A stretch of 64,000 nucleotides of DNA, from the IMG/VR virus record IMGVR_UViG_3300023297_000003. One strand, written 5' to 3'. The DNA comes from a virus (lineage: Duplodnaviria > Heunggongvirae > Uroviricota > Caudoviricetes). Positions 1 to 64,000 of the stretch are shown piece after piece (positions within the stretch are counted from its first letter, which is position 1; every line of letters begins with the position of its first letter). The notes under the pieces are model-generated. The model was given only the letters and a program-made list of their open reading frames with translations, had not been told where the DNA came from and searched no databases. The translations under genes were made by a program, and so were the position numbers.

Positions 1-163
1 ATTAACGTTGGCCTCCTCAACGACAGCCCAATCTTGTGGCGTCCATGGTGTGTAGCTGCCCATCAGTGGATGAGGGTGTGTTTTGCTTTCATCCTTCTTG
101 TCTACTCCAAAGGCACTGTCGACGGTAGCCTCCTTATAAACATCGAATGGATAGAGGTGCAAA

Positions 164-493
164 ATGGCCGGAAAACTGAACGCTCAGAACACCCTGGGAG
201 ATGCCCTCCAGATGTACTGCATGGCAGTTCTGGAAAAGGTCAGTCGGACCATCCCCGATTCCAAGGTTGAACCCAACGGGCAATCTGCTGCTAAGATGTT
301 GACCCCTGCCAGCATTGGGTACAGCTACATCTACGTGGGTTTCCTGCCCAACGGAGACCTTCAGGTGTTGAGCCACGGTGCTCTCGCTTCAGGACGACCG
401 GCAGCCCTAGTCGGTTCCATCAAGTTGGGCCGGGCTGTGGGCTTAACGGTAAAGGCCCTGGCCAGCAAGATCATCACTAAGTTGGAGAACTGA
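164..493 (+). CDS. hypothetical protein
   Basis: 109-aa ORF with GAGGTG RBS and an upstream TATAAAC; next ORF starts at 495. Confidence 0.55.
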   Translation: MAGKLNAQNTLGDALQMYCMAVLEKVSRTIPDSKVEPNGQSAAKMLTPASIGYSYIYVGFLPNGDLQVLSHGALASGRPAALVGSIKLGRAVGLTVKALASKIITKLEN

Positions 494-494
494 C

Positions 495-1538
495 GTGAGG
501 ACACCAGCACAAAGGCTGGCCTGCCGATACGTCAACGCCATTGAGTTCTCCAACGAAGACGCTCTGAAGGATTATCTGAGGGAACACCCCAAGGCAGACC
601 CGCACAGACACAAGGTCAAAAGCCCTGATGGTAAGAGCAAAGCCCCCGAGGACAAACCCAAGGGGGGCAAGGGTGTTGGGACGACCGACGTGGAGAAGGC
701 CAAAGAGAAAGCCAAAGGTCTTCCCCAGGAAGTCCGGGATAGGTTGGACAAATATCATCTTGACGTTGTCGGGGATGACATTGACCAGGCCATCGAAATC
801 GCCAAGAAGTTGAGCGAAGGGATCGACAAATCCGCTGACGTCTGCAAACTCTCTCCTCCCGTGTGTGATGGGAACCTGGGGCTGTCCCGTGACAAGATGC
901 CACAGATCCCCGGAGATATGTCCGTCAAAGAAATGCTGGATGCGACAAAGAAGGATGGCAGTTCCGACGAAGGTGCCCGTGCCAAGGGGAAAGCTGCTGT
1001 GGAAGCGGGAGCCGACCCGGATGATGACCGCACGATCCTTAATCAAATGTTGGACACTCTCAAGGGCGAAGGCGTGACCGTCAAACCTGAGAAAGTGCCG
1101 GTCGGTCAACTCAAGGCAACCCAGAAGGAGATCAAAGCAGGGAAGACCTTTGGGATGGCAGACTCACATCTGAAGGGCACCTTCCCCAACATCGGGGATC
1201 AGATCGTAATCTCCTCCGATGGCCACATTCTGGATGGGCACCATCGCTGGGCCGCTCTCCTGACCATTGACCCCAAGCGCACGATGAACGTGATCCGGGT
1301 CGGTGTCACGATGAAGGACATGCTGGATCGTGCGGATGAGATGCCCGGTGTTTACCGTGAAGACTTCCAGGGAAAGCCTCTAGCCCTGCCGGACGACATC
1401 AAAAAGCGGAAGAAAAGGTACCTCAAGAAACGGGATAAGGGAAAGAAGAGTTCCTTAAGAACTGGGGTACTACGCCTCGCTCAGACGCATCCGAAATACC
1501 GCAGGCACCTCATTCCTATTCTCCGTCATCACCGTTAG
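495..1538 (+). CDS. ParB/sulfiredoxin-like domain protein with low-complexity N-terminus
   Basis: VPVGQLKATQKEI...IVISSDGHILDGHHRWAALL is typical of the ParB/Srx fold; C-terminal LRLAQTHPKYRRHLIPILR resembles a motif in 25083..25568. Confidence 0.65.
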   Translation: MRTPAQRLACRYVNAIEFSNEDALKDYLREHPKADPHRHKVKSPDGKSKAPEDKPKGGKGVGTTDVEKAKEKAKGLPQEVRDRLDKYHLDVVGDDIDQAIEIAKKLSEGIDKSADVCKLSPPVCDGNLGLSRDKMPQIPGDMSVKEMLDATKKDGSSDEGARAKGKAAVEAGADPDDDRTILNQMLDTLKGEGVTVKPEKVPVGQLKATQKEIKAGKTFGMADSHLKGTFPNIGDQIVISSDGHILDGHHRWAALLTIDPKRTMNVIRVGVTMKDMLDRADEMPGVYREDFQGKPLALPDDIKKRKKRYLKKRDKGKKSSLRTGVLRLAQTHPKYRRHLIPILRHHR

Positions 1539-2100
1539 CGGCTTCCTTGAAGACGACTTCCTCGTCCTCGGCAAGGAAAGTCACATCATCATTTTCAGGT
1601 TCCTCGGTGATGAAGCCGACCTCGTCCCTCTCTGGGATCACCCCTAGCCCCAGAGTGTCCGGTCCGAACGTCTCCAAGATGTCAGCGTTGAAGGAGTCTA
1701 CCTCCTCCGGTGTTGCCTTCTTGTGGGGACCCTTGTAAGAGGACAGGGGAGTGACCGGCGGATGAACCGCTCGTGGCTTCCTTTTCATACCATGGGTCAG
1801 GAACCGAGTAACGCCAGGGACTGTCGATGTGATGAGTTCGTAGAGCAACGCCGTGGGAAGGTCCACAATAAAGGGCTTCCCATCCTTGCACCACACGTGC
1901 CCGTCCAGGGTAGCGTAAAACACCTCATCAGGAGCTAACCGTAAACGGTCGACCCCATCCCTGGCCCCCAGGAGAATCGTGCGGTCTCCCGCTTGAAAAG
2001 GGAAGAACAACAGACGGGTCAGAGTGTTCTTCAGGGCGGTCAGCATTGCTGGTGATAGGATCGGAAAGGAACGGGGCGGAAGTCTGAAAGGCCAACGCAT
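1516..2100 (-). CDS. hypothetical protein, acidic C-terminus
   Basis: 194-aa ORF convergent with the ParB-like gene. Confidence 0.5.
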   Translation of the reverse strand: MRWPFRLPPRSFPILSPAMLTALKNTLTRLLFFPFQAGDRTILLGARDGVDRLRLAPDEVFYATLDGHVWCKDGKPFIVDLPTALLYELITSTVPGVTRFLTHGMKRKPRAVHPPVTPLSSYKGPHKKATPEEVDSFNADILETFGPDTLGLGVIPERDEVGFITEEPENDDVTFLAEDEEVVFKEAANGDDGE

Positions 2101-2318
2101 GGGATACTCCTATGATGGACTGCGTTCTTAGACAGTACCCCAGAAGTCTTGAAGCTTTGTCAAGTAAAAGTTTTCGGCTAGTATGGTGCAGGAGTTTCCA
2201 GTGGCCGAGGAGTTTAGGGTAACTCCTACTTGTGAAACCCTGCGAGTTGGGCGAGAACTTCCATGGGGCCAAAGAAACAGCGTGCCGGAAAATTCAAGGA
2301 CAAACTCCCGGACTGCGC

Positions 2319-2489
2319 TCAATCTATACGTGGGATGTCCACACCTAGTTGTTGCACGAGAACACTTCCCGTACTACTGACATACATGGGAATGCAACCG
2401 CATTTGGGACAGACGGCCCCAATTCCTGGAGGGACTACGTAACGAGAATGGCAACTCCGGCATTTTACGATCCGGGTCACATCAGGCAT
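2319..2489 (-). CDS. small zinc-ribbon protein
   Basis: CRSC...CPKC; ATG at 2489 overlaps the TAA of the PurA-like gene (TAATG). Confidence 0.6.
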   Translation of the reverse strand: MPDVTRIVKCRSCHSRYVVPPGIGAVCPKCGCIPMYVSSTGSVLVQQLGVDIPRID

Positions 2490-3763
2490 TACACTTTTAT
2501 GTTTGTCCATTTGTCTTTGTCACTCCAAGACTGTGCTACCACCGGCAGTCCCAGTTCCCTCGTCAATAGTTCAATCACGTCATCGTAGGTTTCGTAACGA
2601 GGCACGGGGTTGTGACACAGCGCCAGATCCCGAATGGTCCGGTTGCCCATGCCATCGTACTGGTCACAGTAGCGTTTGGACTCGGGGATCTGATCCATGT
2701 GTGTGACCACGATCCCGTCGAGACCTTTCATGGACCCCACGGAGTACCGAAGCAGGGGGAGGTCCAGGTCACCCATGCGGAACCCCTGTTGCCACTCGTT
2801 GAAGACGTTGTGCGGGTCGGTGCTGGCCAGGACCGAGTTCTCGGTCGGCAACGGCCCGACGCCGTGCCTGTGGGCGTAGGTGCGGGTGACCCCCAGCATC
2901 GTGTGTTCAAAGTCCCCCAGGTACGGCAGGGCCTCACTGACAACCGTTCTGGAATGAGTGATGAACGGAATGGTCCCAATGTCCCTGTCCAGGAGAGCCC
3001 CCTGAGAACCCTCGAAAATACAGGGACCGCCTCTCAGGTAACTGTAAAGCACATCCTGGAATCCCCGCTTGATGCAGGAACCAAGGATCGAACTCAACTC
3101 ATGGAGTTTCTCAGCGTACAGATGGGCGCTGTGATAACACACCCCCAGTTCTTTCCTGTACAGAGCCTGGGCATCGGGGCAGAATAATTCAACAATCTCA
3201 TTCTTGGCGACCCTGATCGCCTCCAGCTTGTCCGCCAGCTCGATCCGGTGGGTGGATCGAGCGTTGCCCTGGAGGTATCCCTGGATAGCGGCACCGGCAC
3301 GAAGCACCAGTTCAGGGTGGTTCCGAACATCATCGAAAGTGTCCCCTACCCCGAGGCCCACCGAGGATAATCGACCACCTTCGGCAACCTCACGATGGAC
3401 TTCCCGTGCCCTGTTCAGCGCCCGGTGATACCACGTCGTCGTGGGGCAGTTGGGGGAAATGTGCAAACGTAAGAGGAGATCCCCCAGGCCATTGGTCCGA
3501 TGGGCATCGGCTTCACGAATCAAGCTCAGGGGATTCCAGGCCATCTTGTCCGTGATGAAGGTCTGGACGATGGAGGACACAGCACACCCGGAACCGAACT
3601 GAGCGAAGATGTGGCTGACATCACCCCGAACGACCCTGTGTGCCGCTTGGCACCCACCGGAGAACCTGATGTTAGCTTTCGCCCCCAGTACATCGGTCAG
3701 CTTGGCTACCGTGTGACCCTTCCCCTCGTCCCCGAAGAGAAGTCCCCCTACAACGTAGTGCAT
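2489..3763 (-). CDS. purA: adenylosuccinate synthetase-like protein (divergent PurA family)
   Basis: GLLFGDEGKG P-loop, RFSGGCQAAHRV, FEGSQGALLD, GTIPFITHSRT, RHGVGPLPTE, THMD. Confidence 0.88.
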   Translation of the reverse strand: MHYVVGGLLFGDEGKGHTVAKLTDVLGAKANIRFSGGCQAAHRVVRGDVSHIFAQFGSGCAVSSIVQTFITDKMAWNPLSLIREADAHRTNGLGDLLLRLHISPNCPTTTWYHRALNRAREVHREVAEGGRLSSVGLGVGDTFDDVRNHPELVLRAGAAIQGYLQGNARSTHRIELADKLEAIRVAKNEIVELFCPDAQALYRKELGVCYHSAHLYAEKLHELSSILGSCIKRGFQDVLYSYLRGGPCIFEGSQGALLDRDIGTIPFITHSRTVVSEALPYLGDFEHTMLGVTRTYAHRHGVGPLPTENSVLASTDPHNVFNEWQQGFRMGDLDLPLLRYSVGSMKGLDGIVVTHMDQIPESKRYCDQYDGMGNRTIRDLALCHNPVPRYETYDDVIELLTRELGLPVVAQSWSDKDKWTNIKV

Positions 3764-3771
3764 CCGCCCTC

Positions 3772-4668
3772 CTACTTCTTCGCCTTCTTCGTCTTCGCTT
3801 TGACCTTCTTCCCCAGGGGCTTCGACTTCGCAGCCAGCGACTCGGTGTAACCCTTGATGGTCGTGGTGACCGTCTCGATCCGTTCCTCGCTCTGGCCCCG
3901 GTCCTTCATATCCTGGATGTATTCATCCAAGGTCCGGGACTCGCACACCATAGCGATGAGACCGAGCATCGTGTCCACGATGGCCTTGGGATCCGGGAGG
4001 AGGAGGAAACGCTCCGCCATCAGGGTGCGCCACTGAGCGACAATGGCCTCGTCCTGCTGGGTGTAGCGACTCCCGCAATAGGGCCAGTGGATGTGGAACA
4101 CCTCGAACTTTTCCATGAGTCCCTGGAAGACCACGTCGTTGGGGAATCCGTCCGTCATCGGGTAGTAGCCCTCGTCTCCGATGAAGAAGAAGAACGGCTT
4201 CACGGCATTGGGGATGTCGCACTGGTTGACGTAGAACGCCGCTGCCATGTCGTAGCTCTCCTGCATCGTCCCGCCGCCACCGCCTTCCAGCCAGAGCTTC
4301 TTGAGCCAGGGATGGATGGCCTTAGCCTTCTCGAACGGCGTCACCTGGAGCGGGGCACGGTCCGAGAACACGTCCCCGACGCAGCAGAAGGAAAGAGCCG
4401 GGTCCGTCAGGTAGCCCTGCTGCTCGATCTGGCCCCAGAACATCGGCATCTTGTCGTACATGATGCGGGCGGAGTCTCCCATGGACCCCGTGACGTCGAG
4501 GGCCACCACGACCGGGTGCTTGACGTCCGTGGAGAGCTTGGTCGTCTTGTCGGGGACAACCGTCGAGTCTGCCTGCGTTGTGCCGCTGAACGTCCGGGCC
4601 GAACCCGTTGAGTACGACCGTCCCGAGTCCGCTGTGCCGACTGACACATCATAGCTTGAACCACCCAT
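3772..4668 (-). CDS. von Willebrand factor A (VWA) domain protein
   Basis: VVVALDVTGSMG MIDAS motif, EGGGGG..QESY, FFFIGDE; directly upstream of the PurA-like gene. Confidence 0.85.
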   Translation of the reverse strand: MGGSSYDVSVGTADSGRSYSTGSARTFSGTTQADSTVVPDKTTKLSTDVKHPVVVALDVTGSMGDSARIMYDKMPMFWGQIEQQGYLTDPALSFCCVGDVFSDRAPLQVTPFEKAKAIHPWLKKLWLEGGGGGTMQESYDMAAAFYVNQCDIPNAVKPFFFFIGDEGYYPMTDGFPNDVVFQGLMEKFEVFHIHWPYCGSRYTQQDEAIVAQWRTLMAERFLLLPDPKAIVDTMLGLIAMVCESRTLDEYIQDMKDRGQSEERIETVTTTIKGYTESLAAKSKPLGKKVKAKTKKAKK

Positions 4669-4681
4669 CTGTTACCTCCTG

Positions 4682-5092
4682 CTAAAGTTCCACTGTAAAA
4701 CGCACAACGTCGTGACGCCCGGACGGGTGCTCCTGGAGGGAGAACGTCAGGGGGATCACGTCTACGAGCTTCATTGCTTCCTTGATGGCATTCAGCTTGG
4801 AGGGGTTGGCGCAGATGAAATCGATCTCCAAAGGCTTGGCTCCGAAGGCTTCCTCCCAGAGAAGCATGAGCCGTCCCTTCTCCTCATCATGGACAGCCTG
4901 GAACAGAGCCTCACCCTCAGGACAACACGCCGTCACGGCCTTCCCGCAGGGTCCCACGCCCATCTTCAGGTAACGGAGGGCGTCCCCCCACTCCCCAGCC
5001 ATGTACTTCTCCCGGACCTCGGCCAGCACGGGACAGCCATCGGCCTCCGGGCATTGGGCTGTGACCTTGTCCAGCATCTCAGTGATCTGCAT
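4682..5092 (-). CDS. hypothetical protein, first gene of the VWA-PurA operon
   Basis: 136-aa ORF with GGAGG RBS and a variant promoter at 5114-5139. Confidence 0.6.
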   Translation of the reverse strand: MQITEMLDKVTAQCPEADGCPVLAEVREKYMAGEWGDALRYLKMGVGPCGKAVTACCPEGEALFQAVHDEEKGRLMLLWEEAFGAKPLEIDFICANPSKLNAIKEAMKLVDVIPLTFSLQEHPSGRHDVVRFTVEL

Positions 5093-5113
5093 TTCAACAA
5101 CCTCCTGCCTGTT

Positions 5114-5139
5114 CTACTCCAAAGGGGCACTTGATGTTT
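5114..5139 (-). promoter_or_regulatory. class A promoter variant (AAACATC-N13-GAGTAG)
   Basis: spacing matches the consensus; 22 nt upstream of ATG 5092. Confidence 0.5.
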
Positions 5140-5205
5140 CGGCTGAGAGGATCATCTCTGACATGATGGGAGTAGTTAAGGTGATGGAAAACCACGGAGG
5201 AACCC

Positions 5206-5766
5206 ATGGCGAATCCCAACTGGACCGAAGACCTGAAGGATGTGATCGACTTTCACCGGTGCCTGCTTCAGGTCCAACACAAACAGGCCGGAGCAGCCCT
5301 CATCTTTGCTGCCTTGGGAAAAGGGCTGCTGCAAGACCGTAAGGCCGCTGACATCACCCCCGAAGACGTGCGCCTGCTGCTGGCCAAAACCACAAACCTC
5401 GCATCCACCTCGGAAGCCAGCGCTCTGCGAATGTCCCTGACCACGTTGCTGGTGATGCACAAAGAAGACAGGCCCGCATGCGTGCAGCAGCAACCCATCC
5501 AGGTGGACAAAGAGGTCCACCTGACCTTTGGGACCACGATATTTCACATCTCCTCGGCCTACGTCCGGTGGGAGACCCCCGGAAAGGCGATGGAGTGCGG
5601 CTGCTTCGACCGCACTGACCCCAGCCACGTCTGTTACAAGGACGATCAGTTGATCATCGAGATCCCGCACATGGGGACGCTGGAGTTCAAACTGCACGAT
5701 GACGAGACCGTCGAGGACATCAAGAAGCTGGTGTGGACGTTGAAGATGGGGCCGGAATACTGTTAG
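5206..5766 (+). CDS. hypothetical protein
   Basis: 186-aa ORF with GGAGG RBS. Confidence 0.6.
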   Translation: MANPNWTEDLKDVIDFHRCLLQVQHKQAGAALIFAALGKGLLQDRKAADITPEDVRLLLAKTTNLASTSEASALRMSLTTLLVMHKEDRPACVQQQPIQVDKEVHLTFGTTIFHISSAYVRWETPGKAMECGCFDRTDPSHVCYKDDQLIIEIPHMGTLEFKLHDDETVEDIKKLVWTLKMGPEYC

Positions 5767-5996
5767 CTCTCGTTCCCAGAGTTCTTGGTGCTGACGAAGT
5801 CGTTCAGTTTCCCCGCCAGTGTGATCACGTCTTCGGGAGACGGGGGATCAATGAACCGAACATCCCGTGCCTTGTCCCCCTTCCGGTTGGCATTTGACAT
5901 CTCCGCTGACATCCGCACGTCCCAAGGCTGATAAAGCATGTCCTTGGCGATGTTCACCAACTCCAAACGCATCCTGTAACCACTGTCCTGTCCCAT
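5763..5996 (-). CDS. hypothetical protein
   Basis: 77-aa ORF with GGAGG RBS. Confidence 0.55.
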   Translation of the reverse strand: MGQDSGYRMRLELVNIAKDMLYQPWDVRMSAEMSNANRKGDKARDVRFIDPPSPEDVITLAGKLNDFVSTKNSGNES

Positions 5997-6969
5997 AATT
6001 TCCTCCCAGTGCGTGTGTGTAGCCGCTCACCTTGGGCGACCTGGAATGACTGTACCACGCTAATCAGCGTGGATAATACCGAAACCAAGCTGGGGTGTCA
6101 GGAAACCGTCAATGTTCTGGACTGACAGGACACCTCCGATGAGTTCCATCTTCATTTCTTTGCCATAATAGTCCCACACGAAGGGCGTCCGGCTGACATG
6201 TGCCGGGATCTCGTCACGGGGAAAAGCTGACTTCCAACCGCTCTGATCCATCGTGGCCTTCCAGTCGTAGAACTTGCCCTCCTTCGGGACAAGGCCCTCC
6301 TGTTTGTCACCATAGTTCAGGAAGGCTGAGATCCAGCCCGTCATGTCGTCTGTCCCCGAACCAGAGAAGTGCTTGTACAGGGAGGACCAGAAGCCCTCGT
6401 CGTAGGGTGCCCCCGCAGCCTGGGCTGCAATCGTGGCCAGGACAGGAAGGAGATGGTCGAAATAATCCTTCAGGTGAGGGTCGAACATCTTGGCCAGTTC
6501 TGTGCTCGCCAGCAGCAGCTTTCGGTAGTCCTCTGGGCAACCCAGGAGTCTGATGGAGGGCAGGCCACACCTCGTGGTGCAGCGGTAGGAGAAGAAGGGA
6601 GAGGCAGCATCCATGAAGGCCACCAGTGTTCCCGCTTGCGACGCCACGGTGTGGGTCGAGAAGGTCGGGAACATCTGATCCATTGTTTCCTGCGGGCACC
6701 GTTCCGCCAGGGCTGTGTAGAACAGACCCATCATCTCGTGCCACGGGGAAGGAGATCCAAGGATCAGGTGGTCATGCCGAACATGGACAAGCTGCTTCTC
6801 ATCCGACGCCGTGAACAGCGCCCGGTAGTCCTCTGGATTTTGCTTGACCGTGATCGCCACCTCATGAAGGACAAGATACATCAGGACGTCGGGAGACAAG
6901 GCGATGGGCCAGTGTTCCGAGAATGCCGTGTGGACGGTGTGGAAGAGGAGGCTGCGCCCGCTCGGAGGG

Positions 6970-7335
6970 TTGCCAGCAGTAGCTCAAAACAGCCTTTAAT
7001 AGGGACTCTTTGCGTCGGGGAGGGGTCAAAAATCCTTGACTTGATCCTCCCTCTTCTTACTGTACTCAGCGTAAGGGCGATAGCCAAGCTCTTCAAAATG
7101 TTCTTTGGGACTTTGGGTTTGGTGGTTGGTGAGGAGAGACCTCACTGTAAAACTCAAATCGTTGAAGAACTTAGCAGTCTTAACGATTGTGAATGACCGG
7201 GAGTTCCTCGGTTACAGCCTGTGGAGAGGAAAGCTCTGGCTTGGTGCCTTTTGACCAAGTGAAACTATCCTCAGTGAAGCAGGAACCTAACGTCAGTCAA
7301 GGTTTGTCCTTGATTGAGTCAGTTTAGGAGAACGG
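6970..7335 (+). mobile_element. non-autonomous IS607-family MITE (family 2), 366 bp, no ORF
   Basis: flanked by GG (6968-69 and 7334-35); 3' ~140 nt nearly identical to 44545-44683; in-frame empty-site reconstruction; internal TTGACT-16-TACTGT promoter (7036-7063). Confidence 0.85.
7195..7335 (+). ncRNA. putative TnpB omegaRNA scaffold (family 2)
   Basis: GGTTACAGCCTGTGGAGAGGAAAGC...GAAGCAGGAACCTAAC...TTTAGGAGAACGG is shared with the 3' end of the tnpB element at 44683; 5' boundary uncertain. Confidence 0.6.
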
Positions 7336-7710
7336 TACATCAGGTCTACCATCTCAGGATGGGACAGATGTTCGTAGTGGATCTTCTCCGCCCCCTGTTC
7401 CCTCCGTTGTGGTTCCTCCCACGAATCCAAATGCACACGAAGAATCTGAGGGGTTTTGATGGACAGCGCTCGTCCGACGAACGTCTTTGCGTCCACAGTC
7501 TCCGTCAGGGCACGCTCCACCTGAACAAGACCCGTCCCGTAAATGTTAGGAATGGCCACGTCGAAGTCCCGACAGACCCGGTTGGGACTGTTCCCCTCCA
7601 CGGAAGAGAAGCCCCCGGCACGAATGACCCGTCCGTCGTCTACTGCGTCCTGAACGATTTTCTTTTCCATCCTATTTTCTCCGTTTACATTCACAAGCCA
7701 ACGACTGATA

Positions 7711-7721
7711 CTACTCTAACG
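7711..7721 (-). promoter_or_regulatory. class B promoter variant (CGTTAGAGTAG)
   Basis: upstream of the DUF4419-like start at 7670. Confidence 0.45.
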
Positions 7722-7755
7722 GGCAAGTAAACGGCACTCTTGGACAGGATAAGGA

Positions 7756-7781
7756 GATCATCGGGGTGGCGTCGAGAGTAG
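7756..7781 (+). promoter_or_regulatory. class A promoter GATCATC-N13-GAGTAG
   Basis: exact match, 20 nt upstream of ATG 7802. Confidence 0.75.
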
Positions 7782-7801
7782 ACTGAGTACGGGAGCAGAT
7801 C

Positions 7802-8509
7802 ATGCAGCGACTTCTAATAGCTTCAGATTTCCACACTGACATCAACAGGAGACTTCCCACCCTGGCCGGTGCTGATGTCCTTGTCCTTGCGGGAGACGTC
7901 GGTCAACTGGACGCTCTCGTGCTCACCATCCCACTCCTGTGTGATCTGTTCCCCCACATCGTCTACGTTGCGGGCAACCACGAGTACTACGAGTCCTCGT
8001 TTGATGCCACCCACGAGGTGCTGTCCCAACTCAGCGCCAAGTTCTCCAACTTCCACTGGCTGAACAACGGCACCGTAACCATCGAAGGTCAACGGTACGT
8101 GGGGACAACCCTGTGGTTCCCAGAAACGCCTCGGGCGTTGGGGTTCGCCCACGGTTTTACGGATTTCAAACACATCGCAGATATGTGGACCCGGTTCGGG
8201 GAGGAGAACACCAAGGCCCAGAAGTTCCTGAATAAAACGGTGCAATCAGACGACATTGTGGTAACCCATCATGCACCGACCCCGAAGAGCATTCACCCAC
8301 AGTACAAAATCAGCGCTGCCAACATCTTCTACGTCTGTGATATGGAACGCCTGATTGAACGGGTGCAGCCCAAGCTCTGGGTACACGGACACATGCACAC
8401 ACCCGTGGATGTGATGCTGGGGGAGACACGGGTTCTGGCGAACCCCTACGGGTACGAAAGCCGAAGGGAAACCAGGAACTTCAATCCGGACCTGATTGTA
8501 GAGACCTGA
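7802..8509 (+). CDS. calcineurin-like metallophosphoesterase
   Basis: SDFH, LAGDV, AGNHEYY, VVTHHAP, WVHGHMH motifs. Confidence 0.92.
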   Translation: MQRLLIASDFHTDINRRLPTLAGADVLVLAGDVGQLDALVLTIPLLCDLFPHIVYVAGNHEYYESSFDATHEVLSQLSAKFSNFHWLNNGTVTIEGQRYVGTTLWFPETPRALGFAHGFTDFKHIADMWTRFGEENTKAQKFLNKTVQSDDIVVTHHAPTPKSIHPQYKISAANIFYVCDMERLIERVQPKLWVHGHMHTPVDVMLGETRVLANPYGYESRRETRNFNPDLIVET

Positions 8510-8513
8510 AAAT

Positions 8514-8539
8514 GATCCTCACAGTCGACCCTGGAGTAG
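8514..8539 (+). promoter_or_regulatory. class A promoter variant (GATCCTC-N13-GAGTAG)
   Basis: one mismatch, correct spacing. Confidence 0.6.
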
Positions 8540-8744
8540 ATGGGGTGTCCTTCAACGAGGAGTTCGACTATGGAAAGGCCAGTCGTTGACTACAAGACCA
8601 TCCACACCATGGATGACACGGTGGCGCTGGACGAGGCCATCAGGGAGCACATCCAGAAGGGATGCAACCCTATGGGGAACCCCGCATGAGGGTGACTGCC
8701 GACCACCGCTACTACTACCAGACCATGGTCCTGCGGGTGAGGCG

Positions 8745-9029
8745 ATGAGTAGACACAAGGGACGGAAAGTCCTGGACTACTACCAGCGCACCATCCCCAA
8801 CTGGGACATCACCGTCTTCGGGGTCGTGATCGAGTCCCCCGACGCCGTGGATGAGGAGAGGATGGCCCAAGTTGGCCAAGGGCTTGTTTGGACCTATTCC
8901 AAAGAGTGGGCTGAAGGGAAACAGGAGATGATCTCCGTCCCCCATGCCTACGAACCCATCTCAGAGGAACAGTTCGAAGCCGCAAAGGCACGAGGTTGGA
9001 CACGGTTCCCTGTAGAGGAGAAAAAGTGA
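8745..9029 (+). CDS. hypothetical protein
   Basis: MSRHKGRKVLDYY..., GAGG RBS. Confidence 0.55.
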   Translation: MSRHKGRKVLDYYQRTIPNWDITVFGVVIESPDAVDEERMAQVGQGLVWTYSKEWAEGKQEMISVPHAYEPISEEQFEAAKARGWTRFPVEEKK

Positions 9030-9091
9030 GACATCTACGAACCCCTCTCAGAAAAGGTGCAATACAGGACACGACTCCCAGTAGAGGAGGA

Positions 9092-9319
9092 ATGATGAAA
9101 ATCTGGAAAGGACTCGGCTGGATGCTTCTCTTTCTGGCCTTCATGTTCTTCATTGGCTGCTTCATTTACGTCTCCCATCACGACGCCCTCTGTAAACAAC
9201 AGTGTGTTGCCGAAGGCTTTGACGGTGGTGTGGCTTGTAGGGGCGAAACCCAGTGCCGCTGTACGGTGGGCACGGTGAGGCCCCAGAAAAAGGGATCATC
9301 TGCCGACCCCACAGAGTAG
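9092..9319 (+). CDS. small membrane protein with Cys-rich C-terminus
   Basis: one hydrophobic helix, then CKQQC...CRGETQCRC; GGAGG RBS. Confidence 0.6.
   Translation: MMKIWKGLGWMLLFLAFMFFIGCFIYVSHHDALCKQQCVAEGFDGGVACRGETQCRCTVGTVRPQKKGSSADPTE
9294..9319 (+). promoter_or_regulatory. class A promoter GATCATC-N13-GAGTAG
   Basis: exact match upstream of 9361. Confidence 0.75.
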
Positions 9320-9360
9320 TCTCAGTGAGGGGGAAATGACCCCCACAAGGAGACCCCACG

Positions 9361-9621
9361 ATGATGCACGAAGCCTACCAAGTTTGGAACACGAAAACCG
9401 ATGAGGAACACTGTGTGTTGGACACACTGAGCGACGCCAAGCATTACGCTCGGGAAGACGGCCTGACCCACTTCGAGATCTGGCGGGGATGGCTGGATGC
9501 CACCTGCGACGATTTCATCGAGGACGTCCGGATCGTGTTCTGCAATCCTTACGAAGGCGAAGACGAGCGAGCGCTGATGGCCCTGGGCCTGTCCTGTCAG
9601 GCCGAAAGTATCCGTTGCTGA
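9361..9621 (+). CDS. hypothetical protein
   Basis: 86-aa ORF with GGAG RBS. Confidence 0.6.
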   Translation: MMHEAYQVWNTKTDEEHCVLDTLSDAKHYAREDGLTHFEIWRGWLDATCDDFIEDVRIVFCNPYEGEDERALMALGLSCQAESIRC

Positions 9622-9632
9622 GGAGAGGGACA

Positions 9633-10043
9633 ATGTCTGTTTGGAAGCAACGTCTGACCGTAGAGAACCTGGAAGAGGTGGGGGAACGCCTGCGGGGCCT
9701 CCTGGAGGACAAAGAATACGTCTTCGTGGCCTCTCAAGAGGGCCGTCTCCCTGTCGTCCGTATAGGTTTACGGTTGGACCCCAGCCGCAGTTACCCGAAG
9801 GGTATGCCTGTTCAGACCCTTCGGGTAGGCTGCTACGGTTTCATCAAGGTAGCGGAAAACAACACTAAGGGTTGGACTCTGGGAACAGGCCCGGCCCACA
9901 GAGAGGACGACGAACCCTACGAGACCCCCGAGGTGACCTTTCACTCTGACCGAGTAGCAATCAGTTTCAGGACAGACTCAGGATTCGTGTCCCACTGGGT
10001 TCTTGTTGTAACCGGAGACATTCCGGTGGGTGAGAAAAAATGA
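9633..10043 (+). CDS. hypothetical protein, paralog of 32029..32421
   Basis: WKQRLTVENLEEVGERLRGLLEDK vs WSQRLTVDNIEEVGERLRGLLEDK. Confidence 0.75.
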   Translation: MSVWKQRLTVENLEEVGERLRGLLEDKEYVFVASQEGRLPVVRIGLRLDPSRSYPKGMPVQTLRVGCYGFIKVAENNTKGWTLGTGPAHREDDEPYETPEVTFHSDRVAISFRTDSGFVSHWVLVVTGDIPVGEKK

Positions 10044-10225
10044 AAAACCACCCCACAGGATCCCTTCATCGCACAGTGGATGGCCACCAGGGTGTCGTTT
10101 CCAAGGAACGGTGTCCTGGCTGCGGGTGCCTGTCCGTCTTGTACTACAAGCCTCGACGCAAGCTGGTGAAGGAATGCCTGAACTGCGGACCACTAGAACT
10201 GGTCCGGTTACTGATGACAGGATGA
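10040..10225 (+). CDS. small zinc-finger protein
   Basis: CPGCGC...CLNCG; ATGA overlap. Confidence 0.55.
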   Translation: MKNHPTGSLHRTVDGHQGVVSKERCPGCGCLSVLYYKPRRKLVKECLNCGPLELVRLLMTG

Positions 10226-10242
10226 TCAAGTAGGAGAGTCCC

Positions 10243-10434
10243 ATGACTGTAATGACCAAGAAGCTCGTGCGTGTGAACCCTAACCTCTGGGAGGTGCGTA
10301 TCGTATCCACCAAGCCCTACCACACCGAAACCATCTCCAACGGTGTCCTGTTCAGCACGGACGACATAACCAACGACAGGGATCTCGTCATCGCCGTCCT
10401 GGGTGCCCCGATCAGCAACCCGATGACCCCATGA
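10243..10434 (+). CDS. hypothetical protein
   Basis: 63-aa ORF with AGGAG RBS. Confidence 0.55.
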   Translation: MTVMTKKLVRVNPNLWEVRIVSTKPYHTETISNGVLFSTDDITNDRDLVIAVLGAPISNPMTP

Positions 10435-10484
10435 TCAGGTGGCTCAAAGCCAGCGAGATTATTTTTCAGAGGACACCGCAAGGG

Positions 10485-10651
10485 TACTTGACAGCACCCG
10501 ATTTACTTACTAAAGTCTAACTATTCCTGCTTGAAACAGGAAGCTGTTACGGTAGGAAGGCTCATGCTGATTGGGTAGGAAGCTCTGGTGTGCTCAGACG
10601 TTCTGGGGACGAACACATTAAAGCTAACGATCATCCGAGAGGCGTAAAACG
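10485..10651 (+). mobile_element. truncated IS607-family MITE (family 1), right end lost
   Basis: left end GG|TACTTGACAGCACCCGATTT matches 45523; same internal deletion junction as the MITE at 33833..34181; similarity ends at GGCGTAAAACG. Confidence 0.85.
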
Positions 10652-10938
10652 TGAGCGTGAACGGGGTACCCTAGTTGCCTGATGTAGTGGTAGGCCGACA
10701 ACCCCGCCAGCAAGCCACCTCCGTAGGAGTCGAGATAGAGGTGGACGGGGGGAGGGTCCACCTCGGGGTAGGCGCTGAACGTTGTGCGAAGGGACTGTGC
10801 CGCCTCCTCAACCTGGCGACACAGGTCAGCAACTGACTCGTGGCTCACGTCCTTGAAGAAGTAGACCCTGTTCCCCGCTGGGGGAGTACTTAGGCCACCC
10901 ATCGGCATAAGTTTCCTGTTTGCCCTCTCCCGAGCCAC
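10624..10938 (-). pseudogene. clpP: ClpP-like protease, 5' half only
   Basis: VHLYLDSYGGGLLAGLSAYHYIRQLGYPVHAHV matches the ClpP YINSPGG region; truncated at 10651 by the MITE before the catalytic Ser. Confidence 0.7.
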
Positions 10939-10968
10939 CCATCTGCAACCGTCGCATCACATCACTCA

Positions 10969-11421
10969 TCACCGTGATCCCCCCATTCCCAGGTCTGTCG
11001 TTTTAAAGAATGCGACCGCCTCTCCCAGATCTACGCAGATCAAGTCGGCCAGCTTGAACATCAACTCAGGCTCTACATGCTCGGGCACGAGGACGGCAGT
11101 CGGCTTCCCCTGCCCGCAGAACCACCCTGCCTCCCAACTGGCGGACCGCCCAGCAGGGAGCACAAACAAGCAGACATCGCAGTCCTTCATGGCGGCGAAG
11201 TCGCACCGGAAGCCCTGCTCCGCTATCGGGTGGGCCAGTGCCCCAACGTAAGTTGCCGGATCCCATTCCTGCCAGTCTGGATCGATCTCCGACCAGTGGA
11301 ACCCCTCATCCCCAGGGGCTGGATGTCGGAAGTCGTAGACGTCGAAACCTTCCGCCCTGAGTTGCCGCACGACTTCTTGTTGGTACTTGTTTCGCCAGGA
11401 ACTCGCTACATAGACCCTCAT
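10969..11421 (-). CDS. nucleoside 2-deoxyribosyltransferase-like protein
   Basis: VYVASSW, FRCDFAAMKDCDVCLFVLPAGRSASWEAGW (NDT/MilB-type E-x-G motif). Confidence 0.75.
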   Translation of the reverse strand: MRVYVASSWRNKYQQEVVRQLRAEGFDVYDFRHPAPGDEGFHWSEIDPDWQEWDPATYVGALAHPIAEQGFRCDFAAMKDCDVCLFVLPAGRSASWEAGWFCGQGKPTAVLVPEHVEPELMFKLADLICVDLGEAVAFFKTTDLGMGGSR

Positions 11422-11502
11422 CCTGTCCCCTCCCCGGCTGTACACGATGACCTCCGCCATCGTGTACAGCCGGTCCATCTCAGTTCTCTGGGTCAGCGCT
11501 GT

Positions 11503-11769
11503 TCACCAGAGGTCATTGGTCACGTCGAATTTTCTGACTGGGAACGACCAACCAGAAGGAGACTCGTTCCAGCCCACGGCGATGCCGTTGACGAGGACGC
11601 ACCAGGACGACACGTACTTGTGGCGGCCCGGCCATTTGGTTTGGCTGATGACTTTGGCATCTCGCCAGTTGTCCCATAAGACAGGCTCGTCACTGTATTT
11701 GAAAGCCAGGGAGTCGTCGTATTGTCCCAGTATGAGTTCAGGGAAGAAGTCGCTTAGTAGGTCAGTCAT
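11503..11769 (-). CDS. hypothetical protein
   Basis: 88-aa ORF, ATGA overlap with the upstream gene. Confidence 0.6.
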   Translation of the reverse strand: MTDLLSDFFPELILGQYDDSLAFKYSDEPVLWDNWRDAKVISQTKWPGRHKYVSSWCVLVNGIAVGWNESPSGWSFPVRKFDVTNDLW

Positions 11770-12095
11770 TTCCGTGCCTCGACATCGGTGTCGGTAAGTT
11801 GCTGGAGAGTCGCTATAAAGGCGTCGGCAGCGGCCAACGCCGACTTCCGTTCTTGAGTAGTCAGACCGCCCTTGGTGCCGTTACCGCTTGCACGAAAAAG
11901 ATCTGTCTGTTCCTTCGGCATCGGCGGCGTTTCGAACTTCGCTGCTGCTTGCCCAGCCAGCCTCCAAACTTGTTCTGTTGGCATTGTCCACGAGCCATCG
12001 GCATTGAACGTCCCGCAATTGGCGAACATAAACCCCATCCAGTCAGCCCAGTTGTTGTGGATTACCTTCGCCACATCATCTCTGTTCATCCTCAT
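11766..12095 (-). CDS. hypothetical protein
   Basis: 109-aa ORF with GAGGAG RBS. Confidence 0.6.
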   Translation of the reverse strand: MRMNRDDVAKVIHNNWADWMGFMFANCGTFNADGSWTMPTEQVWRLAGQAAAKFETPPMPKEQTDLFRASGNGTKGGLTTQERKSALAAADAFIATLQQLTDTDVEARK

Positions 12096-12204
12096 TCTCC
12101 TCGTTCCTTATCGTCGGACAGCGCCCCCGATGTGCGCTACGAATCCGCCGGTCTGCCGCATTGTCAGTGATAAGAATGCTCCTGGAACAGTTCAAACGAG
12201 GCTT

Positions 12205-12387
12205 TCACTGACCTTCCGGCCAGGTGAAAGCCTCAGCCTTGTCCCGGAGTACGAGCATTGCATCCTTGAACCGGATCCGAAAACCCTCCCACCCGCTAAG
12301 GCGCAAAGGTCTTGCAGGAACCCATTTGCCGTTGATCTCAGCCTGGACTTTATTCCAGCTCTGTAAGCTCTTCAATGACCACGCCAT
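12205..12387 (-). CDS. hypothetical protein
   Basis: 60-aa ORF with GGAGGAG RBS. Confidence 0.6.
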   Translation of the reverse strand: MAWSLKSLQSWNKVQAEINGKWVPARPLRLSGWEGFRIRFKDAMLVLRDKAEAFTWPEGQ

Positions 12388-12396
12388 GATCTCCTC

Positions 12397-12855
12397 CTAC
12401 TCGCCACACAAAGGATAGGGGAAGCATCCTGATAGGGCACAGCCCATCGACGGGGGCCGTACCTTTGGAAACAGTCCCGTCATCAATTCAGCGAAACTGT
12501 TCGGTTCGATCTCAGGGATTTCCAGCGTCTCCACACCCTTGGGTTCCGACGTCAGGTACGAGAGCACCGCCACCGTGATCGGGGTTGTATCCCAGATGCA
12601 GAAGACCGTCTGGTTGACATCCACGTCCTCGGCCCGAGAAGCAGCGTCAAGGGCCACGACAGCCCGTTCCAACTCCTGCTTGACCCGGTACGCCTTCTCA
12701 GGCCAAGAGTCCCACTCGGTGCCGACAGGGACACGAGGAGCAGTGATCCGCTTCCGGGTTATCGTCTCCACCCTCACACCATCCCACAACAGGCTGGGAG
12801 TCCCCTGATCCACGTTTACGATGGGAGCCCCCAAAAAAGACACGTCAAAATGCAT
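12397..12855 (-). CDS. hypothetical protein
   Basis: MHFDVSFLG start behind GGAGGGG RBS and a class B promoter. Confidence 0.55.
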   Translation of the reverse strand: MHFDVSFLGAPIVNVDQGTPSLLWDGVRVETITRKRITAPRVPVGTEWDSWPEKAYRVKQELERAVVALDAASRAEDVDVNQTVFCIWDTTPITVAVLSYLTSEPKGVETLEIPEIEPNSFAELMTGLFPKVRPPSMGCALSGCFPYPLCGE

Positions 12856-12879
12856 CACAATCCCCCTCCACACGGAGGT

Positions 12880-12890
12880 CTACTCCAACG
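12880..12890 (-). promoter_or_regulatory. class B promoter CGTTGGAGTAG
   Basis: exact 11-mer, 24 nt upstream of ATG 12855. Confidence 0.55.
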
Positions 12891-12895
12891 AGGAC

Positions 12896-13360
12896 TCAAC
12901 GGCTCCGATTAAACAATGCCCTAGACATCCGCTTCCCCACAGCACCTTTCCATTCCGTGGGGATCCGTTCTATCGAACCCAGCTTGAACTCGGTCTCCCC
13001 AATAGGCTCCTTGACCGAACGAGCAAAGGCCCCGACGTCAAGACCCCAGACATTCGGCTTCACAAGCTGAGGGAGCGTCATGACGACCACAATGATCTGA
13101 TTGATCTTGGGTTTCGTCCCGTTGTGAGTCGAAACGTATGTTACATTTTCCACACCACGCTGGATCTGTCCCTTGAAATACCTAGCAGCTTGCCGGGGAT
13201 TTGTTGTTCGGACCTCCAGCATTCGTCTTGGGAGACGGATCCCCCTCCTATCATACGGGTGTGGACTGACGGAACCCCAGTCCCAAAGGAAAACAGTCGT
13301 TCCTTTCGGAACAGCACAAAAGGGCGTTCCGTTAAGCTGGAAGTCGATCAGATAACGCAT
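12896..13360 (-). CDS. hypothetical protein
   Basis: 154-aa ORF. Confidence 0.55.
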   Translation of the reverse strand: MRYLIDFQLNGTPFCAVPKGTTVFLWDWGSVSPHPYDRRGIRLPRRMLEVRTTNPRQAARYFKGQIQRGVENVTYVSTHNGTKPKINQIIVVVMTLPQLVKPNVWGLDVGAFARSVKEPIGETEFKLGSIERIPTEWKGAVGKRMSRALFNRSR

Positions 13361-13422
13361 CCCCTAGAGCCTCCACACAGTTGTCTACCTGGTTGAAAGT
13401 TTATCTGGTCGTAGAAATAAAG

Positions 13423-13719
13423 CTAGGGCAAAATGACTGTCTCACCAGAACCCATCGGTTGGGTGACTTCAACAGAGAGTTGCCGCCGTTCTTCCTTCAA
13501 GGCATCGGCCAGTTCCGGGAACAGCCGAAGCATGATGGTCGCAGCGACGACGTTGCAGTCCACCATCTCCACCTTCTTGACCCCGAAGACTTCGGTGCTG
13601 TCATAGATGGCACATGCGATGTTGGCTATGTATCCGTGGAAGAAACCCCCCGGCTGAAAACCGTCCTTCCTGAAAGCCCCTATGAGGATACGTCGTGCGA
13701 AAGGAACTAAATTAAACAT
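13423..13719 (-). CDS. hypothetical protein
   Basis: 98-aa ORF with GGAGGTG RBS. Confidence 0.55.
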   Translation of the reverse strand: MFNLVPFARRILIGAFRKDGFQPGGFFHGYIANIACAIYDSTEVFGVKKVEMVDCNVVAATIMLRLFPELADALKEERRQLSVEVTQPMGSGETVILP

Positions 13720-13883
13720 CGGACACCTCCGTTTTGATATACTCTACCCGTCAGGCGGGCGGTAATCTCTCTATCAGAAACATCCCCTGAGACTCAAGGG
13801 GGATCAGCATGAGCAACCGAAAAAGACTCACACACCAGGGATCTAGCCTGGCAGAACAGTATCCTCAAAGTAGAGGTAGTACG

Positions 13884-14278
13884 ATGAAGCTATTGTCAGC
13901 AGCCGAGTGCGGAAGGACCAGGCATCAGGCAATGTTCAGTGCCAATGGGAGTACAAACGAGGGGTCATCCATTTCCAAAGTCTGCTCCCCTCTTACTCGA
14001 ACACTACCGCTCTGGTCGGCAAACTGGGTGATGAACTCAACCACTTGATGGAACAGTTCGCTAGAAGGCTGGGTTCCAGTGTTGACCCTGTTACAAGGGG
14101 CACCATCAAGACAGAGGGGAGCGCCGAGATTAAGCCAAATGGAAAGAGTCTCATCATCTATGGCATAGTCAGTTACAGGGGTGCCCCTGATGTGAACTCT
14201 GAAGCCGTTAACGACGCAGTGAAGGAAACAGCCAAGCACCTTAGGTTACGTATCAAGCCCGTGGTCTGGTCGGTTTAG
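13884..14278 (+). pseudogene. MKLL-leader family protein with an apparent 1-nt frameshift near 13906
   Basis: RBS GAGGT + MKLLSAAE in one frame, continuing as VRKDQASGNV... (13907..14278) in another; compare MKLMSTKEVRLKTAS at 20777. Confidence 0.55.
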
Positions 14279-14306
14279 TGGGGTACCCTCACTTCTAAAC
14301 TCACCC

Positions 14307-14317
14307 CGTTGGAGTAG
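14307..14317 (+). promoter_or_regulatory. class B promoter CGTTGGAGTAG
   Basis: exact 11-mer, 25 nt upstream of ATG 14343. Confidence 0.55.
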
Positions 14318-14342
14318 ACACATCCAACGGAGGACCCAAACC

Positions 14343-14561
14343 ATGACACAGAACTGCGCCAAAAAGATCCAACACTGGAAACCCTTCTGTTATCCCTGCC
14401 ACACCTGTGGAGCCAAAGCCGTGACTGTCCTGACCGACATGCCTGAAGGAATGTTTGGAGATCAGGATCTCGCCAAGTGTTCCGCCTGCGGCAAGCAAGG
14501 GACTGTTCAGGTGGCCGACCCCGAGTCGGTCTACATCACCTGGGACGGCGAAGAGGAATAG
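14343..14561 (+). CDS. zinc-ribbon protein
   Basis: CHTCG...CSACG; GGAGG RBS. Confidence 0.65.
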   Translation: MTQNCAKKIQHWKPFCYPCHTCGAKAVTVLTDMPEGMFGDQDLAKCSACGKQGTVQVADPESVYITWDGEEE

Positions 14562-14581
14562 ACCCACAAGGAAGGTCCGTC

Positions 14582-14833
14582 ATGCCCGAACCGATGCCGT
14601 TTAAAACTGCCCAGGATGCTTTCAGCTTCATGAAGGTCCTCCACAGGTGCGCTCAAGACCGGGGACTGCTGACAGAGTACGACCGGCTCCACGGGACAAA
14701 CCTCCTGCTCCAAGGAGCACCCCTCGATCTCATGGTAGACAAAGCCACCGGACGCCCCACAGGGGAATTCCGACATTTTGCGGACTTCGTCCGTGAAACC
14801 TTCTGGAGACCCCTCGAAGATCATCACCTCTAG
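14582..14833 (+). CDS. hypothetical protein
   Basis: MPEPMPFKT..., 83 aa. Confidence 0.55.
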   Translation: MPEPMPFKTAQDAFSFMKVLHRCAQDRGLLTEYDRLHGTNLLLQGAPLDLMVDKATGRPTGEFRHFADFVRETFWRPLEDHHL

Positions 14834-14844
14834 ATTCGGAGTAG
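14819..14844 (+). promoter_or_regulatory. class A promoter GATCATC-N13-GAGTAG
   Basis: exact match upstream of 14901. Confidence 0.7.
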
Positions 14845-14900
14845 CGTTTGTGCAACAAGGGCACCAACGAAAGTGGTTGCCCAAAAGGTAGGTTCGCCAA

Positions 14901-15281
14901 ATGCAACGTTTCCTGACCCAAGTCCTTCTCGTCACGCTCATCATGGGCTGGTTCTTCCATGTGAACCGCCCGGCACAGAGAGCGTACATGCCACTCTCGT
15001 CACCCTACTACATGGGCTTCGCTTTCGGTTACGCTGACAACTGGCACGACGGCTGGAGCGTCAAGTACGAACTGGTGGCCAGCCGAAAGGAGGTTTCAGC
15101 CTGGGTCGACCTCCGCATCCGCAAAACCTACACAATGGTCGGCTGGAATACCACAGCCGCAGTCTTCCATTGGCACGTCCTGAACGACTCCGGTGTGATC
15201 GACTACTGGTTTGATGAGGACGGAGTAGAGCACTGGAGACAAGGCGGCTTCACCCTGTGGTCAACAGCCCCCACCAACTAA
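14901..15281 (+). CDS. secreted/membrane-anchored hypothetical protein
   Basis: N-terminal hydrophobic segment, 126 aa. Confidence 0.55.
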   Translation: MQRFLTQVLLVTLIMGWFFHVNRPAQRAYMPLSSPYYMGFAFGYADNWHDGWSVKYELVASRKEVSAWVDLRIRKTYTMVGWNTTAAVFHWHVLNDSGVIDYWFDEDGVEHWRQGGFTLWSTAPTN

Positions 15282-15392
15282 GACGGGATCGAACACAGAT
15301 AAAGGGGTATTTGAACAGCAGCCAAAAACCCACCTGAACCTCAGTTTTTCTCGGTGATTCCTTTATAGCTTCCACATTGGTATAGTGGGGGC

Positions 15393-15593
15393 ATGAAACG
15401 AACCATTATCATCCGAGTGACCGCAACCGAGTTTAAAACGTCTGATGGACGGGTGATCCCACATTTCATTCCGTTCGATCCCGATGAGGTGCCTACCGTC
15501 GAAGAGTTCCAACGGCAGTACAATAGGTGGCACAAGATCTTTGAAGATCAAGGTTTGATGCTTCCTGCTTCTGGAGACGAAAATGCCGACTAA
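15393..15593 (+). CDS. 66-aa cargo ORF inside the IS607 element
   Basis: ATG 6 nt after extended -10 TGGTATAGT (leaderless geometry); overlaps the tnpA start. Confidence 0.6.
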   Translation: MKRTIIIRVTATEFKTSDGRVIPHFIPFDPDEVPTVEEFQRQYNRWHKIFEDQGLMLPASGDENAD

Positions 15594-16212
15594 CTGTCTC
15601 CTAGCCCTTACTAAGGCAGCAGAAGCCCTTGGTGTTCATAGGAACACGCTTCGGGATTGGGCAGATGAAGGCAAGTTCCCCCACGTTCGCACCGTGGGTG
15701 GGCACCGCCGATTCAAGCAATCAGATATTGACACCTTGCGAGGGGATCTTCCTGTCGACTCCAGTACGGAACGAGTTGCCATCTACTGCCGAGTCAGCAG
15801 TCACGACCAGAAGAAGTCGGGCGATCTTGAGCGTCAAGTCGGGCGAGTTACGACACACAGCGTCACGAAACAGTACAAGCTAGTTGAGGTGCTTCAAGAC
15901 GTGGGTTCAGGTATGTCCGACACCCGACCCAAACTCCAAAAGTTGTTCAAACTGGTCAACACCCATGAGATCGATCGGGTGGTTGTCGAACACAAAGACC
16001 GTCTGAGTCGTTTCGGGTTCAACCTGATCGAAGCTTACTTCAGCAGCCATGATGTTACCATCGAGTGGGTACAAGAAATGTTGGGCAAGTCCTACGAGGA
16101 GGAGTTGGTCGAGGACATTTTGACGCTCATGTCATCATTTTCAGCAAAAATTTACGGGAAGCGTTCGGCTGACCGACGTAGAGCGAAAAAAGAAGCGGAG
16201 GTGGTAGGATGA
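15583..16212 (+). CDS. tnpA: IS607 transposase (MerR-HTH + serine recombinase)
   Basis: KAAEALGVHRNTLRDW HTH; AIYCRVSS, DVGSG, VVEHKDRLSRFG. Confidence 0.95.
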   Translation: MPTNCLLALTKAAEALGVHRNTLRDWADEGKFPHVRTVGGHRRFKQSDIDTLRGDLPVDSSTERVAIYCRVSSHDQKKSGDLERQVGRVTTHSVTKQYKLVEVLQDVGSGMSDTRPKLQKLFKLVNTHEIDRVVVEHKDRLSRFGFNLIEAYFSSHDVTIEWVQEMLGKSYEEELVEDILTLMSSFSAKIYGKRSADRRRAKKEAEVVG

Positions 16213-17624
16213 AGTGTCGTATCTTTCGACTTCATAAGGATACCAACCGTTCCAAGGTTGAAAAACTGGAGGCACTCCATCAGGAATACGTCAGCTACGT
16301 CCGCATTTGCGTGCAGACGATGCTCGACAACCGGATCTACAACCTTCCGAAATCAGCAAAGCAAACGTTCTTCTCACGGGCTGCGAACCTTACCAGCCAA
16401 ATTGAAAAGAACGCTAGAGACCATGCCGTTCAAATTGTAGATACCTGGGCAAAGGGTGTCTATGCCCGTAAGCTGAAGCCCACCATTACCAATTTCAGAC
16501 ACGACGGTACGATCACAAACGAGGATGTCAAAGCTCTCTGTACCATCGGGTTGAAGCAGATCAGCAAACCTTGGAAGTTCATCACCCAAGACCACTTGGA
16601 TGCCTATCACACTCTGTTGGATACTTACGGAGGTAACCCACCAGTCGTAAGAGATAAAATTCCGATAAGACTGTCCGAAATGACAGCCCGGCTTGAAAAC
16701 CCAAGCAAGGCAGTCACAGCAGACTTTTGGTTGCGGGTTTCTTCGTTAGAAGCTCGCAAATCAGTTTGGTTACCTCTCGTTGGAAATCCTTACGTCCAAC
16801 AAGCTGACCAAGTCAACAAGGGGCTATCAGCCCGTAAAACCAGGAGGGGTTTCTGGAGATTTGAAGCCGTCAGTAAAGATGAATGGGTTGTTCCTGAGGC
16901 ACAAGAAGGTTGGTCGAAGTTGGGTGTTGACGTGGGTTTGAACGTTCTAGCAGCTACTTCCGATGGGGTTCTTTACGGTGGATTTGTCAAACCTAAGTTC
17001 GACAAATTGTACGCTCGGATCAAGACATTACGGGCGAATCGACAACGACAAGGTCTTAAGGAAAACAGTCCTCGGCTTGATCGATTAGAGTCCCGTCTAA
17101 CAGGGCTCGTGAAGACTGAGACTGGTCGTGTCGTAAACACCTTTGTAAGGAAACATCCTGAAACTATATTCGTAGTAGAGGATCTCGATCTGTCTGGTTG
17201 TAGGGGTCAGAAGCGTTTTGCTTATCGTGCGTTACAGACCAATCTGGAGAGGAAAGCTTCTATCGAAAAGGTGAACCCTGCATATACGAGTCAAGAGTGT
17301 CCTTCTTGTGATTACGTTCATCGTGGTAATAGGAGATCAATTAGTTTCCAATGCCGCTGTTGTGGCAGGGAGGCTCACGCTGATTGGGTAGGAAGTTCTG
17401 GTGTGCTCAGACGTTCTGGGGACGAACACATTAGGACTGGTGATCACCCTCGTAGCGTAAAACGAGTGCTAAGAGAGCGATTCCGTCTTCGACGGACCAG
17501 TTCCTTGGGATTCGGGAGGTTAGAGCAACCTTCGTCCTCGCCCTTACCGTTGGGCAGGAGGCTTACTACCGTTGAATTAGGTTTACCTGACGGCGGCACA
17601 GCTTCAAACTTGATGCTCACCTAG
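16209..17624 (+). CDS. tnpB: TnpB RNA-guided endonuclease
   Basis: RuvC-I GVDVG, RuvC-II VVEDL, Zn finger CPSC/CRCC, RuvC-III HAD; all catalytic residues present. Confidence 0.92.
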   Translation: MKCRIFRLHKDTNRSKVEKLEALHQEYVSYVRICVQTMLDNRIYNLPKSAKQTFFSRAANLTSQIEKNARDHAVQIVDTWAKGVYARKLKPTITNFRHDGTITNEDVKALCTIGLKQISKPWKFITQDHLDAYHTLLDTYGGNPPVVRDKIPIRLSEMTARLENPSKAVTADFWLRVSSLEARKSVWLPLVGNPYVQQADQVNKGLSARKTRRGFWRFEAVSKDEWVVPEAQEGWSKLGVDVGLNVLAATSDGVLYGGFVKPKFDKLYARIKTLRANRQRQGLKENSPRLDRLESRLTGLVKTETGRVVNTFVRKHPETIFVVEDLDLSGCRGQKRFAYRALQTNLERKASIEKVNPAYTSQECPSCDYVHRGNRRSISFQCRCCGREAHADWVGSSGVLRRSGDEHIRTGDHPRSVKRVLRERFRLRRTSSLGFGRLEQPSSSPLPLGRRLTTVELGLPDGGTASNLMLT

Positions 17625-17648
17625 ATTTAGGTAGGTTTTAAGGAACGG
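17360..17648 (+). ncRNA. putative omegaRNA (family 1) overlapping the tnpB 3' end
   Basis: segment retained in the protein-free MITE at 33833..34181; conserved CCTTACCGTTGGGC..GGAGG.TTACTACCG and GGCACAGC.TCAAACTTGATGC. Confidence 0.6.
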
Positions 17649-17681
17649 TAAAGTCATCCCGTTGACGACCCCGGAGAAACC

Positions 17682-17924
17682 ATGACACGACTACTCACGA
17701 TCATCCTACTCCTATTGGCTGCCCCCACAATGGCACAGGAGATTCCAACCACAGCCACCACATCCTGGGGGACACAGGTCGAGTTCCAAACTACCGAGGA
17801 AGGAACAAGGGCACGAATCGCACCCACCAGCCCCTGGCAACCCTGCTACCTGGTACCAGCGGTCGGAGGTGGACACGTGCTCGCCTGCATCGGAGTAGGT
17901 AGCTTCACGGTGGGTGAACAATGA
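17682..17924 (+). CDS. small secreted protein
   Basis: signal peptide MTRLLTIILLLLAAPTMA. Confidence 0.6.
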   Translation: MTRLLTIILLLLAAPTMAQEIPTTATTSWGTQVEFQTTEEGTRARIAPTSPWQPCYLVPAVGGGHVLACIGVGSFTVGEQ

Positions 17925-18244
17925 TCGCCACAATCAATGCTCTGGGCTGGCTCCTGGGAACCCTCGTTGGATGGGGTCTTGTCTTTCTCGTTCTGGGGGC
18001 CGTTTGGGCAGCCTCCAGGACACAATGGAAACGACCAGCCCCCGTAAAAAGATGGGAGGACCAAGTAGACCTGACCCTGAATCAAAGGACATGCTGGAGA
18101 TGTGGGGCCGAGAGGGTCTCCGTGAACAAGGAGGACAATCCTGTCCTCACATACGACTGCGGAACCAAGGTCTACATCGACATGGACATCGAACGGATCG
18201 TCAACATACTGGGGAAGGACTGCCACCGGAAGGACACACCATGA
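17921..18244 (+). CDS. membrane protein with Zn-ribbon
   Basis: N-terminal TM, CWRCG...C; ATGA overlap. Confidence 0.6.
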   Translation: MIATINALGWLLGTLVGWGLVFLVLGAVWAASRTQWKRPAPVKRWEDQVDLTLNQRTCWRCGAERVSVNKEDNPVLTYDCGTKVYIDMDIERIVNILGKDCHRKDTP

Positions 18245-18383
18245 TCGCCACAGCGGTAAATGCGGATCTCATCGTAGAATGGACCTACATAATAAGCGGC
18301 GGGCTGGGTGTCTTCGGCCTAGTTGCCCTCTATCTGGGGCTGAAACAGTGCAAACCTGAAGACAAATCAACACAGGACACACC

Positions 18384-18839
18384 ATGATCGACCGCTTCTG
18401 GATCCTAATGGACGAATACGGCAACCCCATCTACACCCACAAAGACCGGAAACGGGTCGAGATCATCGGCAACCTCAAAGCCACAGCCTACGTCCCGGAA
18501 GACACCAAGGATAGGACACAGGAAGTGGTGGATACCCACCACCTTGCACTCTCCATGGCCTGCATCCTACTCCAACGAGCAGTGACAGGGGACGACAAAC
18601 CCAACCGAGCCGAGGTCGACGCCGCAAGACGCACGCTGCTCCGTAAAGCAAAGGAACTCTACGACCGGACAAAGACGGACGGTGGACTGGACGACCTCTA
18701 CATGGCGGACTGGAACGTCGGCGGCTGGACCCCACCACTACCGAAGAGCCCCTACACGGACGGAGACCCCTACGAGTTCCATGGAGTGGACGACTGGGCC
18801 GGATGCCCCAAAGGGCCTTGCAAGGACCAACCCGACTGA
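18384..18839 (+). CDS. hypothetical protein
   Basis: 151-aa ORF, ATGA overlap. Confidence 0.6.
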   Translation: MIDRFWILMDEYGNPIYTHKDRKRVEIIGNLKATAYVPEDTKDRTQEVVDTHHLALSMACILLQRAVTGDDKPNRAEVDAARRTLLRKAKELYDRTKTDGGLDDLYMADWNVGGWTPPLPKSPYTDGDPYEFHGVDDWAGCPKGPCKDQPD

Positions 18840-19118
18840 TTTACACTGTAAACACAGGGGGACACAATGGAAGTCCGCATCAGCCTCATCCAGCACGACG
18901 GAAACGACCCCACACCAGATACAGTTCCTCCAGGATCCCCCACAATAAAGGAGAACCGTCAGCATCCTTCAAGTCAGGTGCAGCAAAGACGTCGTGAGAG
19001 AACTCAGACAAGTCACCCCAATCCCGACAGACCTCCATCTCAAGGTCCAGCCTGTCAATGGCGATCCGAGTGTAACCAGCATCCCCACACACACGGAGGA
19101 AGATCTTGGTGACGTCAT

Positions 19119-19469
19119 TCATGGAAGCTCCCGAACAGTGTGATCCTCAAACAAAGAAGCCTGACGATCAACTTGAAAAAGTTGAGGATTGATCCCAGCT
19201 TCCCGAGCCATACGTCGAGCATCATCACGCATGAAAAGAGTTGCCTCCTTGGTCAAGCCCCTGAGAAACACAACCCGACCTGTGTCAGCCGCACACAAGG
19301 CAGCTAAAAGAGTTGTCGTGGTCCGACCCGTTTGCCTAACCGCCAACTCCTCCACACTATAGGACTTTCCTTTTCGCCAGTCCTGAGCAAAAGCCTTTTT
19401 ACGATATTCCTCTCTAGGAAGACACCCACACCGGATAGCCATTGCATCAATTTGCTGGTTAATGTTCAT
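19119..19469 (-). CDS. hypothetical protein (possible terminase/helicase-like Walker A fragment)
   Basis: VRQTGRTTTTL resembles RQxGKT; short, function unclear. Confidence 0.45.
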   Translation of the reverse strand: MNINQQIDAMAIRCGCLPREEYRKKAFAQDWRKGKSYSVEELAVRQTGRTTTTLLAALCAADTGRVVFLRGLTKEATLFMRDDARRMAREAGINPQLFQVDRQASLFEDHTVRELP

Positions 19470-19537
19470 TTGTGATCCCCTATACCACTACGAAGATTAC
19501 TAACTCAAAACTGAGACCCCCACAAACCACAGCATGA

Positions 19538-20053
19538 TCACACCTCCGTCTCCTTGAAGTACAACGGATGCCAATCCAGTGCCTCCATACAGAGTGGACA
19601 GTCCTCATCCCCAGACTTCCAACCCTTCTCCTCCAAAGCCTCACCACGCAAGCCACAGGCCGAACACTCACCCTCGACCTCCAGCAGGATTGGAGGCCAA
19701 CCCTTCTTCGGACCATCAGCCAACGGTTCCAGCAGTCCTACCAAGATGCCCAGCATCCCCACAGCGTAGGAACTGACACCCGTAATGAGCTTCCCCTCCT
19801 GGTAAGCAACCTGACACCTCGGGTGCCTTGCCAGAGCCTTATTGCACGGCACACGATGCTCAATGAGAGCCCCCATCGCTACAGGGTCCGCATCCAGCAA
19901 ACTGTTCAGGTACCCAAGAGCCTTCGCTACATCACTCATCGCCCACCCCCGTTTGAAGACTCTGGCGTCTCCTCGAATTTTGCTCCCGCAAACGTTCGAG
20001 ATAGCCCCTGTAGATCTTCGTTTGGAAAGCAAGCCAGATGAAAAGATCTCCAC
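19538..20053 (-). CDS. hypothetical protein with C-terminal Zn motif (true start probably MSDVAK)
   Basis: LNSLLDADPVAMGALIEHRVPCN...; CSAC...CPLC. Confidence 0.55.
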   Translation of the reverse strand: MEIFSSGLLSKRRSTGAISNVCGSKIRGDARVFKRGWAMSDVAKALGYLNSLLDADPVAMGALIEHRVPCNKALARHPRCQVAYQEGKLITGVSSYAVGMLGILVGLLEPLADGPKKGWPPILLEVEGECSACGLRGEALEEKGWKSGDEDCPLCMEALDWHPLYFKETEV

Positions 20054-20402
20054 GAAGAGATAAATGCTCCTCCCCCAGAAGATCCGTCAATTCGACTGCT
20101 ATTGCTTCGCACGTCTCAGGTTTGAGTTGCTCGGTAAACTTTGTGGCAAAGTCCACAACATCATGGGGCTCTCCCCACGGATCAGTCGGAATCAACCACC
20201 GGACGCATGCCCGAGCTACACGTTCCAACTCGTCTTCATGTCCCAGGTATGCAGCCCGTATCTCAGAAGACGGATCAACCTCAAGCATCCCAGCCACGAC
20301 ATCAGTAGGACCGTTGCGTTGAAGGCAACGAAGTTTGATGCCCCTTGTTACAGCACGCTGGTACCTCAGCTTTTGCTCTTTCCTTCCTGTAGACATAAGC
20401 AC
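19932..20402 (-). CDS. hypothetical protein
   Basis: 156-aa ORF with GGGTAGAGT element upstream. Confidence 0.55.
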   Translation of the reverse strand: MLMSTGRKEQKLRYQRAVTRGIKLRCLQRNGPTDVVAGMLEVDPSSEIRAAYLGHEDELERVARACVRWLIPTDPWGEPHDVVDFATKFTEQLKPETCEAIAVELTDLLGEEHLSLRGDLFIWLAFQTKIYRGYLERLREQNSRRRQSLQTGVGDE

Positions 20403-20477
20403 CCCCCCCTTGGATCACTCTACCCCGAACGCCCCCTGTACGTGACACCCCACGTAGTTAAAAGCACAGGAGGCCCA

Positions 20478-20696
20478 ATGTCCAACTACGACCCATTCTC
20501 CCCAGTGTCCATCACCCAACACATGATCCAGAACCAGATACCACTCTTCACTATGATGCAGGAGCTACGGGCAGTGTGCGGCTGGGACGAGTACCAGGGG
20601 AACGAAGACCGCCCCTATGACGCTACCCCGATGCTTATGGTAGGCATACTCCGCCGTAGGCTAAAGGACGCCGGAGAGGCTACCCTGCTGCGCTGA
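20478..20696 (+). CDS. hypothetical protein
   Basis: MSNYDPF... behind AGGAGG. Confidence 0.55.
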   Translation: MSNYDPFSPVSITQHMIQNQIPLFTMMQELRAVCGWDEYQGNEDRPYDATPMLMVGILRRRLKDAGEATLLR

Positions 20697-20744
20697 GACG
20701 GTAGATCCCCTGTAGACCCCGCTCCTCTGACAGGAGAGACCACG

Positions 20745-20780
20745 ATGAAGCTTATGACAGCGAAGGAGAACACAGCATGA
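20745..20780 (+). CDS. 11-aa minigene MKLMTAKENTA
   Basis: AGGAGAG RBS; ATGA-coupled to 20777; duplicates the ATGAAGCTTATG leader of the next gene. Confidence 0.4.
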   Translation: MKLMTAKENTA

Positions 20781-21169
20781 AGCTTATGTCAACCAAGGAA
20801 GTCCGACTCAAAACCGCCAGCATCCAAGGCCACGTTTTTGGAAAGGTCAAGGAACGCCCCCAGGGCGGAATGACCGTCGAGTTGGAACTCATGGCCGACA
20901 CCGAGATGCTGAAAACGGTGGATGACGTTCAGGCCATCATCCTAAGACACCAGCAGTTGGTCGGCCCCAAGTTCAACCTTCTCGTCCAGTTGCCCGGCAG
21001 ATGGGTAAACCATCCCAAGTCCCTGGATCTCGTAGCAACCACGGGAAGGGGCCTCAAGGTCTGGAGTACGTTCCTGCTCAGTACTGCCGAACAGGTGGAC
21101 ACCGAACAGGTACTAGCGACCATCGCAGCCTATGCGAAAAAGCATAAGGCTGCTTTCTACGCATCCTAG
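20777..21169 (+). CDS. MKL-leader family protein
   Basis: MKLMSTKEVRLKTAS N-terminus. Confidence 0.65.
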   Translation: MKLMSTKEVRLKTASIQGHVFGKVKERPQGGMTVELELMADTEMLKTVDDVQAIILRHQQLVGPKFNLLVQLPGRWVNHPKSLDLVATTGRGLKVWSTFLLSTAEQVDTEQVLATIAAYAKKHKAAFYAS

Positions 21170-21370
21170 ACCCCCGTTTCAATCTCAGCCTCTCAAAAAA
21201 ACCCCAGACCCTTTGGCAGATCTTCAGATCCCAGATTGCTTTTGGATCGTCATGTGCAGATGCAGGGACTACGAAGAGAGCAGCCCTGAACCGTAGCCCA
21301 GGGCTCCGCATGGACGTATCCACACGGGTGGAAGCCATAGGATAGGGACGGAAGACCGTAACGTCAAGGT

Positions 21371-21922
21371 TTAGTAGGCCCACCCCATGTCAAACAGGTA
21401 CTTGAACCGTACAGAGCTACGACTGATCAGGCTTTCCCAGTGTCTACAAAGACTCTGTAATGTCTCCGGATGCACGTCCCGCAGGACCAGCGGGTATTCC
21501 AAACGAGCGATAACCCACTCATCCTCCTGACTAATGACAGCCGTAGAAGGATCTGGAACTTCAAGGGACAGCACCCTGGGGCTGTGAACGATGACAGGGA
21601 CTACAGAACGATGGGAACTAGGGAATTCCCTTCTACACCGCTCTCGGGTCTCATCCGTGAGTTTGGTTTGGTAGAGACTGACCACAAGCTCTAACGAAGC
21701 CTTTCCTCTCATGTCCAAAGCCTTGAGGATGAGGCTTCTTCGAAATTCCTCCCGAGGAGCCTTTTCGTCAGGAGGATTTGTTTCTATCTCCTCCGCAATC
21801 ATCTCATCAAAGGCTTGGTCGTCATCCGAAGTCTGTTCCTGAAGCAGTTTGAAGAAGGCTGCGGCTTCCTCTACCCCGTCAAACTGTAGTTCTCCCGCAG
21901 TCCCGTTCTGCAACCTAATCAT
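21371..21922 (-). CDS. hypothetical protein
   Basis: MIRLQNG... behind AGGAGG. Confidence 0.55.
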   Translation of the reverse strand: MIRLQNGTAGELQFDGVEEAAAFFKLLQEQTSDDDQAFDEMIAEEIETNPPDEKAPREEFRRSLILKALDMRGKASLELVVSLYQTKLTDETRERCRREFPSSHRSVVPVIVHSPRVLSLEVPDPSTAVISQEDEWVIARLEYPLVLRDVHPETLQSLCRHWESLISRSSVRFKYLFDMGWAY

Positions 21923-22310
21923 TTTGTTCCTCCTACCCTCACCAATGTCGTCTCTGATCACCATACCGCCGTAGTGGAGACAGGACAGGTTGGACACCAG
22001 GGTTCCAGCCTGTACGGGGGTACTGGAGCTAGGGAGAGGGCCTACGGTGCAGGGAAGCCGTAGCGTTGACTGTAAGCCCCGCAAAGGGGGATGGCATAGG
22101 GATAACGGATAGGGTTAGGAAACGGCTACGTGGGGCCATAGCGGGCGTCAGGGAGGGTTTCAGGGGTTGTACCCTATCCTGGAAGGGGGATTCAAAGTAG
22201 GCGTTTCAAAATCAATACAGGTCCAATACGCCTTTTTGGGACTCCAGATCACTTAGGCGCAGTTTTCCAGTCGGTTTCGCTTGACTTTGGGGTTGGGAGC
22301 GGAATGGGGG

Positions 22311-22330
22311 CTAACTCGACATCGAGTTAG
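22311..22330. repeat. perfect 9-bp inverted repeat CTAACTCGA-CA-TCGAGTTAG in an intergenic region
   Basis: read directly from sequence. Confidence 0.8.
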
Positions 22331-22723
22331 TGGTTAGAGACGACAGAGAGACGAAACTGGGGGAGACGAGGGAGAGAGTTTTACACAACAGACAGAGGAG
22401 AAGGACAAAGGTGAGGGAGACAGGGGGTGAGTGGAAAGACAGGGGAGGGGTGAGTAGACAGGAGCGAGTGGGGAGGACTCATGGGTCGTGGGTGTGTCGT
22501 TTCCTGAGTCCTCTCACATGACGGGCGGAGGAGGACACGAGGAGAGATGTCCCGGTGTCTTCCTCAGCCTGTCGTGTCTGGTGTGTGGGGGACGGGGGCA
22601 TCACTAAGACTTTGTGGTTGGGGTGTCTCTTCGTGTCGTGCGTCACGGTCCCACAGGGGAGGGTGGGGAGAACTCTCTGTCTCTGCTTATCGTGTGGCCA
22701 GGACAGCCATCCCAATGGGTGGC

Positions 22724-23053
22724 TCAGTCGGTGAGCATCTGTTCGTAGTCGGTTGCTGTGAGCAGTGCTGCTCTTCGGCTGCTGGGGATGGTGTTTTGTT
22801 TGACGACCTTTATGATGTCGTGGGGGTCCACCTTCGTCTTTGTGACGTAGACGAGATCATCCAGGAGGTCATCCATCTTCACTGAGATCCCCTCGTCCTT
22901 CACGTACTTCTGGACGAGGGATTTGATGAGCGCTGGTTTGTGCAGCCTGTCGAGTACTCTCTGCATCTCTGCGGCGAGTGCTTTGGCATCCTGAAGGGGG
23001 TTGGCTCTTCCTGCGTTGTGGCTCATTGTGGTCTCCTGTGCTTGTCGTTTCAT
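22724..23053 (-). CDS. LLTAxDY family protein (C-terminal motif); paralog of the 23950..24750 C-domain
   Basis: ISVKMDDLLDDLVYVTKTKVDP...TIPSSRRAALLTATDYEQMLTD. Confidence 0.75.
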   Translation of the reverse strand: MKRQAQETTMSHNAGRANPLQDAKALAAEMQRVLDRLHKPALIKSLVQKYVKDEGISVKMDDLLDDLVYVTKTKVDPHDIIKVVKQNTIPSSRRAALLTATDYEQMLTD

Positions 23054-23592
23054 TTGGATTGCGTCTGGGTCAGGTTATTTTGCATCATCCATCGATAGAG
23101 ACGGACGCTGATGTCGTTGGCTGTGAGGGAGGTGTTGTAGTCGATGTTCAGTGGGAGGGGTTTGAGGGTGACGTTGCTCAGTCGTGACTTAGGTTGGATC
23201 TCCAACTCGATTTGGTTCTTGGTGAAATTGGCTTTCATGACCAGCATGACATCTACAACGATTTCGTCGTCTCTGACTTTGAAGAGCAGGTTGGTCTTGG
23301 CCTTCACAGTGCCGCCGAAGGGGCCGAATGGTTTGGCTAGTTGTGTGGCCAGGGACCGGACAAACCGGAAGGCTGTGGCTATCCAGAGATCTTCCCAGAA
23401 GTAGCTTGCTCCGGCTGTCAGGGTATGTTCGTAGTCGGATGCTGTGAGTAGCTTCATCTCAGTCTCCGGGGTTGTCTGATGGTTGTAGTTTCCCATACGG
23501 AGCTTCTCCAAGTCTTCGGGGTCTAAGGGGATCCGTTTTCTCGGTAGTTTGTCAAAGGGTTTCACAGTCCTGACCTCGTTTTCAGATCCCAA
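23050..23592 (-). CDS. LLTAxDY family protein (likely start ATG 23457, MKLLTASDYEHTL)
   Basis: GGAG RBS before 23457. Confidence 0.65.
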   Translation of the reverse strand: MGSENEVRTVKPFDKLPRKRIPLDPEDLEKLRMGNYNHQTTPETEMKLLTASDYEHTLTAGASYFWEDLWIATAFRFVRSLATQLAKPFGPFGGTVKAKTNLLFKVRDDEIVVDVMLVMKANFTKNQIELEIQPKSRLSNVTLKPLPLNIDYNTSLTANDISVRLYRWMMQNNLTQTQSK

Positions 23593-23942
23593 GGTCCCCA
23601 GTGTCCATGTCTGAGGATGTTCTTCTGGGCTTGCCTCCAGGTATAGACCTTGAGGTTGTGGATCTCAGCTATCTGTCCCAGGGCGTAGTAGACGGCCTTG
23701 GGCATCACGATATGTCTTCCATTGGACAGATCGATAACATTGTTCCCGTCCTCATCCCAGGCGTGTCCGAAGGTTTTCCCTTCTAGTGGTCCCTGCCCGG
23801 CGACTTCCCCATGTACAAGTCTGATGCCGTGGTCACGTCTTCCGGACCCCATGATGTATTTGCCAGCAGCTTCGTAGCAGTTGCCCAGTGCTGAGGTTTT
23901 ATCCAGCGCTGCTTTGTAGTCTGCTGTGGTTAGGAGTCTCAT
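23562..23942 (-). CDS. LLTxxDY-leader protein with transglutaminase/papain-like Cys-His-Asp signature
   Basis: MRLLTTADYK leader; GNCYEAA...FGHAWDE...VIDLS. Confidence 0.55.
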   Translation of the reverse strand: MRLLTTADYKAALDKTSALGNCYEAAGKYIMGSGRRDHGIRLVHGEVAGQGPLEGKTFGHAWDEDGNNVIDLSNGRHIVMPKAVYYALGQIAEIHNLKVYTWRQAQKNILRHGHWGPWDLKTRSGL

Positions 23943-23949
23943 CGGTGTC

Positions 23950-24750
23950 TTAGTCTCCGTCCGTGAGCATGTTCTCGTAGTCGGATGCTGTCAGGAGTGT
24001 GGCGTGTCTTCCGCTGCTGGGGATGGTGTGCTGGTTGACCAGTCTCATGATTTGACGGGGGTCGACTTTGACCCTGGTGGCGACGTAGATGATGTCTTCC
24101 AGGATGTCATCCAGCTTCACTGAGATCCCGGCCCTTTTCACGTACCTCTCCATGAGGTCCTTGATGCTGCGTGGTTTGAGTATGGAGCTGAGTTGCCCCT
24201 GGATGTTTGCTGCGAGCTGATTAGCGTCCTGGAGAGTGATGGCTGATGCTGTCTGACTCATTGGTGTCTCCTGGGTCGCTACCCTGATGGGCACGTCGAA
24301 GAAACTAAGGGAGGGTCCGTTTTTGATCCTGATTCCCTTCCTTTTTGCCTCAGCTAGAAACTTCCGCACATTGGCCAGGTTGTTGCCCCCTTGGAACAAC
24401 AGGACAACGGCCCGCCCGGACATGAACGGATGAGCGTCGTGCTGGGACTCCAGTTCCTCTCTCACAAAGTAGCTCAGATCCTCGGGGTACTCTACAGTTA
24501 GCGCTATGTCAACCCCCGTACTGTATACGGGCCATCCCAGTTTCTTAGCGGCCTCCAGGAAGGCTGTTCCTTTCGCTCCATCTCGTTCACTAAACAACAC
24601 TACCGTGTCCCTGCGACCCCTCTCAACTCTGCCGTGGAACTTGGAGGCCAGCTTCCGAACATCCGTGGACGAGGGGCCGTCCCCAACGACAATGAAATGG
24701 TCTACCCTACCTGCTTGTTTCGTTGCTGTAACGACAAGAGTGTTTGACAT
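23950..24750 (-). CDS. LLTAxDY family protein (C-terminal motif)
   Basis: C-terminal ~95 aa homologous to 22724..23053, ends LLTASDYENMLTDGD. Confidence 0.75.
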   Translation of the reverse strand: MSNTLVVTATKQAGRVDHFIVVGDGPSSTDVRKLASKFHGRVERGRRDTVVLFSERDGAKGTAFLEAAKKLGWPVYSTGVDIALTVEYPEDLSYFVREELESQHDAHPFMSGRAVVLLFQGGNNLANVRKFLAEAKRKGIRIKNGPSLSFFDVPIRVATQETPMSQTASAITLQDANQLAANIQGQLSSILKPRSIKDLMERYVKRAGISVKLDDILEDIIYVATRVKVDPRQIMRLVNQHTIPSSGRHATLLTASDYENMLTDGD

Positions 24751-24815
24751 GGGTGCCTCCTACCCCTTCAGGATTTATTAGGAGATCACCGTGCCAAGCG
24801 GGAGGGGTGTACTGG

Positions 24816-25043
24816 TTATTTGGCTTTGGAGGCTTTGATAAGTTCCTTGTCAATGGCCAGCACGAGGCTTCGGACTGACCGATCTGCTTTGCCTTCAAGA
24901 AACTTCTTAGGTTCGTCTACGCCTAGTGTCTTGCAGGCGTCCAACAGAACTTTACGCACTGCCTTGTCCGCTTTCATCAGGTAAGGGGAGTAGGCTCCCT
25001 TTTTGGAAGTGTCTTCGTATTCGGCTGCTATCATAAGTTTCAT
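24816..25043 (-). CDS. MKL-leader family protein
   Basis: MKLMIAAEYEDTSKKGA; AGGAGGAG RBS. Confidence 0.65.
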   Translation of the reverse strand: MKLMIAAEYEDTSKKGAYSPYLMKADKAVRKVLLDACKTLGVDEPKKFLEGKADRSVRSLVLAIDKELIKASKAK

Positions 25044-25082
25044 GGGCTCCTCCTGCTACTCTTTGGGGGGGTTATTGGAGGA

Positions 25083-25568
25083 TCACCGTACAGACGGGGC
25101 TACGTTTTCTTCTTCCATCCAGGTCTGAAGGGTTCGGACCACGGCGTCTGCTATTTTACTGGGTGTTGCCACAGCGCTAGAGCTTTTCCCAATCAAAGAG
25201 AAGGTGATCAGGGATCGGGTGTTGGCCCCTTTGCTGAGGACGTCAACTCCAAGGATCTGTCCTGGCCATCCGATGGTAAAACGTACTTGGGTTTTGTGTG
25301 GCCTACGCATGACTTCACTGACGTCTGTACGGGTCACAAATGTTTCAAGACTCAAGTTTGACTGATTTATAGCAAAACCCAGTCGTTTCAGCCTTGCCAC
25401 CACCTGGGGTAAGATCGTAGCCAACACCCAATTGTTAGTCGCTTGTTGCCAGACGTCCACCCAGCGCTCCCCAGAGGCTGTTCTGAGCAGGGGGGCCAGG
25501 TGTGTCCTGTATTGGGGGTGTGTTGTCGCCAGGTTGGTCAAACCTGCAAGCAGTCTTTTGTTTGTCAT
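25083..25568 (-). CDS. hypothetical protein with LAxxHPxYRxHLxPLLR motif
   Basis: LTNLATTHPQYRTHLAPLLRTAS, similar to the C-terminus of 495..1538. Confidence 0.65.
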   Translation of the reverse strand: MTNKRLLAGLTNLATTHPQYRTHLAPLLRTASGERWVDVWQQATNNWVLATILPQVVARLKRLGFAINQSNLSLETFVTRTDVSEVMRRPHKTQVRFTIGWPGQILGVDVLSKGANTRSLITFSLIGKSSSAVATPSKIADAVVRTLQTWMEEENVAPSVR

Positions 25569-25664
25569 GGGTCTCCCCTTCCAGTCTACTACGAATAGGT
25601 TTATAGGCCCACTATCGTTACCTGGCGGGTACTCACAGCATCTAGGGGTGACCGCTGTGGCCCT

Positions 25665-26108
25665 CTAGCGAGGCGTGAGGACAGTGGAGACGACGATGCC
25701 ACGGGCGAAGAGGAGATCGAGTAGGACGAACGATGCCGTCAGCGTCTCCTTTGTCTGCAGCTTCGTCCAGCCTTCGGAAGTCAGGACTGCTGCGAGCATG
25801 TTCTCTCGGTGGTAGTAGTCGAGATGGTTCGTCAGTACGCTACGGAGACTGACGACAGCTTCAGTGATGCCTTTGCCTTGTCCCATTAGATTGAAGCAGC
25901 CGCATTTGGCGAGGATTTTATCGGGATCGGAGATGGAAGCCAACATTGTGGCTTCGGAGAATACCCTAATGATGTCACCGTCGAAGAGTAGCAAACCGTT
26001 GTCGTGGGTGTAGATCATGATGTCCTCCTCAGTGAACTGTCGCTTTCCTTCGTTACCCTTGTCAAGGTTACCCCGGTGACGCAGAGATGTTCGAGTCAGG
26101 GCACCCAC
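25665..26108 (-). CDS. hypothetical protein (likely start MIYTHDNG)
   Basis: GAGGAGG RBS before an internal Met. Confidence 0.5.
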   Translation of the reverse strand: MGALTRTSLRHRGNLDKGNEGKRQFTEEDIMIYTHDNGLLLFDGDIIRVFSEATMLASISDPDKILAKCGCFNLMGQGKGITEAVVSLRSVLTNHLDYYHRENMLAAVLTSEGWTKLQTKETLTASFVLLDLLFARGIVVSTVLTPR

Positions 26109-26149
26109 AGAATCTAGGGTGACCCACAGAATCTGAAATGCTTAGGGTT

Positions 26150-26575
26150 TTAGTGGGCGGGACTGGACATGACTTTGAGATGGTTCTTTCGTGCAAAAGT
26201 TTCCACAACGTTTGTGAGACCCGGATCGTTATCCCGAGTACGGAAGGTTGCTTCAACGAAACCCCCAAGATGGTTTCCACGTGCTGTTATGACGGGGACA
26301 CGAACCGCTGCAAAGTCCCAGCGCACCCCTTCCCTTTGCAACATTGCCAACAGTTGTGTTTTCAGTTTCTCCGTTATTTCATCCAGTCCATCCACCAGAT
26401 AACTGACACCACGCGTACTCATACTTGACCCGGCATCAACCTCAACGGTAACGGTTGCCGTTGTTTTTTCTCTGAGTGAGAAAACCTTTAGGTAGAGGCT
26501 CGCCCCATTGATCGACAGGTTGACACCGACACGATTAAGCATTCCCTTGTAGTCGTTTGCCGTCAGTAACTTCAT
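26150..26575 (-). CDS. LLTAxDY-leader protein
   Basis: MKLLTANDYKGMLNRV; GAGGAG RBS. Confidence 0.7.
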   Translation of the reverse strand: MKLLTANDYKGMLNRVGVNLSINGASLYLKVFSLREKTTATVTVEVDAGSSMSTRGVSYLVDGLDEITEKLKTQLLAMLQREGVRWDFAAVRVPVITARGNHLGGFVEATFRTRDNDPGLTNVVETFARKNHLKVMSSPAH

Positions 26576-26735
26576 AGGACTTTCTCCTCAGTTGTGCTGC
26601 TGCCTTGCAAGAACAGATCGTTAGTGAGTCCTTTTTGATGGGACATTCAAAGTCTCCCTAAGACCCAAACAGTGTCCTTGATAGGGAGATTATTGTCCGC
26701 TGTACCAGTAAGGTTTTAGGACAGGTGTTCAGGGT

Positions 26736-26963
26736 CTATTTCTTTGGGATGACAATTTCGGTGGGGAATGTTCCCTGGATCTGGCCGCAGTCGAGACAGT
26801 AGGAGAACCGGAGGTAGTCGCCGCCACCGATCCCTACGTTCTCAGGGACTTCGCCGTCCTCCCCCGTCACCTCAACGGTCACGTCAAGACTGAAGCTGCA
26901 CATATCGCTCGTTTTGCCAATGACGTCTGCAACTCGGCTACTCTTACAACGTTGACAAACCAT
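26736..26963 (-). CDS. small zinc-binding protein
   Basis: CQRC...CLDCG; GGAGG RBS; class A promoter upstream. Confidence 0.65.
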   Translation of the reverse strand: MVCQRCKSSRVADVIGKTSDMCSFSLDVTVEVTGEDGEVPENVGIGGGDYLRFSYCLDCGQIQGTFPTEIVIPKK

Positions 26964-27001
26964 CTGAGTCCTCCACGGGGATCATCCGTCCCTCACTTTA
27001 A

Positions 27002-27027
27002 CTACTCTGTGGGTGGCCAAGATGATC
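27002..27027 (-). promoter_or_regulatory. class A promoter GATCATC-N13-GAGTAG
   Basis: exact match upstream of 26963. Confidence 0.75.
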
Positions 27028-27243
27028 CCATAAGTGAGGTTTGGCACCCTGTAGGGATAGTTTTTTAGTCCTCGTGGTCGAGGGGGCTCGTCCCTAGTGT
27101 CTAGGCGGGTTCGTGCCCCCGGCCCGATACAGCGATCGTTTTCTTCATGAACACGACCGTGGTAGCACTTGCCAAACCGGGGGCAGGACGGAACGTTGCA
27201 CAGTCTATCTGGACCAGGATCTTCGTCGTAGTCTGGGCCATAC

Positions 27244-28029
27244 TCAAAAAACGGCATCACAGCCTCCATCGTAGCCCGGCGGCTCCTCTTTGTGGTGGAC
27301 CCCGTCAAGGATTTGCCCACCACCAAGTTTGCTCCCCAGCGTTTTGATCACAAAATGAGTCCCTGACATATGGCAGGCTTGCCTTATGGAGCGGAACCAA
27401 TCGAGATCACAGCCTCGGGCTTTTGCCCCGCCAAATTCTCCTGCACAGATAACCCACCTGATCCCCGACAATGGGGGATCCATGCGCCCAAGAATTGGAG
27501 CAAACGAAACATATTTCTCGGCAACATCAAAGCCCCTGAGGGTATCAATTCTGTCGAAGTATTCAGCGCTCTCGACGGAAACCCCAAATGCCCAGTTGTC
27601 GGGGATGGATGTTTGACGTTGTAGCGCCAATCGCATCCCCTCCACATGACGAGTCAGAAAATAATACTTGTGTTGTTGGTGCGCTCGGCAGGCGTCGAAA
27701 ACACGGTCAACATGACGCTCTATCCCAGGTTGGAATAAATCTGCATGTGTGCCGACATAAACTCGCTTCGGCTCTGGCTCCCGCAGTGCGTGGAGGGCCT
27801 CGAGGTTGAAGAAGCGATCGGTGCGACGGTATCGAACAGCGAAGCAATTGGCGCATCCCTCAGAAACGGCCTGACATCCTCCGACTGTATTGATGATCAT
27901 AAACGGTGCCCCCGACAAAACGGGGATGTCGTCTGCGTCTCCGAGTCGGTACGCTGTGGGCCATTTTGTCTCTCTCATCCCCCACTTCCTCACGCTGCCC
28001 ACCGGGCCGTTACAGCCCCCAAATCTCAT
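27244..28029 (-). CDS. DUF5131 / phage gp37-gp68-like protein (radical-SAM-like)
   Basis: GCQAVSEGCANCFA, ADLF, FLTR, FGVSVE, YVSFAPILG, WVICAGEFG..AR..DLDWFRSIRQAC. Confidence 0.8.
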   Translation of the reverse strand: MRFGGCNGPVGSVRKWGMRETKWPTAYRLGDADDIPVLSGAPFMIINTVGGCQAVSEGCANCFAVRYRRTDRFFNLEALHALREPEPKRVYVGTHADLFQPGIERHVDRVFDACRAHQQHKYYFLTRHVEGMRLALQRQTSIPDNWAFGVSVESAEYFDRIDTLRGFDVAEKYVSFAPILGRMDPPLSGIRWVICAGEFGGAKARGCDLDWFRSIRQACHMSGTHFVIKTLGSKLGGGQILDGVHHKEEPPGYDGGCDAVF

Positions 28030-28183
28030 CCTGTGTCACCGTCAAGGAAGTCTATGGGGTGGCCACACTTGGGGCAGCAGAGATTGGGGATCTTCAATGT
28101 GAACAGGTCATGGAGTCGACAAAGGTTGCAGTCGTCCTCGGTTTCGAGATCAATGTTATGGTCCTTCAGGAACTCTTTAACTT

Positions 28184-28378
28184 TCATAAGCTCTCCTGTG
28201 GTTCCGTTGAGGTGCCAAATCCCCGGACGTAGACGAGAGCTTTGTCGAATCCTCTCAGTTCAGCTTCCTGGTCCCTCTTAAACGCCTCGCTGGCTCTCCC
28301 TGCCGCTGGGGCCGCACAGTTCCCTATCATACGGAGTAACTCTCGTTTACTCTCCAGGTGCTGGATGAGATCCTTCAC
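28184..28378 (-). CDS. hypothetical protein
   Basis: 64-aa ORF with AAGGAG RBS. Confidence 0.5.
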   Translation of the reverse strand: MKDLIQHLESKRELLRMIGNCAAPAAGRASEAFKRDQEAELRGFDKALVYVRGFGTSTEPQESL

Positions 28379-28478
28379 TTTGACTCCTTTAGTTTAGAGT
28401 GTCCGCAGAACGGACAACTCCACCCGCCTGTCATTTGCTCCATCCATTGCCCGCAAACGGGACACATCCGTGCGTAGC

Positions 28479-29210
28479 TCATTTTGACCCCTTCGTATAG
28501 CGGACTCTCTTCTCCGTCTTCTCGAAGAACTCTTGAGCGTCCTCATCCAAAGAGTTCAGGCCCACAGTCCCGTCCTCCAAAAGGGCAACATCGTTTCCGT
28601 CTCCCTTGACGACCCACACGTTGTCTTCTGCCACCACGTCCGGTTCCTCTGGGATAAAGAACTTGGCGTTGGCGAAGCTGAGAAGGAGACCTCCAGCAGC
28701 AGAGTTGATCTTCCCCAGGACTTTCCCACCGATGGTTGTGAGCGTCACCTGTGGGCCACCGGACTGTGCAGCGTCCATGGAGATCAGGATGCCACCCTTC
28801 ATCACTGCTTCTGTCCGCTCCCAGATCTTCAGGTGCTGGTCGATTCGTTTCGTCAACTCCATACTCAGACGATCAGTCCTGTCCTCACCCAACAGGTTCT
28901 CCATGTACTCATAGTCAGCGTCGGTCTCGAAGTGTTCCCGGTGATGCCGTCCTACTACAGTCAGGCGCTCATCCGACTGAATAAGATGGGCGTGAACATC
29001 CCGCTGCTCCTGTGTCATCTCGCCAGAGTGAATATGGTACCATTTGTGATGGTCCGACCACATCAACGGGGTGGTGACCAGAAGCCCCTTCCCATCGCTA
29101 CTCAGTCCCAGGACGTGAACCTCCTGAGTCTTTTCCGAGGTCATACCCTCTTCGAGTTTGAGGGGGTCCGTCCAAGCCGTCTTCACTTTGTCCGTCATGC
29201 TGTCCTCCAT
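28479..29210 (-). CDS. hypothetical protein
   Basis: 243-aa ORF. Confidence 0.6.
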   Translation of the reverse strand: MEDSMTDKVKTAWTDPLKLEEGMTSEKTQEVHVLGLSSDGKGLLVTTPLMWSDHHKWYHIHSGEMTQEQRDVHAHLIQSDERLTVVGRHHREHFETDADYEYMENLLGEDRTDRLSMELTKRIDQHLKIWERTEAVMKGGILISMDAAQSGGPQVTLTTIGGKVLGKINSAAGGLLLSFANAKFFIPEEPDVVAEDNVWVVKGDGNDVALLEDGTVGLNSLDEDAQEFFEKTEKRVRYTKGSK

Positions 29211-29702
29211 GGGTCAATGGTTCCTCTACTCTACCGCCAGGCTGCGGAGACGCCCAAAAGTAGACAGATGAGCGCTGGGTCTGAAATCGGCCCTGATGAG
29301 AGACATCATCAGGGCCACCATCCCAGGGGGGGTCGATTTCGGGCGTAATCCGGTGCTACGACACGAAGAGGGGAGCCTCGGGAAAACGTTTTCCCGCGAT
29401 TGAGGGCAGTTGGATGACCAGACTGCTCATCCAACTGTCTGGGTGTCACACTGGGCCGCCAGCCTGTGTCACCATAGGACAGTGGTGTCCCACTTTGCGA
29501 CAGTGGGGGTATGGCATCTGTCTCGCATCTGTTGGCCAGGTCGCCAGGGGGGGTACACTAGGTGTACCCCTTTTTACGGGCCGCTCATCCAAGCACGTCT
29601 CTTTGGACTCAGGAGTCGCCTGGCCACACCAACCTGTGACAGCGCTGCTTCACATTACGACAGACCTTCCTTCGGAGTAGTAAACAGGACAAGGAGGTTC
29701 GA

Positions 29703-30854
29703 ATGCAAATCATCTATGCTCCAGAGGAAGTCCCACAGACGATGTCCAAGTCCCTTTTCCTAGCTGGTCCATCTCCTCGGGAGAAGACTCATCCCAACTG
29801 GCGTATTGAAGCTCTTACGTTACTGGAAAATTTCGGATACAATGGAACAGTTTTCATCCCTCTGCCTGAAGACGGCGTCTTCACCCACTCCTATTCTGAC
29901 CAACTGGACTGGAAAACCAAGTGTCTGAACATGGCCGACGTCATCATGTTTTGGATCCCCCGAGATCTGAAGACCCTCCCGGCATTTACAACGAACCTAG
30001 AGTTCGGAACGTGGTGCGCTTCCGGCAAAATTGTCTATGGGCATCCACCTAGTGCTCCAAGAATGGGAGCCCTGGACTACCAGGCACAGCAGGAAAATGT
30101 CCCCATAAATGAGACCCTTGAGGAAACCTTGAGGACAGCTCTGGGGATCCTGGGGGATGGTGCTCTTCGTGTAGGAGGGGAGTGCTCTGTGCCTCTCTAC
30201 ATTTGGAATTTGGCATCATTCCAGAACTGGTACAGGGCTCAACGGAAAGCAGGGAACCGACTAGAGGGATCTACAGTGGAGTGGACCTTTCGGCCCGGTA
30301 AAAAGCCCTTCTTTTGGGTTCTCCACGTCAATATGTACATCAAGTCTGAGGACCGGCACAAGACCAACGAGGTGGTCCTTTCCAGGCCCGACATTTCCAC
30401 CGTGGTGGGATATCTTCCTCACAGCGATGACCTAATGGAAACCGAAGTGGTGATCGTGCGGGAATTCCGTTCCCCCGCTGCCACCGTGGACGGTTTCATC
30501 CGAGAAGTTCCTGGGGGTTCCCCCAAGACAGCGATGGACCCTCAGAAGATTGCCAGAGAAGAATTCTTCGAGGAAACGGACGTGACGCTGACCGGAGAGT
30601 TCGTGAACATCGGCAACCGACAAATCGCCGGAACTCTCTCTGCCCACAAAGCGCATACGTTTGCCGTCCGCCTGTCATTGAAGGAGATGGAACTCCTGAA
30701 GGCTGAAGCCGGGAAGGTCCATGGAATAGAGGAGGACACGGAAAGGACCTTCGTGGAGGTATACACTATCCGGGAAATCCTCCAGCAGGAAGACGTGGAC
30801 TGGTCAAACATCGGAATGATCCTCAATGTTCTTATCACCCACCTGTATGCCTAA
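29703..30854 (+). CDS. nucleoside 2-deoxyribosyltransferase-like + NUDIX hydrolase fusion
   Basis: N: LFLAGP..NWR...DVIMFWIPRDLKTLPAFTTNLEFG; C: EVPGGS...IAREEFFEET Nudix box. Confidence 0.85.
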   Translation: MQIIYAPEEVPQTMSKSLFLAGPSPREKTHPNWRIEALTLLENFGYNGTVFIPLPEDGVFTHSYSDQLDWKTKCLNMADVIMFWIPRDLKTLPAFTTNLEFGTWCASGKIVYGHPPSAPRMGALDYQAQQENVPINETLEETLRTALGILGDGALRVGGECSVPLYIWNLASFQNWYRAQRKAGNRLEGSTVEWTFRPGKKPFFWVLHVNMYIKSEDRHKTNEVVLSRPDISTVVGYLPHSDDLMETEVVIVREFRSPAATVDGFIREVPGGSPKTAMDPQKIAREEFFEETDVTLTGEFVNIGNRQIAGTLSAHKAHTFAVRLSLKEMELLKAEAGKVHGIEEDTERTFVEVYTIREILQQEDVDWSNIGMILNVLITHLYA

Positions 30855-31206
30855 CGGTCCTGTAAGAGAGAACTGTATCTCTCAGTGAAAGAGGCCCCGC
30901 TCACGGGTGGTCCACAGAATCTGGGTCCGACACCTGGCGTCCATTATGCCACCCGAGGCCCACAGTGCCCTCCTGTGGGCCGTTCCCTCTCCAAGGGTAG
31001 TTGTTCCCCTACCCTATGCCCCGAGGCCGTTACCCTGATCTCTTCTCTCCGGTGGGAAAACGAAAGTACTTGTGGGCGCTCGACAACTTTGGGACCAGAC
31101 GTAGGACTGCCTCCGAAGTTGTCGGTCACTGTGAGACTCAGTTGCACGAGAACATTTGAGACAGTCATGTGACAGAGAGGACTCTCGTCACCAGGTCAGT
31201 ACTGGT

Positions 31207-31875
31207 CTATTTCTTTGGGATGACAATTTCCGTAGGCAACTTTCCCGCACGGGCAAAAGGGATCAGGCGCAGAAATTCGGCCTCTGCATCGGCCTCTGCA
31301 TCGGCCCTTGCATCGGCCTCTGCATCGGCCCTTGCACTGGCCCTTGCACTGGCATAGGCACTGGCCATGGCACTGGCCCTTGCACTGGCCCATGCACTGG
31401 CATAGGCACTGGCCCTTGCACTGGCACTGGCACTGGCACTGGCCCAGGCCCAGGCCCTTGCACTGGCCCTTGCACTGGCCCTGGCACTCTTGTATGCCTC
31501 TTCCCTCAATTCCTCATTTCCCGTCTTGAGGAACTCCAATACGACCTCAGGAGCGTCCCACAGATGCACTACTTGAGCCGCACACCAACGGCTGAAGTAC
31601 CGCAGGAGTGCGGTGGCATCAAACATCCAAAGGACCCGACGCTCGGTTGCAACCGACTTGTCATCACTATGCAGGATCTGCCCGAAAAGGCGGACCCGGC
31701 AAAGCATCGGACCAGGAGCGTACTGCAAAGCATCAAGGATACTCTTACTGGCATGAAGACCCTGCTCACAAAGAATAGGTTCACAATCGACAGTCAGTTT
31801 TTCACCAACGATGACATCCCGACCGTCCTCATAACCCAGCTTCAAATCCTCACGAACGAAATGGTAACCGTACAT
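31207..31875 (-). CDS. phage hypothetical protein with Ala-rich tetrapeptide repeats
   Basis: CEQGLHAS..ILDALQYA N-domain; ASAR/ASAW/ADAE repeats. Confidence 0.75.
   Translation of the reverse strand: MYGYHFVREDLKLGYEDGRDVIVGEKLTVDCEPILCEQGLHASKSILDALQYAPGPMLCRVRLFGQILHSDDKSVATERRVLWMFDATALLRYFSRWCAAQVVHLWDAPEVVLEFLKTGNEELREEAYKSARASARASARAWAWASASASASARASAYASAWASARASAMASAYASARASARADAEADARADAEADAEAEFLRLIPFARAGKLPTEIVIPKK
31277..31490. repeat. degenerate 12-bp (6-bp based) coding tandem repeat, e.g. GGCCCTTGCACT
   Basis: about 17 imperfect units read directly from sequence. Confidence 0.9.
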
Positions 31876-32028
31876 CAGAACACCTCCTGTGAAAGAGTCC
31901 CTATGCACTCTACCCCAACGGGGTGCCCACAGACTCCCCCCAACCCACGGTTAAAAAGCCCTTAGACGGCCAGCGTGGGCCTCCCCTACCCTATTCCCTA
32001 GTCCCTTCGCTACGAGGGTGCTTGTGCT

Positions 32029-32421
32029 TTAACTCAGAGCTTCCTCGGGGATGTTTCCAGTCACAATGATGACCCAGTGGAGAACACTCCCGTCTCTGGA
32101 TCTGTGACTGATCCGGACCTTATCGTTATAGAAGGTCACCTGGGGTGTCTCAAAGGGTCTTTCCTTGGGTAAATTTTTGCCCGTCGAAACCTGCCAGATG
32201 TCCCCGTCATTCACGGTGAGGATCCCGAAGTCCTTCCTGATGATCGAGACAGTAATGGCCGTCCCTCTGGCCAACCGTTGCCCTGCAAAGACGTCAGGAA
32301 CAAACCCATTACGTTCCGAGGTGGAGACAAAGACGTAAATCTTGTCCTCCAAGAGGCCCCTGAGACGTTCCCCCACCTCCTCAATGTTATCCACGGTCAG
32401 TCGTTGACTCCAGATAGGCAT
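32029..32421 (-). CDS. hypothetical protein, paralog of 9633..10043
   Basis: shared N-terminus and YETPEVTF/FETPQVTF...HWV. Confidence 0.75.
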   Translation of the reverse strand: MPIWSQRLTVDNIEEVGERLRGLLEDKIYVFVSTSERNGFVPDVFAGQRLARGTAITVSIIRKDFGILTVNDGDIWQVSTGKNLPKERPFETPQVTFYNDKVRISHRSRDGSVLHWVIIVTGNIPEEALS

Positions 32422-32459
32422 CACAATCTCCCTTGGGGACAGTCCCACCATCACATAAT

Positions 32460-32858
32460 CTACTCTGGCCCCACAGCCTGCAGCATCATCGCTGCCTTCC
32501 TGTAGGAACGACTCTGGGTCAGTTCCTTCCTGGTTCCACCATTGTTAAAAAGACGCTTGGAGACCAGCGCTGCGTCGTCCATCTCTGCTGCCGCCCACGC
32601 CGCTTCCTCAGGTGACAGTTTGAGCCGCCGGTCCTTGCGGGCACGGGCTTCCCAGATGAGGTCGTCAATGTGACCAGCAAACCGACGATGAGGTTTGCCA
32701 CCACAAACAATGACCGCCTCACACCGGCTCGACAACTCGTCAAACTGTGCCTTGGTGAATTCGATAGTGGGTCTGCTGTCCCCAGCGTCCCGATGGAGCA
32801 GCCTTTCAGTAAGTGCCTGGGTCATCGCCACAAGCTCTGTCTTAGCTTTCGTATCCAT
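32460..32858 (-). CDS. hypothetical protein
   Basis: 132-aa ORF. Confidence 0.55.
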   Translation of the reverse strand: MDTKAKTELVAMTQALTERLLHRDAGDSRPTIEFTKAQFDELSSRCEAVIVCGGKPHRRFAGHIDDLIWEARARKDRRLKLSPEEAAWAAAEMDDAALVSKRLFNNGGTRKELTQSRSYRKAAMMLQAVGPE

Positions 32859-33080
32859 TGTCCCCCCGCCCCAATGCGTGAATGTTCCAGTGCATCTTCA
32901 GCCCCCCTTTGCAGCGGGGCACTTTCCAGGCTTCGGTCCTTTGCCCGATCCTCTGGTTTTCACTTCCTTCCCACATCGTTTGCATACCCAGACGTCCATG
33001 CTGTAGGGGCGGTCCCGGTCACCGAAGGCATATCGAACCTCCTGGTCCACCCAGTTCCAATCGTGCCCAGCTTTCATCGC

Positions 33081-33497
33081 TCAGCCCTCCAGTACCTGCA
33101 CTGCCACCGCAGCGGTGAACGTCTGCTTCATCTGTCCGCAGCTCCTGGTCTGTACTGTGTAGCCAGGCACTTCGAACCGCTCGCCCCGGTAGGTGTACGG
33201 CCCCTTGACCTTGCCGTTCTTGTCCACGAGGATGAACCGGACCAGGTCTTTTAGGATCCCCTCGATGGTGAAGTTCTCATCCAGTCGCCGCCAGGTGGGG
33301 TCACATGCCATGTTCACGAAGCATTCCCGCACATAGCGGGGGTTGATTTCTCTGTCGGTGTCGGCGTCGTAGCGGTCGATGATGCGCCGTGTGATCTCGC
33401 CCTTCCGATACTTTGTCCCGGACCAATCACAGGTCCCTGGGAACTTGGCGGGGAAGGGCCTTGAAGTAGGGTAGGGGTTTCCATTGTTGACCGCCAT
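33081..33497 (-). CDS. hypothetical protein
   Basis: 138-aa ORF, AAGGAG RBS, class A promoter upstream. Confidence 0.65.
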   Translation of the reverse strand: MAVNNGNPYPTSRPFPAKFPGTCDWSGTKYRKGEITRRIIDRYDADTDREINPRYVRECFVNMACDPTWRRLDENFTIEGILKDLVRFILVDKNGKVKGPYTYRGERFEVPGYTVQTRSCGQMKQTFTAAVAVQVLEG

Positions 33498-33539
33498 GGT
33501 GTCTCCTTGTCAGGGGGTCATTTGCCCCCCTCACTTTAA

Positions 33540-33565
33540 CTACTCTGTAGAGTACTGAGATGATC
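33540..33565 (-). promoter_or_regulatory. class A promoter GATCATC-N13-GAGTAG
   Basis: exact match upstream of 33497. Confidence 0.75.
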
Positions 33566-33832
33566 CCACGAAGGTTGGTAGTCTGAGACTCATAAGTGAA
33601 GTTTGACACTCTGTAGGGCTGGTTTTTAGGCGTCGTTCCTACAGACTAAAGTTGGAGACGCCACCAGACTGCGCTCCTTCTGAAACCGCTAACGTCTCTG
33701 CTTTCCGAACCATCAACTGCGTAGACCTACTCAGGGTTGCGCCTTGAATCAGTCAGCCACGCAGCGCCAGTCCATCCACAACAACGCTTGCTGCGTTACC
33801 CCCCGCACGGCTTCACAATGGGAAACAGGACA

Positions 33833-34181
33833 CCGTTCCTCAAAACCTGCTAAAACCTACAGGCATCAAGTTTGAGGCTGTGCCGATCCTTGGTGACCCA
33901 AGTGCCTCGGTAGTAAGCCTCCGGCCCAACGGTAAGGGCTCGGATGACGGATGCTCCTTCCGCCCGAATCCCAAGGAACTGGTCCGTCTTCGACGGAATC
34001 GCTCTCCCAGCACTCGTTTTACACCTCTTGGATGATCGTTAATACCAATGTGTTCGTCTCCAGAACATCTGGGCACACCAGAACCTCCTACCCAATCAGC
34101 GTAAGCCTTCCTGCCACAACAGCTTCCTGTTTCAAGCAGGAATAATTAGACTTTAGTAAGTATGAAGGGCACTGTCAAGTA
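33833..34181 (-). mobile_element. complete protein-free IS607 MITE (family 1), 349 bp: left end + promoter + omegaRNA + right end
   Basis: GG|TACTTGACA-17-TAAAGT, hairpin TTCCTG..CAGGAA, then the last ~285 nt of the tnpB element ending GGTTTTGAGGAACGG. Confidence 0.9.
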
Positions 34182-34210
34182 CCCCCCTAGTCGCGGTCGT
34201 TACACAAGGT

Positions 34211-34236
34211 CTACTCCGCAGGTCGGTGAGATGATC
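34211..34236 (-). promoter_or_regulatory. class A promoter, pointing into the MITE
   Basis: exact GATCATC-N13-GAGTAG, ~30 nt from the MITE left end. Confidence 0.7.
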
Positions 34237-34602
34237 CTGGCAGCCCCCTCTTAGCTTACGACAACGTAAGACCGCCACCCACGCCAACGTAACACCCACC
34301 AGGCTGCCACAGTTGGATGAGTCGTCAGGTCATCTGAGATTCTAAGTGACAATTGCTCGGGCAGCCCGCCCCACAACACGACAGAGGTGTCGCAAAGTAG
34401 GACAGTGTGACCACCCACCCTCTCGTCTCAGACGTTTTCACCAAGATGAAACGCCCAACGTCCGCTTCACACCCGTTTTCGGAGACCCGCATAAACACTA
34501 CCTCAGAATGAGTTGGGACACCCTGTAGGGAGAGTAAAAGAACAGGCCCCAAAAGGGAGGCCACAGAATCTAGAGGAAGACACCCCACTCTCCCCACTTC
34601 AG

Positions 34603-34627
34603 CTACTCTGTGGGTCAGCAGATGGTC
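34603..34627 (-). promoter_or_regulatory. class A promoter variant (GACCATC-N12-GAGTAG)
   Basis: one mismatch, spacer 12. Confidence 0.5.
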
Positions 34628-35640
34628 CCCACAGGCTACCGGGTTACCCCCAGACGCTTGAGAGCCCTCAGGTTCATAGCACAACCACACGACCAGCAGT
34701 CCCACCCATCCCGAGCAAAACTTAGAAGGTACTGATTGCCCGGCTTCTCCTCAGTGTGGCCATAGTCCCGAGCGTAACCACCATCCTCAGTCAGTTCCGT
34801 GACCACCCCAAGGGTGTACCCCCACAGTGTAGGCACCAGCACAGGCATCCCCACCTCAAGGTCACTGTAGCTGATCAGGTGATGTTTGACCTGTCCCCCT
34901 TTAGGAAGCAAGGCAGCCCAGCCTTCTCCTCCGACGTCCAAGGAACCTCAAGGTCTGGAGTCAGACCCTCAGGGAGCTTAAAGACCGCACCACCAATCCT
35001 CTCGTAACAGTAAAACTGGCTTACGCTCTTCCCGTCGTTACCCTTCACTACCGTCAGCGGTGTCATCACTGGAATCTTCATCTCATTCCCTCCATGCTCC
35101 CACCAGTCTACCCTAAGACAGCCCCCAAAGGGCGTCACCCTAGATTCTGTGGGGCCAAAGAACCTTTTCCTTTTGTGATCCATCCCCAAAGATGTTATAT
35201 GAGAAATGAAAACCTGCAGGCGTCTGTGAGGCGGTAGCATATGGGTGTGACGATCTCAGCACGACAGGAAAAGGCTCACCATTAGTCTCCTGAGACCCTC
35301 CCGTAAAACGAAAACCCAACTCTACGTCGTTACTAACCGTAAATGAGTTGGCGACCCATGTAGGGAGCCTTTTGTACCACCCCGAAGGGACGACCCACAG
35401 AATCTAGAGTATTGCCCCAGTCAAGTACTATAGTACTTTGTCAGTACGGTTTATTTCTGCACCCCACACAGCGAAAGTACTGGACTCCCACAGAAGGCCA
35501 ACCACAGAATCTAGACCACACAGCCTCAGTACTCCTGTCAAGACAATCCCAGATCTTTTCCTGATCACACCAGCGACTGTTTTGCTTGCTTTCCCCAAAG
35601 AAGCCTCCCACAGAATGTCCGAAAGTACTGGACAAAGCAT

Positions 35641-35982
35641 CTACCAGTCACCACTCGAAAAAGGAAGTCCCGCCACGCCAGCAGCCTCCTTGCAAATCAC
35701 ACCACACCCCTTACGAAGCTGAGCACAGCGGTCACAATAGTAACGGTCAACCATGGAAGGTTTGCCACAACCCAAACAAGGACGACGATCCGGCTTCTGA
35801 AGCCCCATATGCCAATCCAGAAAGTCATCCAAGTCATAAGCCAGCATGTTGCTAAAGAAACGAACGGAGTCCCAGCCCCGACGAATTGCCTCACGACGCA
35901 TAGCCGCACGGTCAGTCCCATAAAGCGTTGCCGCCTCTAAAGTCGAGATGTAATCATCAGGTGACGCAATCCCCATAGACAA
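35641..35982 (-). CDS. HTH (excisionase/MerR-like) + zinc-finger protein
   Basis: YISTLEAATLYGTDRAAMRR; CLGC...CDRC. Confidence 0.55.
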   Translation of the reverse strand: MSMGIASPDDYISTLEAATLYGTDRAAMRREAIRRGWDSVRFFSNMLAYDLDDFLDWHMGLQKPDRRPCLGCGKPSMVDRYYCDRCAQLRKGCGVICKEAAGVAGLPFSSGDW

Positions 35983-36340
35983 ACCCCCACAGCAAAATCA
36001 CACACAGTAACTACTCAGAAACGCCCCCACATGAGCCACCGCAAAAAAAAGGCTCCCACCATGCTCCGACATGTCATTTTGTGTGCCCCCGAAAAGCAGG
36101 GGTCACCCACTAACGACGCCAAAATCCCATGCCCCCACCAGTCTACCCCAACACAGCCCCCAAAGGACGTCACACCTAGATTCTGTGGGTCTACAGGGAC
36201 ACACCCATAACGTTGCTCTCAGTTTACCTGGGAGACGGAAGCTCTGCCAAGCCGAAAGTGGGCCATACCCGTGGGCCGTGACGTTCTATTTCTTTACGGA
36301 GCAGACCCAGACACCGACGAATCGTTTGCCTTCACCTAGA

Positions 36341-36366
36341 CTACTCTGTGGGTCGCTGAGATGATC
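36341..36366 (-). promoter_or_regulatory. class A promoter GATCATC-N13-GAGTAG
   Basis: exact match; no long ORF directly downstream. Confidence 0.65.
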
Positions 36367-36485
36367 CCCCACCGGGATAACCCACAGAATCTAGGTCAGC
36401 ACCCCACAGTCAAGTACTTTCCAGTACTCTTTGCCCAGATCTTTTTGTGCAGATTACAACGAAAGTACTGGACTTTTCCAGTGCT

Positions 36486-37391
36486 CTAGTGAGCGTCCCG
36501 GTAATGATGAATCTCACGCCTAAGGTAAGCGTATGCCTTGGACATCGTAGCCGGGGACTCATCCAAGACAGCACCAGCATATTCCCAGGCCATGCCCTTG
36601 CCTCTTTTCAGCAAAGGCATGGCCTGTATCGCTAACTCACGTTGAGGATGGGGACGTAAAGAATCCATCAGGTCCAGCATCAACGACTCCTCAGATACAT
36701 CAGACGGATCCGTCACCACGCCCACCAACGCACGGTCATCCCCCGCATCTACCGTTGTCAGCCCATCCTCAGTCCAACCAGGCAACCCCGCCTGCATCAC
36801 ACTACGATAACGTTGCGACCGCCTGTGGTAATTCGATAACACACACCGACAGACCATGTGAACGTAATGACCAAAGGACGCCACCCGAGCATCGAAGGGG
36901 CACTTGCCCTTGTTGCGGATGAGTATCCCCTTGTAAACTTCCTGAAGAACATCCTCCGGCTCATAACGAGCCGCTCGCATCTTCCCAGAGAACCCCTTGT
37001 AGAGGAGCTTCGCTACCTCACGGCCACGCACCGCCAAGTCAATACCCAGATTCTGTGGGTCACCCAACCGACGTACCGAAACAATGCCCGAAGGAGTTGA
37101 CAAGCTCGACGGATCAATAGCCCAACCACCCGGACCCAGAGCTTCTAGGATCGGTGACGAAGCACTCCTGCCTCTAGGGGTGTGACGCCCCGTCCGGAAG
37201 TAACGGTCCAGCGTCCAATGACGAGCCTCAGGATGACCCGTTACCATGATGAGTAGCTTGCGTGCCGAGTCGAACGTCTCAGCACCTGTAGGCCGCTCTA
37301 GTGTATAGATACGGCCACCCTCCGTCTCCCGTACTCGAACTTCATCACAACCATCATTCGACCGGGTGTAGAGAATCTGTGGCATAAGCAA
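36486..37391 (-). CDS. RNA polymerase sigma-70/ECF-like factor with N-terminal extension
   Basis: region 2-like EPEDVLQEVYKGIL...FDARVASFGHYVHMVCRCVLSNYHRR; region 4-like HTH EYAGAVLDESPATMSKAYAYLRREI. Confidence 0.7.
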   Translation of the reverse strand: MLMPQILYTRSNDGCDEVRVRETEGGRIYTLERPTGAETFDSARKLLIMVTGHPEARHWTLDRYFRTGRHTPRGRSASSPILEALGPGGWAIDPSSLSTPSGIVSVRRLGDPQNLGIDLAVRGREVAKLLYKGFSGKMRAARYEPEDVLQEVYKGILIRNKGKCPFDARVASFGHYVHMVCRCVLSNYHRRSQRYRSVMQAGLPGWTEDGLTTVDAGDDRALVGVVTDPSDVSEESLMLDLMDSLRPHPQRELAIQAMPLLKRGKGMAWEYAGAVLDESPATMSKAYAYLRREIHHYRDAH

Positions 37392-37863
37392 CTCCTACAG
37401 AATCTAGATTTCAATTCGAGTCAAGCAATCTCTTTCTTCGTGCCGGTTTGACATTCGGGCCACCTAGCGTTACGCCCCCGACCTGACTGACGCTGCCATT
37501 CTCAGCGATCCCCAGTCTGGGGCCTCCCAACTTTCCTACTCCTTGGGCGTTGGGGTGTCAAGAAAACGGTGTGAAAAGGAGGGACTTTGCCGGTTTTTCC
37601 TCTATAACGATTGCCCGACCTATCAGGGACGGTTCCGGCTATCGCTGGAATTGTCAGGGATACGTCCCTATAAACCCCCATGTGGCCTTCAGTGGCTATT
37701 TCCGATCACTTTGTGGTTGTTGTCATGTGGTCTTACGTTCTAGGGGATTGGGTACACTGGCTGTATATGCTTTTAGGGGATCCCACGTGGCCTTGTGTGG
37801 GCGTTTCTGGTCCTTCTGCGGGTTGTGTATCCTTATTGGGGTGAAGGGGCTTAGGTGGGGGGC

Positions 37864-38325
37864 TTAGGTGGGCTGGCTGGGGTGTTCTATTCCTAACGCC
37901 TTTTGTGTAGGTGGGTCTAACCGGATGGTGTTGCTGTAGGGTGTGTCATAGTCCTCGTAGGCCCGCCATGGGCCTTCCCACTGCTGGTTTCCTATGGTCA
38001 GCGTGGCATTGAACTTTTCATTGACATAGCTGGGCCATGTGCCGGGGCACAGACGTGTCCTCAGGTGGATGCGATGGTGGTCTCCGTCTTTACTCGTGGT
38101 ATGACTCAGGACGGGGACATTGCGCCCCTGGGTCTTCAGCGTCCCGATCCTTGGGTTTGGGTAGGTTGTAACGACCGAGAGTCGGGGCAGGTCTTTGCCT
38201 TGGTCGATCCAGTTGATGTAGGGTCGCAGTTCGTCGTGGTAGGAGAGCCACCCCTCGTATCTGGTCAGCATCTTCCGGGCCATGTGCCAACCTTCCCAGT
38301 TGTCCCGGTAGGTGTTCTCCCACAC
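37864..38325 (-). CDS. hypothetical protein
   Basis: 153-aa ORF following the repeat protein. Confidence 0.55.
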   Translation of the reverse strand: MWENTYRDNWEGWHMARKMLTRYEGWLSYHDELRPYINWIDQGKDLPRLSVVTTYPNPRIGTLKTQGRNVPVLSHTTSKDGDHHRIHLRTRLCPGTWPSYVNEKFNATLTIGNQQWEGPWRAYEDYDTPYSNTIRLDPPTQKALGIEHPSQPT

Positions 38326-38333
38326 GACGACTG

Positions 38334-40031
38334 CTACGGGGGCGTTTTCTTGATCGCTTTTGGGGTCCGGCGGCGATCATTCCAGAAGGCCATGAAGCCA
38401 TTGGGGCCGTCCCAGGCTTCCTTGAACGGCTTGTGTTCGCTCTTGATCCTGGGGAGATCTTCCAGATCGTGGGAGCAGCAGGCGCAGACGCTCCCTTGGA
38501 GATCCACGGTGCATTCCCAGATTGCCGTGGTATTCAGTCCCTGGATGTCCTTCAGCCATGCCTGATAGTCCCCCACCGCCCTTTTGACATCAATCTTGGT
38601 GGGCATCCTGGTAGATTCGTTCTCCCTGTCGTGTGCCACGTCGCTCGGGGTAGGCTCGGTCTCGGGATGCTCGGGTTCCGGCCATACCACCAGAAGGGCA
38701 TGGAGGGCGTCGGTGGCCGTCATGATCTTGGTCGTGACGCCTGCCTTGGTGAGCAGTTTGGACAGCAGTTCGTGGGTCTCCCCCCAGGTCTTGTTGATGG
38801 TGTCGGCCAACTTGCGGGGGTCGCTAGGGGGGAAGGTGCCAGGGCTGAGTGCTTGAAACACGGAGCGCAGGCACTGTTCCCACACGCCCATTGGTGTAAC
38901 GGGAGTCTTCGGGATCTGGACCTTCTCGTGCCGGAGATTCCAGTAGGTGAGGAAGCCGAAATCGATGCCGTGCCACGCCGTGTGGAAGGCGTCGTCCGTT
39001 TTCGTAAACTGGTACAGGTCGGACAGGTCTTCGGATTGGCACCGGCTGAGGCCCAGCATCATGGTCCGATATCGTCCCCTTACAGCGCTGTGACGCCACC
39101 CGTGGCAGACCCTCAGCCACCGCTCGTAGTCGTCCAGGACATCCAGGGCTTCGGTCATGGTGGGGGGTTTCGGCTGGTCCGTGGACCCCTCGGAGGCGTC
39201 CTTGGGTCCATACTGAAACGCCCAGAAGGTGAGGAAGCCGAAATCGATGCCGTGCCACACAGCGTGGAGGTCGCCGTTTTCTACAAGGATCTGGGGGAGG
39301 TCATCCATATTTTCGGAGTGACACAGGCGAAGGATCCTCGCCATGGCCCATTGCCGTGCGGGGAGGTTGGTGGTGTCGAACCCGTCAGCCACCTGCAGCC
39401 ACCTGTTGTACCGTGTCAGGTTTTTCAGGACGTTGTACCGGGTCAGAGGAGGGAGGGAGGTGTCCGCCTGCTCCGGGGCCTTCACGGGGGCCGGAGGTGC
39501 CGGTTGGGACGTTGCCGGGGGTTCCAGTGGGGGCTGGTCGATGGTGTCCCAGAACTTCAGGAAACGCTTCCAGGCCAACCTGTAGTGCCCGGAACGGTTG
39601 AGGGTCTCTTCCAGGTCACAGGACCGGAACGATTTGCCCTTGTGGGACAGCCCCGTAAGGGCATACATTGTATCGGTGGTGACCCGCTCGCTATAACGCT
39701 GTACGTTGGGGTCGTCCCCGTGTTGTAACCAACTGTAAAATCGGGTCTTGTGGGACTGGAAGTCACCCGGAGTGGGTCCGGTCTTGTCCTTCCAGAAGGC
39801 CAGGAAGCTGAATTGGGACGTGGCCCAAGCTTCTTGAAGGCCTATGCCTGTCGTTTGTATGACAGCGAGGGCCACGGTTTTTTCGTTAAAGGGCGAGTGT
39901 GTTTCTCGGAGCAGCATGTCAAGGCACAGGGTGTTCGCTCTGATCCGCCTTGGGGCCACGCCCATCTGCTGGAGCCACTCAGCGTACTCGGGCTGGAAGG
40001 CCCTGACTTGTTTCCTGGTCGGGTGTTTCAT
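38334..40031 (-). CDS. tandem integrase core-binding (SAM-like) repeat protein, ~5 repeats
   Basis: repeats of Y..WL...G...  ...AW.G..GF(L/M).(F/Y)W; no RHRY catalytic motif seen. Confidence 0.6.
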   Translation of the reverse strand: MKHPTRKQVRAFQPEYAEWLQQMGVAPRRIRANTLCLDMLLRETHSPFNEKTVALAVIQTTGIGLQEAWATSQFSFLAFWKDKTGPTPGDFQSHKTRFYSWLQHGDDPNVQRYSERVTTDTMYALTGLSHKGKSFRSCDLEETLNRSGHYRLAWKRFLKFWDTIDQPPLEPPATSQPAPPAPVKAPEQADTSLPPLTRYNVLKNLTRYNRWLQVADGFDTTNLPARQWAMARILRLCHSENMDDLPQILVENGDLHAVWHGIDFGFLTFWAFQYGPKDASEGSTDQPKPPTMTEALDVLDDYERWLRVCHGWRHSAVRGRYRTMMLGLSRCQSEDLSDLYQFTKTDDAFHTAWHGIDFGFLTYWNLRHEKVQIPKTPVTPMGVWEQCLRSVFQALSPGTFPPSDPRKLADTINKTWGETHELLSKLLTKAGVTTKIMTATDALHALLVVWPEPEHPETEPTPSDVAHDRENESTRMPTKIDVKRAVGDYQAWLKDIQGLNTTAIWECTVDLQGSVCACCSHDLEDLPRIKSEHKPFKEAWDGPNGFMAFWNDRRRTPKAIKKTPP

Positions 40032-40053
40032 CGTGTTCCTCCTACTGGATCAT

Positions 40054-40079
40054 CTACTCCCTGGCGGCAGCAGATGATC
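40054..40079 (-). promoter_or_regulatory. class A promoter GATCATC-N13-GAGTAG
   Basis: exact match, 22 nt upstream of ATG 40031. Confidence 0.78.
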
Positions 40080-40093
40080 CAGTGTTGAATCTG

Positions 40094-42685
40094 TCATGTG
40101 AGCTTGGCGAGGAGTGCATCCAGCACCTTGGGGTCGGTTCCGGTCTTGGTCTCCCGCCAACGTGCGGCGAGGATCTCCTGGGTCAGGTTGGCCGGGGTAC
40201 CCCTGTCAGGCCAGTTCCTTTTGAGGTACCGAAGTCCTTCGGGGAAGGTGAGGGTCTGCCCCTTGGACCATCCGGCCTTGTGCAGAAGCTCGGTCAGCAG
40301 CGTTTCGAGAACCATCCAGGTGTTGCGGATACTTTCCGCTACCTCGTGGGGGTCGGTGACCCCGGTGATGTTGAGGGTCTTCCTGATCTGCACCAGGGCG
40401 TCCTTGTAGGGGTTGTCCTGGGGTACAGACTTGAAGTCCCAGTCGGCCTTGAGGAGGCGGATGGCCTCCCTGAGTGTGATGAGGGGATCCGCCCTGTTGA
40501 TTCCCGCTTCGTCCATCCAGTTGTTGAGTCTAGCCCAATCCGTTGCCCAACCGTCACGGAAGGACTCAGTCAGTTCAGTAGGGTCAGTGAGGGCGCTGCC
40601 GTGGAACATGGTCTTGATCAGGGTGCGGAAACTCTGTTCATACACATCGGACTGCGGGGTGGTCTCGGGTTTGGGGGCCTCCGCTGCATCCAGGAGAAGC
40701 TGGAAACATTTGCCCATTGTGCTGTCCTGGGGTGTTTCGATACCTGCCTGGGTCATCAGGACATTCAACAAGTCATTGTCTTCCGACCATTCCTTGATGA
40801 TGCTGTCGACCATTTCCTTGGCATTTGCCTTGGGATCATAGTTGGAGTCGAGGGACTTGGCCACGGTCTTGAGGCCCCCCTCCCAGGTCAGGGGCTTGGA
40901 GAGCGCCTCGGCGGGTTCAGGCGTCTCCACCGGGGGCGTCATGACGATGAGGGGCGTCTGAATGTCCCTGTATTCAGTCCAGAAGTGCATGAAGCCGGAG
41001 CCCCCGAGCCAAGCGTCCCGGTAGAAGTTGGACATTGGGATGTTCAGCACGGAGTAGATGTCATCCAAAGTGGGTGAGGTGGAGTGCTTGATGATCTGCC
41101 GGAGTCCACTCATACGGTTGCCGGTCGACTTCCGACTGAGCTTGCGGCTTGTGCTCAGCCAGAGTTCAAATGCGCCCTTGAGGGCCTCGACGTCGGCCTT
41201 GGTGGGCTTCCTGATGTCGGTGGGCGTGTCCGTTACCGGCTCAGGCTCGGGGACCGGCGTGGCCTTCGTGGGGGCCTCGACCGAGATGTCCTGGGCCTGG
41301 TAGAAGATCATGAACTTTCTCCAGGCGTTCCTGTAGTGCTTGGACTTGTTGAGCACCGGGGCGAGGTCGGTCGGGCTGAAGGACTTGACCTTAAGGGACA
41401 GCCCAAGGACTGCCTTGGCGTAGTCGCCAGCCACCCGCTCGGTGTGACCCTGTTCCCTCATCCAGGAGCGGAAGGCGGGAGTCAACGACTGGATCTGGTG
41501 GTGGCTGATCGGAAGGGCGTTCCGTTCGTTCCAGAAGGCCAGGAAGCCGTAGTTTCCGTTCCAGGCATAGTTGGGCGTCTGTTTCATTCCTGAGAGCGCC
41601 TTATTTACGGTTTCCTGGTCCCAGGACGTGACGGTCTTCAGCAACTGCCGGAGGGCCTTGCGGTAAACCTCCGCCGTGTTGGGGGTGCAACCCCGGCGCA
41701 CCACCCAATCGGGGTACTCAGACAGGGACTGGGCTACCTGGGCTTCGGTCGGGAACAGGTGACAATACTTCAAGGGGGTCTCCTTGTTCTTGTTGGGCGT
41801 CTTGGGCTTTGCAGGGATCGGATCCGGTTCCGTGACCTCGGACGGCTTGTTATACTGCTTCCAGAAGGGCACGAAACCGGAGGGGCCGATCCAGGCGTAG
41901 TAGTTGATGTAGGTCGCACGCACGAGGGTGTTGATGTTCATCGGGGTGCCCTTGTGGATCATGCGTTCCGCAGCACTGACCCAGACCCGAACGGAACTGG
42001 ACTTGAAGTTTTGTTCCTTGACCAGCCATTCCCTGTACGCCGGGATGGCGGCAAGTGGGACGGAGAAGTCTTCGGGCATGTCCCAGGTGACGGTCGGGAT
42101 GTTGGCGGGGAGCCTTGCCGTGTCCGGGGTTACCGTGACGTTCTTCCACCATGTCAGCAGCCCAGACTGCCCGAGTGTGGCATAACGGTAACGGAGAGGA
42201 TGCCCGGTCAGGGCCTCCTTCAGGTTCTCGGTCGTGACGTTGGTCACACAGCCCAGGACGATGTGTGCGATTCGCAGGTACTCCTCTACCGTTTCGTGCT
42301 TGAGCAGCCCCCCCGCCTCCATCCAAATCCTGTACTCGGGGAGCCGGTTGATGACGGTCTTGGGGGACACACCCCAGATGGCCGGGGGCGTGTCCTTGGC
42401 CAGGAGCAGGGTGAGACGGAACACCTGGAGGTTGCTCCAAACGGACGCCATATGCGTCTGCTTGTTCTTGCTCGTTTGGCTGGCCCAGTCGTCCGCCACT
42501 ACCTTGTTCACGTCATCGATCGTGAACGGGTCCGGGAGCACCTTCAGGAGGCGATCCAGGTTGAGCAGGTAGTACGTGATGGTCTTCTCGGCCAGTCCCT
42601 TGCCTTGTCGGGCCTTCGTGTAGAGCCAGTTGCGAAAATCGGGGATGAGTTTGCGGATCAAGGACTTGCGGATCTTTTCGTGCAT
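40094..42685 (-). CDS. tandem integrase core-binding (SAM-like) repeat protein, ~6 repeats + 3 C-terminal helical repeats
   Basis: IPDFRNWLYTKARQGKGLAEKTITYYLLNLDRLL resembles XerC/D N-domain F..YL..ERGLS.NT...Y..DL. Confidence 0.65.
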   Translation of the reverse strand: MHEKIRKSLIRKLIPDFRNWLYTKARQGKGLAEKTITYYLLNLDRLLKVLPDPFTIDDVNKVVADDWASQTSKNKQTHMASVWSNLQVFRLTLLLAKDTPPAIWGVSPKTVINRLPEYRIWMEAGGLLKHETVEEYLRIAHIVLGCVTNVTTENLKEALTGHPLRYRYATLGQSGLLTWWKNVTVTPDTARLPANIPTVTWDMPEDFSVPLAAIPAYREWLVKEQNFKSSSVRVWVSAAERMIHKGTPMNINTLVRATYINYYAWIGPSGFVPFWKQYNKPSEVTEPDPIPAKPKTPNKNKETPLKYCHLFPTEAQVAQSLSEYPDWVVRRGCTPNTAEVYRKALRQLLKTVTSWDQETVNKALSGMKQTPNYAWNGNYGFLAFWNERNALPISHHQIQSLTPAFRSWMREQGHTERVAGDYAKAVLGLSLKVKSFSPTDLAPVLNKSKHYRNAWRKFMIFYQAQDISVEAPTKATPVPEPEPVTDTPTDIRKPTKADVEALKGAFELWLSTSRKLSRKSTGNRMSGLRQIIKHSTSPTLDDIYSVLNIPMSNFYRDAWLGGSGFMHFWTEYRDIQTPLIVMTPPVETPEPAEALSKPLTWEGGLKTVAKSLDSNYDPKANAKEMVDSIIKEWSEDNDLLNVLMTQAGIETPQDSTMGKCFQLLLDAAEAPKPETTPQSDVYEQSFRTLIKTMFHGSALTDPTELTESFRDGWATDWARLNNWMDEAGINRADPLITLREAIRLLKADWDFKSVPQDNPYKDALVQIRKTLNITGVTDPHEVAESIRNTWMVLETLLTELLHKAGWSKGQTLTFPEGLRYLKRNWPDRGTPANLTQEILAARWRETKTGTDPKVLDALLAKLT

Positions 42686-42705
42686 AGGGCACCTCCTGAC
42701 ATCCT

Positions 42706-42731
42706 CTACTCCCTGACGGTGTCAGATGATC
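42706..42731 (-). promoter_or_regulatory. class A promoter GATCATC-N13-GAGTAG
   Basis: exact match, 20 nt upstream of ATG 42685. Confidence 0.78.
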
Positions 42732-42777
42732 CAACAGTTCCGACTGGGGTAGAGTGATCTGACAAAAGGAGACCCCA

Positions 42778-43626
42778 ATGCGTTACCCACCGAATGCTGT
42801 ATTTCCTCCAGGGTTCGATACCCCTCCCCGAGTCGAGTCCGCCCCACGGGCGTCCATGAAGTACGTGAACATCCGGGCAAGCGGTGTAGCCGTCCCGATC
42901 CTTGAGAAGGTACAGGGCACTCCAGCGTGGGCCATCGGGGATGACGGTGTGGGGGTGATTCAGATCCCAGAGCCGAACAAGCGGGTACTCCTTCCGATGT
43001 TCACCATCATTGTGACGGACAAGGTGTTCCCCAGCCCCCGGAACATTGTGGCCTCAGTCGGAACTCTCCTCCGGTCCAAGGTGGACGACCTGATGAAGGT
43101 CCAGTCGGGTTGTGACCTGATGGTCATCGCCTTTGAGACGTTGGAAGCCCCCAAGAGAGATGGTAGTGAAGGAACCGTTTGGAGCCTGCAGTGTGGGGTC
43201 GGGTGTCTTCAGAACGATGACGATCTCTATGGTATCGCCACGGACGAGCTGCAGATCGGGGGGGGGGTAGAGTTGCCTGACTGCTGGGACAGGAAGGTCA
43301 CGGAGATCAAGTTGTGGGAGGCTCTCCGGGCGTTAGAAGGGACCTTGTTTGGCCTGGGGGGTGAGCCGCTTGATCAATTTGACCCGTTTGAACAACAGCG
43401 TCCCCTCCGGGGGTTTGATGAGGTGGGGTTCCAGCGGCTGCGGGAGCCCCAGATGGTGATTGGACCAGAAGCGCTGAAGGGGCACATCGGAATACAGCAT
43501 GCCCAGGACCATAGGCGGCGTTGCCATTGGGCCTTCACACTCGCACCCCCAAACCTGACTTCGGAAAATGGATGCGCTGGCAAAGTTCATAGCTTGGTCC
43601 TGGGTGGCGAACACGAAAAGACCTGA
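42778..43626 (+). CDS. hypothetical protein, paralog of 57160..57684
   Basis: WSLQCGVG/WSMVCGIG and VELPDCWD/MELPDTWD; the 3' ~294 nt overlap the convergent gene. Confidence 0.6.
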   Translation: MRYPPNAVFPPGFDTPPRVESAPRASMKYVNIRASGVAVPILEKVQGTPAWAIGDDGVGVIQIPEPNKRVLLPMFTIIVTDKVFPSPRNIVASVGTLLRSKVDDLMKVQSGCDLMVIAFETLEAPKRDGSEGTVWSLQCGVGCLQNDDDLYGIATDELQIGGGVELPDCWDRKVTEIKLWEALRALEGTLFGLGGEPLDQFDPFEQQRPLRGFDEVGFQRLREPQMVIGPEALKGHIGIQHAQDHRRRCHWAFTLAPPNLTSENGCAGKVHSLVLGGEHEKT

Positions 43627-43941
43627 GCCAGGGAATGCGCTCATCCATTTCTCGGGGGTGTAGCTGTAGGCCCAGGCTGAGTACTGGGAAAAGGATTCTA
43701 AGTCACCCCGGAGAGTACTGACGACGACTTTGTATGCCGTACAGGAGGCTTCCTGGCGAGTGAGGGCCTCCTTTGCGGCTCGTTCCAGGGCCTTCTGATC
43801 AGCTTCCCGCTGGGTCTTGTCCCGGAACTCCTGGACATCCTTGTCCGTGAGGAACCAGGAGGGTAGCCCGAAAGAGGCGCTCAGGGTCCGTTTCCAGTTG
43901 GCCCGTTGCTCGGACGTGAGCTTGCCGTCGTCGGTGGTCAT
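43333..43941 (-). CDS. AYKVV-family hypothetical protein
   Basis: AYKVV...GLFVF...P.GTLLFKRVKL shared with 47816..48211 and 48208..48603. Confidence 0.7.
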   Translation of the reverse strand: MTTDDGKLTSEQRANWKRTLSASFGLPSWFLTDKDVQEFRDKTQREADQKALERAAKEALTRQEASCTAYKVVVSTLRGDLESFSQYSAWAYSYTPEKWMSAFPGSGLFVFATQDQAMNFASASIFRSQVWGCECEGPMATPPMVLGMLYSDVPLQRFWSNHHLGLPQPLEPHLIKPPEGTLLFKRVKLIKRLTPQAKQGPF

Positions 43942-43994
43942 TCCGTGATTTCGCACATGGTAATGTTGTCCTTGGCCTCGAATTTCTGTGCCTG

Positions 43995-44675
43995 TTGATA
44001 TTTCAGTTTTACACCGATCAGGGTGGCCAGTGTTGCAATGTTTTTTCTGATGGTGAATTGTCGACCAGCTCTCAGGGAGCTACCAGGCAGGAAGGCCTGG
44101 GTTGGGTCATTCACGTATGCAGAAAGAAGAAGGGATCGAGGAATCGGGGGAAAGCAAAGCATCGTCTCGCCCGCCAACATTATCGAATTTCCTGCGTTCG
44201 TAAGGATGCGCTTCATAAGGCCACCACTGCGATAGCCAAACGGTGTGTGATTGTTGGGATCGAGTCCTTGAATGTGTCAGGGATGATGAAAAACCATTGT
44301 CTGGCTCGAAGTTTATCTGACGCAACGATGGGAAACTTCCTTCGTTGTCTGAAGTACAAGGTAGCTTGGCACGGTGGGACAATCGTAGAGGCAGATCGAT
44401 GGTTCCCCTCGTCCAAGATGTGTTCGGTTTGTGGTGAGGTTAAGCACAAATTAACCTTGAGGGATCGTGTTTTCCATTGTGATTCCTGTGGACACATACA
44501 GGATCGTGATGAGAACGCAGCTTGTAATTTAAGAAATTTGGCCGTCAGTTCGACGGTTACAGCCTGTGGAGAGGAAAGCGCTGGCTTGGTTCATCTGAAC
44601 CAAGTGAAACTATCCTCAATGAAGCAGGAACCTAACCCTGATGGGGGGCCTGTGTCCTCGATTGGGTCAGTTTAG
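43995..44675 (+). pseudogene. tnpB: TnpB C-terminal fragment (RuvC-I missing)
   Basis: KKKGSRNRGKAK, GIESLNVSGM, FPSSKMCSVCG, DRDENAACNL; no N-terminal half. Confidence 0.85.
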
Positions 44676-44683
44676 GAGAACGG
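44024..44683 (+). mobile_element. internally deleted IS607/IS605-type element (family 2)
   Basis: right end TTTAGGAGAACGG identical to the MITE at 7335; left end tentative (GG|TGGCCAG vs GG|TTGCCAG at 6970). Confidence 0.7.
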
Positions 44684-44696
44684 TCCGTAAACGTTC

Positions 44697-45047
44697 CTAC
44701 CTGTAGATGAGCTTCCCGAGCGCCGTGATGACCACCCGTAGGACAGCCCACCCGATCACCAGAGCGACCGTCAGCAGGGACGTCTTCCAGGCCCAGTTGA
44801 AGGACACCACCAGATAGTCTACGAAGAAGGCCCATGTGACCCCGAATTGTTCCACCCATTGCCCAAAAGCGAAGAGGACCCAGGCCAAAGCCAGCACGGA
44901 GAACAGGACCCACTGCCAAGTGGCCCAGCCTTTGTGTTTGGGTCGGCGTGTTCCGCTGGGCCTCCGAGGGGCATAGCCCTCTAAGTCGTCATCTCGGAGG
45001 TGTTCACCGTTCCGAAATCTCTCATCGTGGTCGTGCATGTCTCCCAT
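44697..45047 (-). CDS. membrane protein
   Basis: two to three hydrophobic segments; AGGAGGT RBS; class A promoter upstream. Confidence 0.65.
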   Translation of the reverse strand: MGDMHDHDERFRNGEHLRDDDLEGYAPRRPSGTRRPKHKGWATWQWVLFSVLALAWVLFAFGQWVEQFGVTWAFFVDYLVVSFNWAWKTSLLTVALVIGWAVLRVVITALGKLIYR

Positions 45048-45066
45048 TGTGACCTCCTACCCTCAG

Positions 45067-45092
45067 CTACTCTGGTGGTGTCACAGATGATC
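45067..45092 (-). promoter_or_regulatory. class A promoter GATCATC-N13-GAGTAG
   Basis: exact match, 19 nt upstream of ATG 45047. Confidence 0.78.
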
Positions 45093-45121
45093 CCCTGTTG
45101 GGACTTACAGGCACAAAGGAG

Positions 45122-45358
45122 CTATTTCCGCATGTCTTCAGGGTGCTCGTCGGGGTCGAAGCGACGTTTGCCGTCCTTCGGGCCAGACCAGGGGTCGTAT
45201 AGCGTTTTCAGGTCCGGGATGTTGTCCCCGTCCCCGTCAGTGAGAAGGCGCTGTGTGGCCCCTCTACGGACACGACGGTTCATATACCGCTTCCAGAGTT
45301 TCTCTGAATTACAACAAACGATAGTCTGTTTCGGGGTCTTCTTCCGTGAGCGTGACAT
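45122..45358 (-). CDS. small basic hypothetical protein
   Basis: MSRSRKKTP...SEK.WK...RR.RR...DPWSGPKDGK. Confidence 0.65.
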   Translation of the reverse strand: MSRSRKKTPKQTIVCCNSEKLWKRYMNRRVRRGATQRLLTDGDGDNIPDLKTLYDPWSGPKDGKRRFDPDEHPEDMRK

Positions 45359-45522
45359 GATGCCCTCCTCCTACATAAGGATTGTGCAGGAAGATCGTTC
45401 TAAAGTCAAGGGCTGGGCTGTGTATTGACTTCTGACATCAGACCTCCTATGCTACCATGTCCCGACAGTCTTTACACATTCACACGGGCGTGGAGTCGTT
45501 CTCCACGTCTTCCTTGTAAGGG

Positions 45523-47033
45523 TACTTGACAGCACCCGATTTAGTTGCTAAAATCTAACTATTCCTGTTTGAAACAGGAATCAGAGGTTAGTAAATGAAG
45601 TGTCGCATCTTTCGACTTCACAAGGACACCAACCCGTCCAAAATCGATAAGTTGGAAGCCCTGCACAAAGTCTACGTCAAGTATGTCCGTATCTGCGTAC
45701 AAACAATGCTCGACCAGCGAACCCACAATCTCCCGAAGTCCGCCAAACAGACGTTCTTTCCACGAGCTACCAACCTTACATCCCAAATCGAAAAGATCGC
45801 ACGAGACCACGCCATCCAGATCGTGAGCGCTTGGGCCAAGGCCACTTACGCTCGCAAATTGAAGCCGACTATCACCAATCTCAAACACGATGGTACCCTT
45901 ACCGAACAAGACGCCAAAGCACTCTACACCATTGGATTAAAATCCATCAGTAAGCCATGGAAATTCATTACCCAAGACCACCTCGACGCCTACCACGTTC
46001 TGCTGGACACATACGGAGGCAATAAGCCTATCGTAAGGGACAACCTGCCCATGATGTTGTCAGAAATGACGGCTCGATTGGAAGACACAACTAAAGCTCC
46101 TCTCGGGGATTTCTGGCTGAGGGTGTCTTCGTTAGAACCTCGCAAGTCCGTCTGGTTACCTCTCGTTGGGAATCCTTACATCCAGCAGGCTGACCAAGTT
46201 AGCAAAGGTGTTTCAGCCCGCAAGACCAAGCGAGGCTTTTGGCGTTTTGAGGCGGTCAGCAAGGACGAATGGATTGTTCCTGAAGCACAGGAAGGTTGGC
46301 CTAAGTTGGGTGTGGACGTTGGTTTGAATGTGCTCGCAGCTACATCAGATGGCGTGACCTATGGTGAACACGTCAAACTCAAGTTCGATAAACTCTACGC
46401 TCGTGTCAGGAATCTCAGAGCAAATCGCCAACGACAGGACTTAAAGGACAACAGTCCAAAGTTGGACCACCTTGAGAGCAAACTGAGTGGGTTGATCAAA
46501 ACAGAAACGGGTCGTGTAGTAAACACCCTTATCGTTCGTCATCCTAAGACAGTGTTCGTGGTTGAGGATCTTGATCTTCGAGGTTGTCGGGGTCAAAAGA
46601 GGTTTGCTTACAGGGCGTTACAAGTCAACTTGGAAAGGAAGACTCCGGTTGAGAAGGTGAACCCAGCTTATACTTCGCAGGAGTGTCCTTCTTGTGGTTA
46701 TGTTCATCGAGGAAACCGAAATTCAACAAGGTTCCATTGCCGCTCGTGCGGCAGGAAAGCTCATGCTGATTGGGTGGGAAGTTCTGGTGTGCTCAGACGT
46801 TCTGGAGACGAACACATCGGTACTAACGATCATCCGAGAGGCGTAAAACGAGTGCTGAGAGAGCGATTCCGTGTTAAGCGGACCAGTTCCTTGGGATTCG
46901 GGCGATTAGAGCGGTCGTCAATCGAGCCCTTACCGTTGGGCCGGAGGTTTACTACCGTTGGATCAGATTCGTCTGGCAGCGGCACAGCTTCAAACTTGAT
47001 GCCTGTTACATTCCAGCAGGTTTTAAGGAACGG
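45523..47033 (+). mobile_element. non-autonomous IS607-family element (family 1, tnpB only)
   Basis: GG|TACTTGACA-17-TAAAAT left end, hairpin ATTCCTGTTT-G-AAACAGGAAT, right end GGTTTTAAGGAACGG. Confidence 0.92.
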
Positions 47034-47061
47034 TGATGTGCTCATCCACAAGGGGCTGTAG
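45595..47061 (+). CDS. tnpB: TnpB endonuclease, close paralog of 16209..17624
   Basis: GVDVG / VVEDL / HAD intact; ORF runs 28 nt past the right end. Confidence 0.92.
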   Translation: MKCRIFRLHKDTNPSKIDKLEALHKVYVKYVRICVQTMLDQRTHNLPKSAKQTFFPRATNLTSQIEKIARDHAIQIVSAWAKATYARKLKPTITNLKHDGTLTEQDAKALYTIGLKSISKPWKFITQDHLDAYHVLLDTYGGNKPIVRDNLPMMLSEMTARLEDTTKAPLGDFWLRVSSLEPRKSVWLPLVGNPYIQQADQVSKGVSARKTKRGFWRFEAVSKDEWIVPEAQEGWPKLGVDVGLNVLAATSDGVTYGEHVKLKFDKLYARVRNLRANRQRQDLKDNSPKLDHLESKLSGLIKTETGRVVNTLIVRHPKTVFVVEDLDLRGCRGQKRFAYRALQVNLERKTPVEKVNPAYTSQECPSCGYVHRGNRNSTRFHCRSCGRKAHADWVGSSGVLRRSGDEHIGTNDHPRGVKRVLRERFRVKRTSSLGFGRLERSSIEPLPLGRRFTTVGSDSSGSGTASNLMPVTFQQVLRNGDVLIHKGL

Positions 47062-47340
47062 GATTTTGATGATTTCCTTTTTGGCATCAGCATAGGCCAG
47101 GGCTTTGTTGACCGTCTCGGCGGGAAGCTGGCAGTGCCCCACGACCTTGGTGTCGGGTGCCTCCTTCAGGTCGAAGCCGGTGAGTATGTACAGCCTGTCC
47201 TTGTGAACGGTGATTGCGAGGTTGTCCAACTCGGGCACAATGAAACGGATGACGGTAGTCATCATCCCGTGAATCCAGCCCGAGTCCCCGTCCGAGACCG
47301 TTTGTTCGACGATGATCGTTTCGTGACTTTTCATTGTCAT
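47023..47340 (-). CDS. hypothetical protein, C-terminus clipped by IS insertion
   Basis: stop codon TAA lies inside the IS right end. Confidence 0.55.
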   Translation of the reverse strand: MTMKSHETIIVEQTVSDGDSGWIHGMMTTVIRFIVPELDNLAITVHKDRLYILTGFDLKEAPDTKVVGHCQLPAETVNKALAYADAKKEIIKILQPLVDEHITVP

Positions 47341-47819
47341 CCTCCAGGTTTGTGTGTCCGCCGAAGAGCGGCGAGTTCTATTCGTACCGAATAATAGTGG
47401 ACGAGCAGCGCCACGTAGATGAAATCTACAGCTAGGGCTAACATCGGTGGCAAGATGGTCCACGCCCGGATGCCCATGTAGCCCTCGTAGGTCTTTCGGA
47501 CGGACTTCTCGTGGGCTACACGGACCTCCTCGGGGTCAGCGTCCTCCTTCCAGTGTGTCCCATGTCCGCTGTTGAACCAGCCGGGGGTCGGGTAGGTCGC
47601 TGCGGGACGGGCACAACCGTGGTCGTCAGGCACGCTGACCACGTGGTTTGCAAACCAATCGTACAACTCAGAGGACATATCCTCTATGGCCATTGTCGCT
47701 TCTTCGTCACCCACGCTGCAGTCCCCGATCCGACCTGTCATCCAGGCAACAAGGGATCGCTCGAAGTTGCCCGAGTACTGTTCCGTGTCCACAACGAAGA
47801 CGTGCGTGTAGTTGATCAT
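47337..47819 (-). CDS. hypothetical protein (start MINYTHV)
   Basis: ATGA overlap with the upstream gene. Confidence 0.6.
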   Translation of the reverse strand: MINYTHVFVVDTEQYSGNFERSLVAWMTGRIGDCSVGDEEATMAIEDMSSELYDWFANHVVSVPDDHGCARPAATYPTPGWFNSGHGTHWKEDADPEEVRVAHEKSVRKTYEGYMGIRAWTILPPMLALAVDFIYVALLVHYYSVRIELAALRRTHKPGG

Positions 47820-48211
47820 CTTCGCATCCTTCTCAGAAGCATCACCCGGTCGTACAGTGCCGTTCCGCAGGGTGTGTTCAAGAGCCAGGGCCACTTCGGG
47901 TGATCCGGGGTGAGCCAGAACTCCTGTAACAGGATTGATCTTTTCGTAAGGGGCATGATCTGAGGAGGCACGAACCTTGGTTTGGCAACCTTGCACCGCC
48001 AGATTTCGATGCTCTGTTTACACCCATGTGAGTTCTTGGAAAAAATCCGTGCTGCTGGCAAACTTTTGAACACGAACAAGCCGCCCGTTTTCGCTTTGGC
48101 CCATTCGTCAGGTTTGTACTCCATCTGCCAGTCAGGGTTGTTAATAACGACCGAAAGGCGTTTCCTCCACCAGAGGTGACCTGTGACCCGGACGACCTTG
48201 TAAGCAATCAT
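47816..48211 (-). CDS. AYKVV-family hypothetical protein
   Basis: MIAYKVV...GGLFVF...IWRC. Confidence 0.7.
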   Translation of the reverse strand: MIAYKVVRVTGHLWWRKRLSVVINNPDWQMEYKPDEWAKAKTGGLFVFKSLPAARIFSKNSHGCKQSIEIWRCKVAKPRFVPPQIMPLTKRSILLQEFWLTPDHPKWPWLLNTPCGTALYDRVMLLRRMRR

Positions 48212-48603
48212 GCTGCTTCCTTTTGGGCCGGGTTGGGCATCTTTTGGGTGAGCTTGACCCGTTGAAACAGCAGCGTACCCTTGGGGACGGGCATCAGGGC
48301 GTGGCCGTATGTGCCCCCCCAGAAGCACTCAAAGTCCGCTGCTGTACATAAAATTGACATGTAGGGGATGCTCATGACAGTGAGGCATCGGTCCTCTACC
48401 TCACACTCCCAGATCTCGGGCATCCGAAAGTCGTTGGCCTGAGCGAAGACAGCAGCGTTGGTGTAGGTGTCGAATACGAAGAGACCCCCCGAGCGAGCCT
48501 CGGCCCATTTCTTCACTGGGTAAAAGGTCTGCCACCCAGGGACACCCATGAAGAGGCTCACTCGTTTGTCCCCGTGGCGTTGGACGACCTTGTACGCTTT
48601 CAC
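48208..48603 (-). CDS. AYKVV-family hypothetical protein
   Basis: MKAYKVV...GGLFVF...IWECEVE...PKGTLLFQRVKL. Confidence 0.7.
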   Translation of the reverse strand: MKAYKVVQRHGDKRVSLFMGVPGWQTFYPVKKWAEARSGGLFVFDTYTNAAVFAQANDFRMPEIWECEVEDRCLTVMSIPYMSILCTAADFECFWGGTYGHALMPVPKGTLLFQRVKLTQKMPNPAQKEAA

Positions 48604-48953
48604 TAGAACCTCCCCGGATGATTCCAGGCTTTGCAGACGTTGTCATATTGTGTGGCCAGCTTGTTCCGCTCGCCCTGACCGAACTTGATCAGGCGTGCCC
48701 GCATGCGCTTGCGATACTTGGCCCAGAGCACCCTGTTGGCCATCGCAGGGCCGAGCAGATCCCCGAACTCATCCTCCGCAGCGTCCAGGAGACGCTGGAT
48801 CTCCCGCTCCCGACTGTACCTCTCACGTTTGGGTCGGCCCACGGGGCACCTCCTGTAATAGGGGTTCAAGTTCCGAGGCCATCCATCCGAAGTTTTCCCA
48901 AAGCCCAAAAATGTCGCCCATGTCAGTGGCTTGATCGTGTTTGACCAGGGCAC
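48603..48953 (-). CDS. basic hypothetical protein
   Basis: 116-aa Arg-rich ORF. Confidence 0.5.
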   Translation of the reverse strand: MPWSNTIKPLTWATFLGFGKTSDGWPRNLNPYYRRCPVGRPKRERYSREREIQRLLDAAEDEFGDLLGPAMANRVLWAKYRKRMRARLIKFGQGERNKLATQYDNVCKAWNHPGRF

Positions 48954-49110
48954 CGCCTCGCTCCACGGAGATGACGGTTCCTACACGGCAAGGAGGGCCG
49001 TCTACGCCTTTCCTGAGCCGGACCCGTTGTTTGACCCAAAGTTTCATGCCGTGTCTCGCTCACGTTTCCGTTCCTGGCCCCACAGCAGCATGGAGCATCC
49101 GTTACTCCCT

Positions 49111-49136
49111 CTACTCGGCTGGTGCCCTGAATGATC
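49111..49136 (-). promoter_or_regulatory. class A promoter variant (GATCATT-N13-GAGTAG)
   Basis: one mismatch, correct spacing. Confidence 0.6.
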
Positions 49137-49829
49137 TCTCCAGTTCTGTGGTTTGTTGTTCGAGGTGCATGCTTTTCCTAGTGCCAGCCCATCGGTGTCG
49201 CTCCTTCCCGCCGGGCTTCCCCCGGCACGGGTCTGCAATCAATACGGCAGTCTAGTTGCCTCATGTTCGGGGTGTAGACCACGTCCTCCATGAACTCGTC
49301 CAGGTGACGGGTCGCTTCTAGGTAGTCTTGGGCTGAGGTTCCTGCTTCGGCCACGGCGAGGTGGAAGGCACCCTGGAAGAGTGAAATCTCGGTGCAAGCG
49401 TAGGACCGGACAAGGTGTGAGTCGTTCCATCGGGAGCCACACTCGTAGCTCCCGATGGAAAAATGTCAGGAAGCTTCTCAGGAGGCTTCTTAGCGGGGCG
49501 TCACAGAACGGGCACTTTGGGTGCAGGGTCCACATCGAAGTTGATTCAGTCATCCAGTCCCCTCTTGGTAGTTTTTGGCCTTCTCCAGGGCTTCGCTCAG
49601 GAAGCCATCACAGATGATCCCCTCGTTAGCCAAACGGCCTCCCTCGGCCAGTCCGATGAGGTAGGTGGTTCGTCCCCCAGCCTTCATTCTGACCTCCTGG
49701 ACGATGACCTGAATGGGCTGGTTGCTCAGGTTGCTTTCTTCCTTCCCAAACTGGCAATGGACGCACCGGAACTCGACGCCCCGGACGGTCTCGGTGTGTT
49801 GTCCCTGACAGTGCGAGCACGGGCGCAGG

Positions 49830-51605
49830 ACGAAAGCATTATAAAAGTTCCTTGACTTTTGGCACAATCGGGCCTATGTTGTCCGTATGAGGGATGAAAA
49901 ACCACTTCGAGTTCGTGCGTCGGTGGCAGCCAAACTCCTTGGTCTTCAAGGAGTAGCTCTTCGTAGAAGAGCCGCCAAGGGAGAAATACCTGCTATCCGG
50001 TCCGACACTGGACGCTGGTTTATCCCCACATGGTGGGTCGAAGAACAGGCAGGAGTGACCCCGAAGACGACAGAGTGTCGGTGCGCTATCTACGCAAGGG
50101 AATCTTCATCTGAGAACAAGGCAGCACTGGCTTCGCAAGTTGATGGGCTCCGTCGGTATGCTACAGCAAAAGGCTGGCAAATTGTTCAGGTGGTCACAGA
50201 AATCGGCTCTGGCATTAACGACGAGCGACGAAAACTCCACCGGCTTCTGGCTGCTAAGGATTTCGATGTGCTTCTTGTAGAGCACAAAGACAGGCTCACT
50301 CGATTCGGTTTCCGCTGGTTCGTAGCCCTTGCGCCGTTTCGGATCGAAGTCGTCAACGTCGCTGAAGACAAGACCTCCGATCTTATGGAAGACCTCGTGG
50401 CCATCATAACGTCCTTCTGTGCTCGTCTTTACGGGCAGCGACGAGGCAGGAAGAAGACAGAAGCAGCAATCCAAGCGCTGGAGAAGAAAAAGTAGATGCG
50501 TAAGGCGCACAAGACCTTCTCTGTCCCTACTATGCGACGCTCCAGTCGCATCTTCATCAACGATCTGAACACAGGAAAGCGGGACGAACTTGTAGATTTT
50601 CTGCGATTGTGCCACGACACCACGCAGTACTTTGTAGATCTCTTTTGGCAACGAAAGGACTTCTCGGCTACTCTCGCAGACCTCCCTACAGTACATCGAG
50701 GACGAGACAGGTTCAAAATCACGACCCGACTTGCTCAAGCCCTTGCCAAACAAGCGAAGGAAACGGTCCGATCTGCCCACGCCAACAAGCACAGGAAACC
50801 TAGTCTTCGTAGACACACAGCCACACTGTGCTCGCATTTCGTAACCGTTTCGGAGTTCGATGGGGCATTCGATTACGCTATCAAACTGATCGGCTCTGGA
50901 GCCCCCCGAGTGGTCATTCCTACAAAGAGCACCGCACACATCAACAAGATGCTCAGTAACGGCTGGAAGATCAGCAAGTCTATTCGGCTCGGTCGTAGAA
51001 ACGACGATCTCTACATAGACCTCTTGCTGGAGAAGCCCAAAGCCCCCAAGCGGAAGATCGGAAAAATCCTCGGGATGGATTCCAACTACAAGGCTGGTCT
51101 TGTCTTCTCTGATGGCCAACAGATCGCAGATGAACCATATGCCCTTATCCAACAATTTGGACGTCGCAGGAAGCACACAAGAACCTATATCAAATCGGTG
51201 GTCGGTCACGCCCTCAAGTCTCTTGATTTGAGTGGTGTCCAAGAGCTGTGCATCGAGGACCTGAAACATGTGAAACGTGGTACACGGGGAAAGTTTCCTC
51301 GTCGGTTTAATAGGCGGTTGTCTCATTGGCTTTATGCCTATACGGCGGATCTCATTGAACGGAAATGTGAGGAAGAGGGGGTCCGGCTGGAACGGAAGAA
51401 CCCCTGGAAAACCTCGCAGTTCTGTCGAGTATGCCGTAGATGGGACAGGCGAAATCGGAGAGGGGACAAGTTCAAGTGTGTGCATTGTGGGCATTCCGAA
51501 CATGCCGACCTCAATGCTGCCAAGAACTTGGAGCTTCTTGGGTTGGCGGGAGTCTATGGTCTCCGTTTACTACCAAATCCTCTGCCGGTTTATGCCGGTT
51601 CTGGG
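49830..51605 (+). mobile_element. IS607-family element (family 3, autonomous)
   Basis: GG core at 49828-29 and 51604-05 fixed by in-frame empty site; TTGACT-17-TATGTT promoter 6 nt before the tnpA ATG. Confidence 0.92.
49887..50495 (+). CDS. tnpA: IS607 transposase (HTH + serine recombinase)
   Basis: AIYARESS, EIGSG, LLVEHKDRLTRFG, EDLVAIITSFCARLYGQR. Confidence 0.95.
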   Translation: MRDEKPLRVRASVAAKLLGLQGVALRRRAAKGEIPAIRSDTGRWFIPTWWVEEQAGVTPKTTECRCAIYARESSSENKAALASQVDGLRRYATAKGWQIVQVVTEIGSGINDERRKLHRLLAAKDFDVLLVEHKDRLTRFGFRWFVALAPFRIEVVNVAEDKTSDLMEDLVAIITSFCARLYGQRRGRKKTEAAIQALEKKK

Positions 51606-51608
51606 TAA
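50496..51608 (+). CDS. tnpB: compact TnpB endonuclease (370 aa)
   Basis: RuvC-I LGMDSN, RuvC-II CIEDL, CRVC/CVHC, HADLNAAKNL; stop TAA supplied by flanking DNA. Confidence 0.9.
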   Translation: MRKAHKTFSVPTMRRSSRIFINDLNTGKRDELVDFLRLCHDTTQYFVDLFWQRKDFSATLADLPTVHRGRDRFKITTRLAQALAKQAKETVRSAHANKHRKPSLRRHTATLCSHFVTVSEFDGAFDYAIKLIGSGAPRVVIPTKSTAHINKMLSNGWKISKSIRLGRRNDDLYIDLLLEKPKAPKRKIGKILGMDSNYKAGLVFSDGQQIADEPYALIQQFGRRRKHTRTYIKSVVGHALKSLDLSGVQELCIEDLKHVKRGTRGKFPRRFNRRLSHWLYAYTADLIERKCEEEGVRLERKNPWKTSQFCRVCRRWDRRNRRGDKFKCVHCGHSEHADLNAAKNLELLGLAGVYGLRLLPNPLPVYAGSG

Positions 51609-51699
51609 CCATTAGGTAAACAGACCGTGAGAATGTCCCCTGGTGTAGCCAGGGCCTTGATGGTGACGTCTTTGCTGTACTCATCAATGGGAAAGGCCA

Positions 51700-52248
51700 T
51701 CAGAAATCACCGTCCCCGTAGATGTCATCGTATGTCAGGAGGCCCTCGTCGGGGTGCCTGTCGATTACCCAGTCGGGGATGTAACGATCGGCCCAGATGG
51801 ACCGCATCACGTTGCCTCCTGTTGACGGTATAGGGGTCTGCTGTTTCCTTGTGGCCTCTTCCGATTTCCACCATCTAAATTTGATCCCTTGCGGTCCGTC
51901 ATAGATCTCTTTCAGCCGAGCGCCCTGTGCTCGGTCTTCCGTTTCAGCGTAGAGATACAGGACATAGTCGCCCCGTCTGGTCGTGGTACTTACCTTTGCC
52001 AGATGGAAGAGGCCTTCTGACAGCTCCTTTTCGGCCACCTCCACTAGTCGACCCATGCTCGGACCGAAGAAGAGCCATTTGCCGGACATTTTGGGATAGG
52101 TCCCATCCGCCGACATATGGAACCAACCGTCTTCCGTGTGTACTCTCATGTCAGCTCCTCTCGTTACAAGCTCTACTCCAAGCGTACCCTGATGACCTAG
52201 CGCCTTGACAGTGACGTCCTTGCTGTACTCATCAAGGGGGTAGATCAT
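51700..52248 (-). CDS. hypothetical protein (likely start ATG 52149, MRVHTEDG)
   Basis: GAGGAG RBS and promoter variant at 52173-52197 precede 52149. Confidence 0.55.
   Translation of the reverse strand: MIYPLDEYSKDVTVKALGHQGTLGVELVTRGADMRVHTEDGWFHMSADGTYPKMSGKWLFFGPSMGRLVEVAEKELSEGLFHLAKVSTTTRRGDYVLYLYAETEDRAQGARLKEIYDGPQGIKFRWWKSEEATRKQQTPIPSTGGNVMRSIWADRYIPDWVIDRHPDEGLLTYDDIYGDGDF
52173..52197 (-). promoter_or_regulatory. class A promoter variant (GGTCATC-N12-GAGTAG)
   Basis: 23 nt upstream of ATG 52149. Confidence 0.55.
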
Positions 52249-52269
52249 GGTCCTGATTTTACCCCCCTA

Positions 52270-52623
52270 TTAGTCCTCTACCTTAAGTTTCATCAGGAAC
52301 ATGGGGTCGCCCCTTTTGTACAGGCCCAACATACAGCGGGGTCTGTAGTTTTGTCTGCTGAAACGCCAAAACAACCCGTCCTCTTTGCATTTCTGGCAGA
52401 GACCTAGATGGGGGTAGTCCGGGAGGGAAGCTCCCTCACAAGCCGCACAGTAGTGCCTTCCACAGTGTATGCAACGATGTTTGAGGAGTTCGGCCCACTC
52501 CTCCTCCGTTTTTTGTTGTACCGTTGTCCTGCTTAGTTGGACATCCTTATTTGTCACCAGTTTCCCGCAAAGATCGCATTGAACCCTTACTCGCAGTTTC
52601 AATCCGTCTAGCGCAATGCTCAT
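52270..52623 (-). CDS. Cys-rich zinc-finger protein
   Basis: CDLC, CIHC, CAAC, CQKC. Confidence 0.6.
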   Translation of the reverse strand: MSIALDGLKLRVRVQCDLCGKLVTNKDVQLSRTTVQQKTEEEWAELLKHRCIHCGRHYCAACEGASLPDYPHLGLCQKCKEDGLFWRFSRQNYRPRCMLGLYKRGDPMFLMKLKVED

Positions 52624-52626
52624 GAG

Positions 52627-53556
52627 TTACCGCCCATCCCTGGTCACAGAGATTGCTTCGGCCACTGTCCAGTCAGGCAGAGCGTCGCACCAGAACCCAG
52701 CGGCCCCGTCGTGACCGCCCCCTCCCATGCTCTTAGCGATAGCGGCCATGGAGATGTCGTCACGGAGCGGATTGCGAAAAAGAGTGACCTTCCATTTGTT
52801 CCGAGAACCGTGGAAGGCGAAGACCAAGACCCCTACGTGGTTGTCCTTCCAGAGTCCGTCCACTACCTTGGAGTTGGACAGGGGGGCATTGATGGCAAGC
52901 CAGTCCTGGTCCTTCCATCGGATGTCCAAAGCACACGCCCGAGCCAACTTGTGATTCTGGGCCTGGACGTATTTCGAGATGGCGTTCCCCGCACGGAGGA
53001 TCTTGGGCTCGAGTTCTCCGCAATAGATCAGAAGGCCCTTCCAGAGCCAGGGGTTCTTGTGAGGATCAGTCTCTTCCTCCGCCTTCATCCCGTACTGGAA
53101 AGGGAGGACTTCGGGATCCTCGTGATCCCAAACATCGTAGCGGCCAAGCATCCGCACGGTGTAGGGCATCGGCTTTCCGGGGAAGAAATGTACCCACGCC
53201 TTTTCGCAACCGGAGAGGCCGTCATCGAAGTGTAAAGCGTTGCCCTGGAAGACGGTGGCGTCCTTTCCCTTGCTCTGCACTGTTTTGACGATCTCCTGGA
53301 TATTGGGCTCGTGATGGTCGAGCCAGATGATTCTCTCGGGGTGCCAGTCCAGTTTCCCAGCGAGGCGTATGAAATCCTGAGCGGGAGGGGTCCAGTCCAC
53401 AAGGACAACGGTATCCCTCGTCAGGATGTCGTTATGGGGAAAGTCGTCCCCGTGGTCAATGGGATGCAGAATAGAGCCAGGAAGGGCCTTTGAACAGACG
53501 GCCCCGCCGCAATGCCCGTCCAGGTCTGCGGAGTGGTAGAAAATATGCGTTGCCAT
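52627..53556 (-). CDS. DHH/DHHA1 family phosphoesterase (NrnB-like)
   Basis: YHSADLDG, VLVD, WLDHH, GRYDVW, GGGGHDGAAGF. Confidence 0.9.
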   Translation of the reverse strand: MATHIFYHSADLDGHCGGAVCSKALPGSILHPIDHGDDFPHNDILTRDTVVLVDWTPPAQDFIRLAGKLDWHPERIIWLDHHEPNIQEIVKTVQSKGKDATVFQGNALHFDDGLSGCEKAWVHFFPGKPMPYTVRMLGRYDVWDHEDPEVLPFQYGMKAEEETDPHKNPWLWKGLLIYCGELEPKILRAGNAISKYVQAQNHKLARACALDIRWKDQDWLAINAPLSNSKVVDGLWKDNHVGVLVFAFHGSRNKWKVTLFRNPLRDDISMAAIAKSMGGGGHDGAAGFWCDALPDWTVAEAISVTRDGR

Positions 53557-53592
53557 TAGTCAACTCTCCTTCAAGTTCCATCCACACAAGCT

Positions 53593-53618
53593 CTACTCCA
53601 ATCGCACCCTTGATGATC
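53593..53618 (-). promoter_or_regulatory. class A promoter GATCATC-N13-GAGTAG
   Basis: exact match upstream of the DHH gene. Confidence 0.75.
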
Positions 53619-53684
53619 TCTGAGGGTCTCCGATTGTGCCCTTGCCCGGTGTTACGGAGTAGACTTACAGAACGGAGGGGACCG

Positions 53685-53912
53685 ATGAAGACACCACTAG
53701 CAGCGATGGAGCTTGGTAAAGATCTGTGGAAGATCGTGTATGAAACAGAAGAGGCCGAAGCGCTGTTTGCCTGGCGGGTGGTGCTCATGCGGAAGCCTAC
53801 CCCCTTGGAGTTCCGAGTCCTGGCATCCTGCGCTTCCAAAACGGACGGCAAACCGGACGTTCACTACCTGTACGAGATCCTACCCCCGGCGGGAGAACCC
53901 TATGTCCTCTAG
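53685..53912 (+). CDS. hypothetical protein
   Basis: MKTPLAAM... behind GGAGGGG. Confidence 0.55.
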   Translation: MKTPLAAMELGKDLWKIVYETEEAEALFAWRVVLMRKPTPLEFRVLASCASKTDGKPDVHYLYEILPPAGEPYVL

Positions 53913-54015
53913 GCCGTTTCAATCCACGCATATTCTTTTCAGAAGATGCGACAGCGATAAGCACCTAAAGAACACACGAATTGTCCCTCCTTGTCAAATG
54001 TTTTCTTAGGAGCAA

Positions 54016-54525
54016 TTGATGTCTAAGCGGATCACGAAGGCCCTCTGGAAAAAGTTCCGGCAGGAGAACGCTGTTGGTCAAGACTGCCAACTAATCACCG
54101 TGACCAACGCCCACACCTACTGGACGGGGCAGGTCGTGTCCCCCGAGGAGTACGAGGAACTGGTTGATCTCACAGGCTGCCGTTACGGAACCGCTAATGG
54201 CATCCAGGCTGCCCTGGACCGTTTCGGACTGGAGTTCGTGGAGGAGCCTGTGTGGCCCTCGTTCATGGGCACCAAGGATCTCCCCTGTGAGATCAACGTG
54301 TGGCACAAACGGTACGGTTCCCATTCCGTCCTGGCAGTAGACCTGTGTGCAAAAACTGAGGCTGTGAGGCTGCTGAACTTCGACTACCTCACAACTGCCG
54401 AAGGATGGATGTTCCTTGAGGATCTCCATCACTTTGAGTGCAAAAACCCGAACAGAAAGGAACCTCGCTGGTCCGGGCGGACGATCAGGCTTCGGGAGTC
54501 GTCGGGATCTGGGACAATTTCCTGA
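54016..54525 (+). CDS. possible C39-like/papain-fold peptidase
   Basis: QDCQLITVTNA (Cys) ... GSHSVLAVD (His); AGGAG RBS. Confidence 0.45.
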   Translation: MMSKRITKALWKKFRQENAVGQDCQLITVTNAHTYWTGQVVSPEEYEELVDLTGCRYGTANGIQAALDRFGLEFVEEPVWPSFMGTKDLPCEINVWHKRYGSHSVLAVDLCAKTEAVRLLNFDYLTTAEGWMFLEDLHHFECKNPNRKEPRWSGRTIRLRESSGSGTIS

Positions 54526-55921
54526 GTAGGTCGTCCACGGGGGTACTCGGGAGGGTGTTTTTCTCTTTCTCAATGTACCGAGCGGCGAGGGCCTGAGTCA
54601 GCATTTCCTTGAAGCCCGACACCTTGGCCTGGGTGTCCGCATCCCGCAGCCGGATCAGTTTCGCCATCAGGGTGTAACAGTCGTCAGGGTCCGCTCCGGG
54701 CTTCACCAGATCATCACCATCCAGCAGGACTGACAGTTTGCGGAACGCCGCCAACCAGTCACGGGAGGTACGCCCCCGCATCAGCGACGGTGACCCCTTG
54801 AGGTGACGGATGAACATGCCAGCGAACTGCCGGGCCGGTCGTCCGGGGTCACCCTCTGGGGGGTAGCCGAAGGCATTGGTCACGGACAAGAGCGCTTCCT
54901 TCCACGGGTTGGGCCGGTTCGTCACGATCTGGACGACATCCTGGATCTTGTCCGCCACGACTTCTGCGGACATGTTCTCACTATCATAGATCCTTAAGGA
55001 ACGGGCCACACGATGCATCGCTGTTTCCCAGGGATTGTTCTGTTCATCATAGAACTTTTTATTTGGGGAGAAGTTGTCTTCTGATGTCACTATCGGATTG
55101 TAGGTGTCCTCCGTTGGGGTCTCTGAGGCGCTGTACTCCTTGAGGAAGGTCAGGAAGCCTTTGGGGCCTTCCCAGGCGTCGGTGTACCACTCTGGCTGGG
55201 TTTTTAAAGCTAGAGCGATGACCATCTGGCTGACGCCCCTCTTCCCAATCACGTTTTGGATGTACCGACAGAAATTGACCAAACTGAGGCCCCTCAGATC
55301 ATGATGTCTGTCGACCCAGGTCCGGTATTCAGGGAAGAGGTTGATGACGTCTTCGGTGGTCAACCGGCCTATCGGTCCCTTGGCTTCGTTCCAGTAGGCC
55401 ATGAACCCGGACTGTCCTAACCAATGGCTTGTGTCAAAGTTAGACTGCCCCGATTGTTTGAGGGCAACCCACTCTTCCGTGAACCGTTCTGGGGACACAT
55501 CGATCAATCGCTGGATGTACAGGAGATGGTGCTTGATCGTCTCCCCCTGCAATCCCCGGTTATGAGCGGTCCACCGGATGTATTCCGGAAGGTGCTTTTT
55601 GACTTCGGCTTTGGTAGGGAAGCTCATAACTCCTCCATTGTTCTGACTCAGAGAGGGAGACGCCTCCGTCCTCCGCCAATAGGCCATGAATCCGGCTGGC
55701 CCATTCCAAAAGGATGACTGGAAGGTCAGGATGGTCTGCAGACGGGTTGTCACCCTTTCTTCGAACTGGTGTGCGGGTACGTCTAACAGGTCTTGGATCA
55801 GGTCTAGGATACACTGGACATAGTACCGGACCGTTTTCTGTGAGAGATTGTGGGTCGCTTCCACCCACCGGACGTACTCCGGGAGGTGCTTTTGGATCTC
55901 GGCTTTGGTAGGGAAGCTCAT
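54485..55921 (-). CDS. tandem integrase core-binding (SAM-like) repeat protein, 3 repeats
   Basis: MSFPTKAEIQKHLPEYVRW / MSFPTKAEVKKHLPEYIRW / FPEYRTW, each ending W.G..GF(M/L). Confidence 0.65.
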   Translation of the reverse strand: MSFPTKAEIQKHLPEYVRWVEATHNLSQKTVRYYVQCILDLIQDLLDVPAHQFEERVTTRLQTILTFQSSFWNGPAGFMAYWRRTEASPSLSQNNGGVMSFPTKAEVKKHLPEYIRWTAHNRGLQGETIKHHLLYIQRLIDVSPERFTEEWVALKQSGQSNFDTSHWLGQSGFMAYWNEAKGPIGRLTTEDVINLFPEYRTWVDRHHDLRGLSLVNFCRYIQNVIGKRGVSQMVIALALKTQPEWYTDAWEGPKGFLTFLKEYSASETPTEDTYNPIVTSEDNFSPNKKFYDEQNNPWETAMHRVARSLRIYDSENMSAEVVADKIQDVVQIVTNRPNPWKEALLSVTNAFGYPPEGDPGRPARQFAGMFIRHLKGSPSLMRGRTSRDWLAAFRKLSVLLDGDDLVKPGADPDDCYTLMAKLIRLRDADTQAKVSGFKEMLTQALAARYIEKEKNTLPSTPVDDLLRKLSQIPTTPEA

Positions 55922-55960
55922 GCCGTTTTCGCCCCTGGTGTTCTGGTCATTCTCTCTGAT

Positions 55961-55971
55961 CTACTCCAACG
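55961..55971 (-). promoter_or_regulatory. class B promoter CGTTGGAGTAG
   Basis: exact 11-mer upstream of 55921. Confidence 0.55.
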
Positions 55972-56065
55972 AGAGCAAAAAGGCCTGGAAAGACACAGAT
56001 TCTGTGGGTAGGGTAATCGGGCGGGTGGACGAACAGTCCGCTCGCACCACAACCCTGGATGGCAG

Positions 56066-57160
56066 ATGCACAGTCTGTTGCGGAGGAATCTGATGATGTC
56101 CAAACAACGAGCACGCAAACGGATCCGTAACCTCAAGGGCAAATGGGACATCTTCCCCCAGCTTTACCTTGTAGATGGGATGAGTCCCCTGTACACCCAG
56201 GAGGGGACACGACTGGAACCCATGAGGATCAGGCTGGCCGGGGTTGGTACAGAGAAGGTGGAGGACGTCCCGGAGGGTTATGCCACGGAGGCAGACGCCC
56301 ATACCGTGGTTAAGTACACCCCCCAGATCCTGGATCTTATTCAGGGGTGGGACATCGTCAGGCACCTCCCGGAGGGACTCCATTTTTACGTTCCTTCACA
56401 GGCGCTCGCCACCTACGAATTCCTTATCGGACAGGCCCACATGCTGGCCACCAGCGGCCTGTTGACAGGGTACGACACGATGATCCGGGAGATGCTGATT
56501 GACACCTGGCTTCCGATGGTCCGTTACGCCATCAGTTTCCTGTTCGACTACGTGGACAGTCCTTCTCTTCTGTTGCCCGGCATGGACGCTACCCTGGACG
56601 CCCCGGCACTTCAGGGAGGCAGACTCAAGGTGGAGGAGACCAAGGTTTTTGACGCCAACGATGGGCCGGTCATTGACCCTGGCCGGGATGCCTCCTACCA
56701 GCTTCGGCGTTTCTATCGGAGTCTGCTGACGTTCGAGGTGTTCGCTCGGCTGGGCCTTAACGTGGAGGGTAGCGTTTTCGAATCTACCGGGATGGGAGAG
56801 TTCTACACGTTGCCCTTTGTTAATGTGCCCAAGAACGCCATGTGGACGATCTCCAATTATAACCCGGAAGGTCACCCATCCTGCCCGAAGTGCGGCTGCA
56901 TCAAGCGGGTCGACTACAGCCTCCCCGCCACAATCTGGAAGCTGGTGAGCGACCAGTACCCCCGGAACAGCCTCTGCCTTGAGTGCTTCCTGGGAGAGAT
57001 AGAGGAGGATGCCCGGATCGAAGGGCGTCCTCTTGAGTTGGGGCACTTCGAACACCTAAACATTGCCCCCCTCAAGGGGAAGGCAATGGGGTTTTCGCAC
57101 CTGGTCGATCCGCACGGTAAAGCGAAGTGGTGGCCCTGTGAAAAACAAGGAGAGGACTGA
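56066..57160 (+). CDS. hypothetical protein with C-terminal Zn finger
   Basis: 364-aa ORF, CPKC...CLEC. Confidence 0.65.
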   Translation: MHSLLRRNLMMSKQRARKRIRNLKGKWDIFPQLYLVDGMSPLYTQEGTRLEPMRIRLAGVGTEKVEDVPEGYATEADAHTVVKYTPQILDLIQGWDIVRHLPEGLHFYVPSQALATYEFLIGQAHMLATSGLLTGYDTMIREMLIDTWLPMVRYAISFLFDYVDSPSLLLPGMDATLDAPALQGGRLKVEETKVFDANDGPVIDPGRDASYQLRRFYRSLLTFEVFARLGLNVEGSVFESTGMGEFYTLPFVNVPKNAMWTISNYNPEGHPSCPKCGCIKRVDYSLPATIWKLVSDQYPRNSLCLECFLGEIEEDARIEGRPLELGHFEHLNIAPLKGKAMGFSHLVDPHGKAKWWPCEKQGED

Positions 57161-57684
57161 TGCGCTACTTTGTGTACCAGATGAGGGAAAACGAACTGCC
57201 GATCTTTAGGAAGGCCCCGAATTCCGATGCATTGGTCTTGGGCTGTGAGGGTGAGAATGTCCTCCAGATTATTAAGCCTGACCGAGTGATCTTCCCGCTG
57301 TTTTCGTCTTCGTTGAGGGACGCCAATCCCCGGAAGGCGTGGGCTTTCTTTAGGAATGTCACAATCAAGGAACGGGTGCAGGCGCTGGCTGATGTGGCCC
57401 ATGAGGCTGCTGAAGCCAACCTCGTTATCGTGGCCGTGTCCCAGCAGCCGGACGCTGTGCGCCTGGATGACGGATCCGTGGAGTGGTCTATGGTCTGCGG
57501 CATCGGCGTCATACGGGCCGTCCCAGGGCCTCTGTGGGACGCTTCCAGCGACACGCTCAAGGTCGGGGTGAAGTCGTGGATGGAACTGCCCGACACCTGG
57601 GATGGTACAGAATCTGGGGTCCAGGCCGTGCGGTCCCTTCTGTTTGGGGACTTGCCGGAACGACCGGACTCACAAACTGACTGA
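57160..57684 (+). CDS. hypothetical protein, paralog of 42778..43626
   Basis: shared motifs; TGATG coupling to the upstream gene. Confidence 0.7.
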   Translation: MRYFVYQMRENELPIFRKAPNSDALVLGCEGENVLQIIKPDRVIFPLFSSSLRDANPRKAWAFFRNVTIKERVQALADVAHEAAEANLVIVAVSQQPDAVRLDDGSVEWSMVCGIGVIRAVPGPLWDASSDTLKVGVKSWMELPDTWDGTESGVQAVRSLLFGDLPERPDSQTD

Positions 57685-57694
57685 GGAGGATCCG

Positions 57695-58063
57695 ATGTGT
57701 GAAAGTGAAAGCGGGACTCAGAGGCCCTGGACGGTTGAGAGGGTACGGGAGGAGTATGACACAGCCGTAGCGAGCGGGGAGGACTGCGGGTTCGGTCCTG
57801 AGCACGTGGGGACATTATTTCGGGCACTGGATGCCTGGAAGAACCGGGCGGAACAGTGCTGGGATCTCCTGGACGACGTCAGCACCTTGAATGACGCAGC
57901 CAAAAGTGATGACAGTCTTTTCCGTAGACTTGTAGAGAACAGGGTTGAACTGCGTAGCCGGTTGGCACAGTCAGAGGACGGCTACACGCTGACGTGGAAG
58001 ACCCCGGTTCCTAGTCCGGTAACTGATGTGCTTCCTGCGGACAGCAAGGAACTCAAGACTTAG
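57695..58063 (+). CDS. hypothetical protein
   Basis: MCESES... behind GAGGAGG. Confidence 0.55.
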   Translation: MCESESGTQRPWTVERVREEYDTAVASGEDCGFGPEHVGTLFRALDAWKNRAEQCWDLLDDVSTLNDAAKSDDSLFRRLVENRVELRSRLAQSEDGYTLTWKTPVPSPVTDVLPADSKELKT

Positions 58064-58592
58064 TTCGTTTCGTGTAGGCAAGGATGCCTCTTTGCTTCCT
58101 TTGCCAGCAGACGGCTGCGGTCGAGATCCCCAGTTTTCGAGCCAACGTAGAGTCAGTCATCGTTCCTAAAAAGACAGCCTGCTGACTCCAGTTTACCCTG
58201 TGGTATGCTGGACCCCTCCTTCGTCGGCGTTCCGCATGTACTGCAGACCAATGGCTTCCTGTTTTTCGAGCTACCTCTAGGTAGTGTTGGTCGAAAAGGT
58301 CTTCGTCCGTAAGGTTGGCAAAGGAACTTTTAGATGCTCTTGGGATGCCCCTTTGTTGCCGTTGAAGACCTATTGCTTGAATGGATATCCCGTACTCTGC
58401 TGCAATCTGAACGTCCGTCACCTTTCCTAAAGGGATGACGCTCCAGTCGATGGGTTGCTTGTGTGCGGGGATTCCCCGTGTCCTCCGATAAAGGGCTACA
58501 GCGGCTCTGGTGACCCCAGCTTTTTTGGCGACTACCGAGTCAGATACGGTGCCCACCAGATCCTTGAAGGGTTCGACTTTGCTGTGTGGCAT
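58053..58592 (-). CDS. protein of four tandem HTH repeats
   Basis: LVGTVSDSVVAKKAGVTRAAV..YR..RGI / LGKVTDVQIAAEYGISIQAI..QR..RGI / LGTMTDSTLARKLGISTAAV..QR..RGI. Confidence 0.75.
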   Translation of the reverse strand: MPHSKVEPFKDLVGTVSDSVVAKKAGVTRAAVALYRRTRGIPAHKQPIDWSVIPLGKVTDVQIAAEYGISIQAIGLQRQQRGIPRASKSSFANLTDEDLFDQHYLEVARKTGSHWSAVHAERRRRRGPAYHRVNWSQQAVFLGTMTDSTLARKLGISTAAVCWQRKQRGILAYTKRTKS

Positions 58593-58602
58593 GAAACGTC
58601 TC

Positions 58603-58917
58603 CTAGAACTGTGGAATCTTCTTCACTTCATCCTTGGTCCGAATAGTCGTCCGGGTGGTGCCACAGATTCGGCAGGTCTGCATCCACTGGGGGGTCTCTT
58701 TCCGGGGGACGTGACAGGGGCCTCGAAAGTCGACGCCCATCGTGCCGGGCGCATCGCCAGGGATGGTATAGGCTTCCTGGACGATCGGCTTGTAGACCGG
58801 GTCGGTGTAGTCGTGCTGGCAGGACCGAACGATGTGAGCCAGGGCGTGCTGTGCCGCCTTGAGATCCCGCTTGGCGGTGGCGGCACGTTCTCTTGCTTGT
58901 GTTGCTTCGACGTTCAT
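58603..58917 (-). CDS. hypothetical protein (coiled coil + Zn ribbon)
   Basis: CQHDY...CRICG. Confidence 0.6.
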   Translation of the reverse strand: MNVEATQARERAATAKRDLKAAQHALAHIVRSCQHDYTDPVYKPIVQEAYTIPGDAPGTMGVDFRGPCHVPRKETPQWMQTCRICGTTRTTIRTKDEVKKIPQF

Positions 58918-59132
58918 TTCAGCACCCCCTTGTCATTGAGGAAACGGAACAGTTTGCGGAGCCGCTTGGGGACTTGAATCGTATTCCAGCCCTTCTCCTG
59001 GCAAGGCCAGCAAGGCTGGAACACCCCCGAGTTGATGTTCAGAACAGCCACGTTCTCCTTACAGACCGGACAGGGCATGTCATGATCGACACCCATCCCA
59101 GCGTTTACAATCTTGATCGTCAGAGGATCCAT
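58914..59132 (-). CDS. small zinc-finger protein
   Basis: CPVC...CWPC; AGGAGG RBS. Confidence 0.65.
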   Translation of the reverse strand: MDPLTIKIVNAGMGVDHDMPCPVCKENVAVLNINSGVFQPCWPCQEKGWNTIQVPKRLRKLFRFLNDKGVLK

Positions 59133-59148
59133 CCGCCAACCTCCTGGT

Positions 59149-59475
59149 TCATCTACTCAGGCGGGGACTCGGATGATCTTTGGGCTGTTTGCCCAGGTCC
59201 AACCAGCCAGCCCTCTGGTACCTGCGGGAATGTATGTACCCAGCATATTCTAGGGCATTTGCTGCCGCCACCTTCCGCACCACAGCAAAGGGTCGGTGTC
59301 CGCACCGTTGACAGATGGACTGGTCAAACCAGACCAGGAAGTGCCTTGTGTGGGGGTACCTCCTGGTCCAGGCTGGGGCTAGTGACGTTCGGGGGGCCAG
59401 GGCGAGTCGTTTCTCAAGCCCGTAGCTGTGAACTTCGCAGGGCTCTCGCCTGAACCATTGCCAGGGCCACCTCAT
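59149..59475 (-). CDS. hypothetical protein
   Basis: 108-aa ORF. Confidence 0.45.
   Translation of the reverse strand: MRWPWQWFRREPCEVHSYGLEKRLALAPRTSLAPAWTRRYPHTRHFLVWFDQSICQRCGHRPFAVVRKVAAANALEYAGYIHSRRYQRAGWLDLGKQPKDHPSPRLSR
59153..59178 (-). promoter_or_regulatory. class A promoter GATCATC-N13-GAGTAG
   Basis: exact match, 20 nt upstream of ATG 59132. Confidence 0.78.
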
Positions 59476-59516
59476 GACTTATCCTTCAAGGGCGACTTGG
59501 CGAGATCGCTCATGGG

Positions 59517-59729
59517 TCAGTCCCCTGGGTCCATTACATACTTACCCCCTGCACACAGGGGACAGGTGGTGAAGCGCTCCTTATAGGTCCAACCATATGG
59601 ATCTACCACCCGGCCACTGCCTTTGCACTTCGGACACGGCTCCAATTCCGGGGGCTTCACCCGCCCGTCCTTCGGCTTATCCAGGTTCGGGGGCAGTCTC
59701 TCACACTTTGGCTTTCGTTTGCGGCTCAT
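59517..59729 (-). CDS. DnaJ-type CxxCxGxG zinc-finger mini-protein
   Basis: CPKCKGSG...CPLCAGG. Confidence 0.65.
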   Translation of the reverse strand: MSRKRKPKCERLPPNLDKPKDGRVKPPELEPCPKCKGSGRVVDPYGWTYKERFTTCPLCAGGKYVMDPGD

Positions 59730-59745
59730 GCTGTTGCTCCTTCCC

Positions 59746-60057
59746 TCAGCCGTTCCCGTGTAATTTGGGGTCGTAGTCTTCTCCATAAACTTCTCTGCCA
59801 GCTTCCGCCAACACTTTGACCCTTATTTCCTTGGTGCAGGCATTCATTACCGACCATGCCTCCCCAAACCGCTCCACTATTTTGGTTTTGAACAGGGCTC
59901 GGACTTGCTCTCTTCGGGCTTGGACGTAGTTGTAGCCCTCGAAGTTCTCTTCGATTCGGGGGTCCATTGCAAAGAGGGCCTCCTTCAAGTCTTCCGACAG
60001 TCCATTGGCGTACTCCACTATCAAGTAGCCAATGTGGTCACAGTCGGCGGCGTTCAT
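59746..60057 (-). CDS. hypothetical protein
   Basis: 103-aa ORF with GGAGG RBS. Confidence 0.6.
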   Translation of the reverse strand: MNAADCDHIGYLIVEYANGLSEDLKEALFAMDPRIEENFEGYNYVQARREQVRALFKTKIVERFGEAWSVMNACTKEIRVKVLAEAGREVYGEDYDPKLHGNG

Positions 60058-60090
60058 CTGGTTCCTCCCTTGTTTGCCTCTTGTGCATTC

Positions 60091-60420
60091 CTAACCAGCT
60101 ATCTTGAGCGCACTGAAAACGATAACACAGGCGACGATGACGGCGAGTGATCCGATGAGGGATAGGAAGGGCCGGGGGTTGACTTCTCTTTTCCCAATGA
60201 GGTACAGGACGACCCCGGCCAGGAAGAAGACTGAGAAAAGGGTCTTGAAAGCTACGTGCGCTTCCCACGCAGCCGTCATTTCAGCGTGCATGAAATGAAC
60301 CACCGTCAGGAGAAACACAGACCCCGTTAGAGCGAGGTCGTGCGCTAGACGTTTTAGCGAATCGGCCAGAGCATTGTTAGTCATCTGTATCTCCTTGGCT
60401 TGCTGGGGGAAGCGGCTCAT
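60091..60420 (-). CDS. membrane protein (3 TM)
   Basis: three hydrophobic segments; TGATG coupling. Confidence 0.55.
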   Translation of the reverse strand: MSRFPQQAKEIQMTNNALADSLKRLAHDLALTGSVFLLTVVHFMHAEMTAAWEAHVAFKTLFSVFFLAGVVLYLIGKREVNPRPFLSLIGSLAVIVACVIVFSALKIAG

Positions 60421-61133
60421 CAGCAAGACCCCTTGGTCACCATCGTGTTCTTCTGGGGGCAGTCGGGAGCGTGGTCCTCGATGGTATAGAGCAGCTTTCC
60501 GCACGCTTCGCAGCGGCAGACTCGCCCGTGGTACTCGTCCAGGGCACACTTGGCGTCGTCCTGTAGATCCTCCAGGACAGGGGACGGCATGATGCCGTAA
60601 TCGACCAGGGCCTCCAGGGCCTCCACCAGGGTGCTCACGCACACCGGCTTCGGGTTGTAGAGCTTGTGGAACTCGGGCGAGTCCCCGGTTATGAGCAGGG
60701 TGTCGATGGCCCTGTAGGCGCTCGTTACGGTCCTGAACCACCCGGCACCGGGGATCGGGTTGATCCTGTCCTTGGACACGCCCCAGCCGCCCGTGACGGA
60801 CTCACCGTCGCAGAGACGGGGCTGAGCGAAGGTCATCCTGTAGACCTTGAGCCCCCTGTACTCATACTCGTCTCGCCCCTTGGGTATCATGTTGCGGAGG
60901 TGACCAAGGGCCGTCTGAATGGCGGAAGTGACCTTTGTACGCCCCAGGAAGTTCGGGGCCATGATGTCCAGTATTTCCGTTAGATGGGCAATGACGACCC
61001 GTCGTTCTTCGAGATCCTGGATGGTCCCCACGTTGTGGATCTCTTCGGGGTTCCCGCTGAGTACGGCTACCAGGCAGTGTGATGAGATCAGGTTGGCTTG
61101 CTTGCTCAGGCCGTCTTTCGTCTTTCTGGGCAT
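60420..61133 (-). CDS. hypothetical protein
   Basis: 237-aa ORF, AGGAGG RBS, class A promoter upstream. Confidence 0.7.
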   Translation of the reverse strand: MPRKTKDGLSKQANLISSHCLVAVLSGNPEEIHNVGTIQDLEERRVVIAHLTEILDIMAPNFLGRTKVTSAIQTALGHLRNMIPKGRDEYEYRGLKVYRMTFAQPRLCDGESVTGGWGVSKDRINPIPGAGWFRTVTSAYRAIDTLLITGDSPEFHKLYNPKPVCVSTLVEALEALVDYGIMPSPVLEDLQDDAKCALDEYHGRVCRCEACGKLLYTIEDHAPDCPQKNTMVTKGSC

Positions 61134-61154
61134 TGTGGTGTCCTCCTACCCAGA

Positions 61155-61180
61155 CTACTCTGCCGCCTGACGAGATGATC
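61155..61180 (-). promoter_or_regulatory. class A promoter GATCATC-N13-GAGTAG
   Basis: exact match, 21 nt upstream of ATG 61133. Confidence 0.78.
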
Positions 61181-61221
61181 CCATAGGACACCCACTTAAG
61201 GTGATCGACAGTGTTAGTTCT

Positions 61222-61473
61222 TTATGTTCCCCTGACATGCGGTCGGCTCATTGACCAGCCGCCGCCCACGGACGTGGTGGACACCCCTCGTTTCCGGTTC
61301 TTGTACCGAGGGATCCACCCTGCGGTGCAGCCGCCGAGGACATATGCCACCCCATTCTTGTAGCGACCCCTCACCGGCTTGTTGCCGTCAAGACACCGAC
61401 CCCGGCGCTTCTGTCCGCAGGCTTTGCACGTCCCGAACCCCGGCATCTGCTGCATCTGTTCCCAGCTAGGCAT
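61222..61473 (-). CDS. small Cys-containing hypothetical protein
   Basis: AGGAG RBS; CKAC. Confidence 0.45.
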   Translation of the reverse strand: MPSWEQMQQMPGFGTCKACGQKRRGRCLDGNKPVRGRYKNGVAYVLGGCTAGWIPRYKNRKRGVSTTSVGGGWSMSRPHVRGT

Positions 61474-61478
61474 CGGGG

Positions 61479-62114
61479 CTACTCCTCGACGGGCTTGTCC
61501 GAGACCAGAGGGTTGGCCGGAAGGATGAAGTCGAACTCGTCTTCATCCAGTTTGGGGATGAAGGAGGAGAAGGGTACCCACAGGTCCTGGGTGCGGTAGC
61601 GCATGGCCTGTTTCGTATCCTCGATTTCCTCAGCCAGCGCCCACATCTCGTCGTAGAGTCCCTGGAGGCGTTTGCAGAACTCCAAAAGGGTGGTGGCAGA
61701 CTGAAGTTCAGGGAAGTCCGCAGCTAACCCTGTGAGATCCTTTTGTGACAGAGAGGCGAAGATCTCCTTCTCTAGTGTCGGGTATTTCTCCCCCACGTAG
61801 TTTTTGAGGATGTCCGACAGAACCAACCATCTGGAGTGCCGGTGACCGAACTTGGCCAGCATACAACGAAGGGACTCTTTGCCAAAGACTTGTTCCGACC
61901 GTTCGATCAGGCTGGTCATAAGGGCTATGATGACCAGAACGAGAGCAATGAAGAAAAAGATCATGGACAACGTAAGCGGGACGGAGGACCACGACACAGC
62001 GTCTGGAGCGCACATTTTTGCGGCGGTGCTTACGCAAGGTTCCGTCCACCCACAGATTCGCTCTATGAGGAACCCACACCCGGTGGAAATAGCGGCCAGT
62101 ACGAAAAGATACAT
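61479..62114 (-). CDS. membrane-anchored hypothetical protein
   Basis: two N-terminal hydrophobic segments. Confidence 0.6.
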   Translation of the reverse strand: MYLFVLAAISTGCGFLIERICGWTEPCVSTAAKMCAPDAVSWSSVPLTLSMIFFFIALVLVIIALMTSLIERSEQVFGKESLRCMLAKFGHRHSRWLVLSDILKNYVGEKYPTLEKEIFASLSQKDLTGLAADFPELQSATTLLEFCKRLQGLYDEMWALAEEIEDTKQAMRYRTQDLWVPFSSFIPKLDEDEFDFILPANPLVSDKPVEE

Positions 62115-62159
62115 TGGGACCTCCTTCGGTCAGTTACACATTGAACACAACACTAGACA

Positions 62160-62459
62160 TCATCGCTCTACTCCAACGACACCCCACCAGTCACGGGCGG
62201 GGTCGATATAGTAGGCGCAGTCGAACATTGAAAGAGCGTCGTAGTAGATGTGCCGGGGTTCCCGGTCCACCACGGTCTCGTCACGTAGGACGAGCGTGAT
62301 CGGGACTTTCATCCAGGACTGTGAAAGCGCTGCGTCCAGTATCACACTCTTATTTTCCCCAGCACCTCCGCCGTCAAAGGTCACCTTGAATGAAAGGTCT
62401 CCTCCCTCGGCGTGGATTGTCAGTGTCCCCATTGGGTCGTTGCCGCATTTGAAGCCCAT
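62160..62459 (-). CDS. hypothetical protein
   Basis: MGFKCGND... behind GGAGGGGG. Confidence 0.55.
   Translation of the reverse strand: MGFKCGNDPMGTLTIHAEGGDLSFKVTFDGGGAGENKSVILDAALSQSWMKVPITLVLRDETVVDREPRHIYYDALSMFDCAYYIDPARDWWGVVGVER
62168..62178 (-). promoter_or_regulatory. class B promoter CGTTGGAGTAG
   Basis: exact 11-mer upstream of 62114. Confidence 0.5.
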
Positions 62460-62460
62460 G

Positions 62461-62805
62461 TCAGCCCCCCTCCGCACGATGCAGAGCCGCAAGCCGCTCC
62501 TTGTCGATGTCCCCCAGGATCTCAGTGGCCAGTGCATCCACAGCGGCGTGGTTCTTTACACCCTCTGGGTGCCGGGTCAGCATACGGGAAACGAACTCCC
62601 TGACAAGCGCTGGGTCGGGGCACTCGTTGCACGGACACCGCTCACTGGTCACGAGGTCGATGTACCCCTGTCCCCGTGTCCGCTGGAGGATCTGGTACAA
62701 CTGCGTCGTGTGCCTGGGGGTGTTGGCTCCCAGGGTATGGAGCACCCTCAGGGTCACATGGAAGTCCCTGCGGAGTTTGGCCCATTGCTCGCAACAGGTG
62801 ATCAT
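62461..62805 (-). CDS. hypothetical protein
   Basis: 114-aa ORF, ATGA overlap. Confidence 0.55.
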   Translation of the reverse strand: MITCCEQWAKLRRDFHVTLRVLHTLGANTPRHTTQLYQILQRTRGQGYIDLVTSERCPCNECPDPALVREFVSRMLTRHPEGVKNHAAVDALATEILGDIDKERLAALHRAEGG

Positions 62806-62993
62806 CGGATCAGCCCTTCCTTTTTTGGATCCCCACAGTCGTCTTGCAATCCGACCAACCCCGTTTTAAGGAGGTGCTCAGTCAGACGTCCTATACCATC
62901 CTCGATACCCTCACCGGGTAGAAGTTGTGCTAAGACCCACAACTCCGTGGCGAGATCCTCAATCTTCGGTATCGCTTGGTTGGCAGTTCCCAC
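62802..62993 (-). CDS. hypothetical protein
   Basis: 63-aa ORF, GGAGG RBS, class A promoter upstream. Confidence 0.6.
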   Translation of the reverse strand: MGTANQAIPKIEDLATELWVLAQLLPGEGIEDGIGRLTEHLLKTGLVGLQDDCGDPKKEGLIR

Positions 62994-63032
62994 CTAAGTC
63001 GTCCTCCGTTTTTTTCTCTACGGTCACTTGAG

Positions 63033-63058
63033 CTACTCTGCGGAGTCCTCAGATGATC
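63033..63058 (-). promoter_or_regulatory. class A promoter GATCATC-N13-GAGTAG
   Basis: exact match upstream of 62993. Confidence 0.75.
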
Positions 63059-63254
63059 CCTTGATGGGAAGGACCGGGTCAAAGGGCCAGGGTTCGCTGG
63101 GACCAGCCTCACCCCTCAGTTGTTTCCCCACTGCATCCACGATGACTCCCTTAAGTTTCCTGAGTGTCTCCTCAGATGGTTCGTACTTTCCGCAGTGCAG
63201 ACCGCCTGTACTGATCACGATGCGGGTCTTCTTTGTTGCGTCTGTCATAATCAC
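63033..63254 (-). CDS. hypothetical protein
   Basis: 73-aa ORF with AAGGAG RBS. Confidence 0.55.
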   Translation of the reverse strand: MIMTDATKKTRIVISTGGLHCGKYEPSEETLRKLKGVIVDAVGKQLRGEAGPSEPWPFDPVLPIKGSSEDSAE

Positions 63255-63296
63255 TCCTTGGGTTCGGGCCTGTTTTTCCGGGTACCCCTACTACAT

Positions 63297-63322
63297 CTAC
63301 TCTAAGGATGCCTCGGATGACC
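63297..63322 (-). promoter_or_regulatory. class A promoter variant (GGTCATC-N13-GAGTAG)
   Basis: one mismatch, correct spacing. Confidence 0.6.
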
Positions 63323-63506
63323 CTCTTTGCAAGGTGTCTGTGATGTCAACCTGGATGGCCCGCAACCGTCGCCGGATCAGGAGGGCCTCGTTGCGGGTCC
63401 GGGTGTCGGCTACAACGTAACCTGAAGCGTGCTTCACCTCCCAGCGTTTCGTGTCGTAGTTGAGTTCTACCCTATAGGTCAGGAAGTGGCAGTCGTGTCC
63501 GGGCAT
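63297..63506 (-). CDS. hypothetical protein
   Basis: 69-aa ORF. Confidence 0.5.
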   Translation of the reverse strand: MPGHDCHFLTYRVELNYDTKRWEVKHASGYVVADTRTRNEALLIRRRLRAIQVDITDTLQRGSSEASLE

Positions 63507-63512
63507 GTTGCC

Positions 63513-63902
63513 CTAGCGGGAAAGTGGGTGCGAACCGTCGTCGGGAACTGTCCAGGCTTCATGTCGAGTCTGAAGGGAGTCCTTCTTGGTGGTCCGGCGT
63601 TCCTCGGCATCCAGCCGTCGTCGGTTTAAGACCTCCACAATGGCACACTCCACAGCGACCAAGGCTTGTTCTACAGCGGGGTTCCAAGGTCCATTCTCCC
63701 ACGTCTGAGCTACACTGTCGGCTACGAGCATCCAGTGGGACCTGTTCAGATCCGAGATCGTTTTCGGGGGTGAATGCTCGGGTGTGTCAGCGATGCTAAC
63801 ACAAAGGCCCGAGTGCGCCCAGAACACAAGTACACCATTCCGATAGTAGGTGAGCCGGACCTGCAACATGTCGTCACGGAGGAAGACGAAGTGGGCAGGC
63901 AT
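63513..63902 (-). CDS. hypothetical protein
   Basis: 129-aa ORF. Confidence 0.5.
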   Translation of the reverse strand: MPAHFVFLRDDMLQVRLTYYRNGVLVFWAHSGLCVSIADTPEHSPPKTISDLNRSHWMLVADSVAQTWENGPWNPAVEQALVAVECAIVEVLNRRRLDAEERRTTKKDSLQTRHEAWTVPDDGSHPLSR

Positions 63903-64000
63903 GACAGACTGCTTGAACAGGTCCTGTTGGTTGAAAATGTCCCTGAAGCGTCCGACCCACTCAGGGACTCGACGGGCCTTGATGCGATTGCGGGCTGCTC

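Follow-up and report, generated by a model that had tools for sequence, protein, structure and literature searches.

The window, a 64,000-nt stretch of DNA, belongs to a ~528-kb phage from metagenomes labelled salt lake. Protein matches and element ends support the view that its repeats are IS607-type TnpA/TnpB elements and non-autonomous derivatives of them (Table 1). The first-pass annotation had described seven insertions in three families. The repeats and most coordinates stand, including all four family-1 positions, but the network is larger: the phage genome carries at least four IS607/TnpB families, and the 188-kb record holds seven TnpB-like genes and five family-1 mini elements. In family 1, three copies bear tnpB and five are mini elements; the latter occur in the phage genome as four full copies and one stump, which is full-length in a sister strain. 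The start of the record falls inside a mini element, and annotators should be aware that mini elements of this kind break assemblies. IMG/VR pattern scans matched solely two contigs abutting the record, a search of GenBank phages for relatives gave no match, and an IMG/VR search with a neighbouring protein found no relative. Elsewhere in the record, a repeat family of 427 aa was considered as a further TnpB and dropped, lacking a Pfam match.

Table 1. IS607-type elements of the window, their parts and an interrupted phage gene (positions in nt).
Feature	Position	Strand	Remarks
IS_A, autonomous family-1 IS607 element	15308..17648	+	Pfam, NCBIfam, end alignments
IS_A tnpA	15583-16212	+	Pfam Resolvase and HTH
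IS_A tnpB	16209-17624	+	Pfam TNB domain
IS_A 65-aa ORF	within 15308..17648
IS_A omegaRNA region	about 17356-17648	+	guide start 17649
IS_B, family-1 copy without tnpA	45523..47033	+	guide start 47034
IS_B left-end promoter	TTGACA 45526-45531, TAAAAT 45549-45554	+	17 nt between hexamers
IS_B tnpB ORF	45595-47061	+	extends 28 nt beyond right end
MITE1, family-1 mini element, complete	33833..34181	-	guide runs from 33832 downwards
MITE1 left end with TTGACA-17-TAAAGT	34178-34150	-	followed by hairpin
MITE1 omegaRNA scaffold, 291 nt	34123-33833	-	followed by right end
Truncated family-1 mini element (stump)	10485..10651	+	left end, promoter, first ~105 nt of omegaRNA
F2a, family-2 mini element	6970..7335	+	ends proven to the base by empty allele; guide start 7336
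F2a parts	unique left 224 nt; right end 143 nt		RAGATH-18-like motif 7218-7285 in right end
DUF4419 gene split by F2a	6060..7694	-	ORFs 7293-7694 and 6060-6899
F2b, family-2 fragment	44115..44683	+	right end present, no left end; guide position 44684
F2b content			3' 185 codons of tnpB; RAGATH-18-like motif 44563-44630
Family-3 IS607 element	49830..51613	+	right end 51605 or 51613
Family-3 tnpA	49887-50495	+
Family-3 tnpB	50496-51608	+

A serine-recombinase TnpA with an N-terminal MerR-like HTH, which characterizes the IS607 family, is present. The TnpAs of IS_A and family 3 match the NCBIfam IS607 transposase model NF033518 at 199.5 and 164.3 bits (cutoff 110), the catalytic serine motifs RVSS and RESS are present, and Pfam identifies HTH and Resolvase domains in IS_A and a Resolvase domain in family 3. 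The proposal of three intact nucleases is borne out: the RuvC residues D241/E324/D392 and the four cysteines of both CxxC pairs are invariant in five TnpBs, including all three of the window. With this D-E-D triad, a zinc finger and Pfam TNB scores above cutoff, these proteins have the composition expected of an OMEGA system; against the NCBIfam model guided_TnpB, the family-1 and family-3 TnpBs score 88-89 bits, under the cutoff of 100. Among TnpB paralogues, dN/dS is 0.08-0.10 at dS 0.33-1.6.

The junctions also conform to IS607 insertion. Family-1 left flanks read RGGG and then T, and the right ends GGAACGG and then T, confirming the suggested G-rich target followed by T, with GG at both junctions; in families 1 and 2 the flank reads ...GGG/T and the right end ...CGG/T (a slash marks the junction). 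There is no target-site duplication and the F2a empty site is scarless; family 3 is ambiguous in this respect. A second family-3 copy, from which tnpA is deleted (G000, ~7640-8846; 91% identical), has eight bases past 51605 in common with the first, TAACCATT, which include the tnpB stop codon. For the element annotated at 49830..51605, tnpA and tnpB stand, but two right ends 8 nt apart are possible, and these common bases make the guide predicted at 51606 doubtful. The other five guide starts had been placed correctly (Table 1).

The complete mini element at 33833, MITE1, agrees with its earlier description as a promoter and an omegaRNA without coding sequence. A scan recovered the promoter TTGACA-17-TAAAGT (10/12 matches), and the deletion junction reads CAGGAA/GCTGTTG. 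This one junction is common to all five mini elements, which form a clade of their own, with 87-91% identity to each other and 80-86% to the IS copies. The element at 10485-10651, previously listed as a MITE with omegaRNA and right end, proved to be a decayed, guide-less remnant: it ends inside the omegaRNA, whose 3' half is missing along with the right end and the guide, and sister-strain contig L033 has a full 356-nt mini element at this site. A reading of GAACGG at 10659-10664 as a leftover right end of the stump was unsupported.

Family-1 sequence homology ends exactly at the right end, and the region before it is predicted to form a structured 3' RNA gene running into the flank, as in OMEGA systems. 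The predicted omegaRNA comprises 93 pairs, of which 12 are compensatory across all seven family-1 copies. Of the mini-element cells, 333/349 (95%) conform to a structure built solely on the three IS copies, compared with 115-170 (33-49%) in shifted controls. Among the mini elements themselves, three pairs are compensatory; the structure-preserving bias is modest, with 20/28 variable pairs remaining standard. Part of the mini-element variation is common to the IS copies and could thus reflect import by recombination. Together, the promoter and the kept structure support a model in which the family-1 mini element joins a left-end promoter to an omegaRNA gene whose structure is intact. Every TnpB-bearing copy has an omegaRNA that differs by 14-20% from those of the mini elements, and compatibility of the latter with the TnpBs is therefore assumed. 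Rfam searches relaxed to E 1 still returned no match to the right ends of families 1 and 3, and the whole window has none at the gathering threshold.

Alternatively, the mini elements could be plain non-autonomous transposons that TnpA moves and whose RNA TnpB never uses, with the omegaRNA kept only because it contains right-end sites that TnpA requires, or because too little time has passed for the copies to decay. TnpA would suffice for the copy number and the insertion polymorphism, one copy lacks its guide end with no visible consequence, changes that keep pairs are only modestly in excess, and paired and unpaired omegaRNA columns vary equally often (18% vs 19%). This reading fits less easily with the retained 291-nt right part, which begins exactly where the covarying RNA structure begins, and with the absence of any indel longer than 2 nt among aligned full-length mini elements despite 9-13% divergence. 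Likewise, a stem form at alignment columns 214-241 occurs in mini elements only, with a C-G/U-A swap read by eye rather than computed. The promoter, too, has conserved hexamers around a drifting spacer: in six independent left ends the hexamers are invariant except for one -10 base, and the 17-nt spacer varies at about half of its positions. We regard plain transposition as rather unlikely, though a serious alternative, and the use of mini-element guides in trans as plausible.

Both family-2 copies of the window had been annotated as elements. For F2a, at 6970-7335, both ends are proven to the base by the sister-strain empty allele, and the DUF4419 gene that it splits is unbroken (414 aa) in the sister strain. 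The second, annotated at 44024..44683, required revision. Homology to a full-length family-2 tnpB begins at 44115 and sister-strain backbone homology continues through 44024 up to 44118, so F2b has no left end, and with 185 tnpB codons kept it is not protein-free. The combination that defines MITE- or PATE-like elements (both ends, no gene, several copies, polymorphism) is thus found in family 1 and F2a, whereas F2b lacks a left end and retains part of tnpB. The apparent splitting of a 308-aa gene by 44024-44683 was dismissed on gene calls and the sister strain: this ORF runs over part of a genuine gene of 282 aa, and 44024 is no junction.

F2a and F2b have their last ~143 nt alone in common. 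Upstream of its RAGATH-18 motif, F2a retains no more than ~24 nt, and it has no convincing promoter; TTGACT-16-TACTGT, which had been put forward as a sigma70 promoter, failed the consensus promoter scan. An intact 410-aa family-2 TnpB is encoded by contig G001, one end of which overlaps with the beginning of the record. Like ISFba1 (Ren et al. 2024, PMC11061315), the family-2 right ends have CCUGUGGAG...AUGAAGCAGGAA ~50 nt from the end, and at 410 aa the TnpB likewise resembles the RAGATH-18-derived, reRNA-guided IS607 TnpBs of that study. Three family-2 copies match the Rfam model RAGATH-18 (RF03064) over its full span, with E values of 3e-4 to 8e-4 (7.6e-4 for F2a); unlike the ISFba1 class, they score 30.0-31.5 bits, under the gathering threshold of 44.9, and we therefore describe an apparent resemblance to RAGATH-18 guide RNAs rather than membership. 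In addition, the motif lies inside the tnpB frame in family 2, in contrast to the published reRNA, which does not overlap the ORF (PMC11061315).

The sister strain, 92-98% identical, contains exact empty alleles for F2a and IS_B, in line with the expectation that relatives would have them. The F2a allele, ...GCTCGGAGGG/TACATCAGGTCTACCATCTC on contigs L014, L033 and L035, equals the left flank plus the right flank with no base gained or lost, and the IS_B target, from which the element is absent, reads ...CAGGGGG/TGATGTGCTCATCCACAAGG. In both, the guide matches at 20/20 positions directly after a G-rich, TAM-like motif, GAGGG for F2a and GGGGG for IS_B, in the position that AACGG occupies in the right ends. 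Experiments have identified GAGGG as a TAM of RAGATH-18-type IS607 TnpBs, one of two measured for the ISFba1 class (PMC11061315); for CboIStron, TGGG with a GG core serves as both target and TAM (PMC10690162). To the right of IS_B, the sister contig has a 453-nt tract that is 100% identical, for which recombination or assembly mixing is possible.

Further signs of mobility accompany these two polymorphic insertions, which the window has and the sister strain lacks: an adjacent deletion ends at a GG, and a rearrangement breakpoint lies inside tnpA. Beside IS_B, a 57-aa gene and part of a 110-aa gene are lost. Within the main strain, all insertions look fixed across 24 contigs and four metagenome runs, and contigs of the four salt-lake runs over 32500-52400 contained no joint skipping an element. 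A 1168-nt skip at 45580-46749 was rejected as an empty site, being a mini-element copy that maps onto IS_B. No empty allele of MITE1 was found; the sole variant contig, at 99.98% identity, carries the insertion, and the sole protein homologue (51%) is on an 802-bp contig. A search with the guides against the whole record returned neither a promoter nor a second site, apart from near matches between the MITE3 guide and CRISPR repeats.

Protein-less omegaRNA elements and the trans-guide idea are already published for IS605 PATEs. These PATE-like derivatives of IS200/IS605 encode omegaRNAs in Geobacillus stearothermophilus, and their authors proposed dependence on TnpA and TnpB from other copies (Meers et al. 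2023, PMC10055086). The elements described here are similarly short and non-autonomous, with both ends, a guide-RNA gene and no protein, but they belong to a serine recombinase (IS607) acting on double-stranded DNA at GG rather than a Y1 enzyme acting on hairpins, reside in a phage genome and have a clean promoter-to-omegaRNA fusion. With CboIStron (Zedaveinyte et al. 2023, PMC10690162), they would share a serine TnpA, GG crossover, an NGGG target equal to the TAM, scarless excision, and restoration of the element by TnpB cutting of the empty site. Unlike CboIStron, the elements here lack a group I intron, and the family-1 and family-3 TnpBs are divergent; guide-only derivatives are present here, and the passages of that report considered here describe none. 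New here, judging from sequence comparison, are the sister-strain empty alleles with perfect guide matches and the likeness of family-2 right ends to RAGATH-18.

We propose that the stretch is probably a colony of selfish IS607-family transposons whose mini elements are moved and read in trans. The autonomous copies, IS_A and family 3, have the serine transposase TnpA, which recombines at GG next to RGGG^T-type sites, and a TnpB nuclease with its omegaRNA gene at the element's 3' end. The guide RNA would presumably read on into the flank, matching the allele that lacks the insertion. A single origin is proposed for the family-1 mini elements: loss of 1.16 kb from a tnpB-only copy would have joined the left-end promoter to the omegaRNA gene, with later spread to at least five sites. 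Mobilized by TnpA in trans, and with their RNAs loaded in trans by the family-1 TnpBs, mini elements could be restored after excision and, in a mixed infection, copied into empty-site sister genomes (homing). By parallel logic, F2a would be served by the 410-aa family-2 TnpB, whose gene lies in another part of the genome. The elements would serve themselves, with any exclusion of sister phages as a by-product. Against this model weigh the 14-20% divergence of the mini-element omegaRNAs, the modest pair-keeping bias and the equal variation of paired and unpaired columns, the lack of a convincing F2a promoter, insertions that look fixed throughout the main-strain contigs and runs, and the dispensability of single copies, one mini element being eroded and F2b a dead fragment. 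TnpB homing has been demonstrated in bacteria with engineered constructs; for phages, we know of no experimental demonstration.

Under a different hypothesis, the guide cassettes form a phage-domesticated, multiplexed weapon maintained by the benefit of killing or converting co-infecting sisters. The empty, perfectly matching targets of the sister strain in the salt-lake metagenomes and the fixation in 24/24 main-strain contigs are consistent with it, as is an exact copy of a phage promoter motif at 34236-34211, on the MITE1 strand and 30 nt upstream of that element. A weapon is harder to reconcile with guides that are set by landing site rather than selected and match their own site alone, and with transposases that are kept and look active, as in ordinary selfish IS elements. 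Copies also decay. Because the insertions break phage genes (DUF4419 and the genes beside IS_B), selfish drive fits better, and the earlier idea of an anti-sibling weapon benefiting the phage is weakened; we consider it improbable. This damage and the rearrangements argue for selfish spread, not domestication, and the elements look like selfish drives rather than a phage weapon. Least probable by far, in our view, is that the guide-only RNAs regulate instead of cutting, by titrating TnpB or steering a TldR-like repressor. Its appeal is the analogy with nuclease-dead TnpB relatives (PMC10705468) and the excess of mini elements over family-1 nuclease genes, but the catalytic triad is kept in all TnpBs here and no guide has a promoter or second-site match in the record.

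Homing into co-infecting phages is a category already listed as "transposon non-restorative homing" (2026 review, PMC13565253). Like the T-even free-standing homing endonucleases covered there, the selfish elements we propose would cut the element-free allele of a co-infecting relative, and repair would copy the element; unlike those enzymes, they would recognize the target through an RNA guide together with a TAM, and a single nuclease could serve several guides. The locus may serve as a natural test bed for TnpB homing between co-infecting phage genomes, with intact nucleases, guide-only elements that have their own promoter and a sister strain with two matching empty sites, whose motifs agree with measured TAMs. 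The cost side is visible as well, in a split phage gene, deleted small genes and rearrangements that end inside elements. More speculatively, and with only a slim chance of being right, the pool of promoter-driven, protein-free guides sharing a few TnpBs could act as a multiplexed RNA-guided drive, converting or destroying co-infecting sisters at many loci simultaneously. If true, this would be a CRISPR-array-like division of labour born of transposon decay; one mini-element guide is itself built on a CRISPR-repeat-like unit.

Insertion-free alleles, which the first-pass annotation proposed to seek in relatives, were found for two elements, the family-2 copy at 6970-7335 and IS_B, a family-1 element. 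In a related phage strain from salt-lake metagenomes (the sister strain), both sites match the predicted guide, taken from the flank 3' of the element's right end, at 20 of 20 positions behind GAGGG or GGGGG. For 6970-7335, a metagenome scan with the adjoining DUF4419 fragment as query hit a protein of 99% identity whose contig lacks the element. The empty junction, ...GCTCGGAGGG running directly into TACATCAGGTCTACCATCTC, is exactly the left flank plus the right flank. This allele, present in three assemblies, has an uninterrupted DUF4419 gene (414 aa); in the window the gene is split.

Contigs of the sister strain are 92-98% identical to the window, and the state of its other sites is listed in the table. 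Left of IS_B, ~460 nt of sister sequence, which include one gene of 57 aa and a portion of another of 110 aa, are missing from the window, where the left junction sits at a different GG; the loss is an adjacent deletion. These comparisons show that the elements are active, or were so until recently. Only filled sites, and no empty site, were seen in the main strain across 24 contigs and four metagenome runs. Element right ends read AACGG where the empty targets carry GAGGG or GGGGG, a difference that might plausibly protect the filled allele. The 453 nt directly right of the IS_B site (window 47032-47484, compared with sister contig L038) are 100% identical between the two strains, with neighbouring DNA at 91-97%; either recombination in this tract or a mixed assembly may account for it.

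Insertion elements and the state of their sites in the sister strain; family-1 entries are from self-comparison of the record
Element	Position in window	Content	Sister strain
IS_A (family 1)	15308-17648	tnpA + tnpB	present; tnpA cut by rearrangement at 15765
IS_B (family 1)	45523-47033	tnpB, without tnpA	absent; target ...CAGGGGG/TGATGTGCTCATCCACAAGG intact
IS_C (family 1)	outside window	tnpA + tnpB	
Family-1 mini elements	33833-34181; two sites outside window; record start		
Short family-1 mini element (stump)	10485-10651		full-length mini element, 356 nt
Family-2 copy	44115-44683	tnpB fragment	different tnpA-tnpB element
Family-3 element	49830 to 51605 or 51613	tnpA + tnpB	present

The protein-less family-1 mini elements all share the junction of CAGGAA with GCTGTTG, so a single 1.16-kb deletion in an IS_B-like copy would have fused the left end and 5' leader to the final 291 nt. 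They form their own group, with 87-91% identity among themselves and 80-86% to the tnpB-bearing IS copies, and the aligned full-length mini-element copies show no indels longer than 2 nt. Right-end homology in seven copies ends exactly after GGAACGG, T is the first base of every flank, and the left flanks terminate in AAGGG, GAGGG, GGGGG or TGGGG. These flanks show the pattern of IS607, with a GG crossover within an NGGG target. Measurements on CboIStron established this pattern, and its TnpB uses the same motif as TAM (PMC10690162). IS_A also carries a 65-aa ORF (window 15394-15591), located between its left end and tnpA and overlapping the tnpA start codon.

The promoter previously assigned to the mini element at 33833-34181 (minus strand), TTGACA-17-TAAAGT, holds up as the sole sigma-70-like site in 33600-34400, matching at 10 of 12 positions where 0.3 sites are expected by chance. 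Its hexamers are invariant in six independent left ends, save for TAAAAT in IS_B, and the spacer differs at roughly half of its positions. This predicted promoter lies upstream of tnpB in IS_B and upstream of the omegaRNA in the mini elements. The same mini element lies 30 nt downstream, on the same strand, of an exact copy of GATCATC-N13-GAGTAG, a candidate phage promoter motif. Read on the other strand as CTACTC-N13-GATGATC, this bipartite motif has 9 copies in window 26990-63325 and 48 exact copies in the 188-kb record.

For the omegaRNA, RNAalifold predicted 93 pairs from seven family-1 right ends, 12 of them with compensatory changes. In an independent test, a structure derived from the three IS copies alone was scored on the four mini-element rows: 333 of 349 mini-element cells form standard pairs, versus 115-170 when partners were slid by 1-3 columns. 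Among the 28 pairs that vary between mini elements, 20 are standard in every copy and 3 are changed on both sides; variation is equally frequent in paired and unpaired columns. The signal of continuing selection on mini-element RNA structure is real, though modest. Some stem variants occur in mini elements as well as in IS copies, suggesting that copies have exchanged sequence.

Both window TnpAs score above the NCBIfam cutoff for IS607 transposases and retain the serine motif. The family-1 and family-3 TnpBs are divergent, scoring 88-89 bits against guided_TnpB (cutoff 100) with matches to the C-terminal half only. All TnpBs examined carry D241, E324, D392 and the four zinc-finger cysteines. 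With dS of 0.33-1.6 and dN/dS of 0.08-0.10 between paralogues, the nucleases are old and evolve under purifying selection. Two TnpB-like genes without adjoining tnpA, both with a TNB domain, lie at 77480-78751(-) (423 aa) and 163379-164809(-) (476 aa) of the record; a relative of the latter (87% DNA identity) occupies the 44115 hot spot of the sister strain, beside tnpA and an AAA-ATPase gene. Three paralogous genes of 426-427 aa at 12075-13358(-), 39298-40578(-) and 82865-84148(+) of the record, 77-79% identical in DNA, are not TnpB; the single copy scanned had no Pfam match.

In family 3, the annotated tnpA and tnpB were both confirmed; the record's other family-3 copy has lost tnpA through an in-frame deletion. 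Both copies also share TAACCATT, including the tnpB stop codon, beyond the right end originally placed at 51605; the end is thus 51605 or 51613, and the predicted family-3 guide is uncertain.

The two family-2 copies in the window have only their last ~143 nt in common. Together with a third right end, from a full element on contig G001, they match Rfam RAGATH-18 over the whole model (E 3e-4 to 8e-4; the scores fall short of the gathering threshold). RAGATH-18-derived RNAs are the guides of a characterised IS607 TnpB class with TAM AGGAG or GAGGG (PMC11061315). G001 overlaps the record start and encodes an intact 410-aa family-2 TnpB (guided_TnpB 294 bits, cutoff 100). Directly upstream of this tnpB (G001 ~2745-2890, minus strand) is a 47-aa ribbon-helix-helix-like ORF, preceded by a palindromic TTGACAGTCACTACAGACTGTCA site, that recalls the Arc repressor reported for IS605 elements. 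The description of 44024-44683 as a mini element does not survive: tnpB homology starts at 44115, collinearity with the sister strain continues across 44024 as far as 44118, and 185 tnpB codons are left, with dN/dS of 0.29. The copy, 44115-44683, is a family-2 fragment that lacks a left end. The promoter attributed to 6970-7335 fails the promoter scan, and only ~24 nt are kept upstream of its RAGATH-18 motif, so its RNA may be incomplete.

Our data fit the published IS605/IS607 model, in which TnpA would excise the element scarlessly, TnpB with a flank-derived guide would cut the empty site, and repair using a filled copy would restore or spread the element (PMC10055086, PMC10690162). The rival reading, that the elements are a phage weapon, is less likely, given the harm that the insertions do to phage genes and the decay of single copies. 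Guide-only derivatives dependent on TnpB in trans have already been proposed for IS605 PATEs (PMC10055086), and a recent review lists homing into co-infecting phages by name as a category (PMC13565253). New here are the setting (IS607 elements in a phage), the anatomy of the promoter fusion, the link to RAGATH-18 and the natural filled/empty polymorphism.

The window corresponds to bases 86975-150974 of the 188,175-bp IMG/VR virus record (completeness rating 36%), and exact-protein matches show it to be part of salt-lake metagenome contigs of 528,260 and 521,674 bp. The record starts inside a family-1 mini element whose other half terminates two other contigs, which indicates an assembly break at the repeat.

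Outside the window, at 185645-185998 of the record (L045 646-999), a family-1 mini element is inserted in a solitary unit that resembles a type I-C CRISPR repeat, ~1 kb from a CRISPR array (~187027-188140). Its reconstructed empty site reads GTCGTATCCTTTGACAAAGGG followed by TATGTGGATTGAAAC, and the array repeat is GTCGCATCCTCTAACAAAGGATGCGTGGATTGAAAC; the first part of its guide is thus the 3' half of a CRISPR repeat. The array repeats mismatch this guide at positions 2-3, and AAAGGA or AAAGGG stands before each repeat. Within the window, a tandem array of ~20 units of 12 nt (GCCCTTGCACTG-like) occupies 31268-31519 inside a long ORF.

What the first reader, a model, noticed from the sequence alone, without database searches (positions are those of the whole stretch)
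38334..55921. Three proteins built from ~14 tandem integrase core-binding-like domains with no catalytic domain
Seen: 38334..40031 (~5 copies), 40094..42685 (~6) and 54485..55921 (3) repeat an ~80-90 aa unit, PT(K/R)A(E/D)V...(L/F)P(E/D)Y..W(L/V)...G...T...Y...I..L...AW.G..GF(M/L).(F/Y)W, joined by Pro/Thr-rich linkers. A second helical repeat type (WE..L..V...L...DP..(L/V)A..I...W...L..AG) follows, and each gene has its own promoter motif. Established: F..YL..ERGLS.NT...Y..DL..F is the N-terminal core-binding (SAM-like) DNA-binding domain of XerC/D-type tyrosine recombinases, normally one copy followed by the RHRY catalytic domain. Inference: these are modular multivalent DNA-binding arrays derived from integrase CB domains. 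They could organise or shield phage DNA, compete with host XerCD/integrases at dif-like sites, or bind the CCCACAGAATCTAG motif, which has a copy at 55998 just upstream of the third gene and a cluster next to the first two. I do not know this architecture from characterised proteins.
Basis: partly seen in the sequence, partly recalled or inferred. Interest (0 to 1): 0.8.

Follow-up and report, generated by a model that had tools for sequence, protein, structure and literature searches.

The report
Phage proteins of tandem recombinase DNA-binding domains
Three genes of an uncultivated ~528-kb phage encode proteins built from 3, 5 and 6 copies of the DNA-gripping front domain of XerD-type recombinases, with no cutting domain. 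This layout has not been described, and it most likely makes non-enzymatic, multi-site DNA binders, but no binding has been tested.

Summary
Three minus-strand ORFs (565, 863 and 478 aa) contain 5, 6 and 3 copies of an ~80-aa unit, each with a per-copy HMM E-value of 1e-10 to 1e-28. A 15th copy lies in a fourth paralog outside the window.

The unit is a diverged tyrosine-recombinase core-binding (SAM-like) domain:
- An AlphaFold model (pLDDT 94.5) aligns best with XerD residues 3-90 (Z 8.3, rmsd 2.5 A).
- At least 17 of the 22 best solved-structure rows are integrase N-domains, and all 10 ESM-Atlas shape rows are integrase or SAM-like clusters (TM 0.65-0.71).
- Pfam Phage_int_SAM_5 passes its cut-off on the 863-aa protein.
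- The repeat profile retrieves genuine integrases at their SAM-like domains.

No catalytic domain was found in these proteins or in the 188-kb record.

The family is rare: about ten unnamed metagenomic phage proteins with 1-4 copies. Most share a conserved ~30-aa C-terminal tail.

Function is inferred, not shown. The most likely role is FliZ-like, catalysis-free, multivalent DNA binding.

Verdict: a real new architecture of a known domain, of moderate to high interest.

The parts
38334..40031 (-). P0001, 565 aa. Five A (core-binding-like) domains and one B unit; no conserved C-terminal tail.
   Evidence: ORF, translation, HMM copies, coordinates.
39780..40031 (-). P0001 A1 (aa 1-84). Abuts A2 as a tight pair.
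39537..39785 (-). P0001 A2 (aa 83-165). Short subtype ending AWKRFLKFW, without the G..G turn.
39213..39455 (-). P0001 A3 (aa 193-273).
38931..39173 (-). P0001 A4 (aa 287-367). 38% identical to A3, so a recent tandem duplicate.
38646..38873 (-). P0001 B unit (aa 387-462), a helical unit of unknown fold lying between A4 and A5.
38370..38612 (-). P0001 A5 (aa 474-554).
40054..40079 (-). Exact copy of the phage promoter motif GATCATC-N13-GAGTAG, ending 22 nt upstream of the P0001 ATG. A GGAGG Shine-Dalgarno sequence follows it.
40094..42685 (-). P0002, 863 aa. Six A domains, three B units and the conserved C-terminal tail.
42392..42679 (-). P0002 A1 (aa 3-98). The most XerD-like at sequence level, and the site of the Pfam Phage_int_SAM best stretches.
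42134..42376 (-). P0002 A2 (aa 104-184).
41849..42073 (-). P0002 A3 (aa 205-279).
41519..41761 (-). P0002 A4 (aa 309-389). Abuts A5 as a tight pair.
41288..41518 (-). P0002 A5 (aa 390-466). Short subtype, 42% identical to P0001 A2.
40967..41215 (-). P0002 A6 (aa 491-573).
40172..40876 (-). P0002 B1-B3 (aa 604-838), three ~76-aa helical units.
40097..40186 (-). P0002 C-terminal tail motif (aa 834-863), of the form L..(A/I)LAAR(Y/W).E...G...S.(V/L)D.LL..L.
42706..42731 (-). Exact promoter motif GATCATC-N13-GAGTAG, ending 20 nt upstream of the P0002 ATG.
54485..55921 (-). P0003, 478 aa. Three A domains, a helical region and the conserved C-terminal tail.
55664..55921 (-). P0003 A1 (aa 1-86), the copy that was modelled: pLDDT 94.5, five helices.
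55379..55627 (-). P0003 A2 (aa 99-181). 40% identical to A1.
55130..55372 (-). P0003 A3 (aa 184-264).
54512..54604 (-). P0003 C-terminal tail motif (aa 440-470).
55961..55966 (-). GAGTAG half-motif upstream of P0003. There is no GATCATC partner at N13.

Best explanation
Shown. P0001, P0002 and P0003 are paralogs of a small phage-specific family. Their building block (the 'A' domain, ~80 aa, five helices) is a diverged copy of the N-terminal core-binding (CB, SAM-like) domain of XerD-type tyrosine recombinases. The domains are strung together either as tight pairs or as singles separated by 12-30-aa Pro/Thr-rich linkers. No recombinase catalytic domain is present, so the proteins cannot cut or rejoin DNA.

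Inferred. They most likely act as non-catalytic, multivalent DNA-binding proteins in the manner of FliZ, the one characterised catalysis-free CB-like protein. Each A domain would lay its second helix (the equivalent of CB helix alphaB, which has a variable, basic exposed face) into the DNA groove. The flexible array would occupy several sites at once, to repress, organise or bridge DNA. The divergence between copies (median 20% identity) could give each copy a different preference. The conserved ~30-aa C-terminal tail on P0002, P0003 and most relatives, absent from P0001, would be a constant docking or assembly element. The A array would be the variable part, with 1-6 copies that are gained and lost between close phage relatives. 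The DNA targets are unknown.
For: Repeat reality: 15 copies at E 1e-10 to 1e-28.

Fold:
- The AF2 model of P0003 aa 1-86, built with the 15-copy alignment, has pLDDT 94.5 and pTM 0.84.
- In the exhaustive VIA-align search, the best of 48,161 chains is XerD 1a0p_A residues 3-90 (Z 8.3, rmsd 2.5 A, 76 aa aligned). At least 17 of the top 22 rows are titled integrase or recombinase and align over their N-terminal domains: Brujita Int, XerA, IntI, lambda Int CB, XerH and NESG CB fragments.
- In the ESM-Atlas shape search, all 10 rows are Phage_integrase or Phage_int_SAM clusters (TM by query 0.65-0.71, rmsd 2.2-3.0).

Sequence:
- Pfam Phage_int_SAM_5 scores 26.4 bits on P0002 against a cut-off of 22.3. 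SAM_4 and SAM_1 also hit, at E 5e-5 and 1e-3.
- The repeat profile searched against 1.84 billion proteins gave 48 hits. Of the 36 hits scanned, 13 carry Pfam Phage_int_SAM and 5 carry Phage_integrase. The hits fall on the SAM-like domains of those proteins, for example in P0030, P0034 and P0046.

No catalytic domain:
- No PF00589 hit in the three proteins or anywhere in the 188-kb record, while all 14 control genomes hit.
- The C-terminal half of P0003 is predicted all-helical with no strands, at low confidence (pLDDT 60).

DNA-binding lean:
- Across 30 family copies, the exposed positions of helix 2 (29, 32, 36, 39, 40, 43, 44) are 30-40% Lys/Arg with few acidic residues.
- The six A domains of P0002 have net charge +2 to +7.
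- hhalign against E. coli FliZ aligns A columns 16-53 with FliZ 92-131 (P 3.3e-4, probability 38%). This puts A column 32 opposite FliZ R108, which lies in the helix that PMC3367168 equates with the DNA-binding helix 2 of integrases.

Family architecture:
- The C-terminal tail is conserved in 9 proteins.
- A contig 94% identical in DNA to this phage carries a further 4-copy member at a place where this genome has an IS607-type element.
Against: No DNA binding was measured or modelled.

Several A domains are neutral or slightly acidic: P0003 has net 0 to +1, and P0001 A3-A5 have net -1.

The most conserved feature, AW.G..GF..FW, is aromatic and glycine-rich and replaces the stretch where canonical CB helix alphaD sits. 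The canonical second DNA-contacting helix is therefore remodelled.

Foldseek found no significant match in PDB or AFDB/Swiss-Prot. The VIA Z of 8.3 is, by that tool's own note, within the range that small helical bundles can reach by common arrangement. The case rests on the consistency of the hit list together with the sequence evidence.

hhalign against single XerD or FliZ sequences is weak: probability 4% for XerD and 38% for FliZ.

All neighbouring genes are ORFans, so genomic context gives no functional hint.
Confidence: 0.5

Rival explanations
1. The CB fold has been repurposed as a protein-binding module. On this reading the arrays are flexible scaffolds or adaptors, for example host-takeover, anti-defence or virion-associated proteins. 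Their A domains would each grip a protein partner, and the conserved C-terminal tail would dock them to a common phage structure.
For: About half of the window's A domains are near-neutral. The family-specific, best-conserved motif is an aromatic/Gly patch that is absent from canonical CB domains. The layout of Pro/Thr-rich linkers, a variable head and a constant tail, together with presence/absence variation between near-identical phages, is typical of fast-evolving interaction proteins.
Against: Every characterised use of this fold that I know of is nucleic-acid binding: recombinases and FliZ (PMC3367168, PMC8138268). The aromatic motif may simply be hydrophobic core. Helix 2 keeps a basic exposed face.
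Confidence: 0.25
2. The arrays are decoys or poisons of tyrosine recombination. They would occupy dif-like or att core sites, or join XerC/D, integrase or satellite-integrase assemblies through CB-CB contacts. This would block chromosome-dimer resolution or the integration or excision of competing elements.
For: The closest structural relatives are Xer-type CB domains. The proteins have no catalytic domain, so occupancy without turnover is the only possible outcome.
Against: No dif-like site, host genome or partner recombinase is available to test against. Identity to XerD-type CB domains is only about 12-15%, which argues against mimicry of a particular host enzyme. Six different domains in one chain are not needed to block a two-half-site target.
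Confidence: 0.08
3. The arrays specifically read the CCCACAGAATCTAG motif cluster next to P0001/P0002, in an iteron-like organisation.
For: The motif is strongly over-represented: 13 matches at up to 2 mismatches against 0.55 expected. It is concentrated at 34.5-37.4 kb, 1-4 kb from the 3' end of P0001. One imperfect copy lies 74 nt upstream of P0003.
Against: The only link is proximity. The motif's first bases overlap the spacer/-10 edge of the genome-wide promoter, so RNA polymerase or a sigma factor is at least as likely to be its reader. Motif spacing is irregular (106-880 nt) and does not match the array geometry. The copy near P0003 has 2 mismatches.
Confidence: 0.07
4. The ORFs are decayed remnants of integrase genes or a repeat-expansion artefact, with no function.
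For: None beyond the absence of a catalytic domain and the lack of annotation.
Against: The frames are long and intact (478-863 aa), with Shine-Dalgarno sequences and phage promoters. The domain core is conserved at protein level across copies of about 20% identity and in about ten distant homologs from other samples whose DNA is no longer alignable. The tail motif is conserved. The fold prediction is confident.
Confidence: 0.03

Closest known systems
Core-binding (CB / Phage_int_SAM) domain of simple tyrosine recombinases, XerD type (PDB 1A0P N-domain; Pfam PF02899, PF13495, PF13102)
   Same: Same helical fold over about 76-82 residues (Z 8.3, TM 0.65-0.71). Helices A and B share the sequence pattern (F/Y)..WL...gLs..T...Y...L. 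Pfam SAM_5 passes its cut-off on P0002.
   Different: There are up to six copies per chain instead of one, and no catalytic domain follows. The last helix is remodelled into the family-specific AW.G..GF..FW. Individual copies fall below Pfam domain thresholds. Several copies are uncharged.
FliZ of E. coli/Salmonella (catalysis-free CB-like domain; global repressor that binds -10-like DNA; PMC3367168)
   Same: A CB-like domain used without a recombinase catalytic domain. hhalign aligns A columns 16-53 in register with FliZ 92-131, including the R108 DNA-binding helix (paper read). It is the best functional model for how an A domain could work.
   Different: FliZ has one such domain in a 183-aa bacterial regulator, whereas here 3-6 domains sit in phage proteins of 478-863 aa with extra B units and a tail. 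The similarity is weak (probability 38%), so membership is not established.
RitA subgroup of tyrosine recombinases ('recombinases in trio'; PMC8138268)
   Same: RitA is the only recombinase subgroup reported to have two sequential CB domains. The tight A-A pairs here (P0001 A1-A2, P0002 A4-A5, P0003 A2-A3) resemble that arrangement.
   Different: RitA keeps the catalytic domain and never has more than two CB domains. No sequence relationship was tested.
Other catalysis-free tandem SAM-like proteins in metagenomes: P0011 (554 aa, zinc ribbon plus a run of tandem SAM_5-like units), P0032, and the CPR giant fibre proteins with two cytoplasmic CB domains noted earlier in this scan (e1-1007436 and others)
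   Same: Tandem CB-like domains without a catalytic domain.
   Different: They belong to different sequence families and lack the AW.G..GF..FW motif, the B units and the tail. The CPR proteins are membrane-anchored with two domains only. All are uncharacterised.

Membership tests
Phage_int_SAM / core-binding domain superfamily (domain level) | Four-to-five-helix bundle superposable on the N-terminal domain of XerD or lambda Int. | tested here: met
   Model pLDDT 94.5. XerD 3-90 gives Z 8.3, rmsd 2.5 A over 76 aa, and at least 17 of the top 22 rows are integrase N-domains. All 10 Atlas rows are integrase/SAM-like clusters, TM 0.65-0.71. Foldseek against PDB and Swiss-Prot was silent.
Phage_int_SAM / core-binding domain superfamily (domain level) | Match to the curated Pfam models above the gathering score. 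| tested here: inconclusive
   P0002 scores 26.4 bits on PF13102 against a cut-off of 22.3, but as a sum over copies with no single stretch passing. P0001 and P0003 fall below the cut-offs. Single copies reach E 0.02-0.06 at best. The reciprocal profile search does retrieve Pfam-verified SAM-like domains at library-wide E 2.6e-5 to 5.5e-4.
Phage_int_SAM / core-binding domain superfamily (domain level) | Binds core-type DNA sites through helices B and D. | not testable with these tools
   Only indirect evidence: a basic exposed face on helix 2, and a helix-D region remodelled into AW.G..GF..FW.
Tyrosine recombinase / phage integrase (whole protein) | C-terminal catalytic domain (PF00589) with the RKHRH pentad and tyrosine nucleophile. 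| tested here: not met
   No PF00589 match in P0001-P0003 or in the whole 188-kb record, while 14 of 14 control genomes matched. The non-A parts are helical B units and a tail. These proteins are therefore not recombinases.
FliZ-like catalysis-free CB regulators | Detectable homology to FliZ's integrase-like region. | tested here: inconclusive
   hhalign gives probability 38% and P 3.3e-4 over 38 columns, in register with FliZ 92-131.
FliZ-like catalysis-free CB regulators | Sequence-specific DNA binding that represses transcription. | not testable with these tools
   Needs EMSA, DAP-seq or reporter assays.
RitA-type double-CB recombinases | Two sequential CB domains followed by a catalytic domain. 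| tested here: not met
   Tight A-A pairs exist, but no catalytic domain is present. The RitA description is from PMC8138268.

The most novel reading that the evidence does not exclude
The A-domain arrays could be a natural modular DNA-reading system, comparable in logic to zinc-finger or TALE arrays but built from recombinase core-binding domains. Each diverged A domain would recognise its own short DNA word through the variable face of helix 2. Huge phages would shuffle, duplicate and lose domains (1-6 per protein, differing between near-identical phages) to retarget the proteins. The constant C-terminal tail would recruit a common effector or anchor.
Probability: 0.12. Interest if true: 0.85.

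Novelty: new variant of a known kind. Interest (0 to 1): 0.58.

Why it matters
The core-binding domain is known almost only as the non-catalytic half of tyrosine recombinases. FliZ shows that one copy can be domesticated as a regulator, and RitA shows that two copies can sit in one recombinase. Here a huge phage carries 15 copies in four genes, up to six per chain, with no enzyme domain, in a family that varies between close relatives. If the domains bind DNA, this is a new way for a virus to build multivalent and possibly retargetable DNA binders. That bears on how giant phages organise or regulate half-megabase genomes or interfere with host DNA. If the domains bind proteins instead, it would be the first case I know of where this recombinase fold has been exapted for protein recognition. 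In either case the family gives a compact, well-folding ~80-aa module that is easy to test in vitro.

Tried and rejected
Structure and sequence searches that found nothing:
- Foldseek of the A model against PDB and AFDB/Swiss-Prot gave nothing significant. Only the exhaustive aligner and the Atlas shape search found the fold.
- hmmsearch of the A profile, the tail profile and the B profile against PDB sequences gave only chance hits.
- Pfam on the tail gave nothing.
- PHROGs on the three proteins gave only a weak 'integrase' hit for P0002.
- hhalign of the A profile against the XerD single sequence gave probability 4%.
- hhalign of B against A found no relationship.

Searches for relatives:
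- tblastn and megablast against 50,697 deposited phage genomes found no match.
- The search for homologous proteins found only the window's own proteins plus P0005 and P0021.
- Pattern-based searches of IMG/VR with P0015, P0002, the alignments and a back-translated AW.G..GF..(F/Y)W word found no true relative.
- The giant (2-3.7 kaa) hits of the profile search are spurious. They come from a 'Y.Y.W.GPSGF' word in SprB-like beta repeats.

Other attempts:
- Homodimer test of the C-terminal tail (complex prediction, two copies of A3): no verdict, with a score of 0.35 against a mark of 0.42. It counts neither for nor against.
- AF2 of the C-terminal half of P0003 gave pLDDT 60, too low for a fold search.
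- Atlas look-ups of the C-terminal parts gave no usable structural match. A feature-level FliZ/SAM-like lead (score 0.91, 115 shared features) may be leakage from the A domains and was not confirmed.
- Neighbouring genes have no Pfam or PHROG family, apart from a DHH phosphoesterase and TnpB-like genes.

The rejected idea that these are decayed integrase pseudogenes is treated under the rival explanations.

Full report
**Setting.** The window is bases 86975-150974 of a 188-kb IMG/VR virus record that CheckV rates 36% complete. The same proteins occur on a 528,282-nt contig, so this is a huge uncultivated phage. Earlier scan notes call it an Antarctic-lake phage, which I did not check. Coding density is high, most genes are ORFans, and a phage-specific promoter motif, GATCATC-N13-GAGTAG, recurs 22 times at up to 2 mismatches against 1.3 expected.

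**Observation.** An HMM seeded on the three obvious copies in P0003 was iterated over all six-frame ORFs of the record. It converged on 15 copies: 5, 6 and 3 in the window's proteins, plus one in a fourth gene 10 kb beyond the window. Per-copy E-values ranged from 4.6e-10 to 3.7e-28, and the next best ORF scored E 0.67. The alignment (A1; 30 copies in A5) gives the consensus PT..(E/D)V...P.Y..WL...G....T..Y...L..L......AW.G..GF(L/M).(F/Y)W. W19, W72 and F78 are nearly invariant.

The copies are old. Median pairwise identity is 20%, with three younger pairs at 38-42%. There are two subtypes: one with the W.G..GF..FW ending, and a shorter one ending (H)Y(R).AW(K/R).F..F(W/Y).

The copies are arranged as tight pairs or as singles separated by 12-29-aa linkers:
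- Tight pairs are P0001 A1-A2, P0002 A4-A5 and P0003 A2-A3.
- The linkers have a Pro+Thr+Ser fraction of 0.31-0.50.

The second repeat type (B, ~76 aa, helical) is real in strict form in P0002 (three copies) and P0001 (one copy, lying between A4 and A5), with E 1e-30 to 1e-35. P0003 and the other relatives carry only a shorter (N)PW(E/K)..L..V variant, seen by eye.

**What the A unit is.**
- Structure. AlphaFold2 on P0003 aa 1-86, using the 15-copy alignment, gave a five-helix model at pLDDT 94.5 and pTM 0.84.
  - Foldseek found nothing significant in PDB or Swiss-Prot.
  - The exhaustive aligner, run over 48,161 representative chains, ranked XerD (1a0p_A residues 3-90; Z 8.3, rmsd 2.5 A, 76 aa) first. 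It filled the list below with N-terminal domains of integrases: Brujita Int, archaeal Xer/XerA, IntI, lambda Int CB, XerH and many NESG 'integrase N-domain' fragments. At least 17 of the top 22 rows are of this kind.
  - The tool warns that Z about 8 is not decisive for small helical bundles. The single-family consistency of the list matters more than the score.
  - An independent shape search of the ESM Atlas agrees. All ten rows are Phage_integrase or Phage_int_SAM clusters, with TM 0.65-0.71 and rmsd 2.2-3.0 over 73-82 residues.
- Sequence.
  - Three Pfam SAM-like models hit P0002. PF13102 scores 26.4 bits against a cut-off of 22.3, and PF13495 and PF02899 score E 5e-5 and 1e-3. These scores are sums over copies.
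  - In the reverse direction, the A profile searched against 1.84 billion representative proteins gave 48 hits. Of the 36 hits I scanned, 13 carry Pfam Phage_int_SAM domains and 5 carry the Phage_integrase catalytic domain. The profile matches fall on those proteins' SAM-like domains.
  - The very long hits are false. They are caused by a Y.Y.W.GPSGF word in SprB-like repeats.
- Conclusion.

**No catalytic domain.**
- PF00589 is absent from the three proteins and from the whole 188-kb record, while the same search hits all 14 control genomes.
- What is not A domain is B units, linkers and a tail.
- The C-terminal half of P0003 is predicted all-helical, though only at pLDDT 60.
- B is unrelated to A by profile-profile comparison and has no PDB sequence relative.

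**The family.** Outside this phage the profile found about ten unnamed metagenomic proteins with full-length A domains:

| Protein | A copies |
|---|---|
| P0004 | 2 |
| P0005 | 4 |
| P0007 | 2 |
| P0012 | 1 |
| P0015 | 1 |
| P0016 | 1 |
| P0018 | 1 |
| P0027 | 1 |
| P0021 | 2 |
| P0022 | 1 |

- Nine members, including P0002 and P0003 but not P0001, end in a conserved ~30-aa motif, L..(A/I)LAAR(Y/W/F).E...G...S.(V/L)D(D/E)LL..L. It matches no Pfam or PDB family.
- All contexts are phage-like ORFan neighbourhoods.
- The contig carrying P0007 shares a 54%-identical homolog of the gene at window 36486-37391.
- P0004 is preceded by another family member on its contig.
- The contig carrying P0005 is 94% identical in DNA to this phage up to window position ~14815 and then diverges. 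Where that contig has the 4-copy gene behind a copy of the phage promoter, this genome has an IS607-type serine recombinase plus TnpB. The family is therefore multi-copy and variable between close relatives.
- No relative was found in 50,697 deposited phage genomes or, by the pattern searches possible here, in IMG/VR.

**Regulatory claims.**
- P0001 and P0002 each have an exact GATCATC-N13-GAGTAG motif ending 20-22 nt before the start codon, and a good Shine-Dalgarno sequence.
- P0003 has only the GAGTAG half.
- CCCACAGAATCTAG is truly over-represented, with 13 matches against 0.55 expected. It is clustered at 25.6-37.4 kb, and the copy 74 nt upstream of P0003 has two mismatches.
- The first eight bases of that motif recur at the spacer/-10 edge of several promoter copies.
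- Nothing links the motif to these proteins except position.

**How it most likely works.** The shown steps are the fold, the copy number, the absence of a catalytic domain, the linkers, the tail and the variability. The rest is inference.
- The only characterised catalysis-free CB-like protein is FliZ. It binds DNA at -10-like sequences through the helix that corresponds to integrase helix 2 (PMC3367168).
- hhalign places A columns 16-53 in register with FliZ 92-131, putting FliZ R108 opposite A column 32. The statistics are weak (probability 38%, P 3.3e-4).
- Across 30 A copies, the exposed positions of helix 2 are 30-40% Lys/Arg and poor in acidic residues, while helix 3 is acidic.
- The A domains of P0002 are all basic, at +2 to +7.
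- I therefore favour non-catalytic, multivalent DNA binding, with the flexible array engaging several sites and the tail serving as a constant docking element.

Three things count against this. Half of the window's domains are uncharged. The region equivalent to CB helix D is remodelled into an aromatic/glycine motif. No binding was tested.

The main rival is that the fold was exapted for protein binding.

**Comparison with what is known.**
- At domain level this is a diverged member of the CB/SAM-like superfamily.
- At protein level it is not a tyrosine recombinase, because a defining feature, the catalytic domain, was tested and not met.
- RitA recombinases are reported as the only recombinase subgroup with two sequential CB domains (PMC8138268).
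- FliZ has one CB-like domain and no catalytic domain.
- Earlier notes of this scan describe CPR surface fibres with two cytoplasmic CB domains.
- The profile search also turned up an unrelated tandem SAM_5-like protein, P0011.
- Arrays of three to six CB-like domains without a catalytic domain, with this motif, B units and tail, were not found in any characterised protein or in the papers I could search.

I rate it a new variant of a known kind.

**Limits.**
- The record is about a third of the genome.
- The homodimer test of the tail gave no verdict.
- The fold of B and of the tail is unresolved.

Noticed in passing
outside the window: G000 160084-162383 (-), seen in L006: A fourth family member has one A domain, a long helical region and the conserved tail, but it is split into two overlapping frames (278 and 541 aa stop-to-stop). 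Comparison with the intact 542-aa ortholog P0015 places the frame switch at a short G-run (..TTGGGAAG..). This is either a 1-nt indel or an assembly error. An earlier scan note mentions a 756-aa form on another record.
   Followed up: partly
window 14815-17624, and L009: A metagenomic contig 94% identical to window 10649-14815 then diverges and carries a 4-copy family member (P0005) behind a phage promoter motif. At that place this genome has an IS607-type pair: a MerR-HTH serine recombinase at 15583-16212 and a TnpB-like gene at 16209-17624.
   Followed up: partly
window 43995-44675 and 45595-47061 (+): Two TnpB/Cas12f-like ORFs (OrfB_IS605 plus a TNB zinc ribbon) lie between the two CB-array loci. 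The first (226 aa) looks truncated.
   Followed up: no
window 52627-53556 (-): A DHH/DHHA1 phosphoesterase (phrog_4771, E 6e-28) lies downstream of P0003 with its own exact promoter motif at 53593-53618. It was the only neighbour apart from the TnpB-like ORFs to match a known family.
   Followed up: no
window 25632-37407 and 55995-56008: CCCACAGAATCTAG occurs 13 times at up to 2 mismatches, against 0.55 expected. It is often preceded by CCCC..AAGGG-like bases, and its first bases also form the spacer/-10 edge of several GATCATC-N13-GAGTAG promoters. It may be a second promoter or operator class.
   Followed up: partly
window 31268-31519: A 12-nt tandem repeat (GCCCTTGCACTG-like) of about 20 units lies inside the ORF 31156-31965 (269 aa, no Pfam family).
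   Followed up: no
P0011 (NCBI-sourced metagenomic protein, 554 aa): An unrelated protein with an N-terminal zinc ribbon followed by a run of near-identical ~100-aa units (four detected by the A profile) that hit Phage_int_SAM_5, with no catalytic domain. Tandem CB-like arrays therefore seem to have arisen more than once.
   Followed up: partly
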